Shown: piece after piece, positions 1 to 64,000 of the stretch
Numbering within the stretch: the stretch's first letter is position 1
Layout of the letters: the number at the start of each line of letters is the position of its first letter
Assembly (NCBI GenBank): GCA_001779115.1
Contig: MFJF01000015.1
Span: 86,491 to 150,490 of the forward strand
DNA length: 64,000 bases
Direction: 5' to 3'
From: Candidatus Gottesmanbacteria bacterium RIFCSPHIGHO2_01_FULL_40_15
GTDB taxonomy: Bacteria; Patescibacteriota; Microgenomatia; 2-02-FULL-39-11
Notes under the pieces: model-generated
Seen by the model: the letters and a program-made list of their open reading frames with translations, nothing else
Database searches by the model: none
What the model was told of the DNA's origin: nothing
Position numbers and translations under genes: made by a program

Positions 1-15
1 CCCACTGGAAACTAT

Positions 16-1137
16 ATGAAATCAATAAATTATAAAATTTCTGTTCCGCTTGTTGATCTGAAGGCGTCCTATAAGGGGATAAAAAACCAAATTGACAGGG
101 CAATTGCCGGTGTTTTGGGAAAAACTAACTTCATAATGGGAGATGAAGTAACCGGCTTTGAGACTGCTTTTACCCGGTATATCGGTACAAAATACGCTAT
201 CGGAGTTTCATCCGGAACAGCCGCTATTCATCTTATCCTGAAAGCTCTTGGAATTGGAGCAGGAGATGAAGTAATTCTCCCTTCCCATACCTTCACGGCA
301 ACTGCAGAACCGGTAGTTTGGCTGGGAGCCAAACCGGTCTTTGCCGATATTGCGCCGGATTATACCCTTGATCCGACACGTCTGGAAAAACTTATCACCG
401 CCAAAACTAAAGCTGTTATTCCCGTTCATTTATACGGATTACCAGCTGATATGGACGGGATTTCAAAAATAGCATCCCGCTATAAAATTTCAGTCATCGA
501 GGATACCGCCCAAGCCCATGGTGCAGTTTTTGGCAAAAAAAAGACGGGAACTTTGGGGATTGCGGCCGCTTTTTCATTTTATCCGGGTAAGAATCTGGGT
601 GCCTATGGTGATGCCGGTTGTGTAGTCACCGATAACCGTCTCCTGGCTGATGCTGTCAGGAAACTGAGAAACCATGGCAGGACGGAAAAATACCGGCATC
701 AACTGGTTGGCTACGGTGAGCGGTTGGACACACTTCAGGCAGCCGTGCTTTCAGTTAAACTTAAGCATCTGGAACGATGGAACCGCCAAAGAAGGACTGC
801 GGCAGCCCTTTATGACCGGCGGCTTAAAGATATTCCTCAAGTAACAATGCCTGAGACAATATCCGGCCGGCGGCATGTCTATCATTTATATGTTATTCAG
901 GTGGAACAAAGGGACAAACTGAAAAATTATTTAAAAGAAAAGGGGATCGGGTGCGGTATCCATTATCCGATTCCTCTGCATCTCCAACCGGCTTATAAGT
1001 TTTTAAGATACAAGCGGGGTGATTTTCCCGATACCGAAAAAATCTCCGGTAGAATTTTATCTCTGCCGATTTATCCTGAAATAACCACCGCTCAGATAAA
1101 ATATATTACCAAATGCGTAAAAGAATTCTATTCCTGA
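16..1137 (+). CDS. DegT/DnrJ/EryC1/StrS-family PLP-dependent sugar aminotransferase (copy 1)
   Basis: 373 aa with the N-terminal pattern typical of ArnB/PglE-type UDP-4-keto-sugar aminotransferases (VPLVDL..., GDEV..FE..F..Y.G.KYAI.V.SGTAA..L.L.ALGIG.GDEVI.PS.TF.AT...V...GA.PVF.DI) and a Lys-containing AHG region. Confidence 0.8.
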   Translation: MKSINYKISVPLVDLKASYKGIKNQIDRAIAGVLGKTNFIMGDEVTGFETAFTRYIGTKYAIGVSSGTAAIHLILKALGIGAGDEVILPSHTFTATAEPVVWLGAKPVFADIAPDYTLDPTRLEKLITAKTKAVIPVHLYGLPADMDGISKIASRYKISVIEDTAQAHGAVFGKKKTGTLGIAAAFSFYPGKNLGAYGDAGCVVTDNRLLADAVRKLRNHGRTEKYRHQLVGYGERLDTLQAAVLSVKLKHLERWNRQRRTAAALYDRRLKDIPQVTMPETISGRRHVYHLYVIQVEQRDKLKNYLKEKGIGCGIHYPIPLHLQPAYKFLRYKRGDFPDTEKISGRILSLPIYPEITTAQIKYITKCVKEFYS

Positions 1138-2696
1138 TATTCGTAACAGTCTTTCTTAAAGAGCTGGTTTGGATTGCTGTGGTTCCACTTTGGCATTTTC
1201 CGGATGAGCAGGCCCATTTCGGCCAGGCAGCATACATTGCCGAGAAAGGCAGCCAGGTGCCTTATCCTCCGGAAAATGATTTGACGGAAGAAATATTGAT
1301 TTATGAGAAAACTTTAGGGACAAAAAGGGATAAGTTCGGCAATAACAAATTCACTTTTCATCCACAATACCGGATTGACTATTCCGGCCATGAAACCGGT
1401 ATTTTTGAAGAAAGTCTGAAAAATTTATCGTCAAATAAGGAATACCGGCAGATGTCAATTCACGAAGCATCACGCTATCCGCCTCTGTATTATTTTCTTA
1501 TTTCTTTAAATTACCGCCTTTTTTACGGCCGGGATCTCATAATCCGGGTTTTTGTCGCCCGCCTGTTCCAGCTTATATTCTATATGGGTGTTGTTTTATT
1601 AGCCTATCTGACCGCCAAAAATATATTTGAATCGGTGCTGCAGCAGACTACAGCCGTCATGCTGGTCGCCTTTCACCCCATGTTTTCATTTGTCTCGGCC
1701 GGAATAAACAGCGATAATGCCGGTAATTTAATTTTCAGTGTATTTACCTATATTTCAGTAATAACACTTAAAAAGGGCATAAACCTCAAAAGATTGATCG
1801 CCTTAATTCTTACCCTTATCTTATCGGTTAATATAAAACCTCAATTTATTGTCATCCTGCCTTTGATATTTGTGCTTTTAATTATCGCCTTTCTGATAAA
1901 AAAAAGACAAAATTCAATAAATCCGGGCAGGATTCTGTTTACGGCTGTTGTTTTTATAATCTCCATCATGCTTTTGTGGCGGTCCGGCAGGGACTTATTT
2001 TCCATAATATTCCGTTTTTTTTCACATTTTGATGTTAACCTGGTAACCGGGCACATTAAAAACTATGCCCTTCCTCAGCTTTATCATGAGGTTATGCCCT
2101 GGTATTGGGGAATCTTTAACTGGCTGGGGGTAACCTATATCCGCCCGGTTCACCGGTTGGTCAACTGGATCAGCTTGACAGCGATTATAGGTCTGTCTAT
2201 TTATTTTCTTAAAAATGTAAGAAAAAAAATTTATTGGCCAGTGAGCGGATTTTTTTACCTGGTTTTTTGCAATCTTTTATTGTTTTCTGGAATCTACCTT
2301 TATGATTGGCTGGAAACAGTAAGAACTAAATATCATCTTGGAGTCCAGGGCAGATATTTTTTCCCGTTACTGGTTTCTCAAATGATTTTGATCTTCCAGG
2401 GGTTCCGGGCGCTGTTTTCTTTCACCGCTTCCCTGAAAAGCTGCCTGGTGAAATTGTTGGCTGTTCTGATGGTAATCTTTCACTGGTATGCCCTGTTAGT
2501 CGTATCCGCTTCATACTATGACCTGTCATCTATAAGAATGTTTATTGTCCAAGCCAGCCAGTATAAGCCGTGGTTTTTTAAGGGAGGGTTCCTTTTTAGC
2601 CTTATAGCCCTGGCGATGTCCGTCAATCTGGTTTTTCTGCTACAATATTTAAAAGAGCCTGAAAATTATGGTACCGCAAAGAAAGAGAAAAGTTAA
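1113..2696 (+). CDS. Polytopic membrane protein, DUF2142-like (putative GT-C-type glycosyltransferase)
   Basis: 527 aa with about 10 or more predicted TM helices and an N-terminal 'FPDEQAHFGQAAYIAEKG' motif resembling the DE..H motif of DUF2142. Overlaps the upstream gene, indicating operon coupling. Confidence 0.45.
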   Translation: MRKRILFLIFVTVFLKELVWIAVVPLWHFPDEQAHFGQAAYIAEKGSQVPYPPENDLTEEILIYEKTLGTKRDKFGNNKFTFHPQYRIDYSGHETGIFEESLKNLSSNKEYRQMSIHEASRYPPLYYFLISLNYRLFYGRDLIIRVFVARLFQLIFYMGVVLLAYLTAKNIFESVLQQTTAVMLVAFHPMFSFVSAGINSDNAGNLIFSVFTYISVITLKKGINLKRLIALILTLILSVNIKPQFIVILPLIFVLLIIAFLIKKRQNSINPGRILFTAVVFIISIMLLWRSGRDLFSIIFRFFSHFDVNLVTGHIKNYALPQLYHEVMPWYWGIFNWLGVTYIRPVHRLVNWISLTAIIGLSIYFLKNVRKKIYWPVSGFFYLVFCNLLLFSGIYLYDWLETVRTKYHLGVQGRYFFPLLVSQMILIFQGFRALFSFTASLKSCLVKLLAVLMVIFHWYALLVVSASYYDLSSIRMFIVQASQYKPWFFKGGFLFSLIALAMSVNLVFLLQYLKEPENYGTAKKEKS

Positions 2697-4221
2697 CAGA
2701 ACTTCTCTGATCCTGTTTATAATTCTTCTTTTGGCCTTTTTTTTCCGCTTTTATAAACTGACGGAATGGTTCAGTTTCGGTATGGACCAGGAGTATGAAG
2801 CATTTCTGGTAAAAAATATTGTCGAAGGCAATCATATTCCATTAATCGGGGTCAATGCCGGAGATACCGGAATATATCTTGGCCCTTATTTCATTTACCT
2901 ATCAGTCATTCCCTATCTTTTATTTCTGGGGAATCCCCTGGGTTTTGCTGTAACTGCCTCGTTTCTCGGTGTTGTTGTCACGTATTTAATTTTTGTCATC
3001 GTTAAGAAACTTTTTTCACTTCCGGCCGGTCTTTTTGCCGCCTTTTTTTATGCCGCTTCTTTTTTAGCGTCATATTATGACAGAAGCTTCTGGAATCCCA
3101 TGCCCGTGCCTCTTTTGTCTCTTCTGATTGTCTATTTTATTTACAGGATAGTTAGGGGAGACGGCAAATATCTTGTCTTTTTAGCTTTTGTTTTCGGGTT
3201 AATTTTTCATACCCATTTATCGCTTTTGATTTTTACACCCATTCTAATTTATGTTCTTATCGTAAACCGGCAGAAATTCAGCCGCAAAATAATAATTTGG
3301 TCACTTTGCGTATTTCTTTTTATGTTGGCTCCGCTTCTTTTATTTGAACTCCGGCATAACTTTACCAATTCCAGGGCGGTAATTAAAAGCTTCTCCGCTG
3401 AAAACAATTCCCAAACTTCCGGTTTTAATAACCGGGTATACCATCTCATGAATTTTCTGGGGCGTTTCATTTGGATTCCGCCCGCTCCGGACCTGTTTGT
3501 TGAAAAAGGCATGTGTCGGGATCTTTTGTGGTTGAGGAAAAATGCCTATCCGGAAATAATCGGGTTAACCGTTCTCGCGTTGGCGGTATTTTTATATTTA
3601 CATCATCCCGGGAAAAGGTCAGCCGCATATGCATTGGTAATGGCTGTTTTTTCAATGGGGCTTTTGGCCGTACTTTTCTATCGGGGTAATTTTTATGAAT
3701 ATTACTTATTGTTTCTTCTGCCTTTCCTGGCGATTGTCCTGGGTATTGTGGTCAGTATTTTAAACCGGTCGGAAAATTTAAAACCCTTAGCCGTTCTTAT
3801 TGTTTTCGTTTTCCTGGTATTAAACCTGATTACACTTTTTACCGCGCAAAACAGTTACACCCACAATAACAAGATAGCAGTGACCCAATTCACTAAAAAG
3901 TATGTTTCGCAGGATACATTTAATCTGGAAGCTCTTGGTGAATGTCCGCGTTTTGGAGGCTGGCGGTATCTTTTTGAGTATAATGTCGGAACTCCCGTTC
4001 ATTCCTATATGGACAGCTATTTTCAATGGCTCTATCAGAATAAAACACCCTCCGGCCAGCCTGAAAAAGTTGTTCTTTTGTCAATGATTGACGCCCGCTC
4101 AGCACCAAAAACCATTGCCCGCTGGCAGGAAGATAAAGTCAGGTTCCTGACGGGATATAATATACTGGCTGAAAAATTATTGAAAAACATCCATGTCTTT
4201 ATCCTGTCCCCTATAAAGTGA
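2668..4221 (+). CDS. GT-C family membrane glycosyltransferase (GT39/GT83, ArnT/PMT-like)
   Basis: 517 aa with a polytopic N-terminal domain carrying an acidic 'MDQEYEA' loop after TM1, as in ArnT/PMT-type lipid-carrier-dependent glycosyltransferases. A C-terminal soluble domain follows. Confidence 0.5.
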   Translation: MVPQRKRKVNRTSLILFIILLLAFFFRFYKLTEWFSFGMDQEYEAFLVKNIVEGNHIPLIGVNAGDTGIYLGPYFIYLSVIPYLLFLGNPLGFAVTASFLGVVVTYLIFVIVKKLFSLPAGLFAAFFYAASFLASYYDRSFWNPMPVPLLSLLIVYFIYRIVRGDGKYLVFLAFVFGLIFHTHLSLLIFTPILIYVLIVNRQKFSRKIIIWSLCVFLFMLAPLLLFELRHNFTNSRAVIKSFSAENNSQTSGFNNRVYHLMNFLGRFIWIPPAPDLFVEKGMCRDLLWLRKNAYPEIIGLTVLALAVFLYLHHPGKRSAAYALVMAVFSMGLLAVLFYRGNFYEYYLLFLLPFLAIVLGIVVSILNRSENLKPLAVLIVFVFLVLNLITLFTAQNSYTHNNKIAVTQFTKKYVSQDTFNLEALGECPRFGGWRYLFEYNVGTPVHSYMDSYFQWLYQNKTPSGQPEKVVLLSMIDARSAPKTIARWQEDKVRFLTGYNILAEKLLKNIHVFILSPIK

Positions 4222-5342
4222 AGAAAAATAAACGGTTCATACCGATAGCCTTTCCGGAAATAAGCGGCAATGAAAAATCATATCTGCTAAATTGCCTTAA
4301 ATCATCCTGGATTTCCTCAAAGGGTGAGTATATCGACAGATTCGAGGAGGATTTTGCCCGGTTCATCGGGAGTAAATATGCGGTATCCTCATCCAACGGT
4401 ACTACCGCCCTGCATTTGGCGTTGGTTGCTGCCGGTATCGGACCCGGCGACGAAGTTATTTTACCCGATCTGACTTTTGTGGCAACGGCCAATACCGTTA
4501 AATATACCGGAGCCGAACCGGTTTTAGTTGATGTTAACAAAAAAAGCTGGCAAATTAATACCCGTCTAATTGAAGGAAAAATAAATAAAAAGACCAAAGT
4601 GTTGCTGCCCGTTCATCTATACGGAATTCCTTCCGATATGAAAAAAATCATGGAAATTGCAAAAAAATACAAATTGACGGTTATTGAAGATGCAGCTGAA
4701 GCTCACGGTGCAAAAGTTATGATGGGAGATGTATCTTTTAAAATGGCCGGTTCGATAGGTTTAATGGGCTGCTTCAGTTTTTACGCTAACAAAATCATAA
4801 CTACCGGTGAAGGGGGTATGGTAGTAACTGATGACCGGAAAAAAGCGGACCTTATGAAAATGCTCCGTGACCACGGGCAGGATCCAGGCAGGCATTATTA
4901 TCATCCTTTAATCGGATTTAATTATAGGATGACTAATCTCCAGGCCGCCTTGGGAACAGCCCAACTTGAAAGAATTCAAAAATTACTTAATTTTAAATCC
5001 CGGATTGCCGCTCTTTACACCAATATGCTTTCAAAAGTTGCCGGTATTTATTTTCCGGAAATTCCGGCCGGAACAGAAGCCGTCTGCTGGCTTTACTCGG
5101 TTATTGTAGACAAGCCGTATCCTTTAAGCCGGGATGTCTTAATTAAGAAATTAAAAAACAGAGGTATTGAAACCCGGCCTTTTTTCTACCCCATGCACCG
5201 CCTGCCCGCCTATATTTCAGAAGAAAGTTTCCCCGCTGCCGATTATTTGTTCCATCACGGCATAAACCTCCCCAGCGGTTACAACCTAACGGAGGGTGAT
5301 ATCAAATATATTTGTGCTGTTATTAAATCATTTTCGAAATGA
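4218..5342 (+). CDS. DegT/DnrJ/EryC1/StrS-family sugar aminotransferase (copy 2)
   Basis: 374 aa with the same fold signature as copy 1 (GDEVILPDLTFVATANTV.Y.GA.PV.VDV; LLPVHLYG; IEDAAEAHGA). ATGA overlap with the upstream gene. Confidence 0.8.
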   Translation: MKKNKRFIPIAFPEISGNEKSYLLNCLKSSWISSKGEYIDRFEEDFARFIGSKYAVSSSNGTTALHLALVAAGIGPGDEVILPDLTFVATANTVKYTGAEPVLVDVNKKSWQINTRLIEGKINKKTKVLLPVHLYGIPSDMKKIMEIAKKYKLTVIEDAAEAHGAKVMMGDVSFKMAGSIGLMGCFSFYANKIITTGEGGMVVTDDRKKADLMKMLRDHGQDPGRHYYHPLIGFNYRMTNLQAALGTAQLERIQKLLNFKSRIAALYTNMLSKVAGIYFPEIPAGTEAVCWLYSVIVDKPYPLSRDVLIKKLKNRGIETRPFFYPMHRLPAYISEESFPAADYLFHHGINLPSGYNLTEGDIKYICAVIKSFSK

Positions 5343-6646
5343 AGGCTAAAATTAGATTATTGGGTAATTTGCTTGTTTCGGAAACTGCCAGAAATACTTA
5401 CGCCGTTTTTATCGGTAATGCTGTTTCAGCCGTATTGGCTTTTATTTTTACCGTGACTTTGGTCCGCCGGCTGACTCTGTCGGATTTTGGTTATTTTTCC
5501 GCCCTGCTTTCCTTCATGCTGCTTTTAACGGAACTTTCTGATATCGGTATCGGTCAGTCGCTTTCTTCTTTTCTGCCGAGACTGGAAAAAACTGTATCTG
5601 CTCTTCACAGCTTTCTTAAAGCGTCATTTGTTATCCAGTTGGCAATTTCATCCGTTGTGTCTTTTACCATTATCATTTTTTCATTAACCGTCTCACGGCT
5701 TTTGTTTCATACCGATAAGTTTGCCGGCCTGGTTATTTTGACCGCAATCGGTATTTATGCCACAGTCCTTTCCAATTTTGTCAATAATTCTTTATCCGCC
5801 AGGAAAAAATTTTTAAAAGTCGCCTTTCTTACAGTTTTTGGCGCTTTTTTAAGACTGGCACTTCTGATTGTAATAATACTTTTTTCCGTTGTTACCCTGA
5901 ATAATTCCGTTTTGGTCCAAAGTCTGTCTCTGGTGATCCTGATGCTGGCTGCGCTTTCCGTTCACAAATTTTCTTTTCTTAAATCTCCTCTGATAAAAGG
6001 CGATATCAGGAACCTGATCTTTTTTGCCGGATTTTTGGGATTAGCCCGGAGTTTTACGGCAATTGCTTTCCGTCTGGATGTTCTCATGCTGGTAGCTTTA
6101 AAAGACGCCACCGAAGCCGGCATTTATTCAACCGCTTCCAGGGTTATTTCAATATATCCTTTACTGGCGGGCAGTTTCATGATGGTAATTGCTCCCAAAA
6201 TAGCCGTCTTGAAGGGAAATAGGGAACTTATTGATTTTTCCAAAAGGGTACTTTTTGCCACAATCCTATTGGTTGCTTCAAGTATTTTTATGATCATTAT
6301 TGCCCGGCCGTTTATGCTGACGCTTTTTGGTGATAAAGTAATTCCGGCGGTTACCGTTTTTCGCCTTTTGCTTATTGCCATGATTTTTTTTGTCGCATCA
6401 ATACCGCCCGTTTCCATTGCCGTTTATTATTTGCGTAAACCATATATCCTGACCGTTAATTCCGTCCTCCAGTTAATAATAGTTGTTATCGGCAATCTTA
6501 TTTTAATTCCGGTTCTTGGCCGCCACGGTCCGGCCGTATCTCTTATTATTGCCTATGGCATATCTCTTTTATTAACAACGGTAATGACCGTTTATCACTT
6601 CCGACTGAACAATCCGGTCAGGCTTAAACCCTTATTAAAAAAATAA
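5339..6646 (+). CDS. Wzx-like oligosaccharide flippase (MOP/polysaccharide biosynthesis protein family)
   Basis: 435 aa with about 12 TM helices and the typical Wzx N-terminal arrangement (KN..VF.GN.VS..L.F.FT....R.L....FG.FS...S...L...L.D.G). Confidence 0.6.
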   Translation: MKAKIRLLGNLLVSETARNTYAVFIGNAVSAVLAFIFTVTLVRRLTLSDFGYFSALLSFMLLLTELSDIGIGQSLSSFLPRLEKTVSALHSFLKASFVIQLAISSVVSFTIIIFSLTVSRLLFHTDKFAGLVILTAIGIYATVLSNFVNNSLSARKKFLKVAFLTVFGAFLRLALLIVIILFSVVTLNNSVLVQSLSLVILMLAALSVHKFSFLKSPLIKGDIRNLIFFAGFLGLARSFTAIAFRLDVLMLVALKDATEAGIYSTASRVISIYPLLAGSFMMVIAPKIAVLKGNRELIDFSKRVLFATILLVASSIFMIIIARPFMLTLFGDKVIPAVTVFRLLLIAMIFFVASIPPVSIAVYYLRKPYILTVNSVLQLIIVVIGNLILIPVLGRHGPAVSLIIAYGISLLLTTVMTVYHFRLNNPVRLKPLLKK

Positions 6647-6651
6647 TTTTC

Positions 6652-8262
6652 TTAATTTATTTTATACAGGTAATAGCGGTTATTAAAAACTGCCGGAAGG
6701 GATCTGTAGAATACCGGAGAAACAATATAATCAGCTTTATATAGGCGGGCTAATGCGGTAATTGACGAAATGCTGTGGTTTTGATACCCCAGGATTATCT
6801 CTTCAAAAGAAATTTTATCCGCCGGGCATTTGGATATATTGCCCAATAAACACATCCGTTTATACCACTGGTAATAGTCTCCGGGATGAAATGGAAATGA
6901 TTTCCAGTCGGCTACAATGGCTCTTCCTGCCACCAGACGGAATTTTTCCAAATCAGGCGGAACCAAAAAAACAGCATCGGCAGGGGTATTTCCGCGGATA
7001 TATTCCTCAATTTCCGTTTCCTGGTCCCTGAACTGATAGTAGTTGGAAAAATTGAATTTCCCATGATATCGCCATAAGGAAAAATAAATAAGAAAAAGAG
7101 CTGTCAGAGCTGTTTTGCCGGTTCTGTTATAAAAAAGGATAAATAAAAATCCCAAAAAAACAGCTGCCAGCCCTGCTTTACCGCTGCCGGTTATTTTCCC
7201 GGCTACCGGCAGAAATACGGGAATAATGGCCAAATAGGAGGGTAGTTTATTGTTTTTTATCCCGTTAAAAATGACGGTTGTCAGTCCCGTCATCAGAAGC
7301 CAATATACATAAATTGTCAAACGGAATGGTTGCATAACCACCGGCAGGTAAAGGGGATAAAAATAGAGGGAAAAACTCCCCAGAATTATTAGAGCAGTAC
7401 AGATGGCAACAGCAGAATAAGTTAATATTTTAATTTTACCCGGCCAGTATCTTTTAAACTTTATAAATCCCAAAAGGGATATTGCCAAAAACAAAAAAAA
7501 CATAAGATAGTCGGCAAGGGGATAAGCCGTGGGCAAATAATGGTGCCGCCCGCGCATCATTGCCGGAATCTGGATCTTTAAAACACCTGGTATATTGTCG
7601 GCAGGCAGCGCACCGTATAAATAAATTAAAGGTATACAAATAATGAAAAAAGGTAATATACCCCGTTTTAATAAGTCCGGAATATTTTTTTTAAGACCCG
7701 TCACTGTTAAATAGACAAAGTAAGAAGTGTTAAAGATAAAAAACGATTCAAAACCGATAAGGGGATGGAAATAAGCTGAGATAATATACAAAAGGGAAGA
7801 TAACAGTATTTTATCCCGGAAAAGACATGAAATTGCCAAAAGCGAAAATGCCAATGACAGTTGGGTAACGGTAAAATCACCAGTCACCAGAATATTTCCT
7901 CCCAGGCTGAAGGTTTGCCCGAATAATATCACAATGACGGTTAGAATTGAGCTTAAATGGTCTTTGGCGATACTGTCCGATAGCTTATAAGTGGCTTGGG
8001 AAATAAGAAAAACGGTTACCACAAAATGAAAGAAAAAAATAACCGGCAAATTTGTAATTTGGTTTAGTCCGGCCATATAAACGGAAAAAAAATACCGCGG
8101 TCCGAATTTTGATGCCGTGTTAAGAAACCAGTCGTTGACCAAATAATTGCCGGAAATAAATCTTAGGATGATGGGGATCTGTTCATATTGGTTGCTTGAT
8201 ACAAAGGAATATTTATATAGAAAGGGGAATATCAGACTTAAAAAAACAATAGACCGAATCAT
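6652..8262 (-). CDS. Polytopic membrane protein with C-terminal soluble domain; candidate glycan polymerase (Wzy-like) or GT-C
   Basis: 536 aa with more than 10 TM helices and a roughly 130-aa hydrophilic C-terminus. It is the only minus-strand gene in the glycan locus and sits between two Wzx paralogs. The family could not be assigned by eye. Confidence 0.3.
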   Translation of the reverse strand: MIRSIVFLSLIFPFLYKYSFVSSNQYEQIPIILRFISGNYLVNDWFLNTASKFGPRYFFSVYMAGLNQITNLPVIFFFHFVVTVFLISQATYKLSDSIAKDHLSSILTVIVILFGQTFSLGGNILVTGDFTVTQLSLAFSLLAISCLFRDKILLSSLLYIISAYFHPLIGFESFFIFNTSYFVYLTVTGLKKNIPDLLKRGILPFFIICIPLIYLYGALPADNIPGVLKIQIPAMMRGRHHYLPTAYPLADYLMFFLFLAISLLGFIKFKRYWPGKIKILTYSAVAICTALIILGSFSLYFYPLYLPVVMQPFRLTIYVYWLLMTGLTTVIFNGIKNNKLPSYLAIIPVFLPVAGKITGSGKAGLAAVFLGFLFILFYNRTGKTALTALFLIYFSLWRYHGKFNFSNYYQFRDQETEIEEYIRGNTPADAVFLVPPDLEKFRLVAGRAIVADWKSFPFHPGDYYQWYKRMCLLGNISKCPADKISFEEIILGYQNHSISSITALARLYKADYIVSPVFYRSLPAVFNNRYYLYKIN

Positions 8263-8313
8263 ATCCGGATTATTTTACCATTAATTAAAGTTTAGTTTTA
8301 CAGAGTTTCAGGC

Positions 8314-8319
8314 TATAAT
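8314..8319 (+). promoter_or_regulatory. Perfect TATAAT -10 element 6 nt upstream of the Wzx(2) start codon (possible leaderless/short-leader promoter)
   Basis: 'caggcTATAATcgagccATG' in the 63-bp divergent intergenic region between the 6652-8262 (-) and 8326-9606 (+) genes. No SD sequence is visible. Confidence 0.3.
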
Positions 8320-8325
8320 CGAGCC

Positions 8326-9606
8326 ATGTCGCCAAAGATAAAGACATTCTTACCTGTTTTTTTCTCAGGCACCGCCAAAGATACCTATATAATTTTTACC
8401 GCCAACATTTTTACCTCATTTTTAGCGTTCCTTTATACCATTTTTCTGGCCCGGGCTTTTGATCCCCGGCTGTTGGGTATTTTTTCAGCCGTTACCGCAT
8501 TTATTCTTTTGACTTCAGATGTTCTTGATCTGGGAATCTCTGCATCCCTGTCCCGTTTTTATCCGGAAATAAAACGTAAAAGGGGAGAAGGAAACGCTTT
8601 ATCTTTTGCCGTTAATTCCTTCAAATTCCAACTCACCTTGACAATTGCCGTTATCCTTTTGATAATTATAACTTCCACAAATCTGGCTAATATTTTTCTG
8701 GAAGATTACCGCTTTTATTACCTTTACCTCCTTTCGGCTGCCGGAGTTTTGGGAACGGTTTTGACCGCCTTTGCCTCCGCTCTTTTGGCAGCCCGAAAAA
8801 AATTTATTGCCGTAGCCGTCATAAGCGTTACTTCCACTTTGACTAAACTGCTTCTTCTGGTATTACTTTTTTATCTCAACCGTTTTATCCTGTCTCTGGT
8901 TCTTCTCGCTTTCGTGGTTGCTTCATTTGTTGCTTTTTCTGTCTCTACCCGGTTTTTAAAACTGGCGCTTTTTAGGGATAAATTCAGCTTTATGGAATTA
9001 AAAAAACTTCTCTCATACTCCCTTTTTATTGCCTTATCCCGTATATTTTCCGCGGTATCGGGCAAGCTTGATGCTTTGATGCTTATTCCTCTTTCATCAG
9101 CTTTCGATGCCGGTATTTATTCCGCTGCCTACAAAATTGCCTTTACCTATATTCTTTTGGCCGGCAGTTTCAGTACTGTTATTGCTCCCAGACTGGCTTC
9201 ATTTAAAGATGTCGGACTGTCGCTTCCATATCTTAAAAAAATAATCCTGGCAACTATGCTGATACTTTTGTCTATGGTAGTCTTATATGCTGTCGCTCCG
9301 TTTTTTGTCGTCTTTATCCTTGGCCGCCGGTATGTTCTTTCTGTTGATGTATTCCGGTCTCTTCTGTTGCCGACCGCTCTTTTTGTCATGACTATTCCAT
9401 CAGTCAATTTTCTTCTTTACGTTCTGAAAAAACCCTGGGTATCAACATTCAATACTTTTATCTCTCTGGTAATCATGTTTTCCGGTAATTTATATTTCAT
9501 TCCGGCATTCGGGAGGTTCGGTCCTGTCTACAGCCTGACGGGAGCTTACGGATTTACCCTGATAAGCTCGGTATTCTTTGCCGTTTATTACTATTCAAAA
9601 TCATAA
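8326..9606 (+). CDS. Wzx-like oligosaccharide flippase (paralog 2)
   Basis: 426 aa with about 12 TM helices and N-terminal architecture parallel to the 5339 gene (AKDTYIIF.AN.....AF.....LAR.......G.FSAV..F.LL.SD.LDLGIS). Confidence 0.6.
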   Translation: MSPKIKTFLPVFFSGTAKDTYIIFTANIFTSFLAFLYTIFLARAFDPRLLGIFSAVTAFILLTSDVLDLGISASLSRFYPEIKRKRGEGNALSFAVNSFKFQLTLTIAVILLIIITSTNLANIFLEDYRFYYLYLLSAAGVLGTVLTAFASALLAARKKFIAVAVISVTSTLTKLLLLVLLFYLNRFILSLVLLAFVVASFVAFSVSTRFLKLALFRDKFSFMELKKLLSYSLFIALSRIFSAVSGKLDALMLIPLSSAFDAGIYSAAYKIAFTYILLAGSFSTVIAPRLASFKDVGLSLPYLKKIILATMLILLSMVVLYAVAPFFVVFILGRRYVLSVDVFRSLLLPTALFVMTIPSVNFLLYVLKKPWVSTFNTFISLVIMFSGNLYFIPAFGRFGPVYSLTGAYGFTLISSVFFAVYYYSKS

Positions 9607-9611
9607 ATCCG

Positions 9612-10436
9612 ATGAAAAAAAACAATTGTACTGCCTGTATGGTTGTCAAAAATGAAGACCGGTTTGTCTGGTACGGCATAAACTCAGTGCTTCCCTATGT
9701 TGACAGATTTCTGATTACCGATACCGGTTCAACCGACAAAACAGTTGAAATAATAAAGGCAATAAAAGATGAAAAAATTGCATTAACCCGAAAAGAAAAA
9801 GTAACTCCCGCTCTTTTAACCCGGTATCGTCAGGAACAGATTGACAAAACAGAAACTGCCTGGCTCTGGCTGGTTGACGGAGATGAGGTCTATCCGGAAA
9901 AAACCGCTCAAAAAATACGCCGGATTATGTCGGAAGGCGATAAATATGACGGTATTATCGCGCACCGCTTTGATCTTCTCGGAGATATTTACCACCGGCA
10001 AAGGGAAACAGTCGGCAGTTATAACCAGTTCGGGCTTCGCGGTCATTACGTATTGAGATGCCTGAGAGTTAAAGCTTTTTCGGACCTTAATGTGTTAGGT
10101 GATTATCCCGATGAATATTTTGCCGACGGCGCCGTTCATGTTAAAAAACGGGGCAGGGACCGTTTTGCCCTGGTTCAGGAACCGCTCTTTCATTCCATGT
10201 ATCTGCAGCGGTCAACAGCGGGAAAAAAACTGCAAAATGTCTTAAACCGGCAAAATTACAAGATAGAACTGGGATTGGCTGTTAATCCGGAAAATCTGCC
10301 CGATATTTTTTTTGCGATACGTCCGCCGATCGTCCCGGAAGTTTTGGGAAAAATAAGCGTGATATATCTTATTGCCGCCGCTCTTATTACTCCGGTAAAA
10401 ATATTAAAGAGAAAATTGATGGAAATTAAAATTTAG
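9612..10436 (+). CDS. Glycosyltransferase family 2
   Basis: N-terminal GT-A fold pattern (CMVVKNEDRFVWYGINSVLPYVDRFLITDTGSTDKTVEI) and a 'DGDE' DxD-like motif. Confidence 0.6.
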   Translation: MKKNNCTACMVVKNEDRFVWYGINSVLPYVDRFLITDTGSTDKTVEIIKAIKDEKIALTRKEKVTPALLTRYRQEQIDKTETAWLWLVDGDEVYPEKTAQKIRRIMSEGDKYDGIIAHRFDLLGDIYHRQRETVGSYNQFGLRGHYVLRCLRVKAFSDLNVLGDYPDEYFADGAVHVKKRGRDRFALVQEPLFHSMYLQRSTAGKKLQNVLNRQNYKIELGLAVNPENLPDIFFAIRPPIVPEVLGKISVIYLIAAALITPVKILKRKLMEIKI

Positions 10437-10448
10437 GATCTTGTCACC

Positions 10449-11999
10449 ATGAAAATCCGTCCAATAATAATATATCCGTTTCTTATTGCCTTTTATCCCG
10501 TCATTTTCGCCTACGCTGAAAATATTAAAGGTCTGATACTTCCTGAAGTATCCCTGCCGCTGTCTGTATCTTTCTTTCTGACATTAATGCTGTTTCTTTT
10601 GGCTAAAATCGTTTTCAGGGATTGGTATAAGGCAGGCATTGCCGCTGCAATTATAATTATTGTCATTGAAAATTATATACTTGGTTTTGACTTTGTCAGA
10701 AAGACTGTCTTAGATCAATTTATCAAAGGCAAGCATAAATTCGGATTTCTGGTGGTCACAACAGGTCTTTTGATCTTTTTATATTTTTTAAGAAAATCAA
10801 AACAGCGTTTCCGGTTATCCGCATCCATATTGAATGTTTTTTCAGTTATATTGATCTCTTTACCTGTTGTTCAGATTGCCGTATATGAGATATCTAATAA
10901 ATCGCCCACTATAAATGCAGTTACTCTGCCTAAACTGGAAAAGAATGGCCATCCCCAAACCGGGGAATTGCCGGATATTTATTACTTCATATTAGACAGA
11001 TACGGACAAAATAAAACAATCAGCTCAAATTACGGTTATGATAATTCTGTTTTTATTAAATCCCTGGAGAAAAAAGGATTTCATATTGTGTCTGACAGTT
11101 GGTCGAATTACACAACAAGCGCACTTTCACTGGCCTCATCTTTAAATATGAGTTATCTGGACAATCTTGCCCAAAATCCGGGTATTAACTCGGCGGATGA
11201 AAAAATTCTTTTGAAACTGATAGAGAATAATCTCGTTGTAAAATTTCTCAAAAGTATGGGATACAAATATATTCATGTCGGATCATGGTGGAATGCAACG
11301 GCAAAAAATAAATATGCCGACAGAAACATCAAAGGCGCTCTTGCTTTATCCGAATTATCTCAAGTCATTTATAGCCGGACTATTTTTTATCCGATTACGG
11401 TTAAGCTGAAAGTGCCTCTTTTAGACGGCCGCTATGCTCAATTTATAAGAATTCCTTCCCAGTTTTCCGAGATTGCCAATATTCCTAAAATGAAAGAGCC
11501 TACATTTATTTTTGCTCATTTTCTTATTCCTCATCCTCCGTATGTCTTTGATAAAGACGGAAATTTTATAACTGAGGAAGAAGAAAATAAAAGAAGCGAA
11601 AGGGATAATTACATCGGCCAATTGGAGTACGCGAATAAAAAAATACTCGAATTGGTAAATACATTATTAACTTCCGCAAAAGACAATAAGCCCATTATTG
11701 TCATTCAGGGTGATGAAGGACCGTATCCCGGGGAATATCTCAAAAACAGCCTGAAATATGACTGGAAAAAAGCCGGTGATGATATTATTCAGCAAAAAAT
11801 GGGAATACTAAACGCGATATATTTTCCCGATAGCCGGTATGAATCTTTTTCTCCGGTGACTTCACCGGTCAACTCCTTCAGGATTGTATTCAACACCTGG
11901 TTTAATCAGAAACTCGAGCTATTACCGGATATAAGTTTCCTCTCTAACGTCGGAAAACCTTACGATTTTGTGAAAAAAATCGAAAGAAATCAGAAATGA
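10449..11999 (+). CDS. LtaS/sulfatase-family (alkaline-phosphatase superfamily) membrane phosphotransferase, paralog A
   Basis: 516 aa with five N-terminal TM helices followed by an extracytoplasmic domain. That domain carries 'PDIYYFILDRYG' and 'FAHFLIPHPPYVFD' motifs typical of LtaS/EptA-type sulfatase-fold phospho-headgroup transferases. Confidence 0.6.
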   Translation: MKIRPIIIYPFLIAFYPVIFAYAENIKGLILPEVSLPLSVSFFLTLMLFLLAKIVFRDWYKAGIAAAIIIIVIENYILGFDFVRKTVLDQFIKGKHKFGFLVVTTGLLIFLYFLRKSKQRFRLSASILNVFSVILISLPVVQIAVYEISNKSPTINAVTLPKLEKNGHPQTGELPDIYYFILDRYGQNKTISSNYGYDNSVFIKSLEKKGFHIVSDSWSNYTTSALSLASSLNMSYLDNLAQNPGINSADEKILLKLIENNLVVKFLKSMGYKYIHVGSWWNATAKNKYADRNIKGALALSELSQVIYSRTIFYPITVKLKVPLLDGRYAQFIRIPSQFSEIANIPKMKEPTFIFAHFLIPHPPYVFDKDGNFITEEEENKRSERDNYIGQLEYANKKILELVNTLLTSAKDNKPIIVIQGDEGPYPGEYLKNSLKYDWKKAGDDIIQQKMGILNAIYFPDSRYESFSPVTSPVNSFRIVFNTWFNQKLELLPDISFLSNVGKPYDFVKKIERNQK

Positions 12000-13075
12000 A
12001 GATCGCTTTCATAAATATTTATCAGGGTCTTGCCTATAGGGGAGCGGAGCGCAGTACCGAAGAGCTCTGTTTACGATTAGGTGTTCAAAATAGAATTACT
12101 CTAATTTCTGCCGGAAACACCAACGTTCCGGAAAAAGTAGAAAAAATAAAAATCCCGATATTACTTCCTTACCTTCCTGATAGTTCATTCTCCTTCTTTC
12201 GCCGTTTCTATCTGGATTTATGGAGTCTGCAAATCTTAATATTTACACTTCGCTGTCTGCCTTATCTTTTAAAGAGAAATTTTGACATCCTTATTCCCGT
12301 TAACGGGGGATGGCAGACGGTAATTATCAAATTAGTCACAAGAATAAAACGGTCCAAAATGGTAGTTATTGGCCGGGCCGGTATCGGCCGGGATGATGCC
12401 TGGAATTTACTGACCTGTCCTGACCTTTTTATTGCCCTGACAGGAAAAGCGGAAAAATGGGCCGGAAAAATTAAACCCGGTGTCAAAATTGTCAGGATTC
12501 CTAACGGTATTGATCTTGAAAAGTTTCACCCCCGGGTCAAACCGGTCAAGTTAGATCTGCCCCGGCCGGTCATTTTGGCTGTTTCTGCCCTGACGGAAAA
12601 TAAAAGGCTGAAATTGACAATAAATGCCGTTGCCGCCATGGAAAAACCTGTTTCACTACTTATCGTCGGCCGGGGTCCTCTAAAAGAAAGTCTACAGAAT
12701 CTGGGCCGGCAGCTTTTGGGACGGGACAGATTTATGATAACTCAAGCCGGGGCGGAAGATATGCCGGCCTTTTATACCGCCGCCGATATCTTTACCATGG
12801 TATCGGTTGACACTGAAGCTTTCGGTAATGTCTATCTTGAAGCACTTGCCTGTAATCTGCCTGTGGCGGCGCCGGATGACGAAAACCGCCGGGAAATAAT
12901 AGGCCCGGCCGGTCTCTATTGTGATCCCCGTGATCCCCGAACTTATGCTCAGGTTCTGGAAGAAGCATTATCGAGAAATTTAGGCAATATTCCCCGGTCC
13001 CGGGCGGAACAATTTGATTGGAAAAGGATTATTAAAAAGTATGATAAAGTGTTAAAACAACTCATGAAAAGATGA
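11996..13075 (+). CDS. Glycosyltransferase family 4 (GT-B, group 1)
   Basis: C-terminal EX7E-type motif 'EAFGNVYLEALACNLPVAA'. ATGA overlap with the upstream gene. Confidence 0.7.
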   Translation: MKIAFINIYQGLAYRGAERSTEELCLRLGVQNRITLISAGNTNVPEKVEKIKIPILLPYLPDSSFSFFRRFYLDLWSLQILIFTLRCLPYLLKRNFDILIPVNGGWQTVIIKLVTRIKRSKMVVIGRAGIGRDDAWNLLTCPDLFIALTGKAEKWAGKIKPGVKIVRIPNGIDLEKFHPRVKPVKLDLPRPVILAVSALTENKRLKLTINAVAAMEKPVSLLIVGRGPLKESLQNLGRQLLGRDRFMITQAGAEDMPAFYTAADIFTMVSVDTEAFGNVYLEALACNLPVAAPDDENRREIIGPAGLYCDPRDPRTYAQVLEEALSRNLGNIPRSRAEQFDWKRIIKKYDKVLKQLMKR

Positions 13076-13794
13076 AATTATCGATTATCATCCCGGTTTA
13101 CAATGAGGAAAAAACAGTGGGTAAAGTACTGGATAAAATATGCCGCCAGCCCCTCAAATGGAGCCGGGAAATAATTATTATCAACGACGGGTCAACCGAC
13201 AACACCAAAAATATTATTAAATCTTTCCTGATAAAAGCCGAAAAGGAAAAATATCAGGTTAAAGTAATAAATTTTGATAAAAATTACGGAAAAGGTAAAG
13301 CGGTTTCATCTGGCATAAAAAAAGCTACCGGCAACTATATTCTTATCCAGGATGCCGATTTGGAGTACGATCCTGCCGATATTCCCGCAATACTAAGCGC
13401 TGCCGGCCGTGTCCTTGAAAATAAAAATAAATATGTCAGTGTTGCTGTTTACGGCAGCCGGTTGATGAAAAACCCCGTTAATATGCCGTATCTTTATATA
13501 ATGGGCAATAAATTTCTGACAGGGTTAACCAACTTCATATTCGGTACCCGCCTGACGGATATGGAGACAGGTTACAAACTTCTCCCTGCCGGACTTATCA
13601 GAAAAATGCCTCTGATATCAACCCGCTTTGATTTTGAACCGGAAATTACCGCCAGGCTGATAAAAGCGAAAATTCCAATAATCGAAGTGCCTATTTCATA
13701 CCGGGGTAGAACCCATTTGGCCGGTAAAAAATTAACTGTCAGAGATTCAATCGGTGCTTTAAAATGCCTGATTTATTTTCGTTTTTTCACTTGA
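13072..13794 (+). CDS. GT2 polyprenol-phosphate sugar synthase (Ppm1/DPM1/GtrB-like)
   Basis: 240 aa with the 'LSIIIPVYNEE...IIIINDGSTDNT' and 'IQDADLEYDP' motifs characteristic of dolichol/polyprenol-phosphate mannose (or glucose) synthases. Confidence 0.65.
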   Translation: MKLSIIIPVYNEEKTVGKVLDKICRQPLKWSREIIIINDGSTDNTKNIIKSFLIKAEKEKYQVKVINFDKNYGKGKAVSSGIKKATGNYILIQDADLEYDPADIPAILSAAGRVLENKNKYVSVAVYGSRLMKNPVNMPYLYIMGNKFLTGLTNFIFGTRLTDMETGYKLLPAGLIRKMPLISTRFDFEPEITARLIKAKIPIIEVPISYRGRTHLAGKKLTVRDSIGALKCLIYFRFFT

Positions 13795-13806
13795 ACAAAA
13801 AAGCAA

Positions 13807-15216
13807 ATGAATAAGCTTTTGCTGATTTTTCTGATAGTAGTAGGCAGCGCCTATTCCGTTATTGCCGTTGCCGCTCACTATCAGTTCCGGACTTTCGGTT
13901 GGGATTTGGGATATTTTGACCAGATAATCTGGTTATTAAGCCGCGGATTCTACCCTTTCAGTACTTTAAATAAGGTGAATTTTTTAGCCAATCATTTTTC
14001 ACCGGTTCTTATATTCTATGCTCTGCTTTACCGGATCCATTCTTCTCCGGTAACCCTTCTCATATCCCAGGCTTTTTTGGTCGTTTTTTCCTCGTACCCC
14101 CTTTTTCTCTTGGTCTGGGAAAAAACGGGCAGCCGGCTTTTAGGAATGGCCGTAGTTATTTCTTTTCTGTTTTTTATCGGTACCCAGTGGAGCATACTCA
14201 ATGAATTCCATGAAGCGACTTTAACCCCGCTGTTTCTGTCGCTTTTTTTCTTTTCTGCCGGCATAAAAAAAAGGAAGCTGATTTTCCTTTTTTCAATAAT
14301 CGGCTTACTTGTTACCAAGGAAGAATTTGCGCTTTTAACAGCCGCCCTGGCTTTCCCTTTGTATTTTTATTACGGGCTAAAAAAACAGGCGGTTATTCTT
14401 TTTCTGTTTTCCCTGTTTTTTTTCTTTTTCCTGACTCAATTTTTCATGCCGGCCATATCGGAAAAAGGTGTATACCAGCATGCTCATTTGTCACCAGAAG
14501 CCCCATCACCCTGGGAACTGACCTTAAAAATCTTGACTGATCCTGTATATATCCTTAAAAGTTTCCTTTCTCCGCCGGTAAAAATTCAGACTCTTTTAAT
14601 CAGTTTTTCTTCATTTGCATACTTGCCGCTTTTTGCCCCGTTTTCCGTTTTAGTTCCGGTTATCGAGCAATTTCTGATGCGGTTTCTGTATACCGGACCG
14701 CAGTTTACTGTTTTTACCAATGTCAACCATCATGCCGCTCCGATTGCCGTTCTTCTGCCCGTTTCCGTTGTTTTTGCGGTGGTGCGTCTTATGAGCCGGT
14801 TCCCCCGTAAAAAAAGATTCATCCTTTTGTCTTCATCCCTTTTAATTTTAGTTGCCAGTGTGTTTCAGGATATTATTCAAAAAGCGCCTTTTCATTCCAT
14901 TGTTAAACCGGCTTTATATCAGGAGTCGGAGTGGCAAAAAAACGCCGGGAATGCCTTAAAACAAGTGCCCTTAAACAGTTCCGTTGCCGCCCAAAACAGC
15001 CTTTTTCCCCATTTATCGCAAAGAAAGGAAATTTATCTCCTACCCGAAACAGGCAATGCCGATTTTCTGGCGGTTGATTTAAGTGACGGGCCTAATAAAT
15101 TCTCTCCTCTTAATCTGCAAAAAACCCGAGTTTTAATTTATGAGTTGGAGGAAAAAAATATATACCGGGTTTATTTCCGGAAAGGCGATGCCATTATTTA
15201 CCGGAAAGTAAATTAA
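13807..15216 (+). CDS. DUF2079-like polytopic membrane protein (putative GT-C)
   Basis: 469 aa, polytopic, with the N-terminal 'FRTFGWDLGYFDQIIW...ANHFSPVL' signature that resembles DUF2079. This family is commonly paired with GtrB/Ppm1-like GT2 genes. Confidence 0.5.
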   Translation: MNKLLLIFLIVVGSAYSVIAVAAHYQFRTFGWDLGYFDQIIWLLSRGFYPFSTLNKVNFLANHFSPVLIFYALLYRIHSSPVTLLISQAFLVVFSSYPLFLLVWEKTGSRLLGMAVVISFLFFIGTQWSILNEFHEATLTPLFLSLFFFSAGIKKRKLIFLFSIIGLLVTKEEFALLTAALAFPLYFYYGLKKQAVILFLFSLFFFFFLTQFFMPAISEKGVYQHAHLSPEAPSPWELTLKILTDPVYILKSFLSPPVKIQTLLISFSSFAYLPLFAPFSVLVPVIEQFLMRFLYTGPQFTVFTNVNHHAAPIAVLLPVSVVFAVVRLMSRFPRKKRFILLSSSLLILVASVFQDIIQKAPFHSIVKPALYQESEWQKNAGNALKQVPLNSSVAAQNSLFPHLSQRKEIYLLPETGNADFLAVDLSDGPNKFSPLNLQKTRVLIYELEEKNIYRVYFRKGDAIIYRKVN

Positions 15217-15269
15217 ACGCTTTTTGCCAAGTATTATAAGCCGAGTGTAAAATACGCGTTAAACAAATA

Positions 15270-15929
15270 ATGATTGATGTTAAGAAACTATATGATACCC
15301 GTTTTACTTCCTTTGAAAGGATAAGGAAAATTGAATTATGGAGGATTTTATGTCGCCGGTTTCTCCAGCAGTACATTAACCGGAACGGATCGATCGTTGA
15401 TCTGGGAGCCGGCAATTGTGAATTTATTAATAATATTGAATGCCGGGTAAAATACGCGGTTGATATAAATGACGATCTTAAAAAAAAAGTAAAAAAAGGC
15501 GTTCGCGTTAAAATTGCTCCGGTTAAAAAACTGAAAAATCTTTTTCCCCATAATTCCGTTGATGCAATATTTATGAGCAATCTGTTGGAACATCTGGACA
15601 GCAAGGAAGACGTCTTCAGACTGTTAAACGAATCTTTTGCCGTCCTTAAAAAGGGCGGCCGGTTACTGATCATGCAGCCGGATATCGCCCTGGTTGGTGA
15701 TTCATATTGGGATTTTTTTGATCATAAAGTTCCCATCACTTTTGCCAGCCTTTCGGAAGTGCTTGTGACCGTAGGTTTTAAACTGAGAAGTTACCGCTAT
15801 CCTTTTTTGCCTTATTCAACCAAAGTCAAATACCTGCCGCTCTGGCCGCCGTTTTTGAAAATTTATCTTTATTTAAGGCCGCTCCATTATTTTTTCGGAA
15901 AACAGTTTTTTATCTGCGCTGAGAAATAA
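15270..15929 (+). CDS. Class I SAM-dependent methyltransferase
   Basis: Motif I 'IVDLGAGNCEF' and the post-II/III region 'LKKGGRLLIMQPD'. Confidence 0.6.
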   Translation: MIDVKKLYDTRFTSFERIRKIELWRILCRRFLQQYINRNGSIVDLGAGNCEFINNIECRVKYAVDINDDLKKKVKKGVRVKIAPVKKLKNLFPHNSVDAIFMSNLLEHLDSKEDVFRLLNESFAVLKKGGRLLIMQPDIALVGDSYWDFFDHKVPITFASLSEVLVTVGFKLRSYRYPFLPYSTKVKYLPLWPPFLKIYLYLRPLHYFFGKQFFICAEK

Positions 15930-15930
15930 T

Positions 15931-16746
15931 ATGGATATTTCCGCTTGTCTGGTCATAAGAAATGAAGAAACACTCCTGGAAAAAAGTCTGGAGAGCCTCA
16001 AAGGGATTGCTGATGAAATAATTATTGTGCATGACGGGCCATGCAATGACCGCAGTCTTATTATTTCCCGAAAATTTGGAGCTAGGGTGTTTGTCAGAAA
16101 ATTTGTCGGTGAAGCGGAATACCACCGGCCTTTTTCCTATGAAAAAGCAAAAGGGGATTGGATTTTGCAGATTGATGCCGATGAATATCTGCCGTCTTCC
16201 AAAAAAAATTTAATCAGGAAATTAACCGGCAGCAAAACTTGTGACGCCTACAGTTTTGCCTGGCCTTATCCGGATGAAAAAGGGTATATCGGCAAAGGAC
16301 CTTTTAGCCAGACATACAAACCTTGCCTTTTTCAAAAAGAAAAAATGTACATGCTCGGTCTCTCGCATGAATATCCCCGGACTTATGGAAAGATATGCCG
16401 AATTTCGAAAATCCAATTATTCCACCCGCCCCGTTTTGATAATTATTCCCTTAAAGTTTTTAAAACCAAGTGGCGCCGGTGGGCAGCTATTCAGGCTGAA
16501 CAAATAAAAAATATAGAGAATCTGCCCCGGTTCAATATGGGCGGGAATAACCATCTTTCTAAACATTATGGATATATAATAAAACACCCGTTTATAAGCG
16601 GTATTAAGGAATCTTTTAAATTTTTACTGCTTTATATATCAAGAGGCATTCTTTTTTCCGGAATCAGAAGTTATAAAATTGCTTTTTTTGAAATCTGTTA
16701 TATCTGGCTGGTCAGATTTTATACATTAAAATTTAAAAAAGGTTGA
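15931..16746 (+). CDS. Glycosyltransferase family 2
   Basis: 'ISACLVIRNEE...IIIVHDGPCNDRS' and 'QIDADEYL' (DxD) motifs. Confidence 0.6.
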   Translation: MDISACLVIRNEETLLEKSLESLKGIADEIIIVHDGPCNDRSLIISRKFGARVFVRKFVGEAEYHRPFSYEKAKGDWILQIDADEYLPSSKKNLIRKLTGSKTCDAYSFAWPYPDEKGYIGKGPFSQTYKPCLFQKEKMYMLGLSHEYPRTYGKICRISKIQLFHPPRFDNYSLKVFKTKWRRWAAIQAEQIKNIENLPRFNMGGNNHLSKHYGYIIKHPFISGIKESFKFLLLYISRGILFSGIRSYKIAFFEICYIWLVRFYTLKFKKG

Positions 16747-17447
16747 AAATCATGAATGAATATAATCAAAAAAGAATCAATCCGCCATTCTGGCAGCACG
16801 ACTGTCACATATTAAAAAGGCTTTATCGTGAAATTAAAATTGAAGTGCACCGGTGGGTTAATAAAAATTCTGAGGTTTTGGATTACGGTTGCGGCCCGGC
16901 TCCATATGAACATTTATTGACCGGACGATGTTCCCGCTATATTAAATTGGATATCGGAAAAAACAACTCGGCTGATATCCTTGTCCTGGAGAACGAAAAA
17001 ATTCCTCTGCCTGATTCGTCATGGGACGTGATACTTTCAACCCAGGTATTGGAACATGTGGCTGACCCCGGTTTTTACCTGTCTGAATGCCGCAGACTCT
17101 TAAAACCCGGCGGAAAACTGATATTGTCTACCCACGGCATCTGGCCCTATCATCCGTTTCCGGAGGATTATTGGCGCTTCACGGAATCAGGGCTTAAAAA
17201 AATATTGCGTGATAACCGGTTTAAGACAGTCAACTTTAAAGGACTTATCGGGCCGTTTGCTTCATCCGTCCAGTTCACTGTATTATTATTGGCAGACTTT
17301 CTTGTTAAAAAGCCTTTCCCGGCCAAATTGATTCTGGTTCTTTTATCAGTTATATCCAATATATCAATTTCAGTTTTAGACTCAATTTTTCCTTACCGTA
17401 AAAACAGTGATTCAAGCCTTTATTTTCTATGCGCCGAAAAATACTGA
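16743..17447 (+). CDS. Class I SAM-dependent methyltransferase
   Basis: Motif I 'VLDYGCGPAPY' and 'LKPGGKLILSTHG'. The C-terminal tail is hydrophobic. Confidence 0.6.
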   Translation: MKIMNEYNQKRINPPFWQHDCHILKRLYREIKIEVHRWVNKNSEVLDYGCGPAPYEHLLTGRCSRYIKLDIGKNNSADILVLENEKIPLPDSSWDVILSTQVLEHVADPGFYLSECRRLLKPGGKLILSTHGIWPYHPFPEDYWRFTESGLKKILRDNRFKTVNFKGLIGPFASSVQFTVLLLADFLVKKPFPAKLILVLLSVISNISISVLDSIFPYRKNSDSSLYFLCAEKY

Positions 17448-18820
17448 TCGGAATTATTTTTACCGGCCTCATATTGAGGTTTATCGGCCTCAACCAGAGT
17501 TTTTGGCTGGATGAAGCCGCTCAGGTAATTGAATCGGAAAGAGTTTTTGCCCAACAGATTGATTTGGCTTCTGATTTTCACCCGCCGCTTTATCACTTAC
17601 TGCTTCATTTTTGGCTTAAAATCGGAAACGGTGAAATATTCTCTCGGCTGCCTGAAGTTATAATGGGAGTTGTCAGTATTTTTTTGGTTTATGAAATTAC
17701 CCGCCTTTTAAAATTCAGCAATTTTTCCGCTCAATTAACCGCTTTTCTTTTGGCCGTCAATCCCTTTCATATTTATTATTCCCAGGAAGTCAGGCCATAC
17801 ATGCTGTTTAGCTTCCTATCACTGTTAGCAACCCGTTTTTTTCTGACCGGCAATTTAATTGCCCTGGCAATTGTTGTTTCCCTCTTGGTCTATACCAATT
17901 ATTTTGCGTTCTTTCTTCTTTTGGCATTTCCTGCCGCATCCCTTTTGTCCGGATATAAAAAAGACTTGAATAAAGTTTTACAATCATTTTTCTTGGCGTT
18001 TCTGATATTTTTGCCTTGGCTGCCTTCTTTAATGAGGCAATTGGAAATAGGTTTCGGAAACGGATTGCCCGGTTGGAAATCAGTTGTTTCGGTTTCCCCG
18101 TATAAGGCGATTCCTTTGATTTTAGCCAAGTTTATCTTCGGTAAAGCTTCAATTGATAATAATTTCATTTACGCACTGGTCCTTATGCCCTCCATCATTG
18201 CTTTTGCCGCCAGTGGTTTTCTTGCTTTTAAAAGTAAAAAATACCCTGTTTTGTTTATGCTTTTCTTCGTCCCTTTGATTTCAGCTTTGACAGTTTCATT
18301 TTTTCTGCCCGTTTTAGCTCCGCAAAGAATGATTTTTTTGTTGCCTTTTTTTCTGATGATAATTGCCGGATCGGCTGACATCTGGAAGAAATGGGGAATA
18401 TTTTTATCACTGGCAGTTGTCATCACTTCTCTTTTCGGCCTGATGCTTTATTATTTAAACGCGCGCTTCCAGCGGGAAGATTGGCGATCATCCGTGCAAT
18501 ATTTAAAAGAAGACTCATACTCAATAAAAAGTTTGGTGGCATTTGCTTTTCCGGAAGCTTTCGCTCCTTTTATCTGGTATAACCGGGGTATTCTGGAAAG
18601 TCGCGGTTATGCACAGGATTTCCGGGTTGGGCAGTCTGACATCCGGAGACTGAGTCTTGATTTATCAGGCAGGAATACGGTTTATTATTACAGTTACCTT
18701 GACAATCTGACTGATCCCAAAAATTGGATACAGCGTAAAATAAACGAAAACGGTTTCCAGTTGAAAAGTATCAGGGATTTTCCCGGAGTCGGTTTTGTCT
18801 ATAAATATGAAAAAGACTGA
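17429..18820 (+). CDS. GT-C family membrane glycosyltransferase (GT39/GT83 ArnT/PMT-like)
   Basis: 463 aa, polytopic, with the first-loop 'FWLDEAAQV' acidic DE motif diagnostic of PMT/ArnT-type glycosyltransferases. Confidence 0.6.
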   Translation: MRRKILIGIIFTGLILRFIGLNQSFWLDEAAQVIESERVFAQQIDLASDFHPPLYHLLLHFWLKIGNGEIFSRLPEVIMGVVSIFLVYEITRLLKFSNFSAQLTAFLLAVNPFHIYYSQEVRPYMLFSFLSLLATRFFLTGNLIALAIVVSLLVYTNYFAFFLLLAFPAASLLSGYKKDLNKVLQSFFLAFLIFLPWLPSLMRQLEIGFGNGLPGWKSVVSVSPYKAIPLILAKFIFGKASIDNNFIYALVLMPSIIAFAASGFLAFKSKKYPVLFMLFFVPLISALTVSFFLPVLAPQRMIFLLPFFLMIIAGSADIWKKWGIFLSLAVVITSLFGLMLYYLNARFQREDWRSSVQYLKEDSYSIKSLVAFAFPEAFAPFIWYNRGILESRGYAQDFRVGQSDIRRLSLDLSGRNTVYYYSYLDNLTDPKNWIQRKINENGFQLKSIRDFPGVGFVYKYEKD

Positions 18821-19568
18821 TCACCGCAAATACGCATTGGCTTTCAAGACTCTTTTGAAAGGGCTTATATTTTGGCCGGATTGGCATCCTGAGGTGGCTT
18901 TAAGATATTTGCCTGTTGTGGCTGAAATTAAAAAAATCAAACCCAAACCCAGCGTACTTGATGTCGGATCAGGCGGCCTGGGTATCGCACCGTATCTTAA
19001 AAAAAAAGTTACCGGAGTTGATATCAAATTCAACCCGCCATACCATCCCATGCTTGAAAAAATATTGGCTTCAGCCCTGAATCTGCCCTTTACCGATCGG
19101 GTTTTTGATGCGGTCATCAGTGTTGACACGATAGAACACCTCAATAAGTCGCAAAGGGGAAAAGCCGTATCGGAGATCATCAGAACGGCACGGGCGTTGG
19201 CCGTTATTGCCGTTCCCTGCGGCAGACAGTCACTTAAGCAGGATAAAAAGCTTCACCGGTATTACCGGAAAAAATTCGGTAAAAACTATGTTTTTTTTGA
19301 GGAGCAGATAAAATACAAACTGCCAGAAGAAGAAGAAATGGTTGAGTATATAAATCAGGCAGCTAAAATAAATAAAAGAAATTTTTTTCTCAAAATTATG
19401 GACAATGAAAATTTGGCCTTAAGGGAATTTCTGATGAAAGGCTGGATGTCAGAAAACTTCGCCGTCAATATTCTTTTCAGGAAGGTATTTCTTTTGGCGA
19501 TTCCGTTAATGTCAAAGTTAAACGGTAAACCTGCCTACCGTAAAATCTTTATTGTTAAATTAAAATGA
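18795..19568 (+). CDS. Class I SAM-dependent methyltransferase
   Basis: Motif I 'VLDVGSGGLGIAPYL' and 'VISVDTIEHL'. Confidence 0.55.
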   Translation: MSINMKKTDHRKYALAFKTLLKGLIFWPDWHPEVALRYLPVVAEIKKIKPKPSVLDVGSGGLGIAPYLKKKVTGVDIKFNPPYHPMLEKILASALNLPFTDRVFDAVISVDTIEHLNKSQRGKAVSEIIRTARALAVIAVPCGRQSLKQDKKLHRYYRKKFGKNYVFFEEQIKYKLPEEEEMVEYINQAAKINKRNFFLKIMDNENLALREFLMKGWMSENFAVNILFRKVFLLAIPLMSKLNGKPAYRKIFIVKLK

Positions 19569-20704
19569 AAATTGCCATTGATGTTTCCCAGGTAGTTTTC
19601 GAGGGAACCGGTGTAGCCAATTACACCAGGGATCTTATTTTTAATCTTCTCGTCAAAGACCGCCGGAATCAATTTATTTTATTTGGATATTCCCTCAGGA
19701 GAAAAAAAATTCTGGATTCATTTTTAAAAAGCATTCCCCGGGAAAACGGCCGGATTAAATGTATATCACTGCCCGTTCCGCCCTCCCTGGCTGACCTCAT
19801 CTGGAACAGGTTTGGCATTTTATCCCTGGAGCATCTGATAGGGCCGGTAGATATTTATCACTCATCTGACTGGATACAGATTCCTTCCCCCGCCAAAAAC
19901 ATTACCACCGTTCATGATCTGGTTGTTTATAAATATCCGGAGACTTCATCTCCTTCAATTATTGCTGTTCAAAAAAGGCGGCTTGCCCGCGTTATCAAGC
20001 ATTGCCGTCTGATACTTTCTGATTCCATGGCTACCAAAAAGGATATTATTGACATTTTACAGGTGAATGAAAACAGAATTTCAGTGGTTTATCCCGGAAT
20101 TTCCCCGATTTTTAAGCCTGTCCCTGAAGAAAAAATTAAAAAGGTTTCAAAAAAATACAATATAAATTATCCTTATATTTTATCAGTGGGAACAAACGAA
20201 CCCAGGAAAAATATAACCAGTTCTGTTGACGCATTTAATATATTTTTAAAAAACCTGCCGCCCCGTGAAACAAAGGAAAAACCGGCTCTTATTATTGTCG
20301 GAAAAAAAGGCTGGAAAAGTAATTTTTCAAGCCATACTCCTGAAATTATTAACCTCGGTTCAGTTGACAGACAAGACTTACCCTCTCTTTACGGCGGAGC
20401 CCGATTTTTAGTTTATCCCTCTCTTTATGAAGGTTTTGGCTTGCCCGTGGTTGAAGCTATGGCCTGCGGTTGTCCGGTCATTACCAGCAATAAAGGTTCG
20501 CTTGCCGAAGTTGCCGGACAGGCGGCATTAATTGTCGATCCTCAAAAGCCTGAGGATTTGGCCATTGCCATGATAAATCTGGAAACGGATAATAGGCTGA
20601 GGAAAAAACTTATCGCCGCAGGCTTAATAAACTGCCGCCGCTTTTCCTGGTCAACGGCGGTCGAAAAAGTTCTTTTAGCCTATAACAGTTTAATAAAAAA
20701 ATAA
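19565..20704 (+). CDS. Glycosyltransferase family 4
   Basis: 'YEGFGLPVVEAMACGCPVITSN' EX7E motif and the N-terminal 'MKIAID' start typical of WbdA/B/C-like GT4 enzymes. Confidence 0.75.
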   Translation: MKIAIDVSQVVFEGTGVANYTRDLIFNLLVKDRRNQFILFGYSLRRKKILDSFLKSIPRENGRIKCISLPVPPSLADLIWNRFGILSLEHLIGPVDIYHSSDWIQIPSPAKNITTVHDLVVYKYPETSSPSIIAVQKRRLARVIKHCRLILSDSMATKKDIIDILQVNENRISVVYPGISPIFKPVPEEKIKKVSKKYNINYPYILSVGTNEPRKNITSSVDAFNIFLKNLPPRETKEKPALIIVGKKGWKSNFSSHTPEIINLGSVDRQDLPSLYGGARFLVYPSLYEGFGLPVVEAMACGCPVITSNKGSLAEVAGQAALIVDPQKPEDLAIAMINLETDNRLRKKLIAAGLINCRRFSWSTAVEKVLLAYNSLIKK

Positions 20705-20716
20705 GGATCGGATAAT

Positions 20717-21862
20717 ATGCTGATCGGAATCGATGCCAATGAAGCCAATTCTATCGACCGGGTCGGTATCGGCCGTTATGCCTTTAATGTTTTGACGGGT
20801 TTGAATAATTTCCGGAAAAAAAGAAAAAAAGACAGCGTTTCTTTCCGGATCTATCTGAAAAACAAAAAATTGCCGGAACTGCCGGAAAGCGGCAGTTTTT
20901 GGCAGTACCGCCAAATAAGACCGGGCTTTCTCTGGACTCAAACCGGTCTGCCGTTATATCTTGGTCTGACACGGGAAAAACCCGATTTATTGTTTTCCCT
21001 TTCCCATTACGCTCCTAAATTTTCTCCTGTTAAATCGGTTATATCAGTCATGGATTTATCCTATATCCGTTATCCCAAGTTATTTAATAAAACGGATCTT
21101 TATAAACTGAAAAGCTGGACTTCCTTTTCAGTCAGCCAGGCAGCCGGAATCGTCACTATCAGCCATTTTTCCAAATCGGAAATTATCGATTATTACCGGG
21201 TTGATTCCTCTAAAATAACCGTTGCCTACCCGGGGTTTGATCAAAAGCAGTTTAATCCGGATATAAATCCTAAAGTAATTGGTCCGCTTAGGACAAAGCT
21301 TAACTTTCGGGGTAAGTATATCCTTTATGTCGGAACTCTCCAGCCGCGTAAAAACATATCCGGTTTAATTGAAGCATTTTCCCGCCTGGAATTGAAAGAT
21401 GTAAAACTTGTTATAGCCGGAAAAAAAGGTTGGGCATATAAAGAAATATTCAATAGGTCCGGCGTCCTTAATATTTCAGATAAAGTTTTATTTACCGGCT
21501 ATGTTACCGATGCACAATTGGCCGGTCTCTACAATAACGCCCTCTGTTTAGTCCTGCCTTCCTATTACGAGGGTTTCGGATTGCCCGTGGTTGAAGCGAT
21601 GGCCAGCGGTTGTCCGGTGATTGCCTCAAACTGCAGCAGTTTGCCGGAAATCGTCTCAGATGCCGGAGTTCTAATAAATCCTGATGATACTAAAAGTATG
21701 GCGGCGGCAATTAATAAAGTAGTAGTAAGCTCCCGTTTGAGAAAATTCCTGATCGGAAAGGGTTTGAAAAGATCAAAAGAGTTCAGTTGGGAAAAATGCG
21801 CCAAAATCGTCTATACTTTCATTACCGGGTTATCCCACAAAAGTAACCGGATTGAAAACTGA
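20717..21862 (+). CDS. Glycosyltransferase family 4 (tandem paralog of the 19565 gene)
   Basis: 'YEGFGLPVVEAMASGCPVIASN'. High DNA identity with the upstream gene across the motif region. Confidence 0.75.
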   Translation: MLIGIDANEANSIDRVGIGRYAFNVLTGLNNFRKKRKKDSVSFRIYLKNKKLPELPESGSFWQYRQIRPGFLWTQTGLPLYLGLTREKPDLLFSLSHYAPKFSPVKSVISVMDLSYIRYPKLFNKTDLYKLKSWTSFSVSQAAGIVTISHFSKSEIIDYYRVDSSKITVAYPGFDQKQFNPDINPKVIGPLRTKLNFRGKYILYVGTLQPRKNISGLIEAFSRLELKDVKLVIAGKKGWAYKEIFNRSGVLNISDKVLFTGYVTDAQLAGLYNNALCLVLPSYYEGFGLPVVEAMASGCPVIASNCSSLPEIVSDAGVLINPDDTKSMAAAINKVVVSSRLRKFLIGKGLKRSKEFSWEKCAKIVYTFITGLSHKSNRIEN

Positions 21863-22469
21863 TATTATGGCCGTCTTTTACGATAAGAACAAACAAAGGT
21901 TGTCAACCGGGCAGGCTTTGAACAAAATCCTTAACCGGTTCAATAACATATTTCTTGATTTTGAATTAATGCTTTTAAGAATTACCGGCAATATTCCGAG
22001 CCATACGTTCCGCTTGTTTGTTTACAGGTTGGCCGGTGTAAAAATAGGCAAAGGTTCAGCCGTTCATATGTGGTGTAATTTTTTTTATCCCCCAGGTATC
22101 ACCATCGGAACGGATTCGGTTATCGGAGACCACTGCTTTCTAGACGGCCGCGATACCCTTAATATCGGCAGCCATGTTGATATTGCCTCGGGTGTTTTGA
22201 TTTATAACTCCCAGCACGATATTGAAAGCCCCGATTTTGGTGCTGTTTACGGCCCGGTCGTAATTGGGGACTACGTTTTTATCGGACCCCGAAGCATCAT
22301 CCTTCCGGGGGTAACAATCGGAAAAGGTGCCGTTATCGGCGCCGGAGCAGTTGTTACCCGCGATATGCCTCCTTTTTCAATTGCCGCCGGTGTACCGGCC
22401 CGAGTGATCGGGGAGAGGAAAAATAAAAATCCGGCTTACCGTTTAGGCCGGGCCAGGTTATTTCAATGA
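21852..22469 (+). CDS. Hexapeptide-repeat (left-handed beta-helix) sugar O-acetyltransferase (WcaF/NeuD-like)
   Basis: Repeated [LIV]-G-x-x-x-x-I hexapeptides (GITIGTDSVIGDHCFLDG...IGSHVDIASGVLIY...VFIGPRSIILPGVTIGKGAVIGAGAVV). Confidence 0.7.
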   Translation: MKTDIMAVFYDKNKQRLSTGQALNKILNRFNNIFLDFELMLLRITGNIPSHTFRLFVYRLAGVKIGKGSAVHMWCNFFYPPGITIGTDSVIGDHCFLDGRDTLNIGSHVDIASGVLIYNSQHDIESPDFGAVYGPVVIGDYVFIGPRSIILPGVTIGKGAVIGAGAVVTRDMPPFSIAAGVPARVIGERKNKNPAYRLGRARLFQ

Positions 22470-22476
22470 CATTCCT

Positions 22477-23388
22477 ATGGTTAAACGATATCTTCTTGAC
22501 GTTATTATTGTCAGTTTCAATACCGCCACCCTGTTACGGCAAGCCCTTCAGTCGGTCCAAACAGAAGTTGTTGAAAATAATATAAAGGAAGGGACCAGAA
22601 TTACAGTTATTGATAACGCTTCAACAGACGGCACTTCCCAGATGGTCAGGAAAAATTTTCCCGGCGTTTCGCTTATTGTCAATAATAAAAATACAGGCTT
22701 TGCCAAAGCTAATAATCAGGCTATCAGAAAAACCTCCGGTAAATATATACTACTTCTTAACAGTGATGCCATAGTCGGGAAAAAGGCAATTAATGCTCTT
22801 ATAAACGAGTTGGAAATAAATAGCAAAGCAGGCGGCTCCGGCCCGCGGCTCGTAAATTTTGACGGAGGTAATCAACCGTCTTTTGGGTTTTTCCCGACAC
22901 CATGGAGGGTCCTTTTTTGGATGCTGTTTATTGATGATATTAAATTCATTTCAGACTTTTTTAAGCCTTATCATGCCCGGCACGATTTTTTTTACCGCCG
23001 GAGGCGGACTGTCGACTGGCTATCCGGTGCCTGCATTTTGGTAAGAAGAGAAGCTTTTGAGAAGGCCGGTCTGTTTGACGAAAGTATATTTATGTACGGT
23101 GAAGAAGTTGAGTTTTTTTATAGAATGAAAAAATCGGGTTTTGAAGCAATTTTTACCCCTAATGCAATAGTCCGCCACAAAAAAGGCGGATCAGGCAGAG
23201 GAACGGAAAGCGGAATTGTTGAAGAATATCTGTTCATAGTCCATTTTTACCGTATATATTTTCCCGGATTAGTAGTTCCTGTCAGGTTTTTGCTGAAGCT
23301 GGGAGCTTTGCTGAGAATGATCCTTTTTGCTATAATCGGGCCTACAAAAAAGGTATCTCTTTATGCCAAAGCTTTTAAGGTGGCTTGA
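22477..23388 (+). CDS. Glycosyltransferase family 2
   Basis: 'DVIIVSFNTATLL...TVIDNASTDGT...LLLNSDAIV' GT-A motifs. Confidence 0.7.
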   Translation: MVKRYLLDVIIVSFNTATLLRQALQSVQTEVVENNIKEGTRITVIDNASTDGTSQMVRKNFPGVSLIVNNKNTGFAKANNQAIRKTSGKYILLLNSDAIVGKKAINALINELEINSKAGGSGPRLVNFDGGNQPSFGFFPTPWRVLFWMLFIDDIKFISDFFKPYHARHDFFYRRRRTVDWLSGACILVRREAFEKAGLFDESIFMYGEEVEFFYRMKKSGFEAIFTPNAIVRHKKGGSGRGTESGIVEEYLFIVHFYRIYFPGLVVPVRFLLKLGALLRMILFAIIGPTKKVSLYAKAFKVA

Positions 23389-26300
23389 TGACCGCCTGTT
23401 GTTTCTTTTCGCCGGTTTTTTATTGGCTTTTATTCCCCTGTATCCCAAATTACCGCTATTGGATGTTCTGCCGGGGTATATTGTCCGAATCAGACTGGAA
23501 GATATTCTTATAGCCGGATGTTTTGTTCTTTGGCTGATTTACCTGTTGCGCCGGAAAATAACCCTTTCCGGTAATCCTCTTTTAAAGCCGATTGCCGGAT
23601 ACCTGGCAGTCGGACTACTTTCAATAATATCGGCAATTTTTGTCATCAGGACAATTCCCCAGGAGTCTCTCCATATACAGAAATCCCTGCTCCACTTTTT
23701 CCGCCGGGTGGAATATTTTTCCCTTTTCTTTATTTTCTTCACTTCCGTAAAAAACATTAAACAGATTAAAACCTATCTGATAATCCTTATTGTTACCGCC
23801 CTTTTGGTCTCGCTTTACGGATTCGGACAGAAATATCTTTATTGGCCGGCATATTCGACCATGAACAGGGAGTTTGCCAAAGGCTGGCAGCTTTACCTCA
23901 CCGAGCACGCCCGGGTTCTGTCCACTTTCGGAGGTCATTACGATTTGGCCGCTTTTGCCATGATGATGCTTATAATTCTCTGGAGTCTTTTTTTCGGTTT
24001 GAAAAACCTGTTTTGGAGATTACTGGTATTGCCTGTATTGGCGGTTGTCTTCTGGACTTTAATTCTGACGGCCTCCCGCACTTCTTTTATCGCCTATTTG
24101 ACAGGACTGATACTGATGTTCTTCTTTTGGAGCTACAAAAAAGGCATTTTTTGGGCAATCTCGCGCTATCTGATTGTAAGCTTTACCTCAATTATAATTA
24201 TGCTGTCATTCGGCGACCTCTCGGAAAGATTTACCAAACTGTTGCGCATTGACCAGAGACTGTTAACCTTTTCACGGATTCTCAAATCCCCAATTGGTAA
24301 ACCTCCGGGGGATAAAGCTCTTTTTCTTGAGAATAATCCGCAGGCGGCTTTATCGGAAATAACTTCTAAAAGTGACGCGCCGCCCAAATTGGCGCGCCCG
24401 TCGGATGTCTTCGAAGACATTCCCCTGGTAGTAGAAAAAAACGGATCGAGATCGGCTGTTAAAAGAACTTATTCCCAAACAGCTTTTATGTATGACCTCT
24501 CAACAGCCATCAGGTTTGACGCTCTCTGGCCGATGGCTATAAAAGGTTTTGCCAAAAATCCGCTTCTCGGGAGCGGCTATGCCACTCTTAATAAATCTAA
24601 TCTGACTGATTTTACCGAAGCCGAATCAACTGATAACGATTTCTTGAGAAGCTTGGGGGAAACGGGAATACTGGGATTTGCTTTCTTTTACGGAACACTC
24701 CTCTTTATAGTATTTTACCTTTGGCGCAGTATCGAAGTGCTTAAAGATCCGCTGATTTTCGCATTTATCGCCGGATTTGCCGGATTGCTGTCAGGACTTC
24801 TGGTAAATGCGGTTTATATCGATGTTTTTGAGTCTTCCAAAGTCGCACTTTCCTTCTGGGCATTAACCGGCATTACTCTGTCGGCGGTAAAAATAGCCAG
24901 GACAGGCAAGGGGAAAGTTTTGGAAAAACCCAGACTGGCTGATCTGGATAAGTTTATTACCGGTGTTAAATCAGCAGTTAAAAAGATAATCACAAGCCAT
25001 TATTTTTACCTTTTTTTAATAATGGTTTTGGCTTTTTCCCTTAGATTGTACCGGATAAAAACACCGTTGGCCGATTGGCATTCCTGGCGCCAGGCCGATA
25101 CGGCCAGTGTCTCCAGAAATTTTATTAAACAAGGAATTAATGTACTTTATCCGACATATGACGATCTTTCCAACGTCGCTTCAGGTTATGATAATCCTAA
25201 AGGCTTAAGATTTGTCGAATTCCCCGTTTACAATGTGGTTCATGTATTTGTTGATCAGTTAATTACCGGGTACGATCTGGTTATCAAAGGCAGATTGACA
25301 TCCGTTATTGCCTCTCTTTTTTCCTGTCTTTTTCTTTTTCTTATTGTCAGAAAATACCATTCCGCCGCCGCTGCTTTTCTTTCTTCCTTCTTTTTCGCCG
25401 TTATACCCTATAATATTTTTTTCAGCCGTGTTATTCTCCCCGAACCTTTACTGGTGGCTACCAGTCTGGCTATGGTTTATTTTTTCGACAAGTGGCTCGA
25501 AAAAAAGTCTTTAAGCCGAATGTTACCCGCGCTTATATTTTCCGCTCTTTCCCTTTTGATAAAACCTTTCGCGGCCTTTCTGTTTTTACCCATGATTTAT
25601 CTCTGGTTTATTCGTTTTAGGTTTAAGGCCGGTTCAGTTGCCGGACTGTTATTGTTTATGGCAGCGGCCAGCCTGCCCCTTTTAATATGGCGGTGGTGGG
25701 CCGGTCATTTTCCCGAAGGAATTCCGGCTAATATGTGGCTCCTTAATGGTGACGGTATCCGTTTTAAGGGAGCCTTCTTTTATTGGCTTTTTGCCGACAG
25801 GTTAGGCAGGCTTATTCTGGGATATTTCGGTTTGCCGCTTTTAGTATTTGGAATTCTGGCGGAAAAAAACAGGGAAGGGCATTTATTTAATATTTGGGGT
25901 CTGTCCATGCTTTTATATATAACGGTCTTTGCCACGGGTAATGTCCGTCATGACTATTATCAGGTTCTCACCATACCGGTAATAACAATTTTTCTTGCTA
26001 AAGGGGTATTATTTTTAATTAGTCAGAATAAAAATTTGTCCGGCCGTCTCAAAGTGTACGCCATTCTAATTGTCCTTTTTATTTTCATGGAAATGTTCGG
26101 TTGGTATTTTATCCGGGATTTTTACAATATTAACCATCCGGAAATAGTGGAAGCCGGCCGGGCGGTAGAACTGAAGACTCCGGGTAACTCGCTTGTAATC
26201 GCTCCCTATAACGGCGATACCGCTTTTCTGTTTCAGACTCAGCGTGCCGGCTGGCCGGTTATGGAAAAATCAGTGGAAGAAATGATCGGTATGGGCGCAC

Positions 26301-26455
26301 ATTTCTATGTTTCGGTTAATTTTGACGGTCTGACTGACCGGCTGTTTCAGGATTCCATCGCCATGGACCCGGTCAAAAGGAAATATAAATTAATTGAAAA
26401 GACCGATAAATTTGTTCTTATTCAGCTGGTTCCCGACAGAAAGCTTCCAAAATAA
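23363..26455 (+). CDS. 1030-aa fusion: N-terminal O-antigen-ligase/Wzy_C-type polytopic domain + C-terminal GT-C (ArnT/PMT-like) polytopic domain
   Basis: A single uninterrupted ORF. Residues ~1-500 are polytopic, with a Wzy_C-like segment 'LILTASRTSFIAYLTGLILMFFF' and a long soluble loop. Residues ~540-1030 form a second polytopic block that begins with 'LADWHSWRQADTASVSRNF...LYP', typical of ArnT-like GT-C proteins. Confidence 0.5.
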   Translation: MPKLLRWLDDRLLFLFAGFLLAFIPLYPKLPLLDVLPGYIVRIRLEDILIAGCFVLWLIYLLRRKITLSGNPLLKPIAGYLAVGLLSIISAIFVIRTIPQESLHIQKSLLHFFRRVEYFSLFFIFFTSVKNIKQIKTYLIILIVTALLVSLYGFGQKYLYWPAYSTMNREFAKGWQLYLTEHARVLSTFGGHYDLAAFAMMMLIILWSLFFGLKNLFWRLLVLPVLAVVFWTLILTASRTSFIAYLTGLILMFFFWSYKKGIFWAISRYLIVSFTSIIIMLSFGDLSERFTKLLRIDQRLLTFSRILKSPIGKPPGDKALFLENNPQAALSEITSKSDAPPKLARPSDVFEDIPLVVEKNGSRSAVKRTYSQTAFMYDLSTAIRFDALWPMAIKGFAKNPLLGSGYATLNKSNLTDFTEAESTDNDFLRSLGETGILGFAFFYGTLLFIVFYLWRSIEVLKDPLIFAFIAGFAGLLSGLLVNAVYIDVFESSKVALSFWALTGITLSAVKIARTGKGKVLEKPRLADLDKFITGVKSAVKKIITSHYFYLFLIMVLAFSLRLYRIKTPLADWHSWRQADTASVSRNFIKQGINVLYPTYDDLSNVASGYDNPKGLRFVEFPVYNVVHVFVDQLITGYDLVIKGRLTSVIASLFSCLFLFLIVRKYHSAAAAFLSSFFFAVIPYNIFFSRVILPEPLLVATSLAMVYFFDKWLEKKSLSRMLPALIFSALSLLIKPFAAFLFLPMIYLWFIRFRFKAGSVAGLLLFMAAASLPLLIWRWWAGHFPEGIPANMWLLNGDGIRFKGAFFYWLFADRLGRLILGYFGLPLLVFGILAEKNREGHLFNIWGLSMLLYITVFATGNVRHDYYQVLTIPVITIFLAKGVLFLISQNKNLSGRLKVYAILIVLFIFMEMFGWYFIRDFYNINHPEIVEAGRAVELKTPGNSLVIAPYNGDTAFLFQTQRAGWPVMEKSVEEMIGMGAHFYVSVNFDGLTDRLFQDSIAMDPVKRKYKLIEKTDKFVLIQLVPDRKLPK

Positions 26456-26459
26456 CTTT

Positions 26460-27656
26460 ATGAGAATTCTCATGCTTACTCCTTATTTGCCTTACCCTTT
26501 ATGGTCCGGCGGACAAATCAGAACTTTTAATTTGTTGAAAAATCTTGCTGAAAAACACCAGATAACCCTTTTTTCCTTTATCAGGCAGGATTCGGAAAAG
26601 CAAAATATTCCCATACTTAAAAAATACTGCGATGAGGTGAAAGTTTTTGTGAAAAGACCTCCCTGGTCAATAACATCTTTGCTATTATCCGGTATTACCT
26701 ATTATCCGCTGGTTGTTTGCATGTATTTGAACAATGAATTGAAAAAAAATATCGCCGAAGCGATTGACAGGAAACATTTCGATCTGATTCATGCTGAAAC
26801 ATTTTACGTCATGCCCAATATTCCCCAATATGATATCCCCATTTTCCTGGCAGAACAGACCATAGAATATCTGGTTTACGATCATCATACTCAAAATGTC
26901 AACTTTATGCCTAAAAAAATGCTGATGGACTGGGATGTTTTTAAAATCCGCTTTTGGGAAAAACGTTTTTGGAAAAAAGCCGAAAAAGTGATTGCCATGT
27001 CGGAAAGCGATAAAACTTTAATGAAGAAAATGTTGCCTGATTTGTCCGTTGATATTGTGCCAAACGGTGTTGATACGCAATTTTTCTCCTTCAATAAAAA
27101 ACATTCACCTCATAAAGTTAAAACAGTTCTTTTTGTCGGAAATTTCAAATGGCTCCAAAACCGGGAGGCTGCCGCATTTCTTCTTGATAAAGTCTGGCCG
27201 GTAATATTTAAAAAACTCGGTGACAATGTCAGATTATGGATTGTTGGAAAGCATCCCCCTCCACAAATAAGAAAAAAAACACCTAAAAATGTAACCGTTT
27301 CCGATGACATTGACGATATAAGATATGCCTATTACCGCTCTGATTTGCTGCTGGCTCCTATCTACGGACCTGGCGGCACCCGTTATAAAATTCTGGAATC
27401 AATGGCGGCCGGTGTTCCTGTCGTCACCACTTCAACCGGAATTGAGGGTCTGTCGGCCGTTAATTTCCGTCATGCCGTAATCAGTGACAGTGCCCGCGGG
27501 TTAGCTGACAGCTCTATTAAAGTATTAACGGACCCAAAGCTCTATAACCGCTTGGCCGAAAACGGCAGACATCTGGTTGAACAGGATTACAGTTGGAAGA
27601 AAATAGCCGGCAAACTGGACTTGATTTATCAAAAAGCGGTTGCAGGTCGGATATGA
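26460..27656 (+). CDS. Glycosyltransferase family 4
   Basis: An in-frame internal ATG gives the canonical GT4 N-terminus 'MRILMLTPYLPYPLWSGGQIR'; the longer track ORF start at 26394 overlaps the upstream gene. The C-terminal 'ESMAAGVPVVTT' fits the fold. Confidence 0.7.
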   Translation: MRILMLTPYLPYPLWSGGQIRTFNLLKNLAEKHQITLFSFIRQDSEKQNIPILKKYCDEVKVFVKRPPWSITSLLLSGITYYPLVVCMYLNNELKKNIAEAIDRKHFDLIHAETFYVMPNIPQYDIPIFLAEQTIEYLVYDHHTQNVNFMPKKMLMDWDVFKIRFWEKRFWKKAEKVIAMSESDKTLMKKMLPDLSVDIVPNGVDTQFFSFNKKHSPHKVKTVLFVGNFKWLQNREAAAFLLDKVWPVIFKKLGDNVRLWIVGKHPPPQIRKKTPKNVTVSDDIDDIRYAYYRSDLLLAPIYGPGGTRYKILESMAAGVPVVTTSTGIEGLSAVNFRHAVISDSARGLADSSIKVLTDPKLYNRLAENGRHLVEQDYSWKKIAGKLDLIYQKAVAGRI

Positions 27657-28585
27657 AAAAAAAAGAGAAATTACTTACCGTGGTTATTGTCAGCTACAAT
27701 TCGGGAAATTATCTTCTGGATTGTCTGGATTCATTAAAAAAATCCCGATTTCCCCGGAAGTTGATGGAGATAATTATTTTTGATAATGCTTCAAACGACA
27801 ATACTGTTTATAACGTCAGGCGGAGATATCCCCAAATAACTCTAATTACAAATACAATAAATTCGGGTTTTGCTTCAGCCAATAATAAGGCTTTGTCATA
27901 CGCTTCGGGGAAATATATTCTTTTTCTCAATCCCGATACGCTGATCCCGCCTGACACTCTGCCTGAAATCGTCAGGTTTATGGAAACAAAAAAAAATGCT
28001 GCCGTTTCTACCTGCCGGGTGGAATTGCCTGATAAAAACCTTGACGATGCCAGTCACCGGGGATTTCCGACACCCTGGAATGCCCTTTGTCATTTCCTGG
28101 GTTTAAGCAGATTATTTCCCGGCAGTTTGATATTTAACGGTTATCATTTGGGTTACCGTAATTTGGATAAAATCCACCGGATTGACAGTTGCGCCGGTGC
28201 CTTCATGCTGGTAAGAAAATCAGCCGGTGACCAAGTACGCTGGTTCGATGAAGATTATTTCTGGTATGGAGAAGACCTGGATTTTTGCTTCCGGATAAAA
28301 AAAGCCGGCCTCAATATTTATTTTTTCCCCCGTGTAAAAGTAATCCATTATAAGGGTATATCAAGCGGAATAAAAAAACATTCGGAAAAGCTGTCAACAG
28401 CCGGTTACGAGACAAAATTGCGATCTACCCGGGCCAGATTTGATGTCATGAGGATTTTTTACCGGAAGCATTACCGGTCGGGGGTATACCGAATACTCAC
28501 TCCGCTTGTTCTGATAGGAATTGCCGTTAAGGAACGATTGACTGTTTTAGGTTTAAAAAATTATCAATATGCGGATAGGATTTGA
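27653..28585 (+). CDS. Glycosyltransferase family 2
   Basis: An internal start gives 'MKKKEKLLTVVIVSYNSGNYL...IIFDNASNDNT...LFLNPDTLI'. The track's longer N-terminus overlaps the upstream gene. Confidence 0.7.
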   Translation: MKKKEKLLTVVIVSYNSGNYLLDCLDSLKKSRFPRKLMEIIIFDNASNDNTVYNVRRRYPQITLITNTINSGFASANNKALSYASGKYILFLNPDTLIPPDTLPEIVRFMETKKNAAVSTCRVELPDKNLDDASHRGFPTPWNALCHFLGLSRLFPGSLIFNGYHLGYRNLDKIHRIDSCAGAFMLVRKSAGDQVRWFDEDYFWYGEDLDFCFRIKKAGLNIYFFPRVKVIHYKGISSGIKKHSEKLSTAGYETKLRSTRARFDVMRIFYRKHYRSGVYRILTPLVLIGIAVKERLTVLGLKNYQYADRI

Positions 28586-29669
28586 CGCCAGGCTTATTAA
28601 TCAGTCAGGAGTAGGCCGTTACATCAGAAATCTTCTTGCCGGACTCCTTAAATTTGATCATGGCAACCGTTATTTTATCTTCACAAGAACAAAAGACTTA
28701 CAAAGAATTAACAAATTGCCGGGTAAAAACTTTGAAAAAATAGCTGTTGATTTAAAATGGCATTCACTTAAGGAGCAAGTATTAATGCCTCGAATTTTAT
28801 CCTCCTACGGATTGGACCTTGTCCATTTTCCTTATTTTAATGTGCCTGTATTTTACCGGGGTAAATTTATCGTTACTATTCATGACCTGATTGTTGATCA
28901 TGTTGAAACCGGCCGGGCTTCTACTTTACCTTACCCGCTTTATAAAATTAAAAGATTATTTTACCGCCGGACGGTAAAATCCGCGGTAAAAAGAGCTTCT
29001 GCCATCATTGCCATCTCCCAAAATACAAAAAATGAAATAGTCAGCCATTATCATGTTGATCCTCAAAAAATTACCGTAACTTACGATGGTCTTGACAGCA
29101 ATATAAAAAGACCGGAAAAGTTTTCCTCACTATACCCTTTTGACTACCTGCTTAATGTCGGCAATGCCTATCCCCATAAAAACCTGGAAACTTTGATAGA
29201 GGTATTTAGGGATAAAGCGATAAGTTCCCGTCTGAAGCTGGTTTTGGTCGGAGACGACCGGTTTTTTTACCCGCGCTTAAAAAGATTGGTTGCCCAAAAA
29301 TCGCTTGAATATTCCGTAATATTTTTTGGGATTGCCGATGACAGGCAGTTGGTGAATCTCTATCATAACGCCCGGGCACTTATTACCCCTTCATACATGG
29401 AGGGCTTTGGCTTGCCTAATCTTGAAGCGGTTTCGCTGGGTTGCCTGCCGGTTATATCCGATATTCCGGTATTTCGGGAAATTTGGGGAGATGATTTGAT
29501 AATGTTCGATCCGCGTGAGGTGAATGACCTGAAAAGAGCAATTTTGGAATTTTTAGCTTTATCAGAGTCAGATAAATTACAAATGCTTAAAAAAGCAGAC
29601 AAAAGAGCAACAAAGTTCTCCTGGCAAAAGACGGTTAAACAGACTCTTCTTCTTTATAACCGGGTTTAA
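28569..29669 (+). CDS. Glycosyltransferase family 4
   Basis: 'MRIGFDAR...GVGRYIRNL' N-terminus and 'MEGFGLPNLEAVSLGCLPVISD'. Confidence 0.7.
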   Translation: MRIGFDARLINQSGVGRYIRNLLAGLLKFDHGNRYFIFTRTKDLQRINKLPGKNFEKIAVDLKWHSLKEQVLMPRILSSYGLDLVHFPYFNVPVFYRGKFIVTIHDLIVDHVETGRASTLPYPLYKIKRLFYRRTVKSAVKRASAIIAISQNTKNEIVSHYHVDPQKITVTYDGLDSNIKRPEKFSSLYPFDYLLNVGNAYPHKNLETLIEVFRDKAISSRLKLVLVGDDRFFYPRLKRLVAQKSLEYSVIFFGIADDRQLVNLYHNARALITPSYMEGFGLPNLEAVSLGCLPVISDIPVFREIWGDDLIMFDPREVNDLKRAILEFLALSESDKLQMLKKADKRATKFSWQKTVKQTLLLYNRV

Positions 29670-29695
29670 TGTTAAAATAAAAGTCTTAAACGCAT

Positions 29696-29908
29696 ATGAA
29701 ATTTATAAAACTGATGTTATTTCTTATCAGCATAAGTTTGATTTTTCCTTCAAAATCACACGCTTATATTGATCCCGGTACTGGCAGTTATCTTTTTCAG
29801 ATAATTGCAGCATCCCTTATTACCGTGCTTCTATCCGCCAGAACATTTCTGAAATTTGTCCGCAATATCCTTGGTCGGATAACTTCTTTCAAAAAAAGCA
29901 AGAAATGA
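29696..29908 (+). CDS. Small (70 aa) two-helix membrane protein, translationally coupled to the downstream kinase-methyltransferase
   Basis: Hydrophobic N-terminal helix, a central 'YIDPGTGSYLFQIIAASLITVLL' segment and a basic C-terminus. Its stop overlaps the next start (ATGA). Confidence 0.3.
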   Translation: MKFIKLMLFLISISLIFPSKSHAYIDPGTGSYLFQIIAASLITVLLSARTFLKFVRNILGRITSFKKSKK

Positions 29909-31317
29909 GCAGTGTAAAAATCAATCCCTCTTCATTCCGGGACAAAAGCGGATATGTTTTCCGTACCCAAAGCGGTCTGATAATCCGCACCGTCAACAAG
30001 ATATATCAGGAGGATTACGATCATTTAATTAAATCGGGACTTTTAAATGAATTATTCAAAAACAATCTGCTGGTTTCCCACCGTGAAGAAGAAGTGGGAA
30101 AATACTTTCCCGGTGATTCCTCAATTTACAAAATTTTGGCGCCGCGTAAAATTCCCTTTGTAACTTACCCGTATGAATGGAGCCTGAGTCAGTTAAAAGA
30201 AGCAGCGCTATTGACCTTGAAAGCTGCCCGGTTGGCCCTTAAGTACGGGATGATTCTCAAAGACGCTTCAGCTTATAACGTTCAGTTTGTCGGTACCAAA
30301 CCGGTTCTGATTGACACCCTGTCTTTTGAAAAAAGAAAAAAGAATAATCCCTGGCCGGCTTACCGGCAGTTTTGCCAGCATTTTCTGGCCCCGCTTGCCC
30401 TGGTTTCTTTTAGGGACGCCAGATTAATAAACCTGTCGGGTGATTTTATTGACGGGATTGATCTCGATATGGCTGTCAACCTTCTGCCCCGACGGTTCAT
30501 GCTGAACATCCACCTCTTTATCCATCTCTATTTGCATTCTAAAGGGCAAAAATTGCTGGGAAAAAAATCTCCGGAAAAAATAAACCCGGGCCCTGTTGAC
30601 AGTAATAAAATTGCCAATCTTTTTGAAAGTCTTGAGCAAGCCGTTAACTCCTGCGGCAAAAAAAAAGCATCCGGTTTCTGGGCACAATATTATTCGGATA
30701 ATAATTATTCTGTTACCGCTCTTGAATACAAAAAAAAGATAATTGCCGATGCTTTTAAAAAAACTTCAAAAAGTGTTGCTGTTGATATCGGAGCCAATAC
30801 CGGATTATTCAGCCGTTTGGTTGCCAAAAATTCCCGGTACGTTATTTCCCTTGATAGTGATCCCGATGCTCTTGATGTTAACTTTAATCTGGCACAACAA
30901 AAAGGTATCGGAAACATTCTGCCTCTTTTTGCCGATATTACTAATCCCAGTCCGGCCATCGGCTGGCGTAATTTGGAAAGACAATCCCTTATTGAGAGGC
31001 TTCCCGGGTCAAATGTTTTAGCCTTAGCTATAACCCATCATCTTTACTTTTCCAATCATCTTTCATTTCTTTCTCAGGCTGATTTTTTCAATTCATTTGC
31101 TGAATCGTTATTAATCGAATATATTCCCGACTCTGACAGCCAGGTTAATTCCCTGATCGGGATGAGAACACTTGATTTATCCACTTACTCCGAAAAGCAA
31201 TTTACCGGTGATTTTGGAAAATATTTCCGCATCATAAAGCGCTTTCCGGTTAATCAGTCAAAAAGAGTTATTTATTTGATGATAAGAAAAAATGCGTTAA
31301 AAAAAAGAAGTGTTTAA
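29905..31317 (+). CDS. Two-domain protein: N-terminal protein-kinase-like (Kdo-kinase/APH-like) domain + C-terminal class I SAM methyltransferase
   Basis: The N-terminal domain has a catalytic-loop-like 'ILKDASAYNVQF' (D-x4-N) followed by 'VLIDTLSFE' (a DFG-equivalent). The C-terminal domain carries MTase motif I 'VAVDIGANTGLFS' and 'VISLDSDPDA'. Confidence 0.45.
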   Translation: MSSVKINPSSFRDKSGYVFRTQSGLIIRTVNKIYQEDYDHLIKSGLLNELFKNNLLVSHREEEVGKYFPGDSSIYKILAPRKIPFVTYPYEWSLSQLKEAALLTLKAARLALKYGMILKDASAYNVQFVGTKPVLIDTLSFEKRKKNNPWPAYRQFCQHFLAPLALVSFRDARLINLSGDFIDGIDLDMAVNLLPRRFMLNIHLFIHLYLHSKGQKLLGKKSPEKINPGPVDSNKIANLFESLEQAVNSCGKKKASGFWAQYYSDNNYSVTALEYKKKIIADAFKKTSKSVAVDIGANTGLFSRLVAKNSRYVISLDSDPDALDVNFNLAQQKGIGNILPLFADITNPSPAIGWRNLERQSLIERLPGSNVLALAITHHLYFSNHLSFLSQADFFNSFAESLLIEYIPDSDSQVNSLIGMRTLDLSTYSEKQFTGDFGKYFRIIKRFPVNQSKRVIYLMIRKNALKKRSV

Positions 31318-32854
31318 CATTCCTTACCTGCATACTATTCTATTCAGCATCTACCCGGTAGTTACTCTTTATTCCCAGAATCTGTACCAGGTGCTGATAA
31401 AAGATGCGTTTTTCCCCGCCATTGTGATGTTGATCTCCGCTTTTTTACTGATTTTTGTTCTTCGTTTACTCTCCGGTAATACCCGTCTGATTACGCTTGC
31501 TGTTTCTTTATTTTATCTATTAATGTTTTCATACGGCACCGTATCCAAATATATGGCGCGAACAGGGGGAATTAATGAATTAACTGGTCAATGGTTGTCG
31601 GTTTTTATAATTATCCTGTTATATTTTATCTCTCTGAAACTGTTAAAAGTTAACAAGATACATCTTTTAGGATTTACCTCCTTTGTTAACAAAATTTCTC
31701 TGCTGATAATTATCATTCCCATTGTTCCCATCGTTTTTAATTTCTATTCAGGAATGCAGTTTCGGAAAAAAGCACTGAGTGATATTTCCAAAACCCAAAA
31801 AGTTGATATCGGAAATATTGGGAATTTGCCTGATATTTATTATCTAATATTTGACCGATATGCTTCACAAAGCACATTGTCCGGATACTTCGGTTTCGAT
31901 AATTCTTCATTCTCCGATTATCTTGAGAATAAAGGTTTCTATTTGGCACAAAACAGCTGGGCAAATTATTACTCTTCAGCCCATTCATTGACCTCCTCCC
32001 TTAATATGGATTATTTGGATAATATAATAAATTCAGCGCCTGCCGGACCTGATGATAGGGACTGGACTTTGCTTTATAACCGCCTGGAAGAAAACGCTGT
32101 CGCTAAATCCCTGAAAAGCATTGGCTACAAGTATTATCATTTCGGTTCCTGGTGGTGGCCTACAGGCAAAAACCGTCTTGCTGACGAAAATATAAATTTG
32201 GGATATTTATCGGAATTTTCAGCCCGTTTGGTTGACAGCAGTATTTTATTCCCTTTAGCCAAAAAGTATAATTTTCCGCTGTTAGACAGCCGATACAATC
32301 AATGGCGCAGGATTAACTACCAATTCGACAGATTGGAACGGATTCAAAGTGAAAACTCGCCGGTCTTTGTTTTTGCCCATTTCATTATTCCCCATGAACC
32401 GTTTGTTTTTGAATCTGACGGTAAATTTTTAACTGCACAAAAAGAATCTCAAAAAGATATTAATGAAAAATATCTGGATCAGCTGGTATTTCTTAACGGA
32501 AAAATAAAATCATTTGTCGATATCGTTGTAAACAGTAGAGGCGGTAACTCCGTCATTATCCTTCAGTCGGATGAAGGTCCCTATCCGGTGCAATATGAGA
32601 GCAATAAGGATAGCTTTGACTGGACAACGGTTGATTACCCTTTGGTGTCTCAAAAAATGGCAATTCTTAATGCCATTTATTTTCCTGACGGTAATTATGA
32701 AATCCTAAAAAACGGACTGTCACCCGTTAACACGTTCAGAATTATTTTTAACCGCTTTTTGGGCCAGAATCTGCCTCTTCTGCCGGACCGTTATTATTTA
32801 GGTAACATGTCACAGCCGTATAATCTGATTGAATATAAAAAACCTCCCCAATAA
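31310..32854 (+). CDS. LtaS/sulfatase-family membrane phosphotransferase, paralog B
   Basis: 514 aa with the same architecture as the 10449 gene. It has five TM helices plus a sulfatase-fold domain with 'PDIYYLIFDRYA' and 'FAHFIIPHEPFVFE'. Confidence 0.6.
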   Translation: MFNIPYLHTILFSIYPVVTLYSQNLYQVLIKDAFFPAIVMLISAFLLIFVLRLLSGNTRLITLAVSLFYLLMFSYGTVSKYMARTGGINELTGQWLSVFIIILLYFISLKLLKVNKIHLLGFTSFVNKISLLIIIIPIVPIVFNFYSGMQFRKKALSDISKTQKVDIGNIGNLPDIYYLIFDRYASQSTLSGYFGFDNSSFSDYLENKGFYLAQNSWANYYSSAHSLTSSLNMDYLDNIINSAPAGPDDRDWTLLYNRLEENAVAKSLKSIGYKYYHFGSWWWPTGKNRLADENINLGYLSEFSARLVDSSILFPLAKKYNFPLLDSRYNQWRRINYQFDRLERIQSENSPVFVFAHFIIPHEPFVFESDGKFLTAQKESQKDINEKYLDQLVFLNGKIKSFVDIVVNSRGGNSVIILQSDEGPYPVQYESNKDSFDWTTVDYPLVSQKMAILNAIYFPDGNYEILKNGLSPVNTFRIIFNRFLGQNLPLLPDRYYLGNMSQPYNLIEYKKPPQ

Positions 32855-32863
32855 AAAATAACG

Positions 32864-33979
32864 ATGAAATTAGCCATAGTCTATGACCGGGTAGTTAAAT
32901 TCGGCGGCGCGGAAAGAATTTTAATGGCTCTGCATGAAATTTGGCCAAATGCTCCGCTTTATACGGCCGTCTACCGGCCGGAAAAAGCCCCCTGGGCCCG
33001 GCGTTTCCATATCAGAAGTTCTTTTTTGGATCATATTCCCTATGCCGAAAACATAATAGAGGTTCTCCCTTTTTTTACGCCCTACGCTTTTGAAAATTTC
33101 AATTTTGACGAATATGATATTGTTATCAGCATCACTTCCCAGGATGCCAAAAGTATTATCACCAAGCCGCAAACATTTCATGTCTGTTATTGCCTTACTC
33201 CAACCCGCTATTTGTGGAGCGGGTTAAATGAGTATTATAACCAGCCGGCTGCCGGTATTTTTAATCCCGGTGTACGTCTGGGTATGAAACTGTTTGTCAA
33301 CAAACTTCGCCGGTGGGATAAAATTTCCTCAAAAAGACCTGATAGTTATTTGAGTATATCCAAAACGGTAAAAAGAAGGATAGCTGCCTATTACAATAGG
33401 GAGTCTAAAGTTATATATCCGCCTGTAGATACGGAAGTTTTTAATCTGCCTAAAGTTAAAACTCTGAATGATTATTTTCTCATTGTCAGCAGGCTGGTGC
33501 CTTATAAAAGAGTAGATTACGCCATTGAGGCATTCAGCCAATTACCTTACCGGTTAAAGATTATCGGCTCCGGAATTGATGAGAAAAGGCTGAAAAAAAA
33601 CGCCGGAAAAAATATTGAATTTATCGGCAGTGATTTGACAGACCGGAAATTAGGCTGGTATTATCAGAATTGCCTGGCGCTGATATTTCCCGGTGAAGAA
33701 GACTTCGGCTTGACGGCAGTTGAAGCACAAGCTTGCGGACGTCCGGTAATTGCCTTGGGGAAGTCAGGTACAACGGAAACGGTAATAAACGGAAAAACAG
33801 GCTTATTTTATGATGAAAAGTCTGCAGACAGTTTGATAAGCGCGGTCAGGAAATTTTTCAAATACAGCTTTAATCCGGAAAACTGCAGGCAAAACTCACT
33901 TCGTTATTCGAAAAAACAGTTCAAACAGTTGATGAAATCTGAGATTGAAAATATTCGGCAAAACCTAAAATCAGTATGA
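32864..33979 (+). CDS. Glycosyltransferase family 4
   Basis: 'MKLAIVYDR' N-terminus and 'EEDFGLTAVEAQACGRPVIALG'. Confidence 0.7.
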   Translation: MKLAIVYDRVVKFGGAERILMALHEIWPNAPLYTAVYRPEKAPWARRFHIRSSFLDHIPYAENIIEVLPFFTPYAFENFNFDEYDIVISITSQDAKSIITKPQTFHVCYCLTPTRYLWSGLNEYYNQPAAGIFNPGVRLGMKLFVNKLRRWDKISSKRPDSYLSISKTVKRRIAAYYNRESKVIYPPVDTEVFNLPKVKTLNDYFLIVSRLVPYKRVDYAIEAFSQLPYRLKIIGSGIDEKRLKKNAGKNIEFIGSDLTDRKLGWYYQNCLALIFPGEEDFGLTAVEAQACGRPVIALGKSGTTETVINGKTGLFYDEKSADSLISAVRKFFKYSFNPENCRQNSLRYSKKQFKQLMKSEIENIRQNLKSV

Positions 33980-35058
33980 AAGCAATCATATTTGCCGGAG
34001 GCGTGGGAAAACGCCTTTGGCCGCTATCCCGAAAAAGTTCACCGAAACAGTTTGAAAAGATTATCGGGGATAAATCAACTCTGCAGCTTTCAATTGAAAG
34101 CATTTTGCCGGTTATTTCCTGGCAGGATATAAATATTTCAACCAATACCAAATATATCGGTCAGGTAAAGGAACAACTGCCGGTTTTGCCCGAAGAAAAT
34201 ATAATAGGAGAACCGGAAACAAGGGATGTCGGCCCTGCTGTTGCCCTGGCGACCGCTATTTTGCATAAAAAAACCCCGAAAACCCCCCTGGTAATACTCT
34301 GGAGCGATCATATTATCAAAAAAACCGGTCTGTTTCTTGATATTCTAAACTTTTGCCGTGAATATATTGAAAAAAATGATAAAAAAATTATCTTTATCAG
34401 CCAGAAAGCCAGATTTGCCAGTCAAAACCTGGGCTGGATAAAGTACGGTAATGTTAAATTTATCAAAAAAAATATTTCCTTTCATGAGTTTGCCGGTTTC
34501 CGTTACCGTCCTTCCCTGAAGGAAGCTGAAGATTTTCTCCGGGCAGGTAATTATGCCTGGAATACCGGATATTTTGTCACAACCCCTTCCTTTATCTGGT
34601 CTCTGTTTAAAAGCCACCAGCCTGAAATGTTTAAAAGCATGGAAAGAATTTCCAAAGCTTATTTAACCCCGCAATTTGAAAAAGTGCTGGATATTGAATA
34701 CCGGTTGCTGCCAAAAATTTCCTTCGATAACGCCATATTGGAAAAAATTAATATGGATAACGCTTTCGTTGTCGCGTCGGATTTGGGTTGGAGCGATATT
34801 GGAGCCTGGGAAGCTTTAAAGGAAGCCCTCCAGACGGAATCCGAGCAGAATGTAGTGAAAGGAAAAGTAGTCGTTACCGACTGTGAAGATTCGCTGATTT
34901 ATAATTATACCGACCAGCTCCTGGTGGCAATAGACGTGGATGGTTATCTTGTCGTCAATACCAAGGATGTTGTTCTGGTTTGTCATAAAAATTCCGTCCC
35001 CAAAATAAAAAAACTGGTGGAAAAACTATCCAAATCAGAAAATGATCATTTAGTTTAA
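33976..35058 (+). CDS. manC: Mannose-1-phosphate guanylyltransferase (GDP-mannose pyrophosphorylase)
   Basis: N-terminal 'IIFAGGVGKRLWPLSRKSSPKQF' matches the ManC/GMPP signature GGxGxRLWPLSR..PKQF. Confidence 0.75.
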   Translation: MKAIIFAGGVGKRLWPLSRKSSPKQFEKIIGDKSTLQLSIESILPVISWQDINISTNTKYIGQVKEQLPVLPEENIIGEPETRDVGPAVALATAILHKKTPKTPLVILWSDHIIKKTGLFLDILNFCREYIEKNDKKIIFISQKARFASQNLGWIKYGNVKFIKKNISFHEFAGFRYRPSLKEAEDFLRAGNYAWNTGYFVTTPSFIWSLFKSHQPEMFKSMERISKAYLTPQFEKVLDIEYRLLPKISFDNAILEKINMDNAFVVASDLGWSDIGAWEALKEALQTESEQNVVKGKVVVTDCEDSLIYNYTDQLLVAIDVDGYLVVNTKDVVLVCHKNSVPKIKKLVEKLSKSENDHLV

Positions 35059-35080
35059 TCCGTTATTTAACTCTTGTTAT

Positions 35081-35740
35081 ATGGTTGATGTTTCCGGAGA
35101 TTTATACGACAGATACTTAAAAAGGTTAACTGATTTTTTCCTTTCAACTGTGCTTATTATTTTATTTCTTCCGGTATCGGTTGTTTTGGCAATTTTGATT
35201 AAATTCGATAATCCCGGTCCAATATTCGCCGATACGCCGGAAAGGGTAGGCCAGAACGGCAGGCTTTTTAAAATGTTCAAGTTCCGTTCAATGATAGTCA
35301 ATGCCCATATGATTCTAAGACAGGATCCCAAATTCCGCGGTTTATATGCCAAATACAAAAGGAACAGTTATAAATTAAAGGATGATCCGCGGGTAACGAA
35401 ATTGGGAAAATTCATGCGCAAACATTCGCTGGATGAAATCCCCCAGCTGTTTAATGTGCTGATAGGCGACATGAGTCTCATCGGTCCGCGGGCTTATTAT
35501 CCGGATGAGTTGGATAATCAGCAGAAAAAATATCCCAAGACTCGTATTCTGGTAAAAAAAGTCCTGTCAATAAAGCCGGGTATTACCGGTCATTGGCAGG
35601 TATCAGGTAGAAGCGAAGTCAACTTTGACAAAAGAATCGCCATGGATGCCGATTATGTTCAAAAGCGGTCCTTGTGGTATGATGTTAGGATTCTTTTGGT
35701 TACCCCTTGGGCCATGATTACCGGCAAGGGTGCTGTCTGA
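35081..35740 (+). CDS. Small initiating phosphoglycosyltransferase (bacterial sugar transferase, PglC/WbaP C-terminal-domain type)
   Basis: 219 aa with a single re-entrant N-terminal helix and the 'PGPIFADTPERVGQNGRLFKMFKFRSM' and 'DEIPQLFNVLIGDMSLIGPR' motifs of PF02397 polyprenyl-phosphate hexose-1-phosphate transferases. Confidence 0.8.
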   Translation: MVDVSGDLYDRYLKRLTDFFLSTVLIILFLPVSVVLAILIKFDNPGPIFADTPERVGQNGRLFKMFKFRSMIVNAHMILRQDPKFRGLYAKYKRNSYKLKDDPRVTKLGKFMRKHSLDEIPQLFNVLIGDMSLIGPRAYYPDELDNQQKKYPKTRILVKKVLSIKPGITGHWQVSGRSEVNFDKRIAMDADYVQKRSLWYDVRILLVTPWAMITGKGAV

Positions 35741-35742
35741 AA

Positions 35743-37662
35743 ATGAACCGGAATTTCAGAAAAATCAAGTTTAATGAAAACGGGGCAGTTTCCGTAAAAA
35801 ATGTCAAAATCCCGCTATTTTTAAGTAAAAAGGGTAAACTCCTGTTGGCATTTTTTATCGCGCTGTTATTTATCTTTTTCCTGGCTGTATTTTTCCCGGC
35901 ACGCCAAATTGCATCAGACGTCCAAAAAGTCAGGGCTTCAGGAAGCCGGGTTTATGAACACGCCAAAAACCAGGATCTGGATAAAGTGTCAACAGAACTT
36001 GAAGTATTCAGGAGTGATCTTATTGCTTTGCAGTCTTCGGTAAATAAACTTAATTTTTTAGGAATTTTACCAGGTGTGGGTAGATATCAACAAGACAGCC
36101 GTCATCTTGCTGCCGGAGCCGTGTATGCTTCCGAGGCGCTTAAAGAAACCGTTCAGACTCTCATGCCGTATTCTGATTTATTGGGGCTAAAAGGCCAGTC
36201 AACTTTTGTATCCGGATCAGCCGATGACAGGATCAGGACAGCTGTTGAAACGATAGAAAAGATTGTACCCAATATAGACAAAATAGGCCGTTTGATTTCA
36301 CTTGCCGAAAAAGAAATATCATCTGTCGATTTCAACCGGTATCCCCAAAGAGTTGCCGGAAAAAACGTCCGAAGCAGTTTAATATCAGGAAAAAAACTTT
36401 TCTCGGAAACTGCCGTGCTTTTCACTAAAGCACAACCGTTTCTTAAAAACCTTCCCGATATTTTGGGAAATAAGGAGAGTAAAAAATATCTTTTTCTTTT
36501 CCAGAATGATGCCGAACTTAGGGCAACCGGAGGATTTTTAACCGCCTATGCAATTTTTAATGTTGACAAGGGAAAACTTACAGTTGAAAGGTCGGATGAT
36601 ATCTACAAGCTGGATGAGGCAAAAAAGAAGCAATTTCCGGCACCCGAAAAAATTCTGACATATCATAAAGGCGTCACCAATTTCCACCTCAGAGATTCAA
36701 ACCTGTCGCCTGATTTTTCCGTTTCAATGGCAACTTTTGAAAAATTATTGAAAGACTCAAGCGTTGATTTGGGAACATATGACGGAATAATAGCCCTTGA
36801 TACCCATGTTCTCGTATCAACAATTGAAATTCTGGGTGATTTTAATATCAATGGCCGCACTTTTTCAGCCGAAACCGATAAACGATGTAACTGTCCTAAA
36901 GTCATCTATGAATTGGAAGATTATGCCACCAGGCCGGTAGCTTACGTCAGGGAGGACAGAAAGGGAATAATCGGATCACTTCTTTATGAAATAATGCATA
37001 AAGCCCTCGGTGTTTCCCCATCTCAATACTGGGGAAAACTTTTTCAGATGTTTATAGATGAAGCCAATCAAAAACATATTCTATTTCTGTTTAAAAATGA
37101 AGATGCCCAAAAAGGTATTGAAGCTCTCAACTTCGCCGGGAAGATAATGGCGTATGATGGTGATTATCTCCACATTAACAATGTCAATTTTGCCGGTGCC
37201 AAATCCAATCTTTATGTTAAAAATTATGTCACTCAGGAGATTCAAAACAAAGAAAATAAAATCGAAAAAACCCTGACCTTGACTTATAAAAATCCGGCTC
37301 CGGCCTCAAATTGTAATCTGGAAGCCGGTCAGCTTTGTTTAAACGGAATATTGAGGAACTGGCTAAGAGTGTATGTTCCCCGGGGAAGCAAGCTCTTGGA
37401 ATTTAAAGGTTCTGAAATGGATGTTAAAACATATGATGAATTGGATAAAACCGTTTTCGAGGGGTTCCTGACGGTTAAACCGCAGGGATCGGCAGAAGCC
37501 AAAATCGTCTACCGGCTTCCTGAAAACTTTCCCGCAGATACGCCTTATAAAATACTTATCCAAAAACAACCCGGTACCGGTGAAGAGGAATTTACAATAA
37601 AGGGGCAGGGGAGAGAGGAAAAGCTCATCCTTAACACCGACCGGGAAATAATCTTCAACTGA
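35743..37662 (+). CDS. DUF4012-like membrane-anchored extracytoplasmic protein
   Basis: A start chosen immediately after the upstream stop gives an N-terminal TM helix. The conserved 'FQNDAELRATGGFLTAYAIFNVDKGK' segment resembles DUF4012, a family found next to cell-wall glycopolymer genes. Confidence 0.5.
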   Translation: MNRNFRKIKFNENGAVSVKNVKIPLFLSKKGKLLLAFFIALLFIFFLAVFFPARQIASDVQKVRASGSRVYEHAKNQDLDKVSTELEVFRSDLIALQSSVNKLNFLGILPGVGRYQQDSRHLAAGAVYASEALKETVQTLMPYSDLLGLKGQSTFVSGSADDRIRTAVETIEKIVPNIDKIGRLISLAEKEISSVDFNRYPQRVAGKNVRSSLISGKKLFSETAVLFTKAQPFLKNLPDILGNKESKKYLFLFQNDAELRATGGFLTAYAIFNVDKGKLTVERSDDIYKLDEAKKKQFPAPEKILTYHKGVTNFHLRDSNLSPDFSVSMATFEKLLKDSSVDLGTYDGIIALDTHVLVSTIEILGDFNINGRTFSAETDKRCNCPKVIYELEDYATRPVAYVREDRKGIIGSLLYEIMHKALGVSPSQYWGKLFQMFIDEANQKHILFLFKNEDAQKGIEALNFAGKIMAYDGDYLHINNVNFAGAKSNLYVKNYVTQEIQNKENKIEKTLTLTYKNPAPASNCNLEAGQLCLNGILRNWLRVYVPRGSKLLEFKGSEMDVKTYDELDKTVFEGFLTVKPQGSAEAKIVYRLPENFPADTPYKILIQKQPGTGEEEFTIKGQGREEKLILNTDREIIFN

Positions 37663-37683
37663 AATAGATCAGAATCTCCATTC

Positions 37684-38235
37684 ATGCAAAAAACTTATAA
37701 AACTGAAGTCATAATAATCAAAACATTTGATATGGGAGAAACAGACAGGCGCCTCACTGTTTTTTCCCGGCGTCTGGGTAAACTGATCGTAATTGCCAAA
37801 GGAGTGAGAAAAATTAACAGCCGCCGGGCTCCTTATCTTGATTTGTTTAGTCATCTGACCCTTTTTCTCTCAAGGGGCCGGACTTTTGATATAATTACGG
37901 ATGTGGCCCCCCTTAATGTTTTTTCAAAAATCAGGGAAAACCTGCCGTCGATTGCCGTTGCTTTTCATATGGCGGAGCTTACCGACAGGTTGCTGCCTGA
38001 ACGCTTTCCCCAACTTCAAATATTCTCCCGACTTCTCCATGACCTGATCATTCTGAATTCTGTGAAAAACGCTCAGTTAAAAGCTTTATGCGACAACTAC
38101 GGACTCTTTTTGCTTTGGGAACTTGGATACCTGCCACCGGCAACCGTTTTAACAGGCAGTAAATTGGACCGGTTTCTTGAAGAAGTAATGGAAAAAAAGA
38201 TAGAAAGCTCGCGTCTATTGACAAAATTGAGCTGA
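37684..38235 (+). CDS. recO: DNA repair protein RecO (short form, N-terminal OB-fold domain only)
   Basis: 'TEVIIIKTFDMGETDRRLTVFSRRLGKLIVIAKGVRK..SRR' matches the RecO N-terminal signature. The 183 aa protein lacks the C-terminal Zn-finger region. Confidence 0.65.
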   Translation: MQKTYKTEVIIIKTFDMGETDRRLTVFSRRLGKLIVIAKGVRKINSRRAPYLDLFSHLTLFLSRGRTFDIITDVAPLNVFSKIRENLPSIAVAFHMAELTDRLLPERFPQLQIFSRLLHDLIILNSVKNAQLKALCDNYGLFLLWELGYLPPATVLTGSKLDRFLEEVMEKKIESSRLLTKLS

Positions 38236-38262
38236 CCGATAAAATTATTTTGCCGTTCTCTT

Positions 38263-38297
38263 CCCGTTCCTTGTGGCTAAATGACGGGATTTTTTAT
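38263..38297 (+). terminator. Weak hairpin + T-tract, candidate intrinsic terminator after recO
   Basis: CCCGTT...GACGGG imperfect stem followed by ATTTTTTAT, located between the recO stop and the glyQS start. Confidence 0.25.
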
Positions 38298-38311
38298 AAA
38301 GCAGAATTCAT

Positions 38312-39613
38312 ATGGTTACAATGGATAAAATAGTCAGTTTGTGTAAAAGAAGAGGATTTATATTACAAAGCAGCGAGATTTACGGCGGATTGGGATCTTT
38401 CTACGACTACGGTCACTACGGCGTACTTCTTAAAAATAATATTAAAAATCTCTGGTGGCGTGATTATGTTCTTAACAGAAGGGATATTTTCGGTCTTGAT
38501 TCTTCCCTGATACTTCATCCCGATGTTTGGAAAGCTTCCGGCCATCTTTCCTCTTTTACCGATCCTTTAGTTGAATGCAAAAAATGCCGTCGGAGGTTTC
38601 GGGCAGATGATTTGGAGGATGAAAACAGAAAAAACAATATTTGTCCGTCATGTTCCGGAGCATTAACCGGGGAAAAAAGATTTAATCTGATGTTTAAGAC
38701 TTTTATAGGTCCCGTTGAAGATTCAACTTCAGTTGTTTATCTCCGCCCGGAAACCGCCCAGGGAATTTTTGTTAACTTTAAAAATTTCCTATCAACATAC
38801 GGTATGAAAGTGCCGTTCGGAATAGCCCAGATAGGCAAAGCTTTCCGCAATGAAATCACGCCGGGTAATTTTATATTCCGGACACGTGAATTTGAACAGA
38901 TGGAAATTGAATATTTTGTAAAACCGCAAACAGATGAAATTTGGCATAAAAAATGGATCAGAGAAAGATTCGACTGGTATCTTAAATATTCAATTAATGT
39001 GAAAAATCTGCGGTTAAGGGAACACACACCGGACGAATTATCCCATTATTCCAAAGGCACGACTGATATTGAATACCGATTTCCCTGGGGTTGGGGTGAA
39101 CTGGAAGGAATTGCCAACAGGACGGATTTTGATCTTAAAGCCCACCAGAAATACTCAGGAAAAGATCTTACTTATTTTGATGAGGAAAAAAAGAAGAGTT
39201 ATCATCCGTTCGTCATAGAACCATCAGCCGGAGCCGACCGCTCGGTATTGGCTTTTCTGATAGACAGTTTTACCGAAGATGAAAAAAGAATATATCTTAA
39301 GTTGCACCCCTTGATTGCGCCCGTCAAAGCTGCCGTATTTCCTTTGGTATCAAATAAGAAGGAATTGGTTGAATATGCCCGCGATATTTACAGAATGCTT
39401 CAAAATGTATTTATTGTTCACTTTGATGACCGAGGTAATATCGGTAAAAGATACTATTCCCAGGATGAAATAGGCACTCCCTTTTGTATCACTGTTGATT
39501 ATGATACACTTCAGAAAGATTCGGTAACCGTCAGGAACAGGGATACTACCCGGCAGGACAGAGTAAAAAAAGAAAATCTGGTCAGTTTCCTTACGGAGAA
39601 AATATATTCCTAG
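38312..39613 (+). CDS. glyQS: Glycine--tRNA ligase, alpha2 (GlyQS) type
   Basis: 'RRGFILQSSEIYGGLGSFYDYGHYGVLLKNNI...W' N-terminus and class-II motifs (FRNEITPGNFIFRTREFEQMEIEYF). The Zn-binding Cys cluster CKKCRRRF...CPSC insertion is present. Confidence 0.8.
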   Translation: MVTMDKIVSLCKRRGFILQSSEIYGGLGSFYDYGHYGVLLKNNIKNLWWRDYVLNRRDIFGLDSSLILHPDVWKASGHLSSFTDPLVECKKCRRRFRADDLEDENRKNNICPSCSGALTGEKRFNLMFKTFIGPVEDSTSVVYLRPETAQGIFVNFKNFLSTYGMKVPFGIAQIGKAFRNEITPGNFIFRTREFEQMEIEYFVKPQTDEIWHKKWIRERFDWYLKYSINVKNLRLREHTPDELSHYSKGTTDIEYRFPWGWGELEGIANRTDFDLKAHQKYSGKDLTYFDEEKKKSYHPFVIEPSAGADRSVLAFLIDSFTEDEKRIYLKLHPLIAPVKAAVFPLVSNKKELVEYARDIYRMLQNVFIVHFDDRGNIGKRYYSQDEIGTPFCITVDYDTLQKDSVTVRNRDTTRQDRVKKENLVSFLTEKIYS

Positions 39614-39619
39614 AAAACT

Positions 39620-40069
39620 ATGAAAAAATTTATTATTCCGGGTCTTATTTTTTTCCTGATTTTAACTTCAACCATTTGGGTATTAGCCCGCTCAGGTAAA
39701 AAAGAGAGTGAAGTTGAAATTATCCCCACGCCAACAGTCGTTCTGCCCACCATTACCGATGACATCAAAATCGCACTCACCCCATTAAACAGTAACCGTC
39801 AGGTAGTTCTGAAAATTACCGGAATACCCCAAGATATTGAATCAATCGAATATGAATTGACTTATCTTACCGGGGATGGTTTACCGCGCGGAGTTTTGGG
39901 CCAGATAACCATTGACGGTGAAAGTGAAGTGGAAAGAGATGATATTGTTTTGGGAACCTGCTCAAGCGGCAGATGTGTTTATGATTCCGGGGTGGAATCA
40001 ATTGACTTGTCTTTGAAATTTAACGGCCGTTCCGGAGTCTCTGTTTACCGGAAAACATATAAGTTGTAA
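39620..40069 (+). CDS. Hypothetical membrane-anchored/secreted protein
   Basis: 149 aa with an N-terminal TM or signal helix. No recognisable family. Confidence 0.3.
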   Translation: MKKFIIPGLIFFLILTSTIWVLARSGKKESEVEIIPTPTVVLPTITDDIKIALTPLNSNRQVVLKITGIPQDIESIEYELTYLTGDGLPRGVLGQITIDGESEVERDDIVLGTCSSGRCVYDSGVESIDLSLKFNGRSGVSVYRKTYKL

Positions 40070-40091
40070 AATATTAGTTACAAATAACAAA

Positions 40092-41693
40092 ATGATTTAC
40101 GTCTATATTGGTGATACAGCCATAGAGGTAGTTGAAACCAAAAAGCCTTTATTAACGGGTAGCGATAAAATAATCTCCTGTTCCCGAAAAATCCTATCCG
40201 AAAAAATTATTGAAGAAGGAAAAGTCACCGATGAACCCGGATTGATTGACGCGTTAAAAACTGCTTTAAAAAACGCTTATCCGGCAGAAATAAAAAATGG
40301 CGAGGTTGGAGCTGTAATACCGGATTTTAATATTACCGTAAAAAGAATTAATTTTCCGGCACAAACAAAACCGACCACGGAATTAATTCTTAGTGAAGCA
40401 AAAAAATATATTCCGGGCGATATCGCCGGTTATGAAAATTACTACAAGGAAGTAAAATCGGAAAGCGGAGTTCAAATCCTTTATACCGCCATTCCGGTTG
40501 ATTTAATTCTTTCATATGCCTCAATTTTTAAAAAGACCGGCCTCAATCTGACATTTTTATCTTCAACTTCATTTTCCCTTTATGCCCTTTTGCAAAACAG
40601 CGGTATTTTAGGCAGCGGGGTTTATTATGCCGACATTGGTGAAGACATAAAATTGTATCTTATGGATGCTATCGGCCCTTCAGGATTCTGGCATAAAAAA
40701 GTAACCGGCAAAACTTTTGTACCTGACCTCAAAGCTCTACTGAAAAAGGCGGTTGAAGAATCCGGCTTTTCAGGCTTGAGATTATTAATCGGCGGCGAAA
40801 AATCCCTGGAAGTTAATCCCCAGGAACTGACCAAAGCACTGGACACGGACACGTTGAAAATGGGACCGGTCCTGGACGAGATAGTCTCCAAAGAAAAAAT
40901 TAATTTCGATACCGGCGGCGTCCCGAGTGTTTACTTTGATAAAGTCTTGGGACTTATAAATCTGTCAAAGATGGCTGATGTGCCGAATTTTGCCGCTGAT
41001 TTAAAAAGTATCAGCAAAACAGGAAGTGTTGTGCCGGATCCCTCTCAGAAACCATCACTACCTATGGTAGTTGAAGAAGAAAAGGAAGAAAAACCAGAAC
41101 CGGAAGAAGAAAAAGTAAGGGAAATCTCCGAAGAAATAAAAGATACACCGGATGAAATTAAAGTTAAACCTTCTCCACTGATTACCGATAATATTATCGA
41201 ATACAAAAAATCTCCCTGGCAATCCGCCTTCAGCAGCCGTTTCCTGATATTAGGTTTATTCCTGTCAATAGCTCTTATTCTGGGCGGAAGTTTCCTGGTA
41301 ATCGGTCAAAGCGGTTCATTGAAAGTGCCTTTTATCTCATCACCGTCATTAACACCGACACCGACCCAGGTTCCTTCTGTTACCCCGACCCCGACGGTTG
41401 ATCCGAATTTGGAAAGAACTGATGTCACTCTTTCAGTCTTAAACGGTACGGATAAATCCGGCTTTGCCCGTACAGCTGCTGATGAATTGGAAAGTTTAGG
41501 ATATGAAGATATTAATGTCGGCAATGCTGATAAGGATGATTATCCAAAAACTGTAATAAGAATAAAGGATGAATCAAGAAAATACCTTCCGCTTATAATA
41601 AATGATCTGAAAGATAAATTTGACACCTCGACTGTCGAAACCCTCCAGGAAGATTCCCAGTACGACGCCGTTATAGTATTGGGCGCCTCCTGA
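40092..41693 (+). CDS. Fusion protein: PilM/FtsA-like actin-fold domain + acidic linker + TM helix + Pro/Thr linker + LytR_C domain
   Basis: N-terminal ~300 aa follow the PilM layout (IGDTAIEVVE...; AVIPDFNITVKRINFP; EAKKYIPGDIAGYENYY; KKTGLNLTFLSSTSFSLYALL). An EEEKEEKPEPEEEK low-complexity stretch follows, then a single TM helix (FLILGLFLSIALILGGSFLVIG), a TPTPT linker, and a C-terminal 'VLNGTDKSGFARTAADELESLGY...VIVLG' matching LytR_C. Confidence 0.45.
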   Translation: MIYVYIGDTAIEVVETKKPLLTGSDKIISCSRKILSEKIIEEGKVTDEPGLIDALKTALKNAYPAEIKNGEVGAVIPDFNITVKRINFPAQTKPTTELILSEAKKYIPGDIAGYENYYKEVKSESGVQILYTAIPVDLILSYASIFKKTGLNLTFLSSTSFSLYALLQNSGILGSGVYYADIGEDIKLYLMDAIGPSGFWHKKVTGKTFVPDLKALLKKAVEESGFSGLRLLIGGEKSLEVNPQELTKALDTDTLKMGPVLDEIVSKEKINFDTGGVPSVYFDKVLGLINLSKMADVPNFAADLKSISKTGSVVPDPSQKPSLPMVVEEEKEEKPEPEEEKVREISEEIKDTPDEIKVKPSPLITDNIIEYKKSPWQSAFSSRFLILGLFLSIALILGGSFLVIGQSGSLKVPFISSPSLTPTPTQVPSVTPTPTVDPNLERTDVTLSVLNGTDKSGFARTAADELESLGYEDINVGNADKDDYPKTVIRIKDESRKYLPLIINDLKDKFDTSTVETLQEDSQYDAVIVLGAS

Positions 41694-41706
41694 CATATCC
41701 ACAATG

Positions 41707-43446
41707 CTATTGCCGAGTGTTGTTTCCGGTGATAATTTGTAAGTTATGCTTCGCTTCCTCAAAGTCGGGATTCAGTTTTAAGGCTTCTCGGAACTGCTGC
41801 TCTGCAAGAACTACATTGCCTTCTGAGAAATACAAGTTACCTAGGTTATAATGAAAAGTGGCACTTCTCGGATTTTCCTCTAATGCCTTCTGTAATAATG
41901 TCTGACCTTTTTGTGAGTTGCCGCTTCGTAGATACATGAGAGCGTATGTCTCAATCAAGCTGGCGTCATGAGGAAAGTAGATTAGAAGAGCTTCGTAGTG
42001 CTTTCCCGCACTTTCCCAATCACTCAATCGTTCATACACAGAAGCTAGTTGTTCGTGAATTGCAATATCGTATGCCTCCTGCGATCGAGAGGCCGTTCTC
42101 TGGTTGAGCGCATATGCAGTTTGGAGTTCCCTAACCGCCTCAGATAGTTGATTTTGGTTGGCAAGACTCAGTCCCAAGGCAATACGGGGTCTTACTTTAT
42201 TAGGTGATTTCGCCACAACATCTGACCAAAGCTTATATTCACTGCTCCAGATGTCATTGCGTCTTACTGTTGCAAAAATAAGAAGAGCAAATATCGAGAA
42301 TAGGGCAAAAGTAGCAATATGTCTACGGTTAGGCGTTCCAAGCTTACTGTATATATATGCATATCCAATACTCACGAGGATAAAAAATCCTACAGAAGGA
42401 AGATACACGCGGTGTTCGTTAATGACATCAGTAATGGGTATGATTGTGGATTCGACCAAAAGAGCTATGAAGAAAAATAGCACGCCGAATGCTGCTAATC
42501 GGTTGGTTTTAGAAATTGCAAGAGCACCAGTCAAGATACTTAACAAAAGCAATAGTGAGGCTGTCATATTAGGTTCCAGCAGGGATCGAGAAATGGGGTA
42601 ATCGTAGTCCAGATTCTGTCTTACCGGAAAGATAAGAAGTCTTATGTATGTTCGAATTACATTCAGTTGCGTCAGAATATAATCTGTACGTGATAAAGAA
42701 GGTGTACCGGATGGAAGCGAGATGAGCGCAAGAATATTAGAGTTAGAGATTTCGATCGCTATTAAGTAGGCGGTCAAAGGTATGGCGAAAAAAGGCAGAA
42801 GCAAAACAACCTGTTTTTTCCATGGACGTCCACTTGGAAAAAAAAGTGAAAGCGAAACAAGCGTGATGGGTAAAGTGAATGCAATCTCCTTGCATATTAA
42901 CGTAACCCCCATGGCGATGAATGCGCCGATGTATGGCATCAAACGCAGTTTCTCTCTGGTGGCTTTAAGATACAATAGCATTGTAGAAAGATAGAAAAAG
43001 GCTGCCATCAAGGTAAGACGCTGGGAGACATAAGTTACCGCTTGTGTCTGTATGGGATGTACAAGAAAAAGAACTGCAGCGGTGAAGGGAATAATATGAT
43101 GTGAGACGCTTCCATCAACCTTTAGGTTTCGAGTCTTCAGGATAAGTCGCAGAAGGAAGAAAATTAGCAGTGAGTTTGCTATATGGAGCGTGACATTGAA
43201 CAGGTGGTATCCGAACACGTCCCAACCGCCTATGCGAAAGTTTATGGCAAAACTGTAATAGGGGAGAAATCGTAGGCGGTGAACCTGCAAGTGAGGAATT
43301 ACTTCAAGTTGTGTCGTTAGAGGATTTTTTAGAATGCCGTTAATGTCATCGAAAATAAAGGGAACATGTAGACTGTTGGTGTAAGAAAATATTCCAAACA
43401 GGATAATAATTACAATAAAAACCGTTGAATACGGAAAATTTCTCAT
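41707..43446 (-). CDS. Polytopic membrane protein with C-terminal tetratricopeptide repeats (TMTC/PMT_2-like putative glycosyltransferase)
   Basis: 579 aa. The N-terminal ~400 aa are polytopic. The C-terminal ~170 aa contain TPR-like repeats (AYALNQRTASRSQEAYDIAIHEQLASVYERLSDWESAGKHYEALL...ALKLNPDFEEAKHNL). GC content is noticeably higher than in surrounding genes. Confidence 0.6.
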   Translation of the reverse strand: MRNFPYSTVFIVIIILFGIFSYTNSLHVPFIFDDINGILKNPLTTQLEVIPHLQVHRLRFLPYYSFAINFRIGGWDVFGYHLFNVTLHIANSLLIFFLLRLILKTRNLKVDGSVSHHIIPFTAAVLFLVHPIQTQAVTYVSQRLTLMAAFFYLSTMLLYLKATREKLRLMPYIGAFIAMGVTLICKEIAFTLPITLVSLSLFFPSGRPWKKQVVLLLPFFAIPLTAYLIAIEISNSNILALISLPSGTPSLSRTDYILTQLNVIRTYIRLLIFPVRQNLDYDYPISRSLLEPNMTASLLLLLSILTGALAISKTNRLAAFGVLFFFIALLVESTIIPITDVINEHRVYLPSVGFFILVSIGYAYIYSKLGTPNRRHIATFALFSIFALLIFATVRRNDIWSSEYKLWSDVVAKSPNKVRPRIALGLSLANQNQLSEAVRELQTAYALNQRTASRSQEAYDIAIHEQLASVYERLSDWESAGKHYEALLIYFPHDASLIETYALMYLRSGNSQKGQTLLQKALEENPRSATFHYNLGNLYFSEGNVVLAEQQFREALKLNPDFEEAKHNLQIITGNNTRQ

Positions 43447-43585
43447 GCGGTTACATTATACATATAGAGCCTTGATGAGAATGTTATTAAATACTTTTCT
43501 TCAGTAAAAAAAAGTTGTTTTCCGTTTATCAGTCGACAAAAAGACTGAACTATTAAAAAATCTCAGAACAAGTAATCCCGAGGTT

Positions 43586-44374
43586 TTACCGTACGACCAT
43601 TTCTTTCGGAAGCATTGCTTTGATGGATTCTGCAATTTGAAGTGAAACGTCTTTTTTATCGGAAGAGCGGGGAATGAGCGGTTCTCCGATTTGAAGATAA
43701 GGCATCCCGTTTAAGCTTACTGCAATGGCTACAGGCAAAACTTTACCTCCGAATGTTTCAACGGTATCAATTGCAATTTGTCCTGCACCGTGTCGGAGGT
43801 CTGAATCTTTTTTTGTTTGATTTATATTTTCGCCCCAATCTCCTTCCCCGGCCAGAGCTACAATTCCGCCCCGGGCAAGTTGAGAACGAATAGCTGAATT
43901 TACCTTCTTTCTGCCTTCCCGATAATCCGGTCGAAGCTTATTATTGGGAACAAGAAGAATGCGGGTTGTCTCGTCGTCATTAATATTATAAATATAAGCC
44001 AGTTTTTTCATGAAAGATATGCTCCATGGGAAATAAGCATTTTTTTTTGAAGGAATCTCGCCGGCGGCAATTAGAGTAATGTCTTTTCTTCCTGCTATAT
44101 CATCATCCGAGAGAATCGCCAGCAATGTAAAAATCCCTTCTACCAGCACAGGAGTTACCGGATGATTAAAAACAATAAAAACGGAAGTGTTGCCGATATG
44201 ATTCAGATTTTCCTGTCCGAAGATTTGAATTTTATTTTTCATCCGGATTCGGTTTGAATCCTCATACAGATCCCGTTTATTTCCCATATAAAGGGAGTAG
44301 ATTATTTCTCCGGCAAGCTTGGGAGGAAATCGGCTGATTGTTCTGCTAATATCCAACTCCGGTCGCAATCCCAT
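43586..44374 (-). CDS. Hypothetical protein (weak resemblance to lysophospholipid acyltransferase fold)
   Basis: 262 aa. 'VFIVFNHPV' and 'ALAGEGDWG' loosely resemble acyltransferase motifs I and III but are not canonical. Same strand and composition as the TPR gene. Confidence 0.3.
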   Translation of the reverse strand: MGLRPELDISRTISRFPPKLAGEIIYSLYMGNKRDLYEDSNRIRMKNKIQIFGQENLNHIGNTSVFIVFNHPVTPVLVEGIFTLLAILSDDDIAGRKDITLIAAGEIPSKKNAYFPWSISFMKKLAYIYNINDDETTRILLVPNNKLRPDYREGRKKVNSAIRSQLARGGIVALAGEGDWGENINQTKKDSDLRHGAGQIAIDTVETFGGKVLPVAIAVSLNGMPYLQIGEPLIPRSSDKKDVSLQIAESIKAMLPKEMVVR

Positions 44375-44511
44375 AATTTCCTATAAAGGGCAGGAAATTT
44401 ATTCCAGTATAATACAATAAAAATAAGAAAGATCATACTTCTTCTGAAATTCGATTCCCGATATCTGATGCAGTTTTGCTCCGGATGCGGATTGATTTTA
44501 GTTGTTGCCTC

Positions 44512-44540
44512 TTGACAAATGGCTCCCTGCGTTGCATTAT
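44512..44540 (+). promoter_or_regulatory. Candidate sigma70-type promoter of the mraZ/dcw operon (TTGACA-17nt-CATTAT)
   Basis: Perfect -35 TTGACA at 44512-44517, a 17-nt spacer, and a -10-like CATTAT at 44535-44540 in the 230-bp divergent intergenic region upstream of mraZ. Confidence 0.35.
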
Positions 44541-44549
44541 GGGTATAAA

Positions 44550-44575
44550 TGGTGATAATTGGTGAATATTGTAGA
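44550..44575 (+). promoter_or_regulatory. Three direct hexamer repeats at 10-bp periodicity (TGGTGA / TGGTGA / TGTAGA): putative MraZ operator
   Basis: TGGTGATAAT-TGGTGAATAT-TGTAGA lies between the candidate promoter and the mraZ start. MraZ is known to bind arrays of direct repeats with about 10-bp phasing in its own promoter region. Confidence 0.4.
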
Positions 44576-44604
44576 TTTATATCCCTGGTGAGCAAAGTCG
44601 AACC

Positions 44605-45006
44605 ATGTTTTTAGGTACTTTTGAACCGAATTTAATGGAAAAAGGCCGGCTGGCCCTACCCAAGAAAATAAGGGAAGAATTGGGCGGCCGCCGTCTTGTC
44701 CTGACAATCGGATTTGATCATTGTATTTTCGGTTTTACGGAAAAAATGTGGGAGACGGTTACCGGTCCGGAGATGTCCCGGCCGCTTTTTTCCGATAAAG
44801 TCGGCCGTGATCTAAGAAGAAAAATGTTTTCGGAAGCCATAAGCATTGAACTTGACAGTCAGGGCAGATTCGTCATTCCGGCCAATATGATCGATTTTGC
44901 TCAAATTACGGACACGATCAGAATAATAGGCGCCGGTGATCATTTTGAAATCTGGAATAAAAATAAATGGGAGGAGTACCGGGCAGAGATGATTAAAAGT
45001 CAATAG
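44605..45006 (+). CDS. mraZ: Transcriptional regulator MraZ
   Basis: 'MFLGTFEPNLMEKGRLALPKKIREEL' and a second half 'DSQGRFVIPANMIDFAQI' match the duplicated MraZ/SpoVT-AbrB-like halves. It sits first in the dcw cluster. Confidence 0.8.
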   Translation: MFLGTFEPNLMEKGRLALPKKIREELGGRRLVLTIGFDHCIFGFTEKMWETVTGPEMSRPLFSDKVGRDLRRKMFSEAISIELDSQGRFVIPANMIDFAQITDTIRIIGAGDHFEIWNKNKWEEYRAEMIKSQ

Positions 45007-45019
45007 AATCATTCTGCCT

Positions 45020-45934
45020 ATGATTGTATCTGAATATCATCGCCCGGTACTTCTCCGCAAAGTCCTTGATCTTTTAAAAATCGAAAAAGGCAGGATCTAC
45101 CTTGACGCTACCGTTGGCGGGGGAGGTTATACCAGGGAAATCTTAAAAAAAGGCGGATTTGTGTTGGCCTTGGATGCCGATATAAACGCGGTTGAGTTTT
45201 TAAGAAAAGATGCTGATCTGGCCGGCTTTTTGGCAAGAGGCGAATTGATTCTGGAAAATGAGAATTTTATACGGGTTGAAGAAATTGCGGATAAACACGG
45301 GATTCAAAAATTTCAGGGAGCCGTCTTTGATCTGGGTCTTTCTTCGTACCAGCTGGATAAGTCCGGAAGGGGGTTTTCCTTCCGTAAAAATGAGCCGCTT
45401 GATATGAGATTTGACACCGGGGGCAGAGTAAAAGCCAGTGACATATTAAATACCTATTCGGAAAAGGAGCTTTATGAAATATTTACGAAATATGCTGAGG
45501 AACTCCATTCTCGGTCAGTTGCTGTTGCTGTTCTTCGCGCCCGTTCCCTGAAGGGAAATATTACAACTACAGGGCAATTGAACGAGATTATCAGGAGTGC
45601 CGTACCGGTTACCAATAAAAAACAGCTGGATAAATCATTAAGAATGATATATCAGGCTCTAAGAATTGCCGTAAACCGGGAATTGGAAAATTTGCTGGAA
45701 GGACTGGAAAATTCCATACACCGGTTGGGGACGGAAGGAAGAATAGCTGTTTTAAGCTACCATTCGTTGGAGGACCGGATAGTTAAAAGACTGTTTGATG
45801 ATTACCGGAAAAAAGCAGTATTAAGAATAATTACCGGCCGGCCGGAAAGACCCGAATGGAATGAAATTAAGGAAAATCGCCGGGCCAAATCGGCCAAGTT
45901 AAGAGTCGGGGAAATGATAACAAACGGTTTATGA
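45020..45934 (+). CDS. rsmH: 16S rRNA (cytosine1402-N4)-methyltransferase RsmH (MraW)
   Basis: 'YHRPVLLRKVLDLL.....IYLDATVGGGGYTREIL' and 'GRIAVLSYHSLEDRIVK' signatures. Confidence 0.85.
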   Translation: MIVSEYHRPVLLRKVLDLLKIEKGRIYLDATVGGGGYTREILKKGGFVLALDADINAVEFLRKDADLAGFLARGELILENENFIRVEEIADKHGIQKFQGAVFDLGLSSYQLDKSGRGFSFRKNEPLDMRFDTGGRVKASDILNTYSEKELYEIFTKYAEELHSRSVAVAVLRARSLKGNITTTGQLNEIIRSAVPVTNKKQLDKSLRMIYQALRIAVNRELENLLEGLENSIHRLGTEGRIAVLSYHSLEDRIVKRLFDDYRKKAVLRIITGRPERPEWNEIKENRRAKSAKLRVGEMITNGL

Positions 45935-46218
45935 AAAAAATATTAACATTTTTCAGTTTAATAATGACGGTTATGTTTGTAATATTCAGGGTCGTCATTC
46001 TCAATTATGATTCAACCAAAGGGGTGGAATATGAACTGCTTAATCTGAAATTAAAATCATTGGAAATTGAAAATTCACTTCTTTCACAACGAATCGCATC
46101 TTCATCTTCCATAATCAGTTTATCCCAAAAAGCAAAATTACTGGGTTTTAAATCGGATACGGAAATAGTATCATTATACGGACCCCAACCGTTGGCTGCT
46201 GTTGCCAATACTCTTTAA
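45931..46218 (+). CDS. ftsL: Cell division protein FtsL/DivIC-like (single TM + coiled coil)
   Basis: 95 aa with an N-terminal TM helix and a heptad-like 'ELLNLKLKSLEIENSLLSQRI' segment. It holds the canonical position between rsmH and ftsI. Confidence 0.5.
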   Translation: MKKILTFFSLIMTVMFVIFRVVILNYDSTKGVEYELLNLKLKSLEIENSLLSQRIASSSSIISLSQKAKLLGFKSDTEIVSLYGPQPLAAVANTL

Positions 46219-46224
46219 AAGGGT

Positions 46225-47907
46225 ATGAACAGGCGATTGTCACTCGTATTCATTATATTTCTTGTACTTTTTGCGGTGATTTATTCCCGTCTCTTTTTCT
46301 GGCAGGTGATATCTGCCGAATCACTTAAAGGTTTTGCCCAAAGCCAGACGGGGCGGTCGCGGGTAGTCAAAGCCAAAAGAGGCAGCATTTTTTCCTCAGA
46401 TGAGTCTCCTCTGGTTATCAATCAACCCAGTTTTCTGATTTACGCTCAACCGCACTTGGTTAAAGATAAATTAAAGCTAACAAATACCTTATCTGAAATC
46501 CTGGAAATTGATGAAGCGAGCATTTCAGCCAAATTGGAAGACTCTGTTGAACTTAAATGGGTATCTCTGGCCGAGAAAATCGAAGCCGGTAAGGCCGGAG
46601 AAATTAAAGAGAAAAATTTGGCAGGAATCGGTTTATCTCAGGATTTCAAGCGTTATTACCCTGAAAGTTCCATGGCTGCCCATTTATTGGGATTTGTCGG
46701 AAAAAATCATAACGGACAAGACCAGGGGTATTTCGGATTGGAAGGGTATTATGATGAACAGCTGAAAGGCCGGACCGGTCTGATAAACGAAGAAAAAGAC
46801 GCTTTAGGAAATCCCATTCTGGCCGGATTAAGGGAAATAATAGCTCCCAATGACGGCAACAACCTTTACCTGACCGTTGATAAAACAGTTCAGTTTATTG
46901 TTGAGGAAAAATTGAAAAAAGGAATGGAAAAATACGGAGCCGCAGAAGGTACTGTCGTTGTAATGAATCCTCAAACGGGGGCTCTACGGGCCATGGCTTC
47001 TTATCCTTCATATGATCTAATAAGTCGTGAGAACTTCAATACCCGGTTATATAAAAATCCCGCTGTTTCATCTTCATTTGAACCCGGTTCCACCTTCAAA
47101 GTTTTAATAATGGCGGCGGCAATCAATGAAAACAGCGTTTCCCCCAATGATGAATATGACGAATCGGGTCCGCTTGAGTTGGGTGCCTACACCATTAAAA
47201 CATGGGATCAGAAGTACCATGGATTGATCAAAATTCCGCAAATATTACAATATTCATCCAATGTGGGCATGGTATATATTTCCGAAAAGCTTGGGAATGA
47301 TAAAATGTTTTCATATTTGGATAATCTCGGAATGGGGCGTCTGACGGGAATTGACCTTCAGGATGAATCATCACCCGATTTGCGTTCCAAAGACAGTTGG
47401 AAGAAAATCGATTTTGCTACCGCCTCATTCGGACAGGGTATTGCTGTTACGCCTCTCCAGATGATCAGGATGGTCTCAGCCATAGCCAATGGCGGTAAAC
47501 TGGTAAAACCATACATCGTTGACCGCATAATTGACTTTTCGGGCAGGACAATTAGCAATAAACCGCAAATAGTCAAAAAAATCTTCAAAAAGGAAACCGC
47601 TTCAATAGTAACGGAAATGATGGTTAACGCTGTGGAAAAAGGGGAGACCAAATTCTTAAAACCGGTCGGGATAAGGATAGCCGGCAAAACCGGAACTGCC
47701 CAAATACCGATCGCCGGTCATTACGATACGCAAAAAACCATTGCTTCATTTGTCGGTTTCTTCCCGGCTGATGACCCTAAACTGATAATGCTGGTGACTT
47801 TAAGGGAGCCGACTTCCTCACCCTGGGGATCGGAAACCGCCGCTCCGCTGTTTTTTGATATCAGTAAAGAACTGATCAAGTATTACAACCTCCCGTTATC
47901 CAATTGA
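46225..47907 (+). CDS. ftsI: Peptidoglycan D,D-transpeptidase (class B PBP, FtsI-like)
   Basis: N-terminal TM anchor and transpeptidase motifs STFK ('GSTFKVLIMAAAI'), SSN ('YSSNVG') and KTG ('GKTGTAQ'). Confidence 0.8.
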   Translation: MNRRLSLVFIIFLVLFAVIYSRLFFWQVISAESLKGFAQSQTGRSRVVKAKRGSIFSSDESPLVINQPSFLIYAQPHLVKDKLKLTNTLSEILEIDEASISAKLEDSVELKWVSLAEKIEAGKAGEIKEKNLAGIGLSQDFKRYYPESSMAAHLLGFVGKNHNGQDQGYFGLEGYYDEQLKGRTGLINEEKDALGNPILAGLREIIAPNDGNNLYLTVDKTVQFIVEEKLKKGMEKYGAAEGTVVVMNPQTGALRAMASYPSYDLISRENFNTRLYKNPAVSSSFEPGSTFKVLIMAAAINENSVSPNDEYDESGPLELGAYTIKTWDQKYHGLIKIPQILQYSSNVGMVYISEKLGNDKMFSYLDNLGMGRLTGIDLQDESSPDLRSKDSWKKIDFATASFGQGIAVTPLQMIRMVSAIANGGKLVKPYIVDRIIDFSGRTISNKPQIVKKIFKKETASIVTEMMVNAVEKGETKFLKPVGIRIAGKTGTAQIPIAGHYDTQKTIASFVGFFPADDPKLIMLVTLREPTSSPWGSETAAPLFFDISKELIKYYNLPLSN

Positions 47908-47958
47908 TGTGAATTTATCTGTTTTTCATGTTTTTTGCTATAATTAGCTCCGTTTCTA

Positions 47959-49212
47959 ATGCAATTCCTTAAGAATCTGGCCCATTTGTTAACAGCAATT
48001 CTTGCCTGTTTCTATTACCGCTTTCCCGGCCGTTCTTTGACGGTTGTCGGAATTACCGGTACAGACGGAAAAACAACCACAAGCTCACTGGTTTATCATA
48101 TTTTGGCATCAGCCGGATTGCCGGTAGCGCTGGTAACAACTGTCGGAGCAAATATCGGTAATAAATTCTATGACACCGGCTTTCATGTCACGACTCCTTC
48201 TCCTTTCAGTTTGCAGCGTCTGATGCGGCGCGCGGTTAAATCAGGCAGCCGGTATCTGGTACTGGAAGTCACGTCGCACGCCCTTGATCAGTTCCGGACA
48301 TTGGGTACCCCGATAAATATTGCTTTGATAACCAATATTTCCCATGAGCATCTGGATTACCACCGGACTTTTAACAGTTATAAAAATGCCAAAGCAAAAA
48401 TACTTCGCGGCGGGGGACTTGCCGTTTTAAACAGGGATGATAAAAATTATGATTACTTAAGGAAAAGGACAAAACGGAAAATTATCTCCTTTTCTCTTAA
48501 AGACAAGGCAGATTATACATATAAAGATTTCCCGTTCCGTTCGCTTTTATTCGGTAATTTTAACAAATACAATATTTTGGCAGCCTTTGCGGTTTCCGAT
48601 CTTTTAGGTGTGGAGGAAAAAACCATATACGGGGCAATAGCCGGATTTGAAGGTGTTCCCGGCCGGTTGGAAAATATCAAAAATAAACGCCGGATAAATA
48701 TTTTTATTGACTTTGCCCATAAACCCAATGCCCTCAAAGAAGTTATTTTAGCGGTGCGGACTAAAACTGAAGGTAAAACTATAGTCGTATTCGGTTGCGC
48801 CGGGTTAAGGGACAGGCTAAAAAGGCCTATTATGGGAGAAATTGCCGCGACGCACGCGGATTATACGGTGATTACCGCCGAAGATCCCCGGACTGAGGAT
48901 GTCAGGGTCATTATAAATCAGATAGCTGAAGGGTGTTTAAGAAAAAATGTCAAAGAGATGAAAAAAATTCAATATGGAAGAAAAAACCGACCCGAAGGGA
49001 AAATTCATTTTAAAATTCCCGATCGCCAGGAAGCTATTAATTTTGCCATCAGAGATCTGGCTAAACCGGGTGATACGGTAATAGTTGCCGGCAAAGGACA
49101 TGAAAAGTCCATGTGTTACGGTAAAATTGAATATCCCTGGGATGAAAAAAAGGCTATTTTAAAAGCTCTCTATGGTCCAGTCAAAAATTCTCAAAAAAAT
49201 ACCCTCGGTTGA
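47959..49212 (+). CDS. murE: Mur ligase, MurE-like (UDP-MurNAc-L-Ala-D-Glu:diamino acid ligase), lacking the usual N-terminal domain
   Basis: 'VVGITGTDGKTTT' P-loop, 'LEVTSHAL', 'NISHEHLDYH', 'VFGCAGLRDRLKRPIMGEIA' and 'AGKGHE' match MurE-specific blocks. The 417 aa protein has only about 30 aa before the P-loop. Confidence 0.65.
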   Translation: MQFLKNLAHLLTAILACFYYRFPGRSLTVVGITGTDGKTTTSSLVYHILASAGLPVALVTTVGANIGNKFYDTGFHVTTPSPFSLQRLMRRAVKSGSRYLVLEVTSHALDQFRTLGTPINIALITNISHEHLDYHRTFNSYKNAKAKILRGGGLAVLNRDDKNYDYLRKRTKRKIISFSLKDKADYTYKDFPFRSLLFGNFNKYNILAAFAVSDLLGVEEKTIYGAIAGFEGVPGRLENIKNKRRINIFIDFAHKPNALKEVILAVRTKTEGKTIVVFGCAGLRDRLKRPIMGEIAATHADYTVITAEDPRTEDVRVIINQIAEGCLRKNVKEMKKIQYGRKNRPEGKIHFKIPDRQEAINFAIRDLAKPGDTVIVAGKGHEKSMCYGKIEYPWDEKKAILKALYGPVKNSQKNTLG

Positions 49213-49834
49213 GCATTATTTCCTCAACCGCCGTGATTATTCCGCCAGGCGTTATAATGGTCTTATAAAAAAAAGCGTCTCACCGGAACAGGTCCACTCC
49301 AATAAAGTAGTCCGGATGGAAAAAAATTTCAGAAATAAAATATATACCGGTGCCGACGGCTTGATTGCCGATTTTCCGGTGAGTTTACTGATTAAAACAG
49401 CCGATTGCCTGCCGGTATTTATATGTAATCGGAACCCGCAAATGATAATTGCCCTGCACACCGGTTGGCGGGGTTTATTAAAAGGTATTATAGATAATAT
49501 AAAATTTTCAAAACTTGATAAGTCCGGACTGTCAGGCACGTTTGCCGCCATCGGACCTCATATCCGTTCCTGCTGCTACAAAGTGGAAAATGACGTCTTC
49601 GGAAAATTCAAAAAGTTGTTGCCTTCCACGGTTGGCTTTTTCCGCAACATAAACAATGATAAATATCTTGATTTGTCGGCTGTTGCTATCTTTCAGTTGG
49701 TGAGTGTCGGTCTTGCGCCGGAAAATATTGACGATGTTGCCGTTTGTACCTCATGCGATCCCGCTTACTATTCGTACCGCCGGGATAAAACCGATTACCG
49801 GAATTTCAATTTAATTAAACTTAAAAATGGTTAA
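49172..49834 (+). CDS. pgeF: YfiH/PgeF-family (DUF152) purine-nucleoside phosphorylase / peptidoglycan editing factor
   Basis: 'QVHSNKVV' and 'IKTADCLPVF' match the conserved His and Cys motifs of the YfiH/PgeF family. The true start is probably an internal Met downstream of the murE stop. Confidence 0.6.
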   Translation: MVQSKILKKIPSVEHYFLNRRDYSARRYNGLIKKSVSPEQVHSNKVVRMEKNFRNKIYTGADGLIADFPVSLLIKTADCLPVFICNRNPQMIIALHTGWRGLLKGIIDNIKFSKLDKSGLSGTFAAIGPHIRSCCYKVENDVFGKFKKLLPSTVGFFRNINNDKYLDLSAVAIFQLVSVGLAPENIDDVAVCTSCDPAYYSYRRDKTDYRNFNLIKLKNG

Positions 49835-51263
49835 AAAAAACTCCGGCAATAAATATTATCTGGTCGGAATAAAAGGCGTTGCCATGACGGCAATGGCAGT
49901 TTACCTGAAACAAAAAGGGATGCACGTTGAAGGATCAGATGTTGAAGTTAAATTCCAGACGGACAAAATTTTATATGAAGCCGGAATAAAAATTAAGTCA
50001 GGATTTACAGCCGCAAATATTGACGCTTCAAAAGGCGTAGTCATATCAACAGGCGCTCATGGCGGCGCTACCAACATTGAGTCCAGGCAGGCTCAAAAAC
50101 TGGGTCTGCCTTTTTATATGCACGGGAGGTTTCTTGGTCTGGAAACAAGTTTCTATCGGGACGTGATTGCCGTTTCCGGTTGTCACGGTAAAACCACAAC
50201 GTCGGCAATGACTGCTTTTGTATTATCTGCTGCCGGCTTTGATCCCTCCTATGCCGTCGGTACCGCCTATATTAACGGGCTTGGTCCGGCCGGCCATTTT
50301 GGCCACAGTAAATATTTTATCGCCGAAGCTGATGAATATGTCACCTGTCCCATTACCGACAATACTCCCCGTTTTCATTATCTGGCTCCAAAAACCGCCG
50401 TAATTACCAATATTGAATATGACCACCCTGATATTTATCCCGATTTGGAAAACGTAATTAATGCTTATATTGAATTTACCCGAAAAATGAAACCGGGCGG
50501 GCTTCTGATCGCCTGCATTGACGATCCCCAAGTTTCACAACTTTTACCAAGGATCGATTCTGCCCGGGTAATAACTTACGGATTTTCCCGAAGGGCTGAT
50601 TTCCGTATAGAAAAATTTTATCAAAGTCACGGATTCCAGTTTGCTAAAATAACCGCCAGAAATTTGACCGTTTCTGAATTAATGGTAAAAGTTCCGGGGA
50701 AACATAACCTTCTCAACGCTTTAGCCGCTGCTCTTATTTGCCGGGAATACGGCCTTAACTGGACTTCAATTAAGGATAAACTGAAAAACTTTTCAGGATC
50801 CAGCCGGCGTTTTGAATTGATATTTAAAGGAAAAAAACTTTCACTCTATGATGATTATGCCCACCACCCGACCGAAATTAAAGCTACCCTTAACGCGGCC
50901 AGAAGTTTAGCCGGCCGCCGGCTTTTGATTGTTATTTTTCAGCCTCATACATTTTCCCGGACAAAAAGACTCCTGAATTCATTTGCCTCATCATTTATTG
51001 AGGCTGATAAAGTATTGGTTGCGGACATTTTTCCTTCAGCCCGGGAGCAGCCTGATCCGGCTGTATCGTCAGTCCTTTTAACAGACGAAATGAATAAGTA
51101 TAAAAGGAATGCCCGGTACGTATCAGGTCAAAAAAACGCCCTTAAATATTTGACCAATATTTTGTCCGAAGATTCTATTCTTATTACCATGGGTGCCGGA
51201 GACCTTTATACTTGGCATGATAATCTGATATCTCTTATAAAAAAATATGACCGGGAACTATAA
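49827..51263 (+). CDS. murC: UDP-N-acetylmuramate--L-alanine ligase
   Basis: 'YYLVGIKGVAMTAMAVYLKQKG..V.GSD' N-terminal Rossmann domain plus the 'VSGCHGKTTTSAM' P-loop. Confidence 0.8.
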   Translation: MVKKNSGNKYYLVGIKGVAMTAMAVYLKQKGMHVEGSDVEVKFQTDKILYEAGIKIKSGFTAANIDASKGVVISTGAHGGATNIESRQAQKLGLPFYMHGRFLGLETSFYRDVIAVSGCHGKTTTSAMTAFVLSAAGFDPSYAVGTAYINGLGPAGHFGHSKYFIAEADEYVTCPITDNTPRFHYLAPKTAVITNIEYDHPDIYPDLENVINAYIEFTRKMKPGGLLIACIDDPQVSQLLPRIDSARVITYGFSRRADFRIEKFYQSHGFQFAKITARNLTVSELMVKVPGKHNLLNALAAALICREYGLNWTSIKDKLKNFSGSSRRFELIFKGKKLSLYDDYAHHPTEIKATLNAARSLAGRRLLIVIFQPHTFSRTKRLLNSFASSFIEADKVLVADIFPSAREQPDPAVSSVLLTDEMNKYKRNARYVSGQKNALKYLTNILSEDSILITMGAGDLYTWHDNLISLIKKYDREL

Positions 51264-52245
51264 GAAAATCATAAACAGTTTAGGGAAAAACCGAATCCGC
51301 TTTAATGAAATATTGTCGGGGTATACCAGTTTGAAAATCGGCGGACCGGCTGATCTGTTTTTTAAAGCTTCCACTGTTGAATCCCTGGTTGAAGCTGTTT
51401 TGGCAGCCCGAAACTCTCATACCCCTTTTTTCGTATTGGGCGGAGGCACAAATATTCTTTTTCCCGATGAGGGTTTCCGGGGACTTGTCATCAAAAACGA
51501 AACTTCCCGTATCAGGTTGAGGGGTTTAACCGGTAGAAAATATGAAAAAAAGACCCAAAGTTCTTTTGTTGATAAAGTTTATCTTGAAGTTGACAGCGGA
51601 GTCAGTATTAATCGGTTAGTCAGATTCAGTATTGAACAGAATTTAGCCGGTATGGAATATTTTTTAGGCCAGCCGGGAACTGTTGGCGGAGCTGTTTTTA
51701 TTAATGCACATAATATGAAAGAAGGAGCTTTTTTTGCCGATCGTCTCATTTCAGCAAGAATTTACGGGAAGGATTGTGAAGAAAAAAATGTTCCAGGAGA
51801 ATATTTCCGCTTCGGTTATGACCGGTCCGCCATTCAAAAAACCGGCGAAATTGTATTGACAGTTACCCTGGAATTAAAAATAGGATATAAAAAGTTACTT
51901 TGGGAAAAAGCTAAATCCTGTCTGGAATACAGATTTAAAACACAGCCCGGAGGAGTTTTTACCTGCGGATGTCTTTTCCGTAATATAAAACATAGCGATG
52001 CCATCAGGCTTGTAACACCCGGTTATACCTGTTCGGCCGGATTTCTTTTGGAGTCGGCCGGGTTAAAAGGCAAGGCAGTCGGCCGGGCAATGCTTTCATC
52101 ACATCATGCCAATTTTCTTATCAATATGGGCGGTGCCACGGCTGCCGATGTGTTAAAATTAATAGCACTGATAAAAAACAAAATCACTCAAAAATACGGT
52201 CTTGAATTGGAACCTGAACTGGTCATCGTCCGAAGTTTAAATTAA
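51247..52245 (+). CDS. murB: UDP-N-acetylenolpyruvoylglucosamine reductase
   Basis: 'TSLKIGGPADLF' FAD-binding signature and a C-terminal MurB domain. Confidence 0.8.
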   Translation: MTGNYKKIINSLGKNRIRFNEILSGYTSLKIGGPADLFFKASTVESLVEAVLAARNSHTPFFVLGGGTNILFPDEGFRGLVIKNETSRIRLRGLTGRKYEKKTQSSFVDKVYLEVDSGVSINRLVRFSIEQNLAGMEYFLGQPGTVGGAVFINAHNMKEGAFFADRLISARIYGKDCEEKNVPGEYFRFGYDRSAIQKTGEIVLTVTLELKIGYKKLLWEKAKSCLEYRFKTQPGGVFTCGCLFRNIKHSDAIRLVTPGYTCSAGFLLESAGLKGKAVGRAMLSSHHANFLINMGGATAADVLKLIALIKNKITQKYGLELEPELVIVRSLN

Positions 52246-52274
52246 TTATTATAAACTCATAATATAAAACCGAA

Positions 52275-53600
52275 ATGGACAGATTAATAATTGAAGGCGG
52301 ACATAAGCTTGAGGGAAACATCAGTATAACCGGAGCTAAAAATGTAGCCATGAAAGTTATTCTGACGGGGCTTTTGACCAAAAAAGAGATAGTTGTTGAA
52401 AATGTTCCCTTGATCACGTCAGTTTACGGAACAGCCGATCTGGTAAATCACTTGGGAGTTAATGTGAAAATTTTTGACAATCACACCATGAGAATTAAAG
52501 GCAACGGTTTAAACGGTTTTACTATACCTCTGGATATGGGAGGACTCTACCGAACGGCCACTATGGTAATCGGCCCGCTTCTTCAAAGATTCGGTAAGGC
52601 CATTGTGCCCAATCCCGGGGGTTGCCGGCTGGGCAAGCGTCCGGTTGACTGGCATATATCAGGTTTAAAAGCTTTGGGAGCCCATATCAGTTATAAAGAC
52701 GGATTTTTTTATGCTACAGCGAAAAAATTGAAAGGAGCCCGATTTAAATTTGCTAAAAATACCCATACGGGAACGGAAACCCTTATTCTGGCCGCGGTTA
52801 AAGCAGAAGGAGAAACGGTAATAGAAAATGCTTCGCTTGAACCGGAAGTGGATGACCTGATAAGACTAATAAATCAGATGGGAGGTAAAATCAAAAGAAA
52901 AGATAACCGGGTAATAGTCATAAGCGGAGTTAAAAAACTTAATGGAGCGGATTTCAATATTATGCCCGACCGGAATGAAGCCGTAACATTTGCCGTCGGT
53001 GCTATTTGTTCCGGCGGCCGTCTACTAATTAAAGGCGCCCGGGAAAAAGATCTTTCCAGTTTTTTGGGATACCTGAAAATAATCGGAGCCGGATACCGGA
53101 TTGCCGGTGAGGATACCATTGAATTTTCCGGAAGAAAAAAGCTGAAACCGTCAAATATAACCACCGGACCTTATCCCGGATTCATGACCGACTGGCAGGC
53201 GCCGTGGGCTCTGATGATGACTCAAGCCGCGGGAATGTCCAGTGTGCATGAAAGCGTGTTTGAAGACCGGTTCAGTTATGTTGAACAGTTAAGCAAAATG
53301 GGAGCCAATATTGTTCCTTTCAAGCCGTTGGTTAAAAAACCTGCCAAATTTTATAATTTTAACTGGTCTAAAAAACCGAAAGACCGTTATCAGGCAATAA
53401 GTATCCACGGTAAAACTCCTTTGCACGAAGCCGTCCTGGAAGTTGCTGATTTGCGTGCCGGAGCGACTTTGGTTTTGGCGGCGGTAATTGCCGGAGGAAA
53501 AAGCATAATTTACGGAATTGATCATATTGACCGGGGATATGAAAATATAGCCAGTCGGCTTGGCCGTTTGGGTGTTCCCATTAAAAGGCTTAAAGATTGA
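52275..53600 (+). CDS. murA: UDP-N-acetylglucosamine 1-carboxyvinyltransferase
   Basis: 'MDRLIIEGGHKLEGNISITGAKNVAMKVILTGLL' and the active-site Cys loop 'PGGCRLGKRPVDWHI'. Confidence 0.85.
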   Translation: MDRLIIEGGHKLEGNISITGAKNVAMKVILTGLLTKKEIVVENVPLITSVYGTADLVNHLGVNVKIFDNHTMRIKGNGLNGFTIPLDMGGLYRTATMVIGPLLQRFGKAIVPNPGGCRLGKRPVDWHISGLKALGAHISYKDGFFYATAKKLKGARFKFAKNTHTGTETLILAAVKAEGETVIENASLEPEVDDLIRLINQMGGKIKRKDNRVIVISGVKKLNGADFNIMPDRNEAVTFAVGAICSGGRLLIKGAREKDLSSFLGYLKIIGAGYRIAGEDTIEFSGRKKLKPSNITTGPYPGFMTDWQAPWALMMTQAAGMSSVHESVFEDRFSYVEQLSKMGANIVPFKPLVKKPAKFYNFNWSKKPKDRYQAISIHGKTPLHEAVLEVADLRAGATLVLAAVIAGGKSIIYGIDHIDRGYENIASRLGRLGVPIKRLKD

Positions 53601-53609
53601 AATTTCGAT

Positions 53610-54935
53610 ATGACCGAAGATGTAATTGCCGTTATTTTAGCAGCCGGAGATTCCGGTAGGCTTTGGCCGGTTAAAGATAAACTTAATCTGTATTTTGGGA
53701 ATATCACTCTGTTAAACCATTCGGTGCGTCAGTTAAAAAAAGCCGGAATCAGCCGCTTTATAATAGTCACCGGTAAAAAAAACAGACAGAATATTCAAAG
53801 TTTAATCCCGGAAAAAAATGCCGGAATTTCATTAAATCTGATTGTCCAGGAAAATAATTTGGGCATGGCCGGAGCTATTCTTGCGGCAAAAAATCTTATA
53901 AAGGACAATAAAATTATCGTTGTTGGCCCCTCCGATATTGTCGAGGATTATCTATTTTCAGATTTTAACCGGCTTTTAGCTGGCGACCCGGAAGGTATTT
54001 TTGTCGGCAAAAAGTTGGATTCTTACTCTCCATTGGGTTTTTACGATATTGACGCCGGTACGATTGCCGGTGTCAGGGAAAAACCCGGTCCCAGCAAGGC
54101 AAAAGGTAAACCGGCAGCCATTATACTGGATTATTACCGTGACAGTAATAAACTTTTAACGGCAATTTCGGCAGTCAGATCAACAACTGATGATATTTAT
54201 GAGAAAGCCAAAGACATACTGGTTAGAGACGGCCTTGTGATAAAGCTTTTAAACTATAACGGTTATTGGGGTTATATAAAATATCCCTGGCACATTCTTG
54301 AAGTTGCTTCCTATTTCCTGAATAAATTTCCCGACAAAAAAAATGAAGCGGTTCTCCATGAAACCGTTACAATACGGGGGCCTGTATTTATCGAAGATAA
54401 TGTTACCATCCTGGAAAATGTCAAAATTCTGGGGCCGGTATTCATCGGAAAAAGCAGTCTTATCGGACAAAATTGCCTTATACGGGAATCGGTAATCGGA
54501 GAAGGCAATATTATCGGATTCGGTTCGGAAATAACCAGATCCTATCTGGGATCAAACTGCTGGTTTCATCAAAATTATATTGGAGATTCGGTTGTTTTGG
54601 ATAATACTTCTTTCGGATCAGGTGCGGTAATTGCCAATTACAGGTTGGACGGGGGGAATATCATTTCTGAGGTTGAAGGCAAGAAAATTGACACCAACAG
54701 GACCAAGTTGGGAGCAGTTGTCGGCAGGAATGTCCGAATAGGTGTTAATTCTTCGGTTATGCCCGGAGTAAAAATCGGAGAGAATTCCTTTGTCGGTAGC
54801 GGTGTCGTCTTAAATAGTGATCTGCCTGAAAACAAATATATCGAAGTCCGAAAGGATTCTTACCGGGTTTTAAATAACAAGGTTAATCTAAAGACCGGCG
54901 CTATGGATAAAAATCTCGGAAATTTGAAATTTTGA
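53610..54935 (+). CDS. Bifunctional sugar-1-phosphate nucleotidylyltransferase + hexapeptide acyltransferase (GlmU-like)
   Basis: N-terminal 'IAVILAAGDSGRLWPV' NTP-transferase P-loop and C-terminal left-handed beta-helix repeats (VKILGPVFIGKSSLIGQNCLIRESVIGEGNIIG). It lies immediately upstream of glmS. Confidence 0.5.
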   Translation: MTEDVIAVILAAGDSGRLWPVKDKLNLYFGNITLLNHSVRQLKKAGISRFIIVTGKKNRQNIQSLIPEKNAGISLNLIVQENNLGMAGAILAAKNLIKDNKIIVVGPSDIVEDYLFSDFNRLLAGDPEGIFVGKKLDSYSPLGFYDIDAGTIAGVREKPGPSKAKGKPAAIILDYYRDSNKLLTAISAVRSTTDDIYEKAKDILVRDGLVIKLLNYNGYWGYIKYPWHILEVASYFLNKFPDKKNEAVLHETVTIRGPVFIEDNVTILENVKILGPVFIGKSSLIGQNCLIRESVIGEGNIIGFGSEITRSYLGSNCWFHQNYIGDSVVLDNTSFGSGAVIANYRLDGGNIISEVEGKKIDTNRTKLGAVVGRNVRIGVNSSVMPGVKIGENSFVGSGVVLNSDLPENKYIEVRKDSYRVLNNKVNLKTGAMDKNLGNLKF

Positions 54936-54980
54936 AACAAATTAAAAATTCTGTTGAATAATCACCAGTAGAGAAAAATT

Positions 54981-56783
54981 ATGTGCGGAATATTCGGATA
55001 TATCGGAAATAACAAACAGGCAGCCGATTTGGTCCTGACAGGATTAAAAAGCCTTGAATACCGAGGTTATGATTCATGGGGTATTGCCGCGGTAAACGAA
55101 GGTGGCCGAATTCTTCTCGAAAAAAAAACGGGTAAAATCGGAGCGGCTGAATTTAACTTTAAAAATCATAGCCGGATCGCTATCGGCCACACGCGCTGGG
55201 CTACTCATGGCGGGGTAACAGTTGCCAATGCCCATCCCCATCTTGACTGCACGGGCCACTTTGCCCTTATACATAACGGTATCATAGAAAATTATGATGA
55301 AATAAAAAAAGCGCTTCTAAAGATTGGTCACCGCTTTATATCTGAAACCGATTCTGAAGTAGCCGTGCATTTATTGGAAGAGAATTATAAAAGCCTTATA
55401 AAGAAAAATAAGACAAATTCACAAGACTCTCTTTTCGTCGAAGCACTTAAAATAACTTTTTCAAGTTTCCGGGGACTTAACGCGGTCATTGTCTTAAATG
55501 CGAAGAACCGGACATTTGGTGCTGCCAAAAACGGATCACCCCTTGTGTTGGGTTTTGGGAATAAGGAAAATTATCTGGCTTCAGACAGCCAAGCCATATT
55601 GCCTTATACGAATAAACTGTATTTTATGGAGGATCAGGAATTGGTATTAGTTACCAAGGATCAAATCAAGGTGTTCGATTTGATTTCCGGAAAGGAAAAA
55701 TCCATAAAGCCGGTTTCTGTTTCCTGGAAAACCGAAACTGAAGATAAGGGTAAATTGCCCCACTTTATGCTGAAAGAAATTTTGGATCAGGGAAAGGTAA
55801 TTAAAAACATCGTTACCGACTCCGATGAAAATATAAAAAAATTTGCTTCCCTTATTTCTTCATCCTTTGGAACTTACCTGGTCGGATGCGGAACGGCCGC
55901 CTATGCCTGCCTAACCGGTACTTATATTTTTTCTAAAATTGCCAAAAAACATGTTAATTTTTCAGTTGCCAGCGAATTCGGATATCTGATAGATTTTTTA
56001 ACCGAAAAGAGTCTGGTTATCGGCCTATCCCAATCAGGTGAAACAATTGATCTTATCGATGTCATGAAGAAAGCCAAAGAAAGGGGAGTTAAACTGGGGG
56101 CAATTGTCAACGTGTTGGGATCAACCCTTTACCGGATGACTGATAATAAATTGCTGTTAAACGCGGGAGTGGAAAAAGCAGTTGTATCAACAAAAGCTTT
56201 TACCGCCAAAATTGCCCACCTCCTTTTAATTGCATACGCTTTAACCGGTGACATCAATAAAGGGAAAACGGAACTTCGCAAGGCTGTAGAGATACTGGAA
56301 GAACTTTTTAAACCGTCATCCTTAAACGCGATAAAGACTCTTGCCACAAAATTATACCGCCATAAAAATATATATATTATCGGCCGGGGTATTTCTTATC
56401 CGATAGCCCTTGAATCTGCCTTAAAAATTAAGGAAGCTTCCTACATCCACGCTGAAGGTTTTGCCGGCGGTGAATTAAAACACGGGGTAATCGCTTTGGT
56501 TGAAAAAGGAACTCCCTGTTTGGCCTTTCTTCCTAATGATGAAACTTATTTTGATACGCTTTCGGGAGTCATGGAAATGAAAGCCAGAGGCGGCTTTATC
56601 ATCGGAATAGGTTTCAAAAACCATGAAGTATTTGATGAATTTATTAATTCCGGAGATTGTCAAATGGCCTCAGGCATCCCCAACGTCGTTGTCGGGCAAC
56701 TGCTCGGTTACTATTTGGCATTGTGTCATGGAGTTGATCCTGATAAACCCCGAAATCTCGCTAAATCAGTGACCGTCAAGTAG
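54981..56783 (+). CDS. glmS: Glutamine--fructose-6-phosphate aminotransferase
   Basis: N-terminal nucleophile 'MCGIFGYIGN' followed by two SIS domains. Confidence 0.9.
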   Translation: MCGIFGYIGNNKQAADLVLTGLKSLEYRGYDSWGIAAVNEGGRILLEKKTGKIGAAEFNFKNHSRIAIGHTRWATHGGVTVANAHPHLDCTGHFALIHNGIIENYDEIKKALLKIGHRFISETDSEVAVHLLEENYKSLIKKNKTNSQDSLFVEALKITFSSFRGLNAVIVLNAKNRTFGAAKNGSPLVLGFGNKENYLASDSQAILPYTNKLYFMEDQELVLVTKDQIKVFDLISGKEKSIKPVSVSWKTETEDKGKLPHFMLKEILDQGKVIKNIVTDSDENIKKFASLISSSFGTYLVGCGTAAYACLTGTYIFSKIAKKHVNFSVASEFGYLIDFLTEKSLVIGLSQSGETIDLIDVMKKAKERGVKLGAIVNVLGSTLYRMTDNKLLLNAGVEKAVVSTKAFTAKIAHLLLIAYALTGDINKGKTELRKAVEILEELFKPSSLNAIKTLATKLYRHKNIYIIGRGISYPIALESALKIKEASYIHAEGFAGGELKHGVIALVEKGTPCLAFLPNDETYFDTLSGVMEMKARGGFIIGIGFKNHEVFDEFINSGDCQMASGIPNVVVGQLLGYYLALCHGVDPDKPRNLAKSVTVK

Positions 56784-56795
56784 AATTTTGCATAA

Positions 56796-57527
56796 ATGAA
56801 TAAACCGTACATATTAATACTGCACGGCTGGAACCTGTCCGGAAAAAGATTTACTCCGCTGGTAAAATTTTTAAATCGCATGAACTTCAGGGCTTTTTCA
56901 CCTGATCTGCCCGGTTTTGGCAGGACACAAAAGCCGAAAAAGTTTTACATGCTTGATGACTATTGCCGTTTTGTCAATTCCTTTTTGGACTTAAAAAAGA
57001 TTGACAGCGTCGTCCTCGTCGGTCATTCTTTCGGAGGCCGGATCGCCATTAAAATGGCCGCCCGTTATCCTCAAAAAATTAAGGCAGTTATTCTGACCGG
57101 TACACCGGGGCTTTTGCCCGTAAAAAAGGTTAAAGTCCTTTTTTTCCTGGGACTGGCTAAAGCCGGCCGGTTGATTTTCTTACTGCCTTTCCTGTCAGTC
57201 CTTAAAAAAATTTTTCAGAAACTGCTTTATCGCCTGTCAGGTGCTGCTGATTACTATCATACAGACCAGCGGATGCGCCTGACTTTCCAAAATATCGTCA
57301 GGGAAGATCTCCGCGGATATTTGACTGAAATAGGAAAGCCTGTTTTCCTCTTGTGGGGAGGACGTGACAGGATTGTTTCACCAAAAATTGCCGTTGAAAT
57401 GAAAAACCTGGTAAAAGGCAGTGAACTGCAAATCGTCGATACACAGGGGCATGATTTTCCCTATATTAATCCGCAAATCTTCAGCAAAAAAATTGCACAG
57501 TTTCTGAAAAAGATACATGCTGTATAA
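56796..57527 (+). CDS. Alpha/beta-hydrolase fold protein
   Basis: 'ILHGWNLSGKRF' and the nucleophile elbow 'LVGHSFGGRIA'. Confidence 0.6.
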   Translation: MNKPYILILHGWNLSGKRFTPLVKFLNRMNFRAFSPDLPGFGRTQKPKKFYMLDDYCRFVNSFLDLKKIDSVVLVGHSFGGRIAIKMAARYPQKIKAVILTGTPGLLPVKKVKVLFFLGLAKAGRLIFLLPFLSVLKKIFQKLLYRLSGAADYYHTDQRMRLTFQNIVREDLRGYLTEIGKPVFLLWGGRDRIVSPKIAVEMKNLVKGSELQIVDTQGHDFPYINPQIFSKKIAQFLKKIHAV

Positions 57528-59133
57528 TTTTGTTCTCATTGTTTTTACCGCCGCGTTCATTTTTAGGACAGTCAAAACCCTTTTTTTCCATATTTTTCTG
57601 TGGCAGTTGAAAGAATTCCGTCCGGACAGAATTATTGCGCATCTGAAAACAGATTACGGCAAAAAGCTGCTGGTTAATCCTTTAAATATTATCAAATGGA
57701 TACTTTTTATTGTTATTTACTCAATTTCGCTTATAAATATAAACCTGGTGGAAGTTCCCTTCAGTTTCCACATTATTATTTATTCTTTTTATTTATTTTG
57801 GTTTATTTGGCTGATTGAAACTATTAGTATTCCTTTTGCCGTACTGCGATTAAGATTTAAATATCCCGTACCCACGGTAAAAAGCTTTTCAGTTCTGGTT
57901 TTTTCCTCAGTACTTTTACTTTTTCCCTTTATAAGTAACCCGCTTGAAGGCATGCTGCTCCTGGGCCCTCTTTTTGACCGGTTATTGCCCCTTTTTGTTT
58001 TTATTGCTGTTGTTCTGGTAAATATTCCGGCTCAAATTTATAAAGGACTGATTGTTTTTCTGGCAGCCAGAAAAATTAATAATTTCACTGGTGTGAGTAA
58101 AATCGCTATCACCGGCAGTTACGGCAAGACGTCCACCAAGGAATTTTTAGCGGCTCTGTTGATGTCAAAATACAAAACGCTTAAAACACCCGGAAGTTTC
58201 AATACCGACTATTCTGTTGCCGCATTTATTAACAGTAAATTAACTCCGGCTGATGATTTTCTCATTGTTGAAATGGGCGCTTATACCCGCGGAGAGATCA
58301 AAAGACTATGCCGGATTGTAAAGCCTGAGGCTGGTATCATTACCGGCATCGGATCACAGCATCTGGAGCTGTTCGGTTCCGTTTCCAATCTGATTTCGGC
58401 TAAGGCTGAGCTGATTACTGCTTTGCCCCAAAACGGTATAATTGTAATTAATGTTAACAACGTGCATTCAGGGAAAATTGAAAAAATTGCCAAAGAAAGA
58501 GGACTCCGGCTTATTACTGCGGATATAAAACGGGATGTCAGGGACGTAAAAATCGGAAAAAATTATTTATCTTTCAGCCTTAAATTAAATAAAAAGATTC
58601 TTCCTCTGAAGTTTAATCTGGCAGGAAAAAACAATTTAGAAAATCTGTTGTTGGCAATAAAAACAGCTTACGCATTTGGCATGTCTGAGTATGAAATTAA
58701 AAAAGCATCCCGGAATATCCGGCCTCCTCTCAAAACAATGAACGTCATAAAACAGACTTCCGATATAACCCTTATTGATGATACATTCAATGTCAATTAC
58801 GAGGGTATAATATCATCCGCCGCTTACATGAAGCTTTATAAAGGACTCCGGGTGCTTGTGTTAAATCCGATAATCGAATTGGGAGAGATGGCTCAGAATC
58901 TTCACTTTAAAATCGGAAAAGAATTAGGCCATGTTTGTGATTATTTGCTGGTAACAAACCGCAATTATTTTAACAATCTTTCGGAAGGCCTAAAAAAAGG
59001 CAACCGTAAAAATACCGTAATTCTTCCGGCTGATAAATTGTCGATATCGCAGGTCCGCCGGAAATTATTTTCCGATTCAGTAGTAATTTTTTCCGGAAAG
59101 GAATCGGCTAAATGGATCAAATATTTCAGTTAG
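57517..59133 (+). CDS. murF: MurF-like Mur ligase (UDP-MurNAc-tripeptide:D-Ala-D-Ala ligase) with an N-terminal ~180-aa polytopic membrane domain
   Basis: Residues 1-~180 form 4-5 predicted TM helices. Residues ~190 onward carry 'KIAITGSYGKTSTKEFLAALL' (MurF P-loop), 'IVEMGA' and a C-terminal Mur ligase domain. Confidence 0.65.
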   Translation: MLYNFVLIVFTAAFIFRTVKTLFFHIFLWQLKEFRPDRIIAHLKTDYGKKLLVNPLNIIKWILFIVIYSISLININLVEVPFSFHIIIYSFYLFWFIWLIETISIPFAVLRLRFKYPVPTVKSFSVLVFSSVLLLFPFISNPLEGMLLLGPLFDRLLPLFVFIAVVLVNIPAQIYKGLIVFLAARKINNFTGVSKIAITGSYGKTSTKEFLAALLMSKYKTLKTPGSFNTDYSVAAFINSKLTPADDFLIVEMGAYTRGEIKRLCRIVKPEAGIITGIGSQHLELFGSVSNLISAKAELITALPQNGIIVINVNNVHSGKIEKIAKERGLRLITADIKRDVRDVKIGKNYLSFSLKLNKKILPLKFNLAGKNNLENLLLAIKTAYAFGMSEYEIKKASRNIRPPLKTMNVIKQTSDITLIDDTFNVNYEGIISSAAYMKLYKGLRVLVLNPIIELGEMAQNLHFKIGKELGHVCDYLLVTNRNYFNNLSEGLKKGNRKNTVILPADKLSISQVRRKLFSDSVVIFSGKESAKWIKYFS

Positions 59134-59139
59134 TATCTT

Positions 59140-60396
59140 ATGTTCAAGCGCCCAATCGCCATCGGTTTATCCCCCAATAATCAGGCTGATGATCTAAAGT
59201 ACGTATATAAGGCATTATTCAGCCCCAACTGTTTTAAATCCGGTAAATTTACCGGTCTGCTGTCATCCTGGTTCATGGATTATCTGAAATCCGATAATGT
59301 GTTTTTTTTCAATAGCGGCAGATCGGCCCTTTTCTGTCTTTTGAAGAGCTTATCAATCGGTCCGGGAGATGAAGTTATTGTCCAGGCATTTACTTGTGTA
59401 GCCGTACCTGATCCCGTTATCTGGGTCGGTGCCAGACCCGTTTTTACCGATATCGACGCCAGTTTAAATATCAAAATAGAATCATTGGAAAAAGCTGTCA
59501 ACAATAAAACGAAGGCAATAATTGTTCAACATACTTTCGGAATTCCTGCAAATATTAACAAGATCAAAAAAATTGCTCAAAAATACGGTATTTACGTGAT
59601 AGAAGACTGCGCGCACTCCTTGGGAGCGGAATTGGATAATCGGAAAATCGGCGCATTGGCCGATGCTGCCTTTTTTAGTTTCGGCAGAGATAAGGTTGTT
59701 TCTTCAGTTTACGGCGGAGCCGCCGTAATTTATAATAATGATAAGGCAAAGCGTATACTTTCCCGCCTTCACCGCAGTCTTCCGAAACCGTCCCTCTTTT
59801 GGATTTTCCGGCAGCTTCTGCACCCGCTTGCTTTTTCAGTGATTCTGCCTTTTTATAATGTACATATCGGTAAAGTTATTCTGTTTCTGCTATTTAAGAT
59901 GAAATTGCTGCAAAAGCCCGTCGAGAAATGTGAACTTATTGCCGGAAAACCGGATAATTTTCCGGCGCAAATGCCGGATGTATTGGCCGGACTTCTCTTA
60001 AGCCAGCTGTTAAAACTGACGAAGTTCAATAAAAATAGAAAAAAAATCGCCGCCAGATATTTTGCCCGGTTAAAAAATTCCCCTGATTTCGGTCTGCCTC
60101 CGGAAATAAAAAATGCGGTATATCTGAGATTTAATATATTGACGGAGGACTCCGCAGATCTTTTGATTTATTTTAAAAAAAGGAAAATACTCCTCGGTAA
60201 CTGGTATAAAAATATTATTGATCCGAAAAACGTGTCTTTCAAAACTTTAGGGTTTAATCCGGATAAATTTATAAACGCACGAAAATTTGCCAGGTTAAGT
60301 CTAAATCTGCCGACTTATCCTAATATGTCCGTTGAAGACGCTGATTTAATTGTCAATCTTTTAAATGAATATGCAGATAAAAAACATCAACGATAA
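59140..60396 (+). CDS. DegT/DnrJ/EryC1/StrS-family aminotransferase (copy 3), embedded in the dcw cluster
   Basis: 'GPGDEVIVQAFTCVAVPDPVIWVGARPVFTDID', 'IIVQHTFG' and 'IEDCAHSLGAE' with a Lys-containing 'FSFGRDK' region. Confidence 0.75.
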   Translation: MFKRPIAIGLSPNNQADDLKYVYKALFSPNCFKSGKFTGLLSSWFMDYLKSDNVFFFNSGRSALFCLLKSLSIGPGDEVIVQAFTCVAVPDPVIWVGARPVFTDIDASLNIKIESLEKAVNNKTKAIIVQHTFGIPANINKIKKIAQKYGIYVIEDCAHSLGAELDNRKIGALADAAFFSFGRDKVVSSVYGGAAVIYNNDKAKRILSRLHRSLPKPSLFWIFRQLLHPLAFSVILPFYNVHIGKVILFLLFKMKLLQKPVEKCELIAGKPDNFPAQMPDVLAGLLLSQLLKLTKFNKNRKKIAARYFARLKNSPDFGLPPEIKNAVYLRFNILTEDSADLLIYFKKRKILLGNWYKNIIDPKNVSFKTLGFNPDKFINARKFARLSLNLPTYPNMSVEDADLIVNLLNEYADKKHQR

Positions 60397-61387
60397 AAAA
60401 TTATGGGAGGAGTTAATTTCCCGGTACTCTCCCCAAAGCTTCTTTCAATCCTGGACATGGGGTGAATCTGTCAGGTTGACTGGTCCAAATACTCAAGTCT
60501 GGCGCATAGCCCTGGTAACCGGTGATGGGGAAATTGCCGGTCTTTCCCAGATTGTCAAAGTTGTTGCCCGGCGCGGTATTCACCTGCATCTGCGTCACGG
60601 TCCCGTGCTGAAAAATTGGAAAAGGAAAAGTTTTCACTTTTTGTTGGAATATATTAAGAGACTCGCCTTGAGAGAAAAAGCCGCTTTTATCCGTTTCGGG
60701 CCTTTGATTGAAAATACTCCGGATCATCTAGCTTTATTTAAGAAAGCGGGTTTTGTTGATGCTCCAATTCACCGAATGAACGGAGAATTCTGTTGGGTGC
60801 TTGATCTGGATAAAAATGCGGATGAATTACTTAAAAATATGCGTAAAACTACCAGATATTTGATAAAAAAAGCAACAAATATGGGTGTTATCATCCGTCG
60901 GTCGGAAAGTCCGGGCGACATGGCCATTTTTAATAAATTATATGAAATTACAGCTAAAAGGCACGGTTTTGTCAGGCACAGGGAAGTCAAATGGGAGTTT
61001 GAAAAGTTTGTTAAAGAAAAAAAAGCTTTGCTGTTTTTAGGGGAATTTGAAGGGGAAATTAAATCCGCCGCCGTTATAATTTTTTATAACCATCAGGCAA
61101 TCTATCATCACAGCGCTTCAATCGAACAAAAGATACCTGTTAATTACCTCCTCCAGTGGCATGTTATTCTGGAAGCCAAAAAAAGAAACATGAAAATATA
61201 TAATTTTTGGGGAATAGCCCCGGATGAAAATCCCCGCCATCCCTGGACCAATCTCACTATTTTCAAAAAAGGTTTTGGCGGAAGAACGGTTGAATATATT
61301 CATGCCCAGGATCTGCCTGTGAACATTTTGGGCTATACGAAATCTTATTTATTGGATTATGGAAGAAAACTTCTGAAAGGTTACTGA
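60365..61387 (+). CDS. FemAB-family (aminoacyl-tRNA-dependent peptidoglycan branch peptidyltransferase) / GNAT-fold protein
   Basis: 340 aa. 'FFQSWTWGE...' N-terminus and a duplicated GNAT-like layout with 'AAVIIFYNHQAIYHHSAS' and 'YNFWGI' typical of the FemAB/MurM family. Confidence 0.6.
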   Translation: MNMQIKNINDKKLWEELISRYSPQSFFQSWTWGESVRLTGPNTQVWRIALVTGDGEIAGLSQIVKVVARRGIHLHLRHGPVLKNWKRKSFHFLLEYIKRLALREKAAFIRFGPLIENTPDHLALFKKAGFVDAPIHRMNGEFCWVLDLDKNADELLKNMRKTTRYLIKKATNMGVIIRRSESPGDMAIFNKLYEITAKRHGFVRHREVKWEFEKFVKEKKALLFLGEFEGEIKSAAVIIFYNHQAIYHHSASIEQKIPVNYLLQWHVILEAKKRNMKIYNFWGIAPDENPRHPWTNLTIFKKGFGGRTVEYIHAQDLPVNILGYTKSYLLDYGRKLLKGY

Positions 61388-61436
61388 AGTAACGTTAAAA
61401 GAAGCGGAAATAAGCTATAATGGCAATACAATCAGT

Positions 61437-61814
61437 ATGGAGCGCTTGAAAAAACATCATATTTCATTCAAAAACGCCTGGTCCGGAGTCCATTGGTCTT
61501 TTACCAGCCAACCCAATTTTATGATCCATCTCATTTTTTCAATAACCGCAGTATTTCTGGGGATCGTACTTGGGATTTCAAAAATCGAATGGTTAATTAT
61601 TATCCTTTCCATAGTTTTTGGATTGGGAGCGGAGATGATTAACACATCAATTGAAGCCATGTGTAATTTAATAACAACCGATTGGAAAAAAGAGGCTAAA
61701 ATTGTCAAGGATGTTTCGGCCGGCATGATGCTGATTATTGCCGTGGGTACATTAATTATCGGACTTATTATTTTTATTCCGAAACTGTTATTAATTCTGC
61801 CCGATTTCTTCTGA
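61437..61814 (+). CDS. dgkA: Diacylglycerol kinase / undecaprenol kinase (DgkA family)
   Basis: 125 aa with three TM helices and 'LGAEMINTSIEAMCNLIT' matching the DgkA 'E..NTAIE...D' active-site signature. Confidence 0.7.
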   Translation: MERLKKHHISFKNAWSGVHWSFTSQPNFMIHLIFSITAVFLGIVLGISKIEWLIIILSIVFGLGAEMINTSIEAMCNLITTDWKKEAKIVKDVSAGMMLIIAVGTLIIGLIIFIPKLLLILPDFF

Positions 61815-61815
61815 T

Positions 61816-62853
61816 ATGGGATTTATTCTGGGTATTTTACTGCTGTCATTTATATTGAATTCTCTTTCAATTATTCCGTTTATAAATCTTCTGTACCGTT
61901 ATAAGTTCAGACGCCAGAACCAGACAACGGTTGATGCATGGGATAAGCCTACTCCAATATTTGATATGTACCACCGTAAAAAAGCCGGCATTCCCATAGG
62001 CGCGGGGTTTCTTTTGATATTGTCAACAACCCTGATTTTCCTGTTTACGTTTCCCGTTATGTATTTTTTTTGGATTCCGTTTACTTCTGTTTATTCCAAT
62101 ATCCAATCGGAGCTCAAAATTCTGCTGACGACTTTTATATCTTTCGGTCTGATAGGGCTTTTTGACGATATTAAAAAGATCTTTTTCGGTAAAAGGGAAA
62201 AATTTTTCGGCTTAAGATTAAGACATAAACTAGTCCTTGAAATAATTCTTTCCCTATTAATCTCATATTGGCTTTACTCAGAGCTGAAGATTAATATTAT
62301 CAACGTTCCATTTCTGGGTGTTATCGATATGGGTGTTTTTTTTGTTCTCTTTTCATCATTTGTCATAATCTCATTTTCCAATGCTTTCAATATCACCGAC
62401 GGATTGGACGGATTAGCCTCGGGGGTATTAATGATATCCCTTATTGCTTTTTGGGTAATATCAAGTTCAATTCTTGATACTCCCTTGACACTGTTTATTG
62501 CCATATGGTTAGGTGGACTTTTGGCTTTCCTCTACTTTAATATATATCCTGCCAGAATTTTCTTGGGTGATGTCGGCGCTTTATCATTTGGGGCGACCTT
62601 AGCTGTTATCGCCCTTATTCTCGGAAAGTCCTTTTTACTGCTTATAATTGGAGGTGTTTTTGTAGCGGAAATTTTCACGTCCCTTATTCAGCTTTTAAGC
62701 AAAAAATACACCGGTAAAAAAATCATGAAAGTAGCGCCTCTTCATCTTTACCTGCAGCATAAAGGTTGGCACGAAACTACGATTGTCTTTCGGGGATGGT
62801 TGGCCACGATTGCATTGGCCGTATTCGGATTGTGGCTGGCTTTTATAAGCTGA
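61816..62853 (+). CDS. mraY: Phospho-N-acetylmuramoyl-pentapeptide transferase
   Basis: 'NAFNITDGLDGLASGV' and 'FLGDVGALSFG' MraY signatures. Polytopic. Confidence 0.85.
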   Translation: MGFILGILLLSFILNSLSIIPFINLLYRYKFRRQNQTTVDAWDKPTPIFDMYHRKKAGIPIGAGFLLILSTTLIFLFTFPVMYFFWIPFTSVYSNIQSELKILLTTFISFGLIGLFDDIKKIFFGKREKFFGLRLRHKLVLEIILSLLISYWLYSELKINIINVPFLGVIDMGVFFVLFSSFVIISFSNAFNITDGLDGLASGVLMISLIAFWVISSSILDTPLTLFIAIWLGGLLAFLYFNIYPARIFLGDVGALSFGATLAVIALILGKSFLLLIIGGVFVAEIFTSLIQLLSKKYTGKKIMKVAPLHLYLQHKGWHETTIVFRGWLATIALAVFGLWLAFIS

Positions 62854-62881
62854 CGTAAAATGTTCCAGTTTTTCTGTACTC

Positions 62882-63994
62882 ATGAAAAAATCCAAAAATC
62901 TGACTTACCTTACGCAGAAAAAAAAATCTGATTTCTGGTTATTGCTTCTGACTTTCGCTTTTACGTTTTTTGGAATTCTTATGATATTTGAAGCATCCAA
63001 TGTGGCCGCATTTGTATCTTTCAATGATAAATTTCATTTTGTTAAAGACCAATTTCTTTGGGCAGTCCTGGGTTTTATTCTTTTGATAATATTTTCCAAA
63101 ATCCATTACCGGAAGCTTTTCGTTATGGCTGTCCCCATGCTGACAGTTACTATTATTGCCCTTATCGCTGTGCTGATTCCCGGCATCGGAATAAAAGCTC
63201 TGGGTGCCAGGCGCTGGATAAATCTGAGCTTTTTTTCCTTTCAACCCTCGGAATTGGCAAAAATCAGTCTGATTCTGTATTTATCTGCCTGGTTTACCAA
63301 TAAGGAAAAAGGCAGGTTTTTTCACTTTTTATTTCTGACGGGTCTGATTGTCGGTCTGGTTATTCTTCAGCCGGATTTAGGTACGGCAGTAATTTTAACT
63401 GCCATATTTCTGGCTGTTTATTTTATCTCCAATGCGCCTCTTTTTCATTTTCTCATTTTATTGCCCGGGGCGATTTTATCCGTAATTTTTCTGGCTCTTA
63501 TTTCTCCTTACCGTTACCAAAGACTGATGACGTTTTTTGATCCCAACCGGGATCCTCTTGGAGCTTCATATCATATCAGACAGATATTAATCTCTTTGGG
63601 CTCCGGAGGATTCATCGGATTGGGACTTGGCGCATCCCGCCAAAAATATCAATATCTTCCGGAAGCAACAACAGATTCTATATTCGCCATAATCGGCGAG
63701 GAGGCGGGATTCCTGGGAACATCTTTCATTATTTTATTATTTATCGTCTTTCTATACCGCATTTATCTGATAGTGAAACATTCTCCTGATAATTACGCCC
63801 GGCTTCTTTCATCAGGGATATTGTCGCTGATGGCCTTTCAAATTATCATTAATCTCGGTGCCATGGTTGCCATATTTCCCTTAACGGGTGTTCCCTTGCC
63901 TTTTTTCTCTTATGGCGGTTCCAATCTTATCGTGACTTTATTTTCCGTAGGCATACTTCTTAATATCAGCAAATTTCGGGTCAAAACCAAATAA
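62882..63994 (+). CDS. ftsW: SEDS-family peptidoglycan glycosyltransferase (FtsW/RodA)
   Basis: 370 aa, 10 TM helices, 'LQPDLGTAVIL' and C-terminal 'TGVPLPFFSYGGSNLI' SEDS motifs. It lies directly after mraY. Confidence 0.8.
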   Translation: MKKSKNLTYLTQKKKSDFWLLLLTFAFTFFGILMIFEASNVAAFVSFNDKFHFVKDQFLWAVLGFILLIIFSKIHYRKLFVMAVPMLTVTIIALIAVLIPGIGIKALGARRWINLSFFSFQPSELAKISLILYLSAWFTNKEKGRFFHFLFLTGLIVGLVILQPDLGTAVILTAIFLAVYFISNAPLFHFLILLPGAILSVIFLALISPYRYQRLMTFFDPNRDPLGASYHIRQILISLGSGGFIGLGLGASRQKYQYLPEATTDSIFAIIGEEAGFLGTSFIILLFIVFLYRIYLIVKHSPDNYARLLSSGILSLMAFQIIINLGAMVAIFPLTGVPLPFFSYGGSNLIVTLFSVGILLNISKFRVKTK

Positions 63995-64000
63995 ATATGT

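Follow-up and report, generated by a model that had tools for sequence, protein, structure and literature searches.

A lineage-conserved core beside cell-division genes and swappable accessory cassettes make up a large glycan region of Candidatus Gottesmanbacteria

Related glycan loci

Wall polysaccharide loci of Gram-positive bacteria, including epa in Enterococcus faecalis, cwps in Lactococcus lactis, and the streptococcal GAC/SCC rhamnopolysaccharide loci, consist of a core and a variable part. These loci are among the closest known systems to a glycan region of Candidatus Gottesmanbacteria (CPR/Patescibacteria), an uncultured groundwater lineage represented by Rifle aquifer MAGs, the right-hand half of which lies at positions 16–37662 of the window analyzed here (the whole stretch of 64,000 nucleotides; Table 1). 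In both, large co-directional clusters combine cytoplasmic GT2 and GT4 enzymes acting on undecaprenyl carriers with extracytoplasmic decoration by a small GT2 (GacI/GtrB-like), a GT-C enzyme (GacL-like), and an LtaS-like glycerol-phosphate transferase (GacH-like), and a conserved segment is accompanied by strain-variable cassettes. Attachment of the polymer to peptidoglycan by a phosphotransferase is a further likeness, which we infer for the Gottesmanbacteria locus. The latter differs in having no rhamnose (RmlABCD) core, ABC transporter, or WecA/GacO-type initiator and in initiating by a Bac_transf phosphoglycosyl transferase (PGT), while a Wzy_C/GT-C fusion and a DUF4012 protein replace the known polymerase and LCP components, and the region, with its 17 polytopic proteins, reaches two to three times their size.

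The Wzx/Wzy O-antigen and capsule loci (Salmonella WbaP-WbaZ) share a WbaP-like PGT (E 3e-44), a WbaZ-like mannosyltransferase, ManC, Wzx flippases, a Wzy_C-family domain, and a WcaF-like acetyltransferase. This classical set of PGT, Wzx, Wzy_C domain, GT2/GT4, acetyltransferase, and ManC could suggest a secreted capsule or exopolysaccharide or an LPS-type O-antigen locus, as could the presence of DUF4012 in the EPS/CPS locus of Bifidobacterium longum 105-A, where it directly adjoins the priming PGT (PMC5412050). Such a product is nevertheless very unlikely: Wzz/PCP, Wza/Wzc, lipid A, and outer-membrane genes were not found in the 64-kb window and 39 kb upstream, a WaaL acceptor (lipid A-core) is likewise missing, and the host is probably monoderm, as CPR bacteria are considered to be (PMC6744442). 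In addition, the Wzy_C domain is fused to GT-C and highly conserved instead of serotype-variable, and the strict conservation and fixed place by the dcw cluster are unlike strain-variable loci. The B. longum cluster itself varies between strains and continues with a chain-length determinant, Wzz (PMC5412050), whereas the PGT-DUF4012 pair is fixed beside RecO-GlyRS-dcw throughout the Gottesmanbacteria lineage.

The actinobacterial polyprenyl-phosphate-mannose systems (ManC - Ppm1 - GT-C mannosyltransferases of LM/LAM synthesis, and O-mannosylation of proteins by Pmt) resemble the locus in ManC, small soluble Ppm1-like GT2s, many PMT/PMT_2/GT-C paralogues, and the GT-C fold common to g22 and AftA, AftB, Emb, and Pmt. 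They differ in that phosphatidylinositol-anchor genes (PimA/PimB context) were not identified in the Gottesmanbacteria locus, and in that the genes are clustered here but dispersed in mycobacteria.

Extent, architecture, and conservation

The whole glycan region spans ~76.6 kb (~77 kb) with ~65 genes, among which 17 encode polytopic GT-C-like proteins and at least eight copies belong to PMT/PMT_2. The left boundary originally predicted at position 16 merely reflects where the window begins, as glycan genes continue upstream for a further 38.9 kb to contig position 108100, ending in an Aminotran_1_2 gene. The right boundary at 37662 was placed correctly, and RecO-GlyRS and the dcw/peptidoglycan cluster follow directly on the chromosome. 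The same 149–187 kb contig was recovered independently in many samples and by two assemblers; the contig carrying the locus is therefore not a chimera of several contigs.

Positions 16–37662 form the dense, nearly gapless array that had been described (~99.8% coding, longest ORFs), with 32 ORFs in place of the 33 genes claimed, namely 31 long ORFs and a 70-aa ORF occupying the sole large gap. The supposedly uniform plus strand is interrupted by one minus-strand gene (g6), and the 4-bp ATGA overlaps ascribed to most junctions reduce to 4-bp overlaps at only 7 of 30 (ATGA, n = 5; GTGA, n = 1; TTGA, n = 1), with overlaps of any size at 18. The original prediction read the array as one ~37-kb operon-like assembly line, with all genes co-transcribed for one glycoconjugate, and the close packing, near-uniform gene orientation, even GC (0.38–0.44), and intergenic terminators not exceeding shuffle expectation are in its favor. 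However, g6, with a 63-bp divergent gap, splits the array, so that the array cannot be a single transcript; the region runs 38.9 kb past the window; the relatives keep only g16-g25 and g28-g31, the rest being replaced or missing; and the presence of two paralogous Wzx, two LtaS-like, and 17 polytopic proteins points to more than one branch or product. A single unit of this kind is thus unsupported, and the reading is improbable.

Synteny was compared in the relatives L134, L135, and L136 for the core and also in L138 and L139 for the right-end junction. Genes g16-g25 and g28-g31 are syntenic in three other Gottesmanbacteria genomes at 33–74% protein identity and form a core spanning roughly 17.4–37.7 kb minus an insertion at 29696–32854; neighborhood conservation thus holds for the core, whereas the rest is variable, and the array is not one co-inherited unit. 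The ManC gene g29 is missing from L135, and g16, itself without a Pfam match, has orthologues carrying PMT_2 in L134 and L135 (33–43% identity); the same-position gene in L136 carries PMT_2 as well. The core probably also includes g6, g11, and g12, with L134 orthologues of g6 (33% identical, also on the minus strand) and g12 (39% identical). The right end, PGT-DUF4012-RecO(-GlyRS-MraZ-RsmH-FtsI), is kept even in relatives in which DUF4012 is only 28% identical.

Variable cassettes occupy the window from 16 to ~17 kb, including the Wzx genes, which lie outside the strict core, as well as the insertion and the 38.9 kb upstream, and show mosaicism (MT-AsnB-GT4 and GT2-DUF2304-GT2-epimerase). The insertion is lineage-specific, g26-g27 being absent in relatives and the 70-aa ORF absent at that position in L134, L135, and L136. 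A different insertion occupies the same junction in L136, and the site is a recurrent hot spot. Within the insertion, g26 is possibly a methyltransferase, judging from a PDB 1f38 match (E 0.08) and the UniRef name 'SAM-dependent methyltransferase', with no Pfam match.

Table 1. Features of the glycan array and its right-hand boundary (window positions)
Gene	Position	Strand	Part	Product	Evidence
g1	16–1137	+	variable	DegT/PseC/ArnB-like sugar aminotransferase	Pfam DegT_DnrJ_EryC1 E 2e-121
g2	1113–2696	+	variable	polytopic DUF2142 membrane protein, GT-C-like	Pfam DUF2142 E 3e-19; ~10 TM; UniRef 'RgtA/B/C/D-like'
g3	2668–4221	+	variable	PMT_2 (GT39/ArnT-like) GT-C glycosyltransferase	Pfam PMT_2 E 3e-9, above cut-off; ~12 TM
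g4	4218–5342	+	variable	DegT aminotransferase, LegC-family-like	Pfam DegT E 7e-115
g5	5339–6646	+	variable	Wzx-type flippase (Polysacc_synt)	Pfam E 1e-21
g6	6652–8262	-	probably core	polytopic DUF6798 protein	Pfam DUF6798 E 8e-20
g7	8326–9606	+	variable	Wzx-type flippase	Pfam Polysacc_synt, Polysacc_synt_3
g8	9612–10436	+	variable	small GT2, C-terminal TM	Pfam Glycos_transf_2; gene callers: start 9639, 265 aa
g9	10449–11999	+	variable	LtaS-like, 5 N-terminal TM, sulfatase-fold ectodomain	Pfam Sulfatase E 3e-14; TM scan
g10	11996–13075	+	variable	GT4 glycosyltransferase	Pfam Glycos_transf_1 E 2e-22
g11	13072–13794	+	probably core	240-aa soluble GT2	Pfam GT2 E 3e-31
g12	13807–15216	+	probably core	polytopic DUF2079 protein	Pfam DUF2079 E 1e-49
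g13	15270–15929	+	variable	SAM methyltransferase	Pfam Methyltransf_11
g14	15931–16746	+	variable	small GT2	Pfam Glycos_transf_2
g15	16743–17447	+	variable	SAM methyltransferase	Pfam Methyltransf_11 E 2e-15
g16	17429–18820	+	core	polytopic GT-C-like, first strictly syntenic gene	~8 TM; UniRef 'RgtA/B/C/D-like'
g17	18795–19568	+	core	SAM methyltransferase, C-terminal TM	Pfam; L134 orthologue 46% identical
g18	19565–20704	+	core	GT4	Pfam; orthologues 41–44% identity
g19	20717–21862	+	core	GT4	Pfam E 7e-39; orthologues 43–47% identity
g20	21852–22469	+	core	WcaF-like hexapeptide O-acetyltransferase	Pfam Hexapep; orthologues 59–62% identity
g21	22477–23388	+	core	GT2, C-terminal TM	Pfam; L134 orthologue 46% identical
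g22	23363–26455	+	core	1030-aa Wzy_C/WaaL-like + PMT_2 GT-C fusion, core hallmark	Pfam
g23	26394–27656	+	core	GT4	Pfam; orthologues 48–61% identity
g24	27593–28585	+	core	GT2, C-terminal TM	Pfam E 2e-30; orthologues 45–48% identity
g25	28569–29669	+	core	GT4	Pfam; orthologues 45–49% identity
70-aa ORF	29696–29908	+	insertion	hydrophobic, first insertion gene	translation; ATGA overlap with g26
g26	29905–31317	+	insertion	470-aa soluble protein	NCBIfam methyltransferase weak, E 8e-5
g27	31310–32854	+	insertion	second LtaS-like protein	4–5 N-terminal TM; paralogue of g9
g28	32864–33979	+	core	GT4	Pfam; orthologues 51–55% identity
g29	33976–35058	+	core	ManC, mannose-1-phosphate guanylyltransferase	Pfam NTP_transferase, ManC_GMP_beta-helix; L134 orthologue 61%
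g30	35081–35740	+	core	small monotopic phosphoglycosyl transferase (Bac_transf), WbaP-like	Pfam E 4e-60; orthologues 42–74%
g31	35743–37662	+	core	DUF4012, N-terminal TM, large ectodomain, last locus gene	
RecO, GlyRS	37684–39613	+	right boundary (conserved)	housekeeping	Pfam; same junction in L134, L135, L138, L139

Gene families and the g22 fusion protein

Families were assigned by Pfam and NCBIfam profile searches, a TM scan, UniRef names, BLASTP/phmmer, and PDB sequence comparison, and the earlier family calls were almost all correct. Pfam/NCBIfam support two DegT aminotransferases (g1, g4), five GT2 (g8, g11, g14, g21, g24), six GT4 (g10, g18, g19, g23, g25, g28), two Wzx flippases (g5 and g7, paralogues; phmmer 5e-64), and three stand-alone methyltransferases (g13, g15, g17), and the acetyltransferase g20, ManC, the PGT g30, and DUF4012 were likewise supported. 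Both LtaS-like proteins were recovered, g9 by its Sulfatase match (with no PDB relative found by sequence) and g27, which has no Pfam match, by 37% identity to g9 over 510 aa (BLASTP, E 2e-106). At least six GT-C-type polytopic proteins (g2, g3, g6, g12, g16, and g22) were found where at least five had been claimed, and the count of glycan genes, called unusually high, was if anything too low. The proposed Ppm1-like synthase g11 is a GT2 by Pfam and a candidate polyprenyl-phosphate-hexose synthase (Ppm1/AglJ/GtrB-like), its top NCBIfam matches (AglJ and dolichyl-P-hexose transferase) all falling below cut-off. Nearly all specific NCBIfam matches in the locus fall below curated cut-offs, including PseC and ArnB for g1, the LegC family for g4 (368 bits; cut-off, 420), WcaF for g20, and GMP_PMI for g29 (229 bits), and the sugar identities are therefore guesses. 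The closest solved relative of g28 is a WbaZ-type 'first mannosyltransferase' (PDB 2f9f, E 2e-20), and g30 is nearer to WbaP (PDB, E 3e-44) than to PglC (E 8e-27).

In g22, an N-terminal Wzy_C/WaaL-like domain (Wzy_C, 57 bits) is followed by a C-terminal PMT_2 GT-C domain (39 bits), both above the Pfam cut-off, and more than 120 clusters of full-length homologues share 50–69% identity. No PDB relative was detectable by sequence. The AF2 model (pLDDT 77) predicts a GT-C fold, matching ArnT (TM 0.60), ALG12 (0.64), STT3 (E 1e-7), PglB, AftA, AftB, Emb, and Pmt4 in Foldseek, and WaaL 7tpg at TM 0.61 with a weak E of 0.037.

The Wzy_C family covers O-oligosaccharyltransferases as well as ligases. 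General protein O-glycosylation is accordingly a possible but rather unlikely alternative, in which the Wzy_C domain of g22 would act as a PglL/PilO/WsaB-type O-oligosaccharyltransferase. It would move the Und-PP-linked oligosaccharide built by the core genes as one block onto Ser/Thr residues of proteins at the cell surface (S-layer, pilins, sortase substrates), while direct O-mannosylation of proteins would be the task of the numerous PMT_2 members. The Wzy_C match above cut-off, at least eight copies of the protein-O-mannosyltransferase family PMT/PMT_2 in the region, and a conservation of g22 far above that of usual O-antigen polymerases, as expected with a fixed protein acceptor, are consistent with this, as are the Gram-positive-like envelopes, pili, and sortases described for CPR cells (PMC6744442). 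However, PMT_2 also takes in ArnT-like lipid and glycan glycosyltransferases, the ligase, polymerase, and O-oligosaccharyltransferase activities of g22 are indistinguishable from sequence, and a wall polymer is a better match for the LtaS-like transferases and for DUF4012 as a possible LCP-like protein.

A proposed pathway for a composite region

The core most likely builds one undecaprenyl-pyrophosphate-linked heteroglycan, which the cassettes would decorate; we infer the substrates, step order, acceptor, and DUF4012 role as follows. The WbaP-like g30 would load the lipid carrier, which would then be extended in the cytoplasm by the WbaZ-like g28, the GT4s g18, g19, g23, and g25, and the GT2s g21 and g24, from donors including GDP-mannose supplied through ManC. 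The unit may be O-acetylated by g20 and methylated by g17 before being flipped by a Wzx protein. Outside the membrane, the WaaL/Wzy-like domain of g22 would polymerise or ligate the glycan, and its GT-C domain would add a lipid-phosphate-linked sugar. The cassettes may provide uncommon sugars of the amino, deoxy, and amidated kinds (DegT, SDR epimerases/dehydratases, GFO/IDH/MocA, AsnB-like, and ATP-grasp proteins). They may also contribute small GT2 enzymes that make polyprenyl-phosphate sugars and are paired with many GT-C enzymes to decorate the glycan outside the cytoplasm, as well as LtaS-like transferases of phospho-substituents.

The last, extracytoplasmic step would fall to DUF4012, possibly an LCP-like transferase attaching the polymer to peptidoglycan or protein. 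The longest g31 ORF starts at TTG 35707 and the deposited protein at ATG 35743. DUF4012 resembles LCP proteins (Cps2A, TagT/U/V, LcpA) in topology, with an N-terminal TM and an ectodomain, and in adjoining a priming transferase, as in cpsA-cpsE and the Bifidobacterium EPS locus (PMC5412050), and it is enriched in CPR and Gram-positives (PMC6744442). It differs from them in its length of ~640 aa, with an extra bundle of helices and with beta-sandwiches at the C-terminus; no Pfam LCP match occurred among 37 members, hhalign gave a probability of ≤1% with a reversed control scoring equally well, and Foldseek did not recover LCP.

Because Wzz/PCP and canonical LCP were not found in the sequence examined, the pathway lies outside the textbook Wzx/Wzy scheme. 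The general reading first proposed, a multi-stage surface glycan or glycoconjugate with cytoplasmic GT-A/GT-B and extracytoplasmic lipid-carrier-dependent GT-C steps and not a simple O-antigen, agrees with the family content and the GT-C fold of g22. The region is real but composite, joining a lineage-conserved core by the cell-division genes to swappable accessory cassettes, and is of a known type, yet uncommonly large and rich in membrane glycosyltransferases.

Extent and gene content of the glycan region

The window holds a very dense gene array with an even GC content (0.38-0.44, from the ORF listing and composition), in which GenBank labels almost every gene "hypothetical protein". The original prediction described a ~37-kb co-directional locus of 33 genes for a glycoconjugate with ATGA overlaps at most junctions, an observation that holds in part. 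The array comprises 31 long ORFs (g1 to g31, numbered from left to right), which together with one small hydrophobic ORF give a total of 32, and 31 of the 32 lie on the plus strand. With longest-ORF starts, overlapping junctions number 18 of 30; the ATGA claim is wrong, since a 4-bp overlap occurs at only seven of the 30 (five ATGA, one GTGA, and one TTGA). Promoter and terminator scans gave counts equal to the shuffle expectation, and Rfam and tRNA scans of the window returned no match.

Exact sequence matches assign the window to Candidatus Gottesmanbacteria bacterium RIFCSPHIGHO2_02_FULL_40_24 and to sibling MAGs from the Rifle aquifer, whereas a scan of JGI metagenomes returned identical fragments of just 1-3 kb and the GTDB representatives yielded relatives at no more than 51% identity. 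An assembly chimera can be rejected because the gene order is identical on independently built contigs of 149-187 kb from many samples and by two methods (MEGAHIT and the original scaffolding). These contigs differ from the window by 1-15 SNPs within the first 11 kb, mainly in g2 and g3; in one independently assembled copy (L001), 9 of 12 SNPs fall inside these two genes, which represent 28% of the compared length. Since the first gene begins 16 bases into the window, the metagenome contig ena:ERZ27254754:k141_223335 was walked upstream, where the glycan genes extend for a further 38.9 kb (33 genes), so that the whole region spans ~76.6 kb and ~65 genes, 17 of them encoding polytopic non-Wzx membrane proteins. 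The leftmost gene observed encodes a class I/II aminotransferase and may be the left boundary of the region. On the right, the array is followed by RecO and GlyRS and then by a LytR_C protein, MraZ, RsmH, FtsI, and Mur ligases, with MurB, MurA, GlmU, GlmS, FemAB, MraY, and FtsW beyond them.

Nearly all of the originally predicted protein families were borne out by Pfam and NCBIfam searches. The array encodes two DegT aminotransferases (g1, PseC/ArnB-like, and g4, LegC-like, both under equivalog cut-offs), five GT2 and six GT4 enzymes, three stand-alone methyltransferases, a WcaF-like acetyltransferase, ManC, a small Bac_transf phosphoglycosyl transferase (PGT), a DUF4012 protein, and, in its variable part, two paralogous Wzx (MOP-family) flippases (g5 and g7; phmmer 5e-64) with Polysacc_synt matches above cut-off. 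By family, g30 is the initiating polyprenyl-phosphate PGT (Pfam Bac_transf, E 4e-60; PDB WbaP, E 3e-44), and g28 is a WbaZ-like GT4 (PDB 2f9f, E 2e-20). The polytopic GT-C-type set consists of g2 (DUF2142), g3 (PMT_2), g6 (DUF6798), g12 (DUF2079), g22 (Wzy_C and PMT_2), and g16, which has no Pfam match itself and bears the UniRef name RgtA/B/C/D-like, and whose orthologues carry PMT_2. Two LtaS-like proteins are present: g9 has five TM helices and a Pfam Sulfatase domain at residues 179-438, and g27, without a Pfam match, is 37% identical to it over its full length (510 residues), so that both show the N-terminal TM bundle and sulfatase-fold domain of LtaS/EptA-type transferases of the alkaline phosphatase superfamily. 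The aligned motifs NYTTSALSL in g9 and NYYSSAHSL in g27 resemble the Thr/Ser nucleophile motif of LtaS/EptA-type enzymes; a PDB sequence search with g9 gave no meaningful match. At best, g26 (470 aa) is a weak methyltransferase candidate (only a weak PDB match, to a precorrin methyltransferase, E 0.08). Sugar identities derived from NCBIfam were discarded as evidence, almost all specific matches lying under the curated cut-offs.

Among the products of the upstream 38.9 kb are five PMT/PMT_2 proteins that are close paralogues of one another (phmmer 1e-54 to 1e-113), a further PMT_2 protein of 763 aa, a PIG-V/RgtA-like GT-C, a YfhO-like protein, and three additional polytopic proteins without a Pfam match, together with three GT4s and five small GT2s, one of them adjoining a DUF2304 mini-membrane protein. 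In addition, there are five SDR epimerase/dehydratase/reductase genes, an RfbH-like DegT, a GFO/IDH/MocA oxidoreductase similar to UDP-GlcNAc 3-dehydrogenase, an ATP-grasp enzyme, an AsnB-type amidotransferase, two methyltransferases, a HAD phosphatase, and an FAD oxidoreductase. The five upstream small GT2s and g8, g11, and g14 are candidate synthases of polyprenyl-phosphate-sugar donors, and at the level of family GT2 synthases are encoded together with GT-C transferases (for example, g11 with g12; upstream GT2_239 with the YfhO-like protein; GT2_259 with a GT4 and GT-C 379). No GtrA-family Pfam match to a small flippase was obtained, the only small membrane candidates being the 70-aa ORF of the array and, among the upstream genes, the DUF2304 protein of 118 aa.

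Positions of the features discussed (window coordinates unless a locus or contig is named)
Feature	Position	Strand	Description
Array	16-37662		g1 to g31 and one small ORF
g2 and g3	1113-4221		GT-C genes in which SNPs against six independently assembled copies cluster
g6	6652-8262	minus	536-aa polytopic DUF6798 protein; 63-bp divergent gap to the next plus-strand gene
Small ORF	29696-29908		70 aa, hydrophobic; occupies an apparent 235-bp gap
Insertion	29696-32854		bordered by just short repeat matches, at chance level
g25-g28 junction	29670-32863; L136:16252-18602		insertion hot spot, here and in a relative; empty in two others
PMT/PMT_2 run	L133:682-11596		29-39 kb upstream of the window; tandem run of the five GT-C genes, interspersed with two polytopic proteins (273 and 656 aa) without Pfam match
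Excluded contig	L016:1-2213		JGI Ga0209619_10066900, short metagenome contig, chimeric in appearance, left out of the analysis; left part CcdA/TatD-like, running in frame into the C-terminal end of the upstream GT4; right end GC-rich, unrelated, breaking the AsnB-like gene
(GT4)-PGT-DUF4012-RecO-GlyRS order	L134:18578-23132; L135:17317-23102		loci of relatives with g22 orthologues
Same order	L138:789-4029; L139:447-10236		loci with distant DUF4012 homologues
Envelope protein, 533 aa	in 40092-43446	plus	TM helix and only a C-terminal LytR_C domain; between GlyRS and MraZ, outside the locus as defined
Envelope protein, 579 aa	in 40092-43446	minus	~8 TM helices, with TPR repeats at the C-terminus; likewise between GlyRS and MraZ
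Mur-ligase-domain protein	57517-59133		Mur_ligase_M/C at residues 198-528 and about six predicted N-terminal TM helices; predicted unusual membrane-anchored Mur ligase within the peptidoglycan cluster
DegT/FemAB pair	59140-61387		third DegT-family protein (418 aa, domain in two stretches) adjoining a FemAB-family peptidyl transferase inside the Mur/MraY/FtsW cluster; hints at a peptidoglycan modified with an aminosugar or an unusual cross-bridge

A conserved core and exchangeable cassettes

Comparison of the neighborhoods of three g22 orthologues, together with a tblastn search of two of these loci (L134 and L135) with every protein, divides the region into a conserved core and variable surroundings. 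The syntenic core runs from g16 to g25 consecutively and continues with g28, (g29), g30, g31, RecO, GlyRS, and MraZ, at protein identities of 33-74%. Both the sequence to the left of ~17 kb and the upstream 39 kb differ from genome to genome; one relative has g6 (on the minus strand), g12, and a g11-like GT2 directly upstream of the core, and L135 has one Wzx-type flippase upstream of its core. The small ORF, g26, and g27 are missing in all three relatives. At the g25-g28 junction, the cargo consists here of the 70-aa ORF, g26, and the LtaS-like gene, and in L136, also from Gottesmanbacteria, of HAD, EamA, DUF192, and DUF5661 genes.

The right end of the core is conserved over a larger distance. 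Two distant DUF4012 homologues (28% identity) keep the order GT4-PGT-DUF4012-RecO-GlyRS-MraZ-RsmH-FtsI, and as this order persists at such low identity, the PGT-DUF4012 pair is an ancient fixture beside the dcw cluster. Cassettes from the variable part recur elsewhere, for example, a methyltransferase-AsnB-GT4 cassette at ~51% identity in other Patescibacteria and a GT2-DUF2304-GT2-epimerase cassette in a further locus (L137). The former, with its AsnB-like amidotransferase, is also found at ~51% identity in MAGs labeled Gammaproteobacteria and Bacteroidota (L083-L086; L008-L012), as a result of either horizontal transfer or mis-binned contigs. Diversification of the surface glycan, as seen under phage or host-recognition pressure, is suggested by the variable cassettes and by the clustering of SNPs in g2 and g3.

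The fusion protein g22 and the DUF4012 protein g31

The core protein g22 has ~20 TM helices and joins a Wzy_C domain to a GT-C domain, a Wzy_C/PMT_2 fusion for which, as for this locus, we found no description in the literature searched. More than 120 full-length homologue clusters (50-69% identity) are almost all labeled Gottesmanbacteria, Microgenomates, or Patescibacteria. The C-terminal half matches Pfam PMT_2 above cut-off, and in Foldseek searches with the AlphaFold model (pLDDT 77, pTM 0.62) it has a GT-C fold (ArnT 5f15, E 2e-7, TM 0.60; ALG12, TM 0.64), with further matches to STT3, PglB, AglB, DPY19, AftA, and Pmt4; the first helix of this half is followed by an invariant A570-D571-W-H-S-W-R-Q-x-D579-T580 (37 homologues), which may supply the acidic residue or residues conserved in the first extracytoplasmic loop of GT-C enzymes. 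The N-terminal half matches Pfam Wzy_C above threshold (57.1 bits, cut-off 31.7; HMM positions 3-149 of 149), and its structural match to the WaaL ligase 7tpg_B is weaker (E 0.037, TM of 0.61 on the target), the modeled periplasmic loops having a pLDDT < 50. Its invariant residues are R239, R289, R299, R384, and the block E421-S-T-D-N-D-x-L-R-x-L-G-E-T-G435, and the His of the WaaL/PglL HN..L motif may be an Asp in g22. Searches of PDB sequences with the g22 profile and with a sub-alignment limited to Wzy_C gave no meaningful match. By sequence, the Wzy_C domain of g22 is the sole candidate for a Wzy polymerase, in a family that also includes ligases and O-oligosaccharyltransferases. The main rival to the pathway inferred below is a less probable, general protein O-glycosylation system in which g22 would be the O-oligosaccharyltransferase; sequence does not tell the two apart.

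The homologues of g31 show the same pattern of conservation and taxa as those of g22. The model of g31 (pLDDT 84, pTM 0.80) is of good quality and shows a helical bundle and an alpha/beta domain between an N-terminal TM helix and beta-sandwiches at the C-terminus; R260, R317, R381, R406, D256, D286, D318, and D353 are invariant. Foldseek against the PDB returned only weak beta-sandwich matches and recovered no LCP fold. Similarly, PF03816 (LCP) was not detected in DUF4012 at E<=10 (37 members), and the g31 profile had no meaningful match among PDB sequences. When a 99-sequence DUF4012 alignment was compared by hhalign with four genuine LCP fragments taken out of PDB alignments, the probability was 0.3-1%, and 2 of 100 shuffles reached the real score. 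A visually attractive alignment of the motifs DGIIaiDT...lGp..V and IDyyVtVdF..f..vid.lGGi.V was discarded and is not counted as evidence, since the reversed control (18.9) is as good as the real alignment (18.3). No canonical LCP gene was present within 2.03 Mb of loci, which bears little on the whole genome. Because Foldseek, Pfam, and hhalign gave no LCP signal, an LCP-like function of DUF4012 is kept as a lead only, finely balanced and leaning slightly toward doubtful. DUF4012 is a family of >8,000 clusters at 50% identity. The literature notes it only as a CPR-enriched family that Gram-positives also have (PMC6744442) and as the neighbor of the priming transferase gene in a Bifidobacterium EPS cluster (PMC5412050).

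A probable pathway and its place among envelope systems

From families, folds, and gene order, we infer the following substrates and order of steps as the model with the best support. The WbaP-like PGT g30 would prime undecaprenyl phosphate, and the WbaZ-like GT4 g28 and other GT4 and GT2 enzymes would then lengthen the chain, with GDP-mannose supplied via ManC. Acetyl and methyl groups would be put on and the unit flipped by Wzx, after which g22 would handle it on the outer side of the membrane, and DUF4012 (g31) would act last, on a putative acceptor. The accessory cassettes may provide modified sugars, and the GtrB/Ppm1-like GT2 and GT-C pairs and the LtaS-like transferases may serve extracytoplasmic decoration.

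In organization and logic, the locus is like the Gram-positive wall-polysaccharide loci (epa, cwps, and GAC) and the Wzx/Wzy pathways, and the kind of system is familiar; unlike them, it has the conserved Wzy_C/GT-C fusion and DUF4012. No Wzz/PCP match was found in the 50 window proteins (g1-g50) or in the precomputed Pfam assignments for the 33 genes upstream, and no Lpx, Waa, or Lpt family across the 64-kb window and the 39 kb upstream, a stretch in which neither the lipid A-core acceptor nor the outer-membrane context of an LPS O-antigen is found. With no Wzz, canonical LCP, rhamnan or ABC module, or lipid A context, and the fusion and DUF4012 instead, the locus belongs to none of these systems. 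The interpretation in the original prediction, a multi-stage surface glycan, glycolipid, or protein-glycosylation system rather than a simple O-antigen, is supported in part.

A further reading, which we consider unlikely, concerns the core from the GT-C g16 through g22 to the PGT g30 and DUF4012 g31, in Gottesmanbacteria and more distant relatives. Fixed beside RecO-GlyRS-dcw, this core would be a lineage-defining, probably essential wall glycopolymer pathway, in which a WaaL-like/GT-C fusion takes over the separate Wzy and Wzz functions and DUF4012 is a hitherto unrecognized, highly divergent LCP-type transferase anchoring the polymer; if true, DUF4012 would be assigned a function.

CPR/Patescibacteria live fixed onto other cells, and to our knowledge the composition of their cell envelope is essentially unknown. 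Glycan synthesis here takes up ~77 kb, which would be roughly 5-7% of a genome as large as that of a relative (largest contig, 1.12 Mb). A small lineage-conserved core of ~14 genes, physically tied to the division/peptidoglycan cluster, is set apart from exchangeable cassettes, and the Wzy_C/GT-C fusion and DUF4012 are marked as the likely machinery of extracytoplasmic assembly and attachment. The region is noteworthy for CPR envelope biology in its size, its GT-C load, and its conserved core next to the dcw cluster, and a testable function would follow for a large family of domains of unknown function should DUF4012 prove to have the LCP-like fold.

Follow-up and report, generated by a model that had tools for sequence, protein, structure and literature searches.

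What does a tightly packed group of seven glycosyltransferase and methyltransferase genes do inside the glycan cluster of a CPR bacterium? The window, which is the whole stretch of 64,000 nt analysed here, covers positions 86,491-150,490 on the forward strand of contig MFJF01000015.1 of Candidatus Gottesmanbacteria RIFCSPHIGHO2_01_FULL_40_15 (GCA_001779115.1); all coordinates are counted from its first letter, and the features described below lie on its + strand. It harbors a glycan cluster of Wzx/Wzy type that spans at least 48 kb, encodes more than 12 glycosyltransferases and contains a PGT, seven GT4, five GT2, two Wzx and a Wzy_C, in addition to sugar-precursor or sugar-modifying genes (three DegT aminotransferases, an SDR and an oxidoreductase). 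The Bac_transf priming phosphoglycosyltransferase (35081..35740; PF02397, 3.9e-60) would, from its context, start an Und-PP-linked backbone glycan, and a 1030-aa Pfam-assigned fusion of Wzy_C (polymerase/ligase-type) and PMT_2 (23363..26455), which shares 61-69% identity with its counterparts in the related loci L001, L004 and L006, probably forms the core of that pathway. A Ser/Thr/Pro-rich LytR_C protein that could serve as a protein acceptor is also encoded near the seven genes.

The earlier note had assembled four gene types of this cluster, namely ManC, a DPM1/Ppm1-like GT2, a DUF2079 protein and GT39/83-like enzymes, into a complete lipid-linked mannose branch, and each of these ORFs was found at its position and on its strand. 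In a cluster of this size, so rich in glycosyltransferases, their co-occurrence is unsurprising, and it is gene fusions in relatives, rather than proximity, that supply the functional link among the genes. The seven genes follow the order GT2, GT-C, MT, GT2, MT, GT-C, MT and partly overlap. Comparison of related loci revealed that this cassette is a strain-variable insert between conserved genes of a polysaccharide-type cluster, and that its components vary independently of each other. We hold with moderate confidence that the region is a strain-variable side-branch cassette within a cell-envelope glycan cluster; judged by sequence, its most likely role is to charge a lipid carrier with a sugar, which is probably methylated there, and to attach this sugar outside the cell.

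The first gene of the cassette (13072..13794; PF00535, 2.7e-31) encodes a DPMS-like GT2, a predicted polyprenyl-phosphate hexose synthase with the motif QDADLEYDP and zero predicted TM helices. An identical sequence (P0194, Cand. Gottesmanbacteria) was found on 21 contigs. Its best relatives of solved structure are GtrB, ArnC and DPMS; a profile of the family searched against the PDB hit P. furiosus DPMS first, over the full length with an E-value of 7.6e-34, ahead of GtrB and ArnC. The DPMS match spans positions 1-211 with the interface-helix region included, and the full-length match to DPMS and ArnC takes in the region after the GT-A core, whereas the other GT2s of the cluster match the DPMS-like profile by their N-terminal halves only. 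The DPMS core residues Y10, N11, E12, D39, G68, D89xD91, R117 and F177 are retained; however, the mannose/metal contacts Leu69, Gln93, His94 and Lys178 are altered. The signature DADLQH reads DADLEY, Leu69 is replaced by Lys (as in GtrB) and Lys178 by Asp, and the altered residues are conserved throughout the clade. The acceptor-phosphate residues Arg131 and Ser135 of DPMS are not conserved in the GT2 alignment. As part of a chain from donor synthase to GT-C, the assignment of this GT2 as a DPMS-like polyprenyl-phosphate sugar synthase appears well supported. The DPM1/Ppm1 likeness proposed before holds for the overall match, but not for the mannose contacts, and between Ppm1 and GtrB the enzyme is of neither type (DADLEY, with changes at Leu69, His94 and Lys178).

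ManC (33976..35058; NTP_transferase and ManC_GMP_beta-helix) is a mannose-1-phosphate guanylyltransferase with the GMP domain only, matching positions 2-350 of 467 in the NCBIfam model GMP_PMI (TIGR01479, 1.1e-67). It sits 19 kb from the GT2, among the many other sugar genes of the cluster, and its GDP-Man could be consumed by the seven GT4s. For the GT2, this GDP-mannose is a candidate donor, to which the active-site residues do not point. The GT2 could nevertheless be a mannose-specific Ppm1/DPM1 that makes polyprenyl-phosphate mannose from this GDP-mannose and feeds the DUF2079 protein and the GT-Cs at 17429 and 2668 as mannosyltransferases, resulting in protein O-mannosylation or a lipomannan-like polymer, as in Actinobacteria. 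The DPMS match, the presence of ManC in the same operon-like cluster and the resemblance of one synthase beside many GT-Cs to shared PPM use in mycobacteria speak for it, as does a TM-less GT2 with a split or fused membrane partner, which mirrors mycobacterial Ppm1/Ppm2. We consider it unlikely, given the clade-wide change of the mannose/metal contacts, the distance of ManC, the competing GT4s and the other sugar-precursor enzymes of the cluster.

The GT2 and the downstream DUF2079 gene share one reading frame, in which the stop codon TGA (13792-13794) is followed by four codons (T K K Q) and the ATG of DUF2079 (junction 13792..13809). Their immediate adjacency had been recognized, but the common frame had been missed. 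In the read-through alignment, TGA pairs with Trp in four of five fused relatives; close relatives have TGG (Trp) at this site and a single fused protein of 693-700 aa. TGA is a normal stop here and the commonest one (28 of 54 ORFs). The four nearest DUF2079 relatives (P0122-P0125) are all GT2+DUF2079 fusions, as is the gene in L001. Two distant fusions (P0332 and P0435) share ~30% identity, and P0332 bears another DXD motif, DADGSH; a second Pren-P-type GT2 was joined to DUF2079 independently. Elsewhere, GT2s of the clade with the motif QDADLEY have at least three other types of GT-C, and frequently methyltransferases, as fusion partners. One such GT2 forms the N-terminal part of a PMT-type GT-C protein in a DPANN archaeon (P0365), and two further polytopic partners carry a GT2 of this clade in the same position, each of the three with an acidic motif after TM1. 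Such fusions recur at the N-terminus of several GT-C-fold families, right before TM1 and the catalytic loop. Where the two are unfused in CPR (five loci), 1.5-4.6 kb separate DUF2079 from the orthologous GT2 upstream of it, and DUF2079 is present in all seven loci with an orthologous GT2; in four Chloroflexota loci a DPMS-like GT2 directly follows DUF2079. DUF2079 also occurs without a DPMS-like GT2 inside 6-10 kb (L004, L008, L015 and ~24 non-CPR loci). By these alignments, the GT2 and DUF2079 of the window are the split form of a gene fused in relatives, and would act as a physical pair. Because the GT2 clade is fused to GT-C types and to methyltransferases, a chain from a lipid-linked donor synthase to a GT-C, with methylation, seems well supported.

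The clade also contains GT2+GT4 and GT2+GT2 fusions, which together with the GT2+MT fusions could also reflect ordinary cytoplasmic assembly-line enzymes and are typical for O-antigen assembly. Accordingly arranged, the GT2 would be an ordinary cytoplasmic glycosyltransferase on an Und-PP-linked repeat unit, merely anchored by the fusion, and the GT-C-fold proteins would be polymerases, ligases or transferases of Und-PP-linked glycans. This arrangement suits the lack of conservation at Arg131 and Ser135, the frequent lack of a DPMS-like GT2 near DUF2079, and the Wzy_C+PMT_2 protein, which joins a GT-C module to an Und-PP-glycan enzyme. It is nonetheless very improbable in our judgment: the DPMS/ArnC match extends beyond the GT-A core, unlike that of the remaining cluster GT2s, fusion has occurred repeatedly, and specifically at the N-terminal end of GT-C-fold proteins from several families, and DUF2079 acquired the DADGSH-type GT2 independently.

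The DUF2079 protein (13807..15216; PF09852, 1.4e-49) is a membrane protein of the GT-C(A) fold, and no paper mentioning DUF2079 was found in the literature. Its AF2 model (pLDDT 93.2) matched DPY19, ArnT, PglB and STT3 in Foldseek, with a probability of 1.00 and TM-scores of 0.5-0.58. The loop that follows TM1 contains an invariant D33 and a D38 with at least 90% conservation. We predict, from the model and the fusions in relatives, that the protein is an extracytoplasmic transferase using the lipid-linked sugar of the GT2, and that its catalytic acid is probably Asp33, which is invariant and lies in the first outside loop.

The second GT-C of the cassette (17429..18820, 463 aa) has no direct match in Pfam, NCBIfam or PDB sequences. 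Its GT-C status is based on its homologues (>1,600, with PF13231 on most among the matches listed), on the fold of its AF2 model (pLDDT 93.4; Pmt4 as the top Foldseek match, followed by ALG12, ALG9, AglB and ArnT, with TM-scores up to 0.64), and on the invariant D28-E29 of 'WLDE' in the first outside loop; it is a diverged PMT_2-type enzyme. The GT-C at 2668..4221 (517 aa, 12 predicted TM) belongs to the PMT_2 family (PF13231, 3e-9; 37.7 bits against a cutoff of 26.1), and after TM1 shows 'GMDQEYE' (loop-1 motif 'MDQEYE'), a D-x-E rather than a literal DE. The DE motif ascribed to both enzymes therefore stands for 17429, with its GT-C fold, but not for 2668, and a direct Pfam assignment for 2668 but not for 17429; acidic residues of the first outside loop are invariant in the alignments of 17429 (D28-E29) and DUF2079 (D33). 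For protein O-mannosylation, one may point to this PMT-style DE, to Pmt4 as the top fold match and to the S/T/P-rich envelope protein near the cassette. However, 17429 is only PMT_2-like, with no PMT, MIR or PMT_4TMC domain, and was found in L001, L004, L006 and L008-L014 whether a DPMS-like GT2 is present or not; together with the methyltransferase at 18795, it is part of a conserved backbone, with no specific tie to the GT2. The setting, moreover, is a variable insert in a Wzx/Wzy polysaccharide cluster. The protein O-mannosylation-like label is hence not borne out. What survives of the proposed route from GDP-Man over polyprenol-P-Man to outside transfer is a synthase feeding an extracytoplasmic GT-C, without the mannose specificity.

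All three interleaved SAM methyltransferases were confirmed as class I, but a fourth interleaved gene, a second GT2, had been overlooked. The methyltransferase at 15270..15929 (Methyltransf_11/23/25) is the best-conserved cassette gene, with orthologues 66-76% identical, which lie directly behind the GT2 in L009 and L012 and behind the fusion in L001, so that GT2, methyltransferase and DUF2079 form a conserved trio. Among 20 multidomain members sampled from the GT2 clade, 10 are GT2+MT fusions, and the operon of one of these is rich in GT-Cs and includes a Wzx-like flippase; the window methyltransferases share only 24-30% identity with the fused domains, and PDB comparison gave no informative solved relatives for them. 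The enzyme at 15270 is likely, from these sequence relations, the sugar O-methyltransferase of the branch; the idea of an O-methyl sugar is thereby retained for methylation, but not for mannose. The second small GT2 (15931..16746, 271 aa; PF00535, 5.2e-9) is of ordinary GT-A type and not DPMS-like, matching that profile by its N-terminal half only; it always lies just downstream of DUF2079, with orthologues in L001, L004, L008 and L009. The methyltransferase at 16743..17447 (Methyltransf_11, 2.4e-15) has a hydrophobic C-terminus (segment 186-215), and its 3' end overlaps the start of 17429. The one at 18795..19568 (Methyltransf_11, 1.3e-8; a weak MftM-like NCBIfam match) overlaps 17429, and its orthologues come after that GT-C in most relatives.

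Such a tightly packed, overlapping order might also encode a short, fixed oligosaccharide, in which the GT2 at 13072 would, like AglJ, prime polyprenyl monophosphate, the GT2 at 15931 extend it and the three methyltransferases act on it, before DUF2079 or 17429 transfers it en bloc, on the model of Haloferax volcanii AglJ/G/I/E and AglP, then AglB. AglJ is indeed the top NCBIfam match of the GT2, over the full length; the GT2+GT4, GT2+GT2 and GT2+MT fusions, the known methylation of a carrier-bound sugar in Haloferax, and AglB and STT3 among the fold matches of the two GT-Cs agree with it. Its score of 94.8 bits is, however, far under the family cutoff of 325, both GT-Cs lack the STT3 WWDYG motif and C-terminal domain, and the independent variation of the cassette parts better suits single-sugar decorations. 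We regard such a pathway as quite unlikely.

We favor, at moderate strength for the explanation as a whole, a four-step lipid-linked sugar side branch. At the cytoplasmic face, the GT2 at 13072 would use a nucleotide sugar to load a hexose onto polyprenyl phosphate, as its homology suggests; the methyltransferase at 15270 would then O-methylate the lipid-linked sugar, still in the cytoplasm, in keeping with the conserved adjacency and the GT2+MT fusions. The branch is not complete in the sense claimed before, since no GtrA-family flippase was found in the cluster, nor another one dedicated to this sugar. The flipping step might be performed by one of two Wzx-like proteins, the Polysacc_synt flippase at 5339..6646 (PF01943, 1.4e-21) or that at 8326..9606 (PF01943 and PF13440), a conserved neighbor of the cassette in L001, L004 and L008, or by the GT-C itself. 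Finally, DUF2079 with its probable catalytic Asp33 would transfer the sugar, outside the membrane, to an acceptor that is most likely, we infer, the polysaccharide made by the rest of the cluster.

The overall scheme is already known as three-component extracytoplasmic glycosylation, and the cassette would be a further form of it. In the GtrA/GtrB/Gtr* (Shigella/Salmonella), CsbB/GtcA/YfhO, Gml (Klebsiella) and pentofuranose systems (Kelly et al. 2024, PMC11127046), as predicted here, a GT2 in the cytoplasm loads a single sugar onto polyprenyl phosphate, and outside the membrane a GT-C-fold enzyme transfers that sugar to a glycan that is complete or still growing; similar to seroconversion modules, the cassette is a variable module inside a Wzx/Wzy-type locus. 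Compared to these systems, the cluster lacks a GtrA-family flippase, the synthase has no TM helix (two in GtrB) and in relatives forms one protein with its GT-C, DADLEY takes the place of DADLQD in the DXD region, the GT-C is an uncharacterised DUF2079, and a methyltransferase belongs to the conserved trio. Mycobacterial Ppm1 (Rv2051c) has a TM-less DPM1-like catalytic domain that requires a membrane partner, either fused to it or encoded by a neighboring ORF, depending on the species (PMC3485146), which resembles the TM-less domain and membrane partner found here, and one lipid-linked donor serves many GT-Cs there and might do so here; however, the mycobacterial partner is not a sugar-consuming GT-C, the window GT2 lacks the conserved DPMS-type mannose contacts, and the host, a member of the CPR, has a Wzx/Wzy cluster rather than making LM/LAM.

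The type-III DPMS of P. furiosus (5MLZ) has the GT-A core, the DAD motif, Arg117 and Phe177 in common with the window GT2, but bears its own GtrA-like TM domain, a proposed product flippase (PMC12992685), whereas the window GT2 has none; DADLQH is replaced by DADLEY, Leu69, Lys178, Arg131 and Ser135 differ, and the A-loop is ~4 residues shorter. The Haloferax volcanii Agl pathway (AglJ, AglP, AglD, AglR, AglS) combines GT2 Dol-P-hexose synthases, a SAM methyltransferase on the lipid-linked sugar, the Wzx-like AglR implicated in Dol-P-Man flipping, and a last extracytoplasmic transfer from Dol-P-Man (PMC3871713), a set of parts much like that of the cassette. That pathway, however, N-glycosylates an S-layer protein in an archaeon, the AglJ model scores far under its cutoff here, and the window has no AglB/STT3 orthologue. 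The ArnC/ArnT pair also couples a GT2 Pren-P synthase to a PMT_2-type GT-C (GT83 in ArnT), and ArnT is among the best structural matches of both DUF2079 and 17429; the ArnA, ArnD and ArnE/F genes for Und-P-Ara4FN are absent from the window. CPR bacteria are not known to have an outer membrane, so that the acceptor would not be lipid A, unlike that of ArnT. The Arn pathway modifies its lipid-linked sugar chemically before transfer, by deformylation; in the cassette the modification would presumably be methylation.

All ORFs that the earlier note had assembled into a complete lipid-linked mannose branch were found on the + strand, with their coordinates borne out. The first of them (13072-13794, + strand) encodes a 240-residue GT2 protein (PF00535, 2.7e-31), which has DAD at the DXD position of the GT-A fold. 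A single-sequence search gave GtrB, ArnC and P. furiosus DPMS as its best solved relatives, which we take to be the three structurally known polyprenyl-phosphate glycosyltransferases, with a full-length alignment to DPMS only. A profile of this GT2 and its CPR orthologues (232 positions), run against the PDB, matched DPMS over positions 1-211 of 232 with an E-value of 7.6e-34, GtrB over positions 2-167 (93.7 bits) and ArnC over positions 2-206 (88.7 bits). The similarity runs past the GT-A core into the interface-helix/acceptor region of the solved enzymes. The top NCBIfam model is AglJ, a Dol-P hexosyltransferase, which is matched over its full length at a score far under the family cutoff. 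No transmembrane (TM) helices are predicted in the 240 residues; the membrane partner, a DUF2079 protein, is encoded adjacently in frame, and is covalently fused to the GT2 in relatives. Within the 64-kb window, this GT2 is the only ORF with a full-length match to the profile. The GT2s at 9612, 15931, 22477 and 27593 were considered as lipid-sugar synthases and rejected, as was the extra GT2 of the homologous locus L006; all look like ordinary GT-A enzymes and show only a generic match in the N-terminal half and non-specific best hits.

In DPMS, which bears the signature DADLQH, Gln93 coordinates the metal, His94, Lys178 and Leu69 contact the mannose, and Arg117, Arg131 and Ser135 form the acceptor-phosphate triad (Gandini et al. 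2017, PMC5526996). Mapping these contacts onto the profile alignment showed that the core residues Tyr10, Asn11, Glu12, Asp39, Gly68, Asp89-x-Asp91, Arg117 and Phe177 are retained in the window GT2. DADLQH is replaced by DADLEY (Gln93 to Glu, His94 to Tyr), Leu69 by Lys, as in GtrB, and Lys178 by Asp. At Arg131 and Ser135 the window GT2 has Tyr and Asn, in a stretch where the alignment is less certain, and the A-loop is ~4 residues shorter than that of DPMS. DADLEY is present in all six close CPR orthologues and in 183 of the 206 motif-bearing clade sequences fetched. With respect to GtrB, the protein has neither DADLQD nor any TM helix, of which GtrB has two at its C-terminus for tetramer assembly, and the alignment between them ends at position 167. 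Asked whether it is of Ppm1 type, as the earlier note had it, or of GtrB type, the GT2 is neither; it is a predicted polyprenyl-phosphate glycosyltransferase of DPMS-like architecture in a distinct clade.

The label "mannose" is not supported: the mannose and metal contacts of DPMS are changed, and ManC (33976-35058) lies 19 kb off. ManC itself was correctly named: it consists of an NTP_transferase domain and the ManC beta-helix, and is GMP-only. The GMP part of TIGR01479 is fully covered, and the missing PMI cupin domain is the sole reason why the score falls under the bifunctional cutoff. Since the cluster within and upstream of the window encodes further sugar-precursor enzymes, ManC is one of several.

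The GT2 and the DUF2079 membrane protein (13807-15216, + strand; 1.4e-49) share one reading frame, separated by a TGA (13792-13794) and four codons that precede an ATG. The four closest DUF2079 homologues (52-62% identity) are single GT2+DUF2079 proteins of 693-700 residues, and the syntenic Gottesmanbacteria locus L001 likewise encodes a single protein within this size range. In four of five aligned fusion proteins, a Trp codon (TGG) stands opposite the window TGA. Recoding of this in-frame stop under code 4 or 25 was considered and rejected: TGA is the commonest stop of the window, ending 28 of its 54 ORFs, and the 240-residue product, known from a Candidatus Gottesmanbacteria RIFCSPHIGHO2_02_FULL genome, is found on 21 contigs. 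The split is thus real, rather than the result of recoding or a sequencing error. A "YRFF(N/T)" tail is common to the window GT2 and its unfused orthologues.

The predicted structure of the DUF2079 protein (AlphaFold2; pLDDT 93.2, pTM 0.92) was compared with the PDB using Foldseek, which returned at a probability of 1.00 only the GT-C(A) enzymes DPY19, ArnT, PglB and STT3 (TM-scores 0.49-0.58), with all non-GT-C matches at a probability of at most 0.2. Among 47 sequences reaching down to 18% identity, Asp33 is invariant and Asp38 is at least 90% conserved; both sit in the motif "FGWDLGYFDQ" directly after TM1 (helix 2-25). The modeled fold and the conserved acidic first-loop residue place DUF2079 in the GT-C superfamily. 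Only from its fusion to, and adjacency with, the DPMS-like GT2 do we infer that it may use a polyprenyl-phosphate-linked donor. The family is spread over CPR, Chloroflexota, Actinomycetota, Cyanobacteria and archaea, and gains a testable function; a search of a library of 8 million papers for DUF2079, PF09852, GT2-GT-C fusions and CPR GT-C clusters found nothing relevant, and no mention of the family.

Exhaustive search of the fused protein against 1.84 billion representatives revealed two distant end-to-end GT2+DUF2079 fusions at ~30% identity, P0332 (710 residues) and P0435 (718 residues). The DXD motif of P0332 is DADGSH instead of DADLEY, which argues for independent fusion events. DADLEY GT2s are also fused N-terminally to other polytopic partners: a PMT/PMT_2 GT-C in a DPANN archaeon ("HPDE" after TM1), and two further proteins with "SQDDFF" and "HNDVAEY", respectively. 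All fusions of a DADLEY GT2 to a membrane partner have the same layout, in which a cytoplasmic GT2 is followed by TM1 and an acidic loop. As Rosetta-stone evidence, they suggest that this clade works with GT-C enzymes, and the simplest reading is that it would make the lipid-linked donor for its GT-C partners. The earlier pathway logic, in which a lipid-linked sugar synthase feeds an extracytoplasmic GT-C with accompanying methylation, is upheld and now has the fusions behind it. Given its repeated fusion with methyltransferases and with GT-Cs of several families, this large QDADLEY clade is a putative dedicated supplier of lipid-linked, possibly methylated, sugars.

A second GT-C, GTC_17429 (17429-18820, + strand; 463 residues), has no Pfam, NCBIfam or PDB sequence match of its own, which had been overlooked. 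Searches of the PDB by sequence with this ORF, with the wide DUF2079 profile A1 and with profile A2 found nothing useful, and fold comparison was therefore used. It has more than 1,600 homologues, most of those listed carrying PF13231 (PMT_2) and not PF02366; the protein itself matches neither. Its AlphaFold2 model (pLDDT 93.4), which ends in a small α/β domain, has Pmt4 as its top match and also matches ALG12, ALG9, AglB and ArnT, with TM-scores up to 0.64; Pmt1, Pmt2 and S. cerevisiae Pmt4 align to it over only ~240-280 columns. Asp28-Glu29 in the loop-1 motif "WLDE" is invariant, and neither MIR nor PF16192 (PMT_4TMC) was matched. Since the broad PMT_2 family also takes in ArnT-like enzymes, this relationship implies neither mannose nor a protein acceptor. 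The protein at 2668-4221 (+ strand) is a PMT_2 member (37.7 bits against a cutoff of 26.1) with "MDQEYE" in loop 1. The earlier note had described these two as GT39/83-like enzymes with a DE motif; loop 1 of the latter has D-x-E in place of DE itself. A DUF2142 protein (1113-2696, + strand) with "FPDEQAH" after TM1 and a DUF6798 protein (6652-8262, - strand) are also polytopic and probably GT-C-like. Including a PMT_2 protein upstream of the window, the cluster encodes at least eight GT-C-like proteins versus one recognisable lipid-sugar synthase.

We surveyed 39 DUF2079 loci in GTDB species genomes, found with the narrower alignment A3. In five Gottesmanbacteria-type loci (L009, L010, L012, L013 and L014), the orthologous GT2 (full length, profile score ~300) is encoded 1.5-4.6 kb upstream of DUF2079 and on its strand; in L016, on the same contig as L001, the two are fused, and in L004, L008 and L015 no such GT2 is found within 6-10 kb. 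DUF2079 is present in 7/7 CPR-type loci that have the GT2. In four Chloroflexota loci, a GT2 with a full-length profile match starts directly after DUF2079, and that of L036 has DPMS as its best solved relative (2.6e-11, full length). About 24 other DUF2079 loci have no such GT2 within 6 kb. The pairing is frequent, not universal.

A backbone with 40-72% identity is common to the window and loci L001, L004 and L006; it runs from a Wzx flippase through GT2_9612, GT4_11996, GTC_17429, the methyltransferase MT_18795, two GT4s, an acetyltransferase and a GT2 to a Wzy_C+PMT_2 protein and onward; DUF6798 is also common to L001 and L004. The Wzy_C+PMT_2 fusion (23363-26455, + strand; 1030 residues, O-antigen ligase/polymerase-type Wzy_C, GT-C loop "WRQAD", ~21 TM) is more strongly conserved than any other protein of the cluster, with 61-69% identity in L001, L004 and L006. 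The segment between GT4_11996 and GTC_17429 varies. It comprises GT2/DUF2079, MT_15270, GT2_15931 (15931-16746, a small GT2 that had been overlooked) and MT_16743 in the window and L001; it is without a DPMS-like GT2 in L004, and missing as a whole in L006, which has an unrelated GT2 instead. GTC_17429 and MT_18795 are conserved while this segment varies, and hence count as backbone genes without a specific tie to the 13072 GT2; in its variability, the GT2/DUF2079/methyltransferase unit resembles the side-branch (seroconversion-type) modules of polysaccharide loci.

The methyltransferases at 15270, 16743 and 18795 were confirmed by Pfam and NCBIfam as class I SAM enzymes, as had been proposed; their solved relatives and NCBIfam models are generic and uninformative on substrate. 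MT_15270 is the best-conserved gene of the cassette (66-76% identity), and its orthologue lies immediately after the GT2 in L009 and L012, and after the fusion in L001. GT2+MT fusions, in both domain orders, account for 10 of 20 sampled multidomain members of the DADLEY clade, their methyltransferase domains sharing only 24-30% identity, a generic similarity, with those of the window. Methylation is connected with the lipid-linked branch by the adjacency of MT_15270 and by these fusions, the latter by analogy rather than orthology. Because SAM is found in the cytoplasm, the methyl group has to be added before flipping, either to the carrier-linked sugar or to the nucleotide sugar. One GT2+MT fusion (P0379) comes from an unrelated metagenomic operon (L048, 1-13266) that also encodes two GT-Cs, one of the MptA/B family and one of PMT type, a Wzx-like flippase, a GT2, a protein with 10 TM and three others with 10-11 TM, of which one carries "IWDEGRD" in loop 1. 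This operon is a second GT-C-rich system with the DADLEY clade at its center.

These genes sit in a single glycan cluster that spans at least 48 kb with most genes pointing the same way, and whose protein homologues are found in Gottesmanbacteria and Microgenomates (CPR/Patescibacteria). In the window it encodes two DegT aminotransferases, seven GT4s, five GT2s, an acetyltransferase, ManC and a Bac_transf priming enzyme, in addition to DUF2142, PMT_2, DUF6798, DUF4012, two Wzx-like flippases and a membrane protein with a sulfatase fold; downstream lie RecO, dcw/peptidoglycan genes and a class II aminoacyl-tRNA synthetase. It runs for at least 10 kb upstream of the window start (L046, 1-10000), with a 763-residue PMT_2 protein, an SDR epimerase/dehydratase, a GFO/IDH/MocA oxidoreductase, an ATP-grasp protein, an AsnB-like amidotransferase, a HAD hydrolase, a GT4 and two methyltransferases. 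The sulfatase-fold protein (10449-11999, + strand; six N-terminal TM) is LtaS/EptA/GacH-like, which suggests decoration of the same glycan with a phospho-substituent (glycerol-phosphate or phosphoethanolamine); in L014 its orthologue adjoins that of the conserved 470-residue protein at 29905-31317 (+ strand), which has no Pfam family and only a faint methyltransferase-like signal. Also conserved and without a Pfam family is a 514-residue protein with four N-terminal TM (31310-32854, + strand). Further along, a protein with Mur-ligase middle and C-terminal domains (57517-59133, + strand), in which a hydrophobic N-terminus of ~175 residues (8 predicted TM) replaces the usual N-domain, is encoded beside a DegT-like aminotransferase (59140) and a FemAB-family protein (60365). 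A recognisable Shine-Dalgarno sequence is found almost nowhere in the 20 bases upstream of window gene starts, and many neighboring genes overlap by 4-60 bases.

How Dol-P- and Und-P-linked sugars are flipped is a long-standing open question. The GtrA family (PF04138) has no match among window ORFs of at least 100 residues or the genes of the 10 kb upstream, and the earlier label "complete" is in this respect not supported. The 125-residue multi-TM ORF at 61437 was rejected as a GtrA flippase, being a DAGK/undecaprenol kinase. Flipping may fall to the two Wzx-like proteins or to the pair of synthase and GT-C. The Wzx-like AglR of Haloferax is implicated in Dol-P-Man flipping (PMC3871713), and PfDPMS has been proposed to flip its own product with a GtrA-like TM domain (PMC12992685), a domain that the window GT2 lacks. 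Natural synthase-GT-C fusions without a GtrA domain offer a compact system for studying self-sufficiency of polyprenyl-phosphate sugar flipping.

As to the acceptor, the module had been likened to protein O-mannosylation, a label that is not supported, GTC_17429 being without MIR and PMT_4TMC; the context, with a priming transferase (PGT), many GT4s and GT2s, Wzx, Wzy_C and a variable cassette, favors a glycan. Outside the module, a 579-residue GT-C-like protein (41707-43446, - strand) has nine TM, "PFIFDD" after TM1 and C-terminal TPR repeats in a TMTC/PMT_2-like layout. Its gene is convergent to that of a LytR_C protein (40092-41693, + strand) with a Ser/Thr/Pro-rich linker after its TM helix ("SSPSLTPTPTQVPSVTPTPT"), and the two are plausibly a protein O-glycosylation enzyme and its acceptor.

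Taken as a whole, we put forward a tentative reading, which we consider rather unlikely in its entirety: DUF2079 would be a GT-C family that is self-contained with its own DADLEY donor synthase, whose polyprenyl-phosphate hexose is O-methylated on the carrier by a dedicated methyltransferase and then received, and possibly translocated, by the GT-C without GtrA. If true, a lipid-linked O-methyl-hexose would represent a new class of GT-C donor, and the synthase-GT-C fusions a minimal system for the membrane crossing of polyprenyl-phosphate sugars. CPR bacteria are uncultured episymbionts or ultra-small cells, and to our knowledge next to nothing has been learned of the chemistry of their surfaces; the size of this cluster (at least 48 kb) and its eight or more GT-C-like enzymes point to a heavy investment in extracytoplasmic glycan tailoring.

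The module is best described as a variant of the three-component extracytoplasmic glycosylation scheme. Compared to the Gtr-type scheme, it has DUF2079 as the GT-C and a distinct DPMS-like GT2 clade that is either split from or fused with the GT-C, adds an associated methyltransferase, and lacks GtrA. For the occurrence of both split and fused forms, the nearest parallel on record is mycobacterial Ppm1/Ppm2, in which, however, the membrane partner is not the consuming transferase (PMC3485146).

Follow-up and report, generated by a model that had tools for sequence, protein, structure and literature searches.

The question raised by this locus is whether one long reading frame in the genome of an uncultured Gottesmanbacteria (CPR) organism joins two different membrane enzymes in a single polypeptide and, if so, what the two might do together. 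The frame lies on contig MFJF01000015.1, within a 64,000 nt stretch that was analyzed as a whole (the window). It begins with ATG, is uninterrupted and contains no N bases; in the two remaining forward frames, open stretches reach no more than 71 and 160 aa. Full-length homologs (50–69% identity) number more than 120, found as protein clusters from independent JGI, ENA, NCBI and Logan assemblies; an uninterrupted ORF is also present in 32 species-representative genomes, and relatives are encoded in at least 584 species-level genomes. Because the frame is kept in so many independent assemblies and genomes, a frameshift-repair artefact is, judging from these sequences, excluded in practice. The protein is uncharacterised, yet made of known enzyme families, and represents a genuine, evolutionarily conserved natural fusion of two sugar-chain-building enzymes. 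Its features, and those of the surrounding genes, are listed in Table 1.

Table 1. Features of the fusion ORF and of its gene neighborhood (window positions).
Feature	Position	Strand	Basis
Whole fusion ORF, 1030 aa plus stop	23363..26455	+	ORF reading, full-length homologs
N-module, aa 1-513, 12-TM Wzy_C-type	23363..24901	+	Pfam, Foldseek (WaaL 7tpg), helices and positive-inside rule
Pfam Wzy_C match, aa 226-443	24038..24691	+	Pfam
R239, equivalent to E. coli WaaL R215 (first essential Arg)	24077..24079	+	hhalign, Pfam register check
Large extracytoplasmic loop, aa 284-425, TM9-TM10; R289, R384 and D424 invariant	24212..24637	+	
R384, equivalent to WaaL R288 (second essential Arg); invariant	24512..24514	+	hhalign
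D424-N425 at the WaaL H338-N339 position, Asp replacing the ligase catalytic His	24632..24637	+	
Cytoplasmic K/R-rich linker, aa 514-545	24902..24997	+	Topology prediction, ortholog comparison
C-module, aa 546-1030, 11-TM ArnT/PMT_2-type GT-C glycosyltransferase	24998..26452	+	Pfam, Foldseek
WRQADT motif, extracytoplasmic loop 1	25085..25102	+	hhalign to E. coli ArnT W28-QPD31-ET
VEFP, E619 invariant, aligned with ArnT FEKP	25214..25225	+	hhalign
Pfam PMT_2 match, aa 643-776	25289..25690	+	Pfam
TGNVRHDYYQ, invariant motif of the GT-C module, extracytoplasmic, TM9-TM10	25934..25963	+	
C-terminal soluble alpha/beta domain, aa 922-1030, predicted outside the membrane	26126..26452	+	Topology prediction
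GT-C paralog of the C-module, 463 aa, canonical LDEA motif	17429..18820	+	hhalign
Conserved upstream block: methyltransferase, two GT4, WcaF-like acetyltransferase, GT2	18795..23388	+	
Conserved downstream block: GT4 (stp1-like), GT2, GT4	26394..29669	+	Synteny
Second conserved downstream block, from GT4 to DUF4012	32864..37662	+	Synteny
Small WbaP-type polyprenyl-P phosphoglycosyltransferase	35081-35740	+	
DUF4012 protein	35707-37662	+	

An earlier note on this DNA had described a single 1030-aa ORF with two polytopic modules, a large soluble loop in the N-terminal half and a GT-C signature at the start of the C-terminal half, and all of these were borne out. Matches to Wzy_C (E 2.3e-15, 57.1 bits, cut-off 31.7) and PMT_2 (E 1.4e-9, 38.8 bits, cut-off 26.1) both exceed the Pfam gathering thresholds; each model also matches 22 of 24 diverse orthologs, fused and split, and the PMT model 13 of the 24. 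The loop spans aa ~284–425, between TM9 and TM10, and the string WRQADTASVSRNF...LYP (aa 575–597) was aligned by hhalign with loop 1 of E. coli ArnT (W28-QPDET...IVP). Sequence searches with either half reached no solved structure; Foldseek, given the AlphaFold model (mean pLDDT 78), matched the GT-C enzymes STT3, ArnT (5f15/5ezm), ALG12, PglB and Pmt4 and, separately, WaaL (7tpg, E 3e-3, TM 0.64 on target). The predicted topology of the whole protein is 12 TM helices, a cytoplasmic linker and a further 11 TM helices, with both termini of the N-module probably cytoplasmic, and helix order and K/R distribution place the invariant polar clusters all outside the membrane and the linker inside.

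A comparison of fused with split genes in relatives, as had been proposed beforehand, found the fusion in one monophyletic clade and the split state, still adjacent, elsewhere. In 34–35 more distant Microgenomates genomes (Curtiss-, Woese-, Pace- and Beckwithbacteria) the modules are encoded by two translationally coupled genes with intergenic gaps of −4, 0, +3 or +6 nt, and the break falls at query aa ~505–560, coinciding with the K/R-rich linker. A neighbor-joining tree groups the 33 fused sequences (window included) in a single clade with zero split forms inside; the fusion therefore arose once, by one stop-codon-loss event, which would have occurred between two adjacent, coupled genes in an ancestor of the Gottesmanbacteria-like Microgenomates. 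Members of this clade are only ~47–69% identical and retain the fusion without reversal. Both halves diverge in parallel and the linker is not kept (10–28% identity between fused orthologs). Every complete locus examined has the two genes side by side, in an unchanging order and tightly coupled, even where the surrounding genes vary, although the search behind the 78 loci used one motif per half and ordered its hits by total match, which biases the constant adjacency towards loci with both halves. The earlier view of the fusion as uncommon holds across bacteria but not inside the Gottesmanbacteria-like clade, where it is the rule. An assembly or frameshift error joining two genes could be suspected from a T7 run at 25011, within the junction region, and from the presence of two genes in close relatives outside the fused clade, but the continuous frame in other assemblies, the monophyly of the fused forms and their longer, specific linker, which is not a simple read-through, make its probability vanishingly small, and it is effectively refuted. 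The pattern resembles that of Rosetta-stone fusions, with separate adjacent genes in most Microgenomates and a single polypeptide in one clade, and suggests that both enzymes cooperate on the cell surface; the Rosetta-stone principle, that partners fused in one lineage interact or share a pathway elsewhere, predicts a functional link and not a mechanism.

The N-module shares the Wzy_C domain, a 12-TM fold and a long outer loop with WaaL (E. coli K-12; C. metallidurans 7TPG; CAZy GT121) and with PglL, TfpO and TfpM, although its loop is longer, and no sequence-level match to the solved ligases was found. Equivalents of WaaL R215 and R288 are conserved, the former (R239) being invariant in 67/67 sequences. 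The hhalign placement of R384 and D424 on WaaL is weak on its own (E 0.068) but colinear with the first segment, and a Pfam register check agrees exactly; D424 lies 19 residues before the Wzy_C model end, the offset of the His in three WaaL proteins. In contrast to WaaL, where this position is His338, Asp is found in 66 of the 67 sequences (the remaining one has an alignment gap). The His is essential for catalysis in WaaL, PglL and TfpM (PMC3643930, PMC9829042), and ligases combine it with two Args, whereas Wzy polymerases and SEDS proteins have one or two Args plus Asp/Glu (PMC10920833), as seen here. The rule that an Asp signifies a polymerase has been published as a hypothesis, drawn from alignments of the families, and is not a tested law (PMC10920833). 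Since Asp stands where ligases carry His, the N-module is more likely to be a Wzy-type polymerase than a ligase. The earlier assignment to an O-antigen ligase or polymerase is sound at the level of the Wzy_C family, with polymerisation the better supported activity and the ligase sub-type probably wrong.

Wzy polymerases (BP-Pol families, CAZy clan GT-C1) are likewise polytopic with a large outer loop, and the N-module is predicted to be a clan GT-C1-like enzyme using a lipid-PP-linked glycan. It is the sole Wzy_C-type gene found in the block, and no further Wzy_C proteins were detected among the window ORFs scanned with Pfam. Unlike those enzymes, it is assigned to no curated polymerase family and has a GT-C enzyme as its fusion partner or constant neighbor, a pairing not described in a review of Wzy proteins (PMC12004945). 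Nor was a Wzz-type co-polymerase identified, the DUF4012 model giving no PCP-like match. The nearest solved structural match of this half is the ligase WaaL and not a polymerase, but few polymerase structures exist.

The C-module has the PMT_2/PMT matches and GT-C fold of ArnT (GT83) and the protein O-mannosyltransferases (GT39), a predicted N-in, C-out topology and an outer C-terminal domain. Its first outer loop carries, like that of ArnT, an invariant Asp (ArnT D31) and an E-x-P (ArnT E60-K-P). The Asp of WRQADT, D579, is invariant in 67/67 sequences and is the predicted catalytic residue; hhalign pairs it with D31 of ArnT and with the DE motif in the paralog. Differences from ArnT and PMT include the single acidic residue of the loop-1 motif (A-D rather than D-E) and the family-specific invariant motifs TGNVRHDYYQ and APYNGDTAF, and the phosphate-binding Lys85 of ArnT is replaced by Phe (hhalign). 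The paralog lacks any Pfam match, is related to the C-module with an hhalign probability of 98.2% (E 3.5e-14), and is present in 47/78 loci.

The fusion (or gene pair) belongs to a conserved Wzx/Wzy-type surface-glycan locus that includes a WbaP-type priming transferase, DUF4012, seven GT2/GT4 enzymes, an acetyltransferase, a GDP-mannose synthase and the GT-C paralog. Wzx/Wzy-dependent pathways likewise combine a priming phosphoglycosyltransferase with several cytoplasmic glycosyltransferases and with Wzx flippases; flippases of this kind lie within the window (w5339 and w8326) and, in some relatives, inside the block. The end of the upstream block overlaps the start of the fusion ORF by 26 nt. 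Gene order in the second downstream block is GT4, GDP-mannose pyrophosphorylase, priming transferase and DUF4012, and a Bifidobacterium Wzx/Wzy EPS locus also has DUF4012 following the priming-transferase gene (PMC5412050). The conserved block contains no GtrB/ArnC-type donor synthase and no GtrA flippase, and a weak candidate for such functions (w13072) is found 10 kb upstream, outside the block. No conserved acceptor protein gene lies beside the fusion or pair.

The explanation we consider moderately probable is that two glycan enzymes, both outward-facing and dependent on a lipid carrier, have fused naturally, likely a Wzy-type polymerase and an ArnT/PMT_2-type GT-C transferase. The N-module, of the WaaL/Wzy/SEDS clan, would bind a flipped, undecaprenyl-PP-linked oligosaccharide, as suggested by its two retained arginines, and would most likely polymerize repeat units rather than act as a WaaL/PglL-type ligase. 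For the C-module, we infer a role on the same glycan at the outer face, where it may either draw on a polyprenyl-phosphate donor and attach a sugar (possibly mannose) to the repeat unit or polymer, or hand the finished chain to its final acceptor. Physical or kinetic coupling of the two reactions would be reasonable to expect of enzymes that are either fused or always neighbors. Three- and four-component extracytoplasmic glycosylation systems are known, such as GtrABC, CsdAB/CflA and GacIJKL, and in Lactococcus lactis PSP is made with the WpsG flippase, the WpsI polymerase with WpsH, and the GT-C transferase WpsJ (PMC9574508). In function these come closest to the pair: a polymerase and a GT-C enzyme from one locus act successively on a flipped lipid-linked glycan at the outer face of a Gram-positive-type envelope. 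In Lactococcus and in GtrABC-type systems the components are separate proteins and not one polypeptide, and the Lactococcus carrier is monophosphate-linked, whereas a PP-linked carrier is implied here because the priming enzyme is a phosphoglycosyltransferase.

A WaaL/PglL-like ligase or O-oligosaccharyltransferase, joined to a PMT-like protein or lipid O-mannosyltransferase, would work differently: a single sugar, placed by the GT-C module on an acceptor such as an S-layer protein, pilin or glycolipid, would serve as the primer, and the Wzy_C module would then move a preassembled oligosaccharide en bloc onto the primed acceptor. CPR cells, including the Gottesmanbacteria lineage and unlike the hosts of WaaL, lack LPS, so that a protein or glycolipid acceptor is plausible, and the seven glycosyltransferases could make one large oligosaccharide and not a repeat unit. 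The naming of the Pfam family after ligases, the structural match to WaaL 7tpg, both essential Args, the PMT and PMT_2 matches and the GDP-mannose synthase conserved in the block are also in keeping with this. Such a pairing is nevertheless unlikely, as the catalytic His of WaaL, PglL and TfpM is here an invariant Asp, PglL-specific Pfam models gave no match to the fusion protein at E <= 1, and an acceptor gene is not conserved beside the pair.

Two enzymes of one pathway, encoded side by side, could also have been joined without consequence, a stop-codon loss having been tolerated thanks to compatible topologies, with no physical or kinetic coupling. In keeping with this, the linker is poorly conserved, separate genes suffice in most lineages, and the N-module fuses readily, being joined elsewhere to other C-terminal regions, some with Metallophos. 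Against this stand the absence of reversal across so divergent a clade and the constant order and tight coupling despite varying neighbors, and we regard a neutral fusion as quite improbable. Still less probable is that one of the modules lacks catalysis and serves as a scaffold, such as a His-less Wzy_C domain that would only bind the lipid-linked glycan and present it to the GT-C enzyme. While the canonical ligase His and the equivalent of ArnT Lys85 are both missing, active polymerases normally have Asp or Glu at the former position (PMC10920833), and dozens of polar or charged extracytoplasmic-loop residues, including this Asp and the loop-1 Asp of the GT-C module, are invariant in both modules across 35–100% identity.

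The fusion protein is encoded by a single ATG-initiated ORF with zero ambiguous bases, and the other two forward frames are closed across it, their longest open stretches being 71 and 160 aa. A Pfam scan matched Wzy_C (PF04932) at aa 226-443 (57.1 bits, E = 2.3e-15) and PMT_2 at aa 643-776 (38.8 bits, E = 1.4e-9), both over their gathering cut-offs of 31.7 and 26.1 bits. The uninterrupted frame and the two modules described in an earlier note, made from the sequence alone, are thus borne out, and the motif it cited, WRQADTASVSRNF...LYP, is found at aa 575-597. NCBIfam has no model for the protein. Among 24 orthologs, fused and split, Wzy_C was matched in 22, while the C-terminal half matched PMT_2 in 22 and PMT in 13.

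Hydropathy scanning and an AlphaFold2 model gave a layout of 12 helices up to residue 513 (the N-module), a K/R-rich linker (aa 514-545) and 11 more helices (the C-module, aa 546-1030), with a 110-residue alpha/beta domain forming the C-terminal end. A 140-residue loop (aa 284-425) separates helices 9 and 10. The model has a mean pLDDT of 78 and a pTM of 0.62, a value which, given that the modules are similarly large, hints at a degree of predicted packing between them. The positive-inside rule puts the linker and the short K/R-rich loops on the predicted cytoplasmic side, so that the large loop, the WRQADT loop and the C-terminal domain would all lie outside. Full-length and half profiles of the fusion family gave no meaningful match to PDB sequences at E ≤ 10. 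Foldseek matched the C-module to ArnT (5f15, E = 1.7e-6, TM 0.59 on target), ALG12 (TM 0.65), STT3, PglB and Pmt4, and in the model the module has the N-in polytopic core of a GT-C fold, with juxtamembrane helices of outer loop 1 at residues 572-590 and 621-633.

A search of 5.8 billion proteins returned 1862 matches to the fusion protein. The best 120 of these are nearly all 1000-1081 aa long, with query coverages of 93-100% and identities of 50-69%, and derive from JGI, ENA, NCBI and Logan assemblies. Where named, these 120 belong to Candidatus Gottesmanbacteria, Microgenomates or Patescibacteria, and their sole annotations are 'O-antigen ligase family protein' or 'glycosyltransferase family 39 protein'. 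Gottesmanbacteria are placed in the Microgenomates group of the Patescibacteria in the NCBI taxonomy. An assembly artefact as the source of the ORF is effectively ruled out by this conservation across assemblies together with the monophyly of the fused forms (below).

Relatives were sought in one genome per GTDB species, and at least 584 species-level genomes were found to carry one. The best 78 loci were taken with 10-kb flanks on each side, and every match was translated. The fused state was seen in 32 complete loci (about 47% identity or more), each with one uninterrupted ORF of 990-1061 aa. Another 34-35 loci, which belong to Curtissbacteria, Woesebacteria, Pacebacteria, Beckwithbacteria and unclassified Microgenomates, have a C-module ORF of 465-534 aa directly behind an N-module ORF of 433-637 aa; the remaining loci are truncated by contig ends. 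As retrieval used one peptide pattern per half and loci were ranked by their total match, the constant adjacency of the two genes is biased towards loci having both. The gaps between the split genes are mostly -4, 0, +3 or +6 nt, as in GTGA overlaps and TAAGTG abutments, and with such short gaps being the hallmark of translational coupling, the two genes appear to be coupled in this way. The break falls at query residues ~505-560, which corresponds to the linker of the fusion protein. Split N proteins end in a short K/E-rich tail, and split C proteins start with MKK... and enter their first helix directly. The linker of the fused forms is longer, at ~30-35 residues.

Neighbour-joining on the concatenated modules (993 columns) placed the 33 fused sequences, that of the window protein among them, in one clade with zero split forms inside it, which indicates that the fusion arose once and has been kept. 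The two modules have diverged in parallel, with N- and C-module identities of 73% and 67% to one related locus (L001) and 51% and 48% to another (L021); linker identity is only 10-28%. The search for homologous fusions proposed in the earlier note therefore gave a clear answer: full-length fused homologs are many and monophyletic, and elsewhere in the Microgenomates the 78 loci show the genes split but adjacent. Together, these comparisons point to one fusion event, shared by the whole clade, between two genes whose pairing is conserved throughout the Microgenomates. In an exhaustive library clustered at 50% identity (3449 matches), full-length fusions make up only two or three clusters, and stand-alone N-type and C-type proteins predominate. 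The library also contains many proteins of 1000-1270 aa (P0154, P0164, P0191 and others) that have only the Wzy_C-type N-module in common with the fusion, some with a C-terminal calcineurin-like phosphoesterase (Metallophos); their differing C-terminal regions show that the N-module has been fused to other partners as well. Many related loci (L008, L009, L014-L016, L018-L022 and others) come from binchicken MAGs titled 'uncultured Gammaproteobacteria' or 'Pseudomonadales', and the record of L049 is titled 'Limisphaerales', yet all carry this CPR-specific cluster, and the titles look like placeholder or wrong labels.

Wzy_C proteins belong to a clan that includes ligases, SEDS proteins and many Wzy polymerases. 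[quoted passage not shown] In E. coli WaaL, three residues of the Wzy_C motif matter for function, R215, R288 and H338, and PglL has all three conserved (PMC3643930); the His is also required in TfpM (PMC9829042). The N-module family profile was compared by hhalign with E. coli WaaL and a 26-member WaaL profile. R239 (LTASRTSF) aligns with WaaL R215 (LTQTRATL) at E = 1.6e-4, but the alignment of the whole profile ends at the loop insertion, and a cut profile was needed for the part beyond it. This post-loop segment places R384 at R288, D424-N425 at H338-N339 and D487 at D389 of WaaL, in an alignment that is weak (E = 0.068) and colinear with that of R239. The register was checked independently with the Pfam Wzy_C model as a ruler on three WaaL proteins, that of E. 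coli among them: the WaaL His lies 19 residues before the residue at model position 149 and the first Arg 13 residues after position 3, and D424 and R239 have the same spacings in the window protein. All 67 sequences, fused and split, have R239, R289 and R384, and D424 is present in 66, the remaining one being an alignment gap.

The N-module thus resembles WaaL (GT121) and the PglL O-OTases in both Und-PP-binding Arg residues, and differs from WaaL, PglL and TfpM in having D424 at the position of their catalytic His (EcWaaL H338, NmPglL H349, TfpM H286). Wzy polymerases (BP-Pol, clan GT-C1), with their one or two conserved Arg residues and a conserved Asp or Glu at the ligase-His position, show the same combination as R239, R384 and D424. 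Under the published pattern this signature is that of a polymerase or SEDS protein rather than a ligase, and the N-module would be better described as a Wzy-type polymerase-like enzyme. The O-antigen ligase or polymerase reading of the earlier note is upheld with a refinement: the Wzy_C match and the two ligase Arg residues agree with it, but the Asp at the ligase-His position goes against the ligase alternative. WaaL acts on a lipid A-core acceptor in an LPS-producing host. The fusion occurs in a Gottesmanbacteria (CPR) genome, and CPR bacteria are not known to have LPS or an outer membrane.

In the C-module, W575-R-Q-A-D579-T aligns with W28-Q-P-D31-E-T of ArnT (hhalign, E = 1.7e-4), and in the same comparison R616-F-V-E619-F-P aligns with R57-Y-F-E60-K-P. 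Outer loop 1 begins with a single acidic residue in its motif (A578-D579), and D579 also aligns with E29 in the LDEA motif of the w17429 paralog family. D579, E619 and a family-specific H863-D864 pair (in TGNVRHDYYQ) are all invariant among the 67 sequences. The C-module shares the acidic loop-1 residue and the fold with ArnT/PMT-type GT-C enzymes, but differs from ArnT (GT83) in having Phe620 in place of the FEKP Lys, a residue that contacts the carrier phosphate in ArnT, and in its setting, as no arn-type genes (arnABCD, the Ara4N donor pathway) are conserved in the surrounding block.

A comparison of all window proteins with the 78 loci by tblastn revealed a strongly conserved, co-linear gene block around the fusion or split pair, which is listed in the table along with other features of the window.

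Genes of the conserved glycan block and further features of the window (ORFs are named w plus their start position)
ORF	Coordinates	Product	Remark
w17429	17429-18820	GT-C paralog of the C-module, 463 aa, at least 9 TM helices	hhalign 98.2%, E = 3.5e-14
w18795		Methyltransferase	conserved block
w19565, w20717		Two GT4	conserved block
w21852		WcaF-like acetyltransferase	conserved block
w22477		GT2	end runs 26 nt into the fusion ORF
Fusion (or split pair)	23363-26455 (+)	Wzy_C-type + GT-C, 1030 aa	between w22477 and w26394
w26394		GT4 (stp1-like)	conserved block
w27593		GT2	conserved block
w28569		GT4	conserved block
w32864		GT4	conserved block
w33976		GDP-mannose pyrophosphorylase	conserved block
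w35081		WbaP/PglC-type polyprenyl-phosphate phosphoglycosyltransferase (priming), 219 aa	conserved block
w35707	35707-37662	DUF4012	followed by RecO and a tRNA synthetase
w29905, w31310	29905-32854	470 aa; 514 aa	interrupt the block
w13072	13072-13794	GT2, 240 aa	10 kb upstream of the fusion
PilM-like/LytR_C	40092-41693	533 aa
TPR membrane protein	41707-43446 (-)	579 aa
MraY-like and FtsW/RodA genes	61816-63994		window end

The priming transferase and seven GT2/GT4 glycosyltransferases are conserved across the loci. In 47 loci the block opens with w17429, which carries a canonical LDEA...HPPLY motif and has no match in Pfam or NCBIfam; judged by the profile alignment, it represents an unannotated GT-C family and a clear paralog of the C-module. 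Two Wzx-type flippases of the window (w5339 and w8326) are encoded upstream of the block, and some relatives have them within it, a Wzx being found within 10 kb on either side in only 8/77 loci. No second Wzy_C protein was found among the scanned ORFs of the window, and the block, with its content, reads as a probable Wzx/Wzy-type surface-polysaccharide locus. The w29905 and w31310 genes (the former with a faint methyltransferase-like signal, the latter with 4 TM helices and no family) are shared with just three relatives (L001, L005 and L036), and look like a lineage-specific insertion.

DUF4012 proteins are enriched in CPR and Gram-positive bacteria, with a published link to capsule/EPS loci (PMC6744442). 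Bifidobacterium longum 105-A has a DUF4012 gene directly after that of the priming transferase in its Wzx/Wzy-dependent EPS locus (PMC5412050), an order shared with the window block. The protein encoded by w35707 is 100% identical to its counterpart in a Gottesmanbacteria RIFCSPHIGHO2_02_FULL MAG, and as the identical database protein has 639 aa, translation probably begins 12 codons after the listed TTG. Its model is confident (pLDDT 84, pTM 0.81) and consists of an N-terminal TM helix, a long helical bundle and beta-rich domains. Foldseek gave zero PDB matches at E ≤ 1e-3, and DUF4012 may represent a fold without a solved representative. A role as a Wzz/PCP-like co-polymerase is rejected, or at least unsupported, with no PCP among the Foldseek matches; no Wzz/PCP co-polymerase was found in the locus.

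We conclude that both modules are probably active enzymes with active sites facing outside. Most likely, the priming transferase and the seven GT2/GT4 enzymes would make an Und-PP-linked oligosaccharide that is flipped and then bound by the N-module. The N-module would polymerise this flipped oligosaccharide, en bloc transfer being the less likely activity, and the C-module would act on the same glycan at the outer face. It might take a sugar from a polyprenyl-phosphate donor and add it, and mannose is a reasonable guess given the conserved GDP-mannose synthase and the similarity to PMT-type enzymes. In three-component extracytoplasmic glycosylation systems a GT-C enzyme is encoded together with a GT-A synthase that makes the polyprenyl-phosphate sugar and with a GtrA or Wzx flippase. 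Neither a GtrB/ArnC-type lipid-P-sugar synthase nor a GtrA flippase was found in the conserved block, which is packed too tightly to leave space for a small GtrA-like ORF. The only candidate donor synthase for the many GT-C enzymes of the window, and a weak one, is w13072, which adjoins a DUF2079 membrane protein and is near the N/C pair in few loci; its best NCBIfam matches (AglJ, PgfS, ArnC, Dol-P-hexose transferase and PpgS) are all lipid-phosphate sugar synthases and all below cut-offs. Alternatively, the C-module could transfer the finished chain to an acceptor, as proposed for WpsJ, a GT-C enzyme that follows the polymerase WpsI in Lactococcus (PMC9574508).

Whichever activity the C-module has, a link between the two steps is favoured by the invariable adjacency in this biased sample, by the translational coupling and by the fusion having been retained. 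A stronger form of this idea, which we put forward tentatively and consider rather improbable, is an obligate outer-face machine with two active sites throughout the Microgenomates, covalent in Gottesmanbacteria, in which the Und-PP chain of a His-less, Asp-type polymerase would go straight to the tethered GT-C module, to be decorated or attached to the envelope. If true, it would be, as far as the literature searched shows, the first natural physical coupling of these two membrane glycosyltransferase superfamilies, and would offer a ready-made single chain for structural study of the hand-off from polymerase to transferase. To our knowledge, how Wzy-type polymerases cooperate with decorating or anchoring enzymes is poorly understood, these being difficult membrane proteins with few structures.

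No description of a Wzy_C and PMT_2/GT-C fusion was found in the literature searched, and what is new here is the undescribed, conserved covalent combination of two known families, with a non-ligase active-site signature. The overall reading of the earlier note was essentially right, and is refined by the polymerase-like character of the N-module and by the single clade-wide origin of the fusion. A natural fusion with dozens of split-gene relatives is strong comparative evidence for Wzy_C-type and ArnT/PMT-type GT-C enzymes functioning together as one unit, and the protein would be well suited as a construct for cryo-EM and reconstitution. 'O-antigen ligase family protein' and similar database names are probably misleading for this family, and the block identifies a surface-glycan pathway that is conserved, and probably core, in an uncultured CPR lineage.

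The fusion is contained in a glycan super-cluster of about 40 kb (window positions 1-40000), almost entirely on the + strand. At least five further GT-C-like membrane proteins are found there: w1113 (DUF2142), w2668 (PMT_2), w6652 (- strand, DUF6798), w13807 (DUF2079) and w17429. Two PseC/LegC-like aminotransferases (w16 and w4218), several methyltransferases, the two Wzx flippases and an LtaS/EptA-like 5-TM protein with a sulfatase domain (w10449) are also present. Beyond it are a protein with a PilM-like N-terminus and a C-terminal LytR_C domain, and one with ~9 TM helices and C-terminal TPR repeats, the membrane domain of which matched no family and whose architecture resembles TPR-bearing GT-C or ligase-like enzymes. 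The MraY-like (Glycos_transf_4) and FtsW/RodA genes at the window end are part of a cell-wall synthesis cluster.
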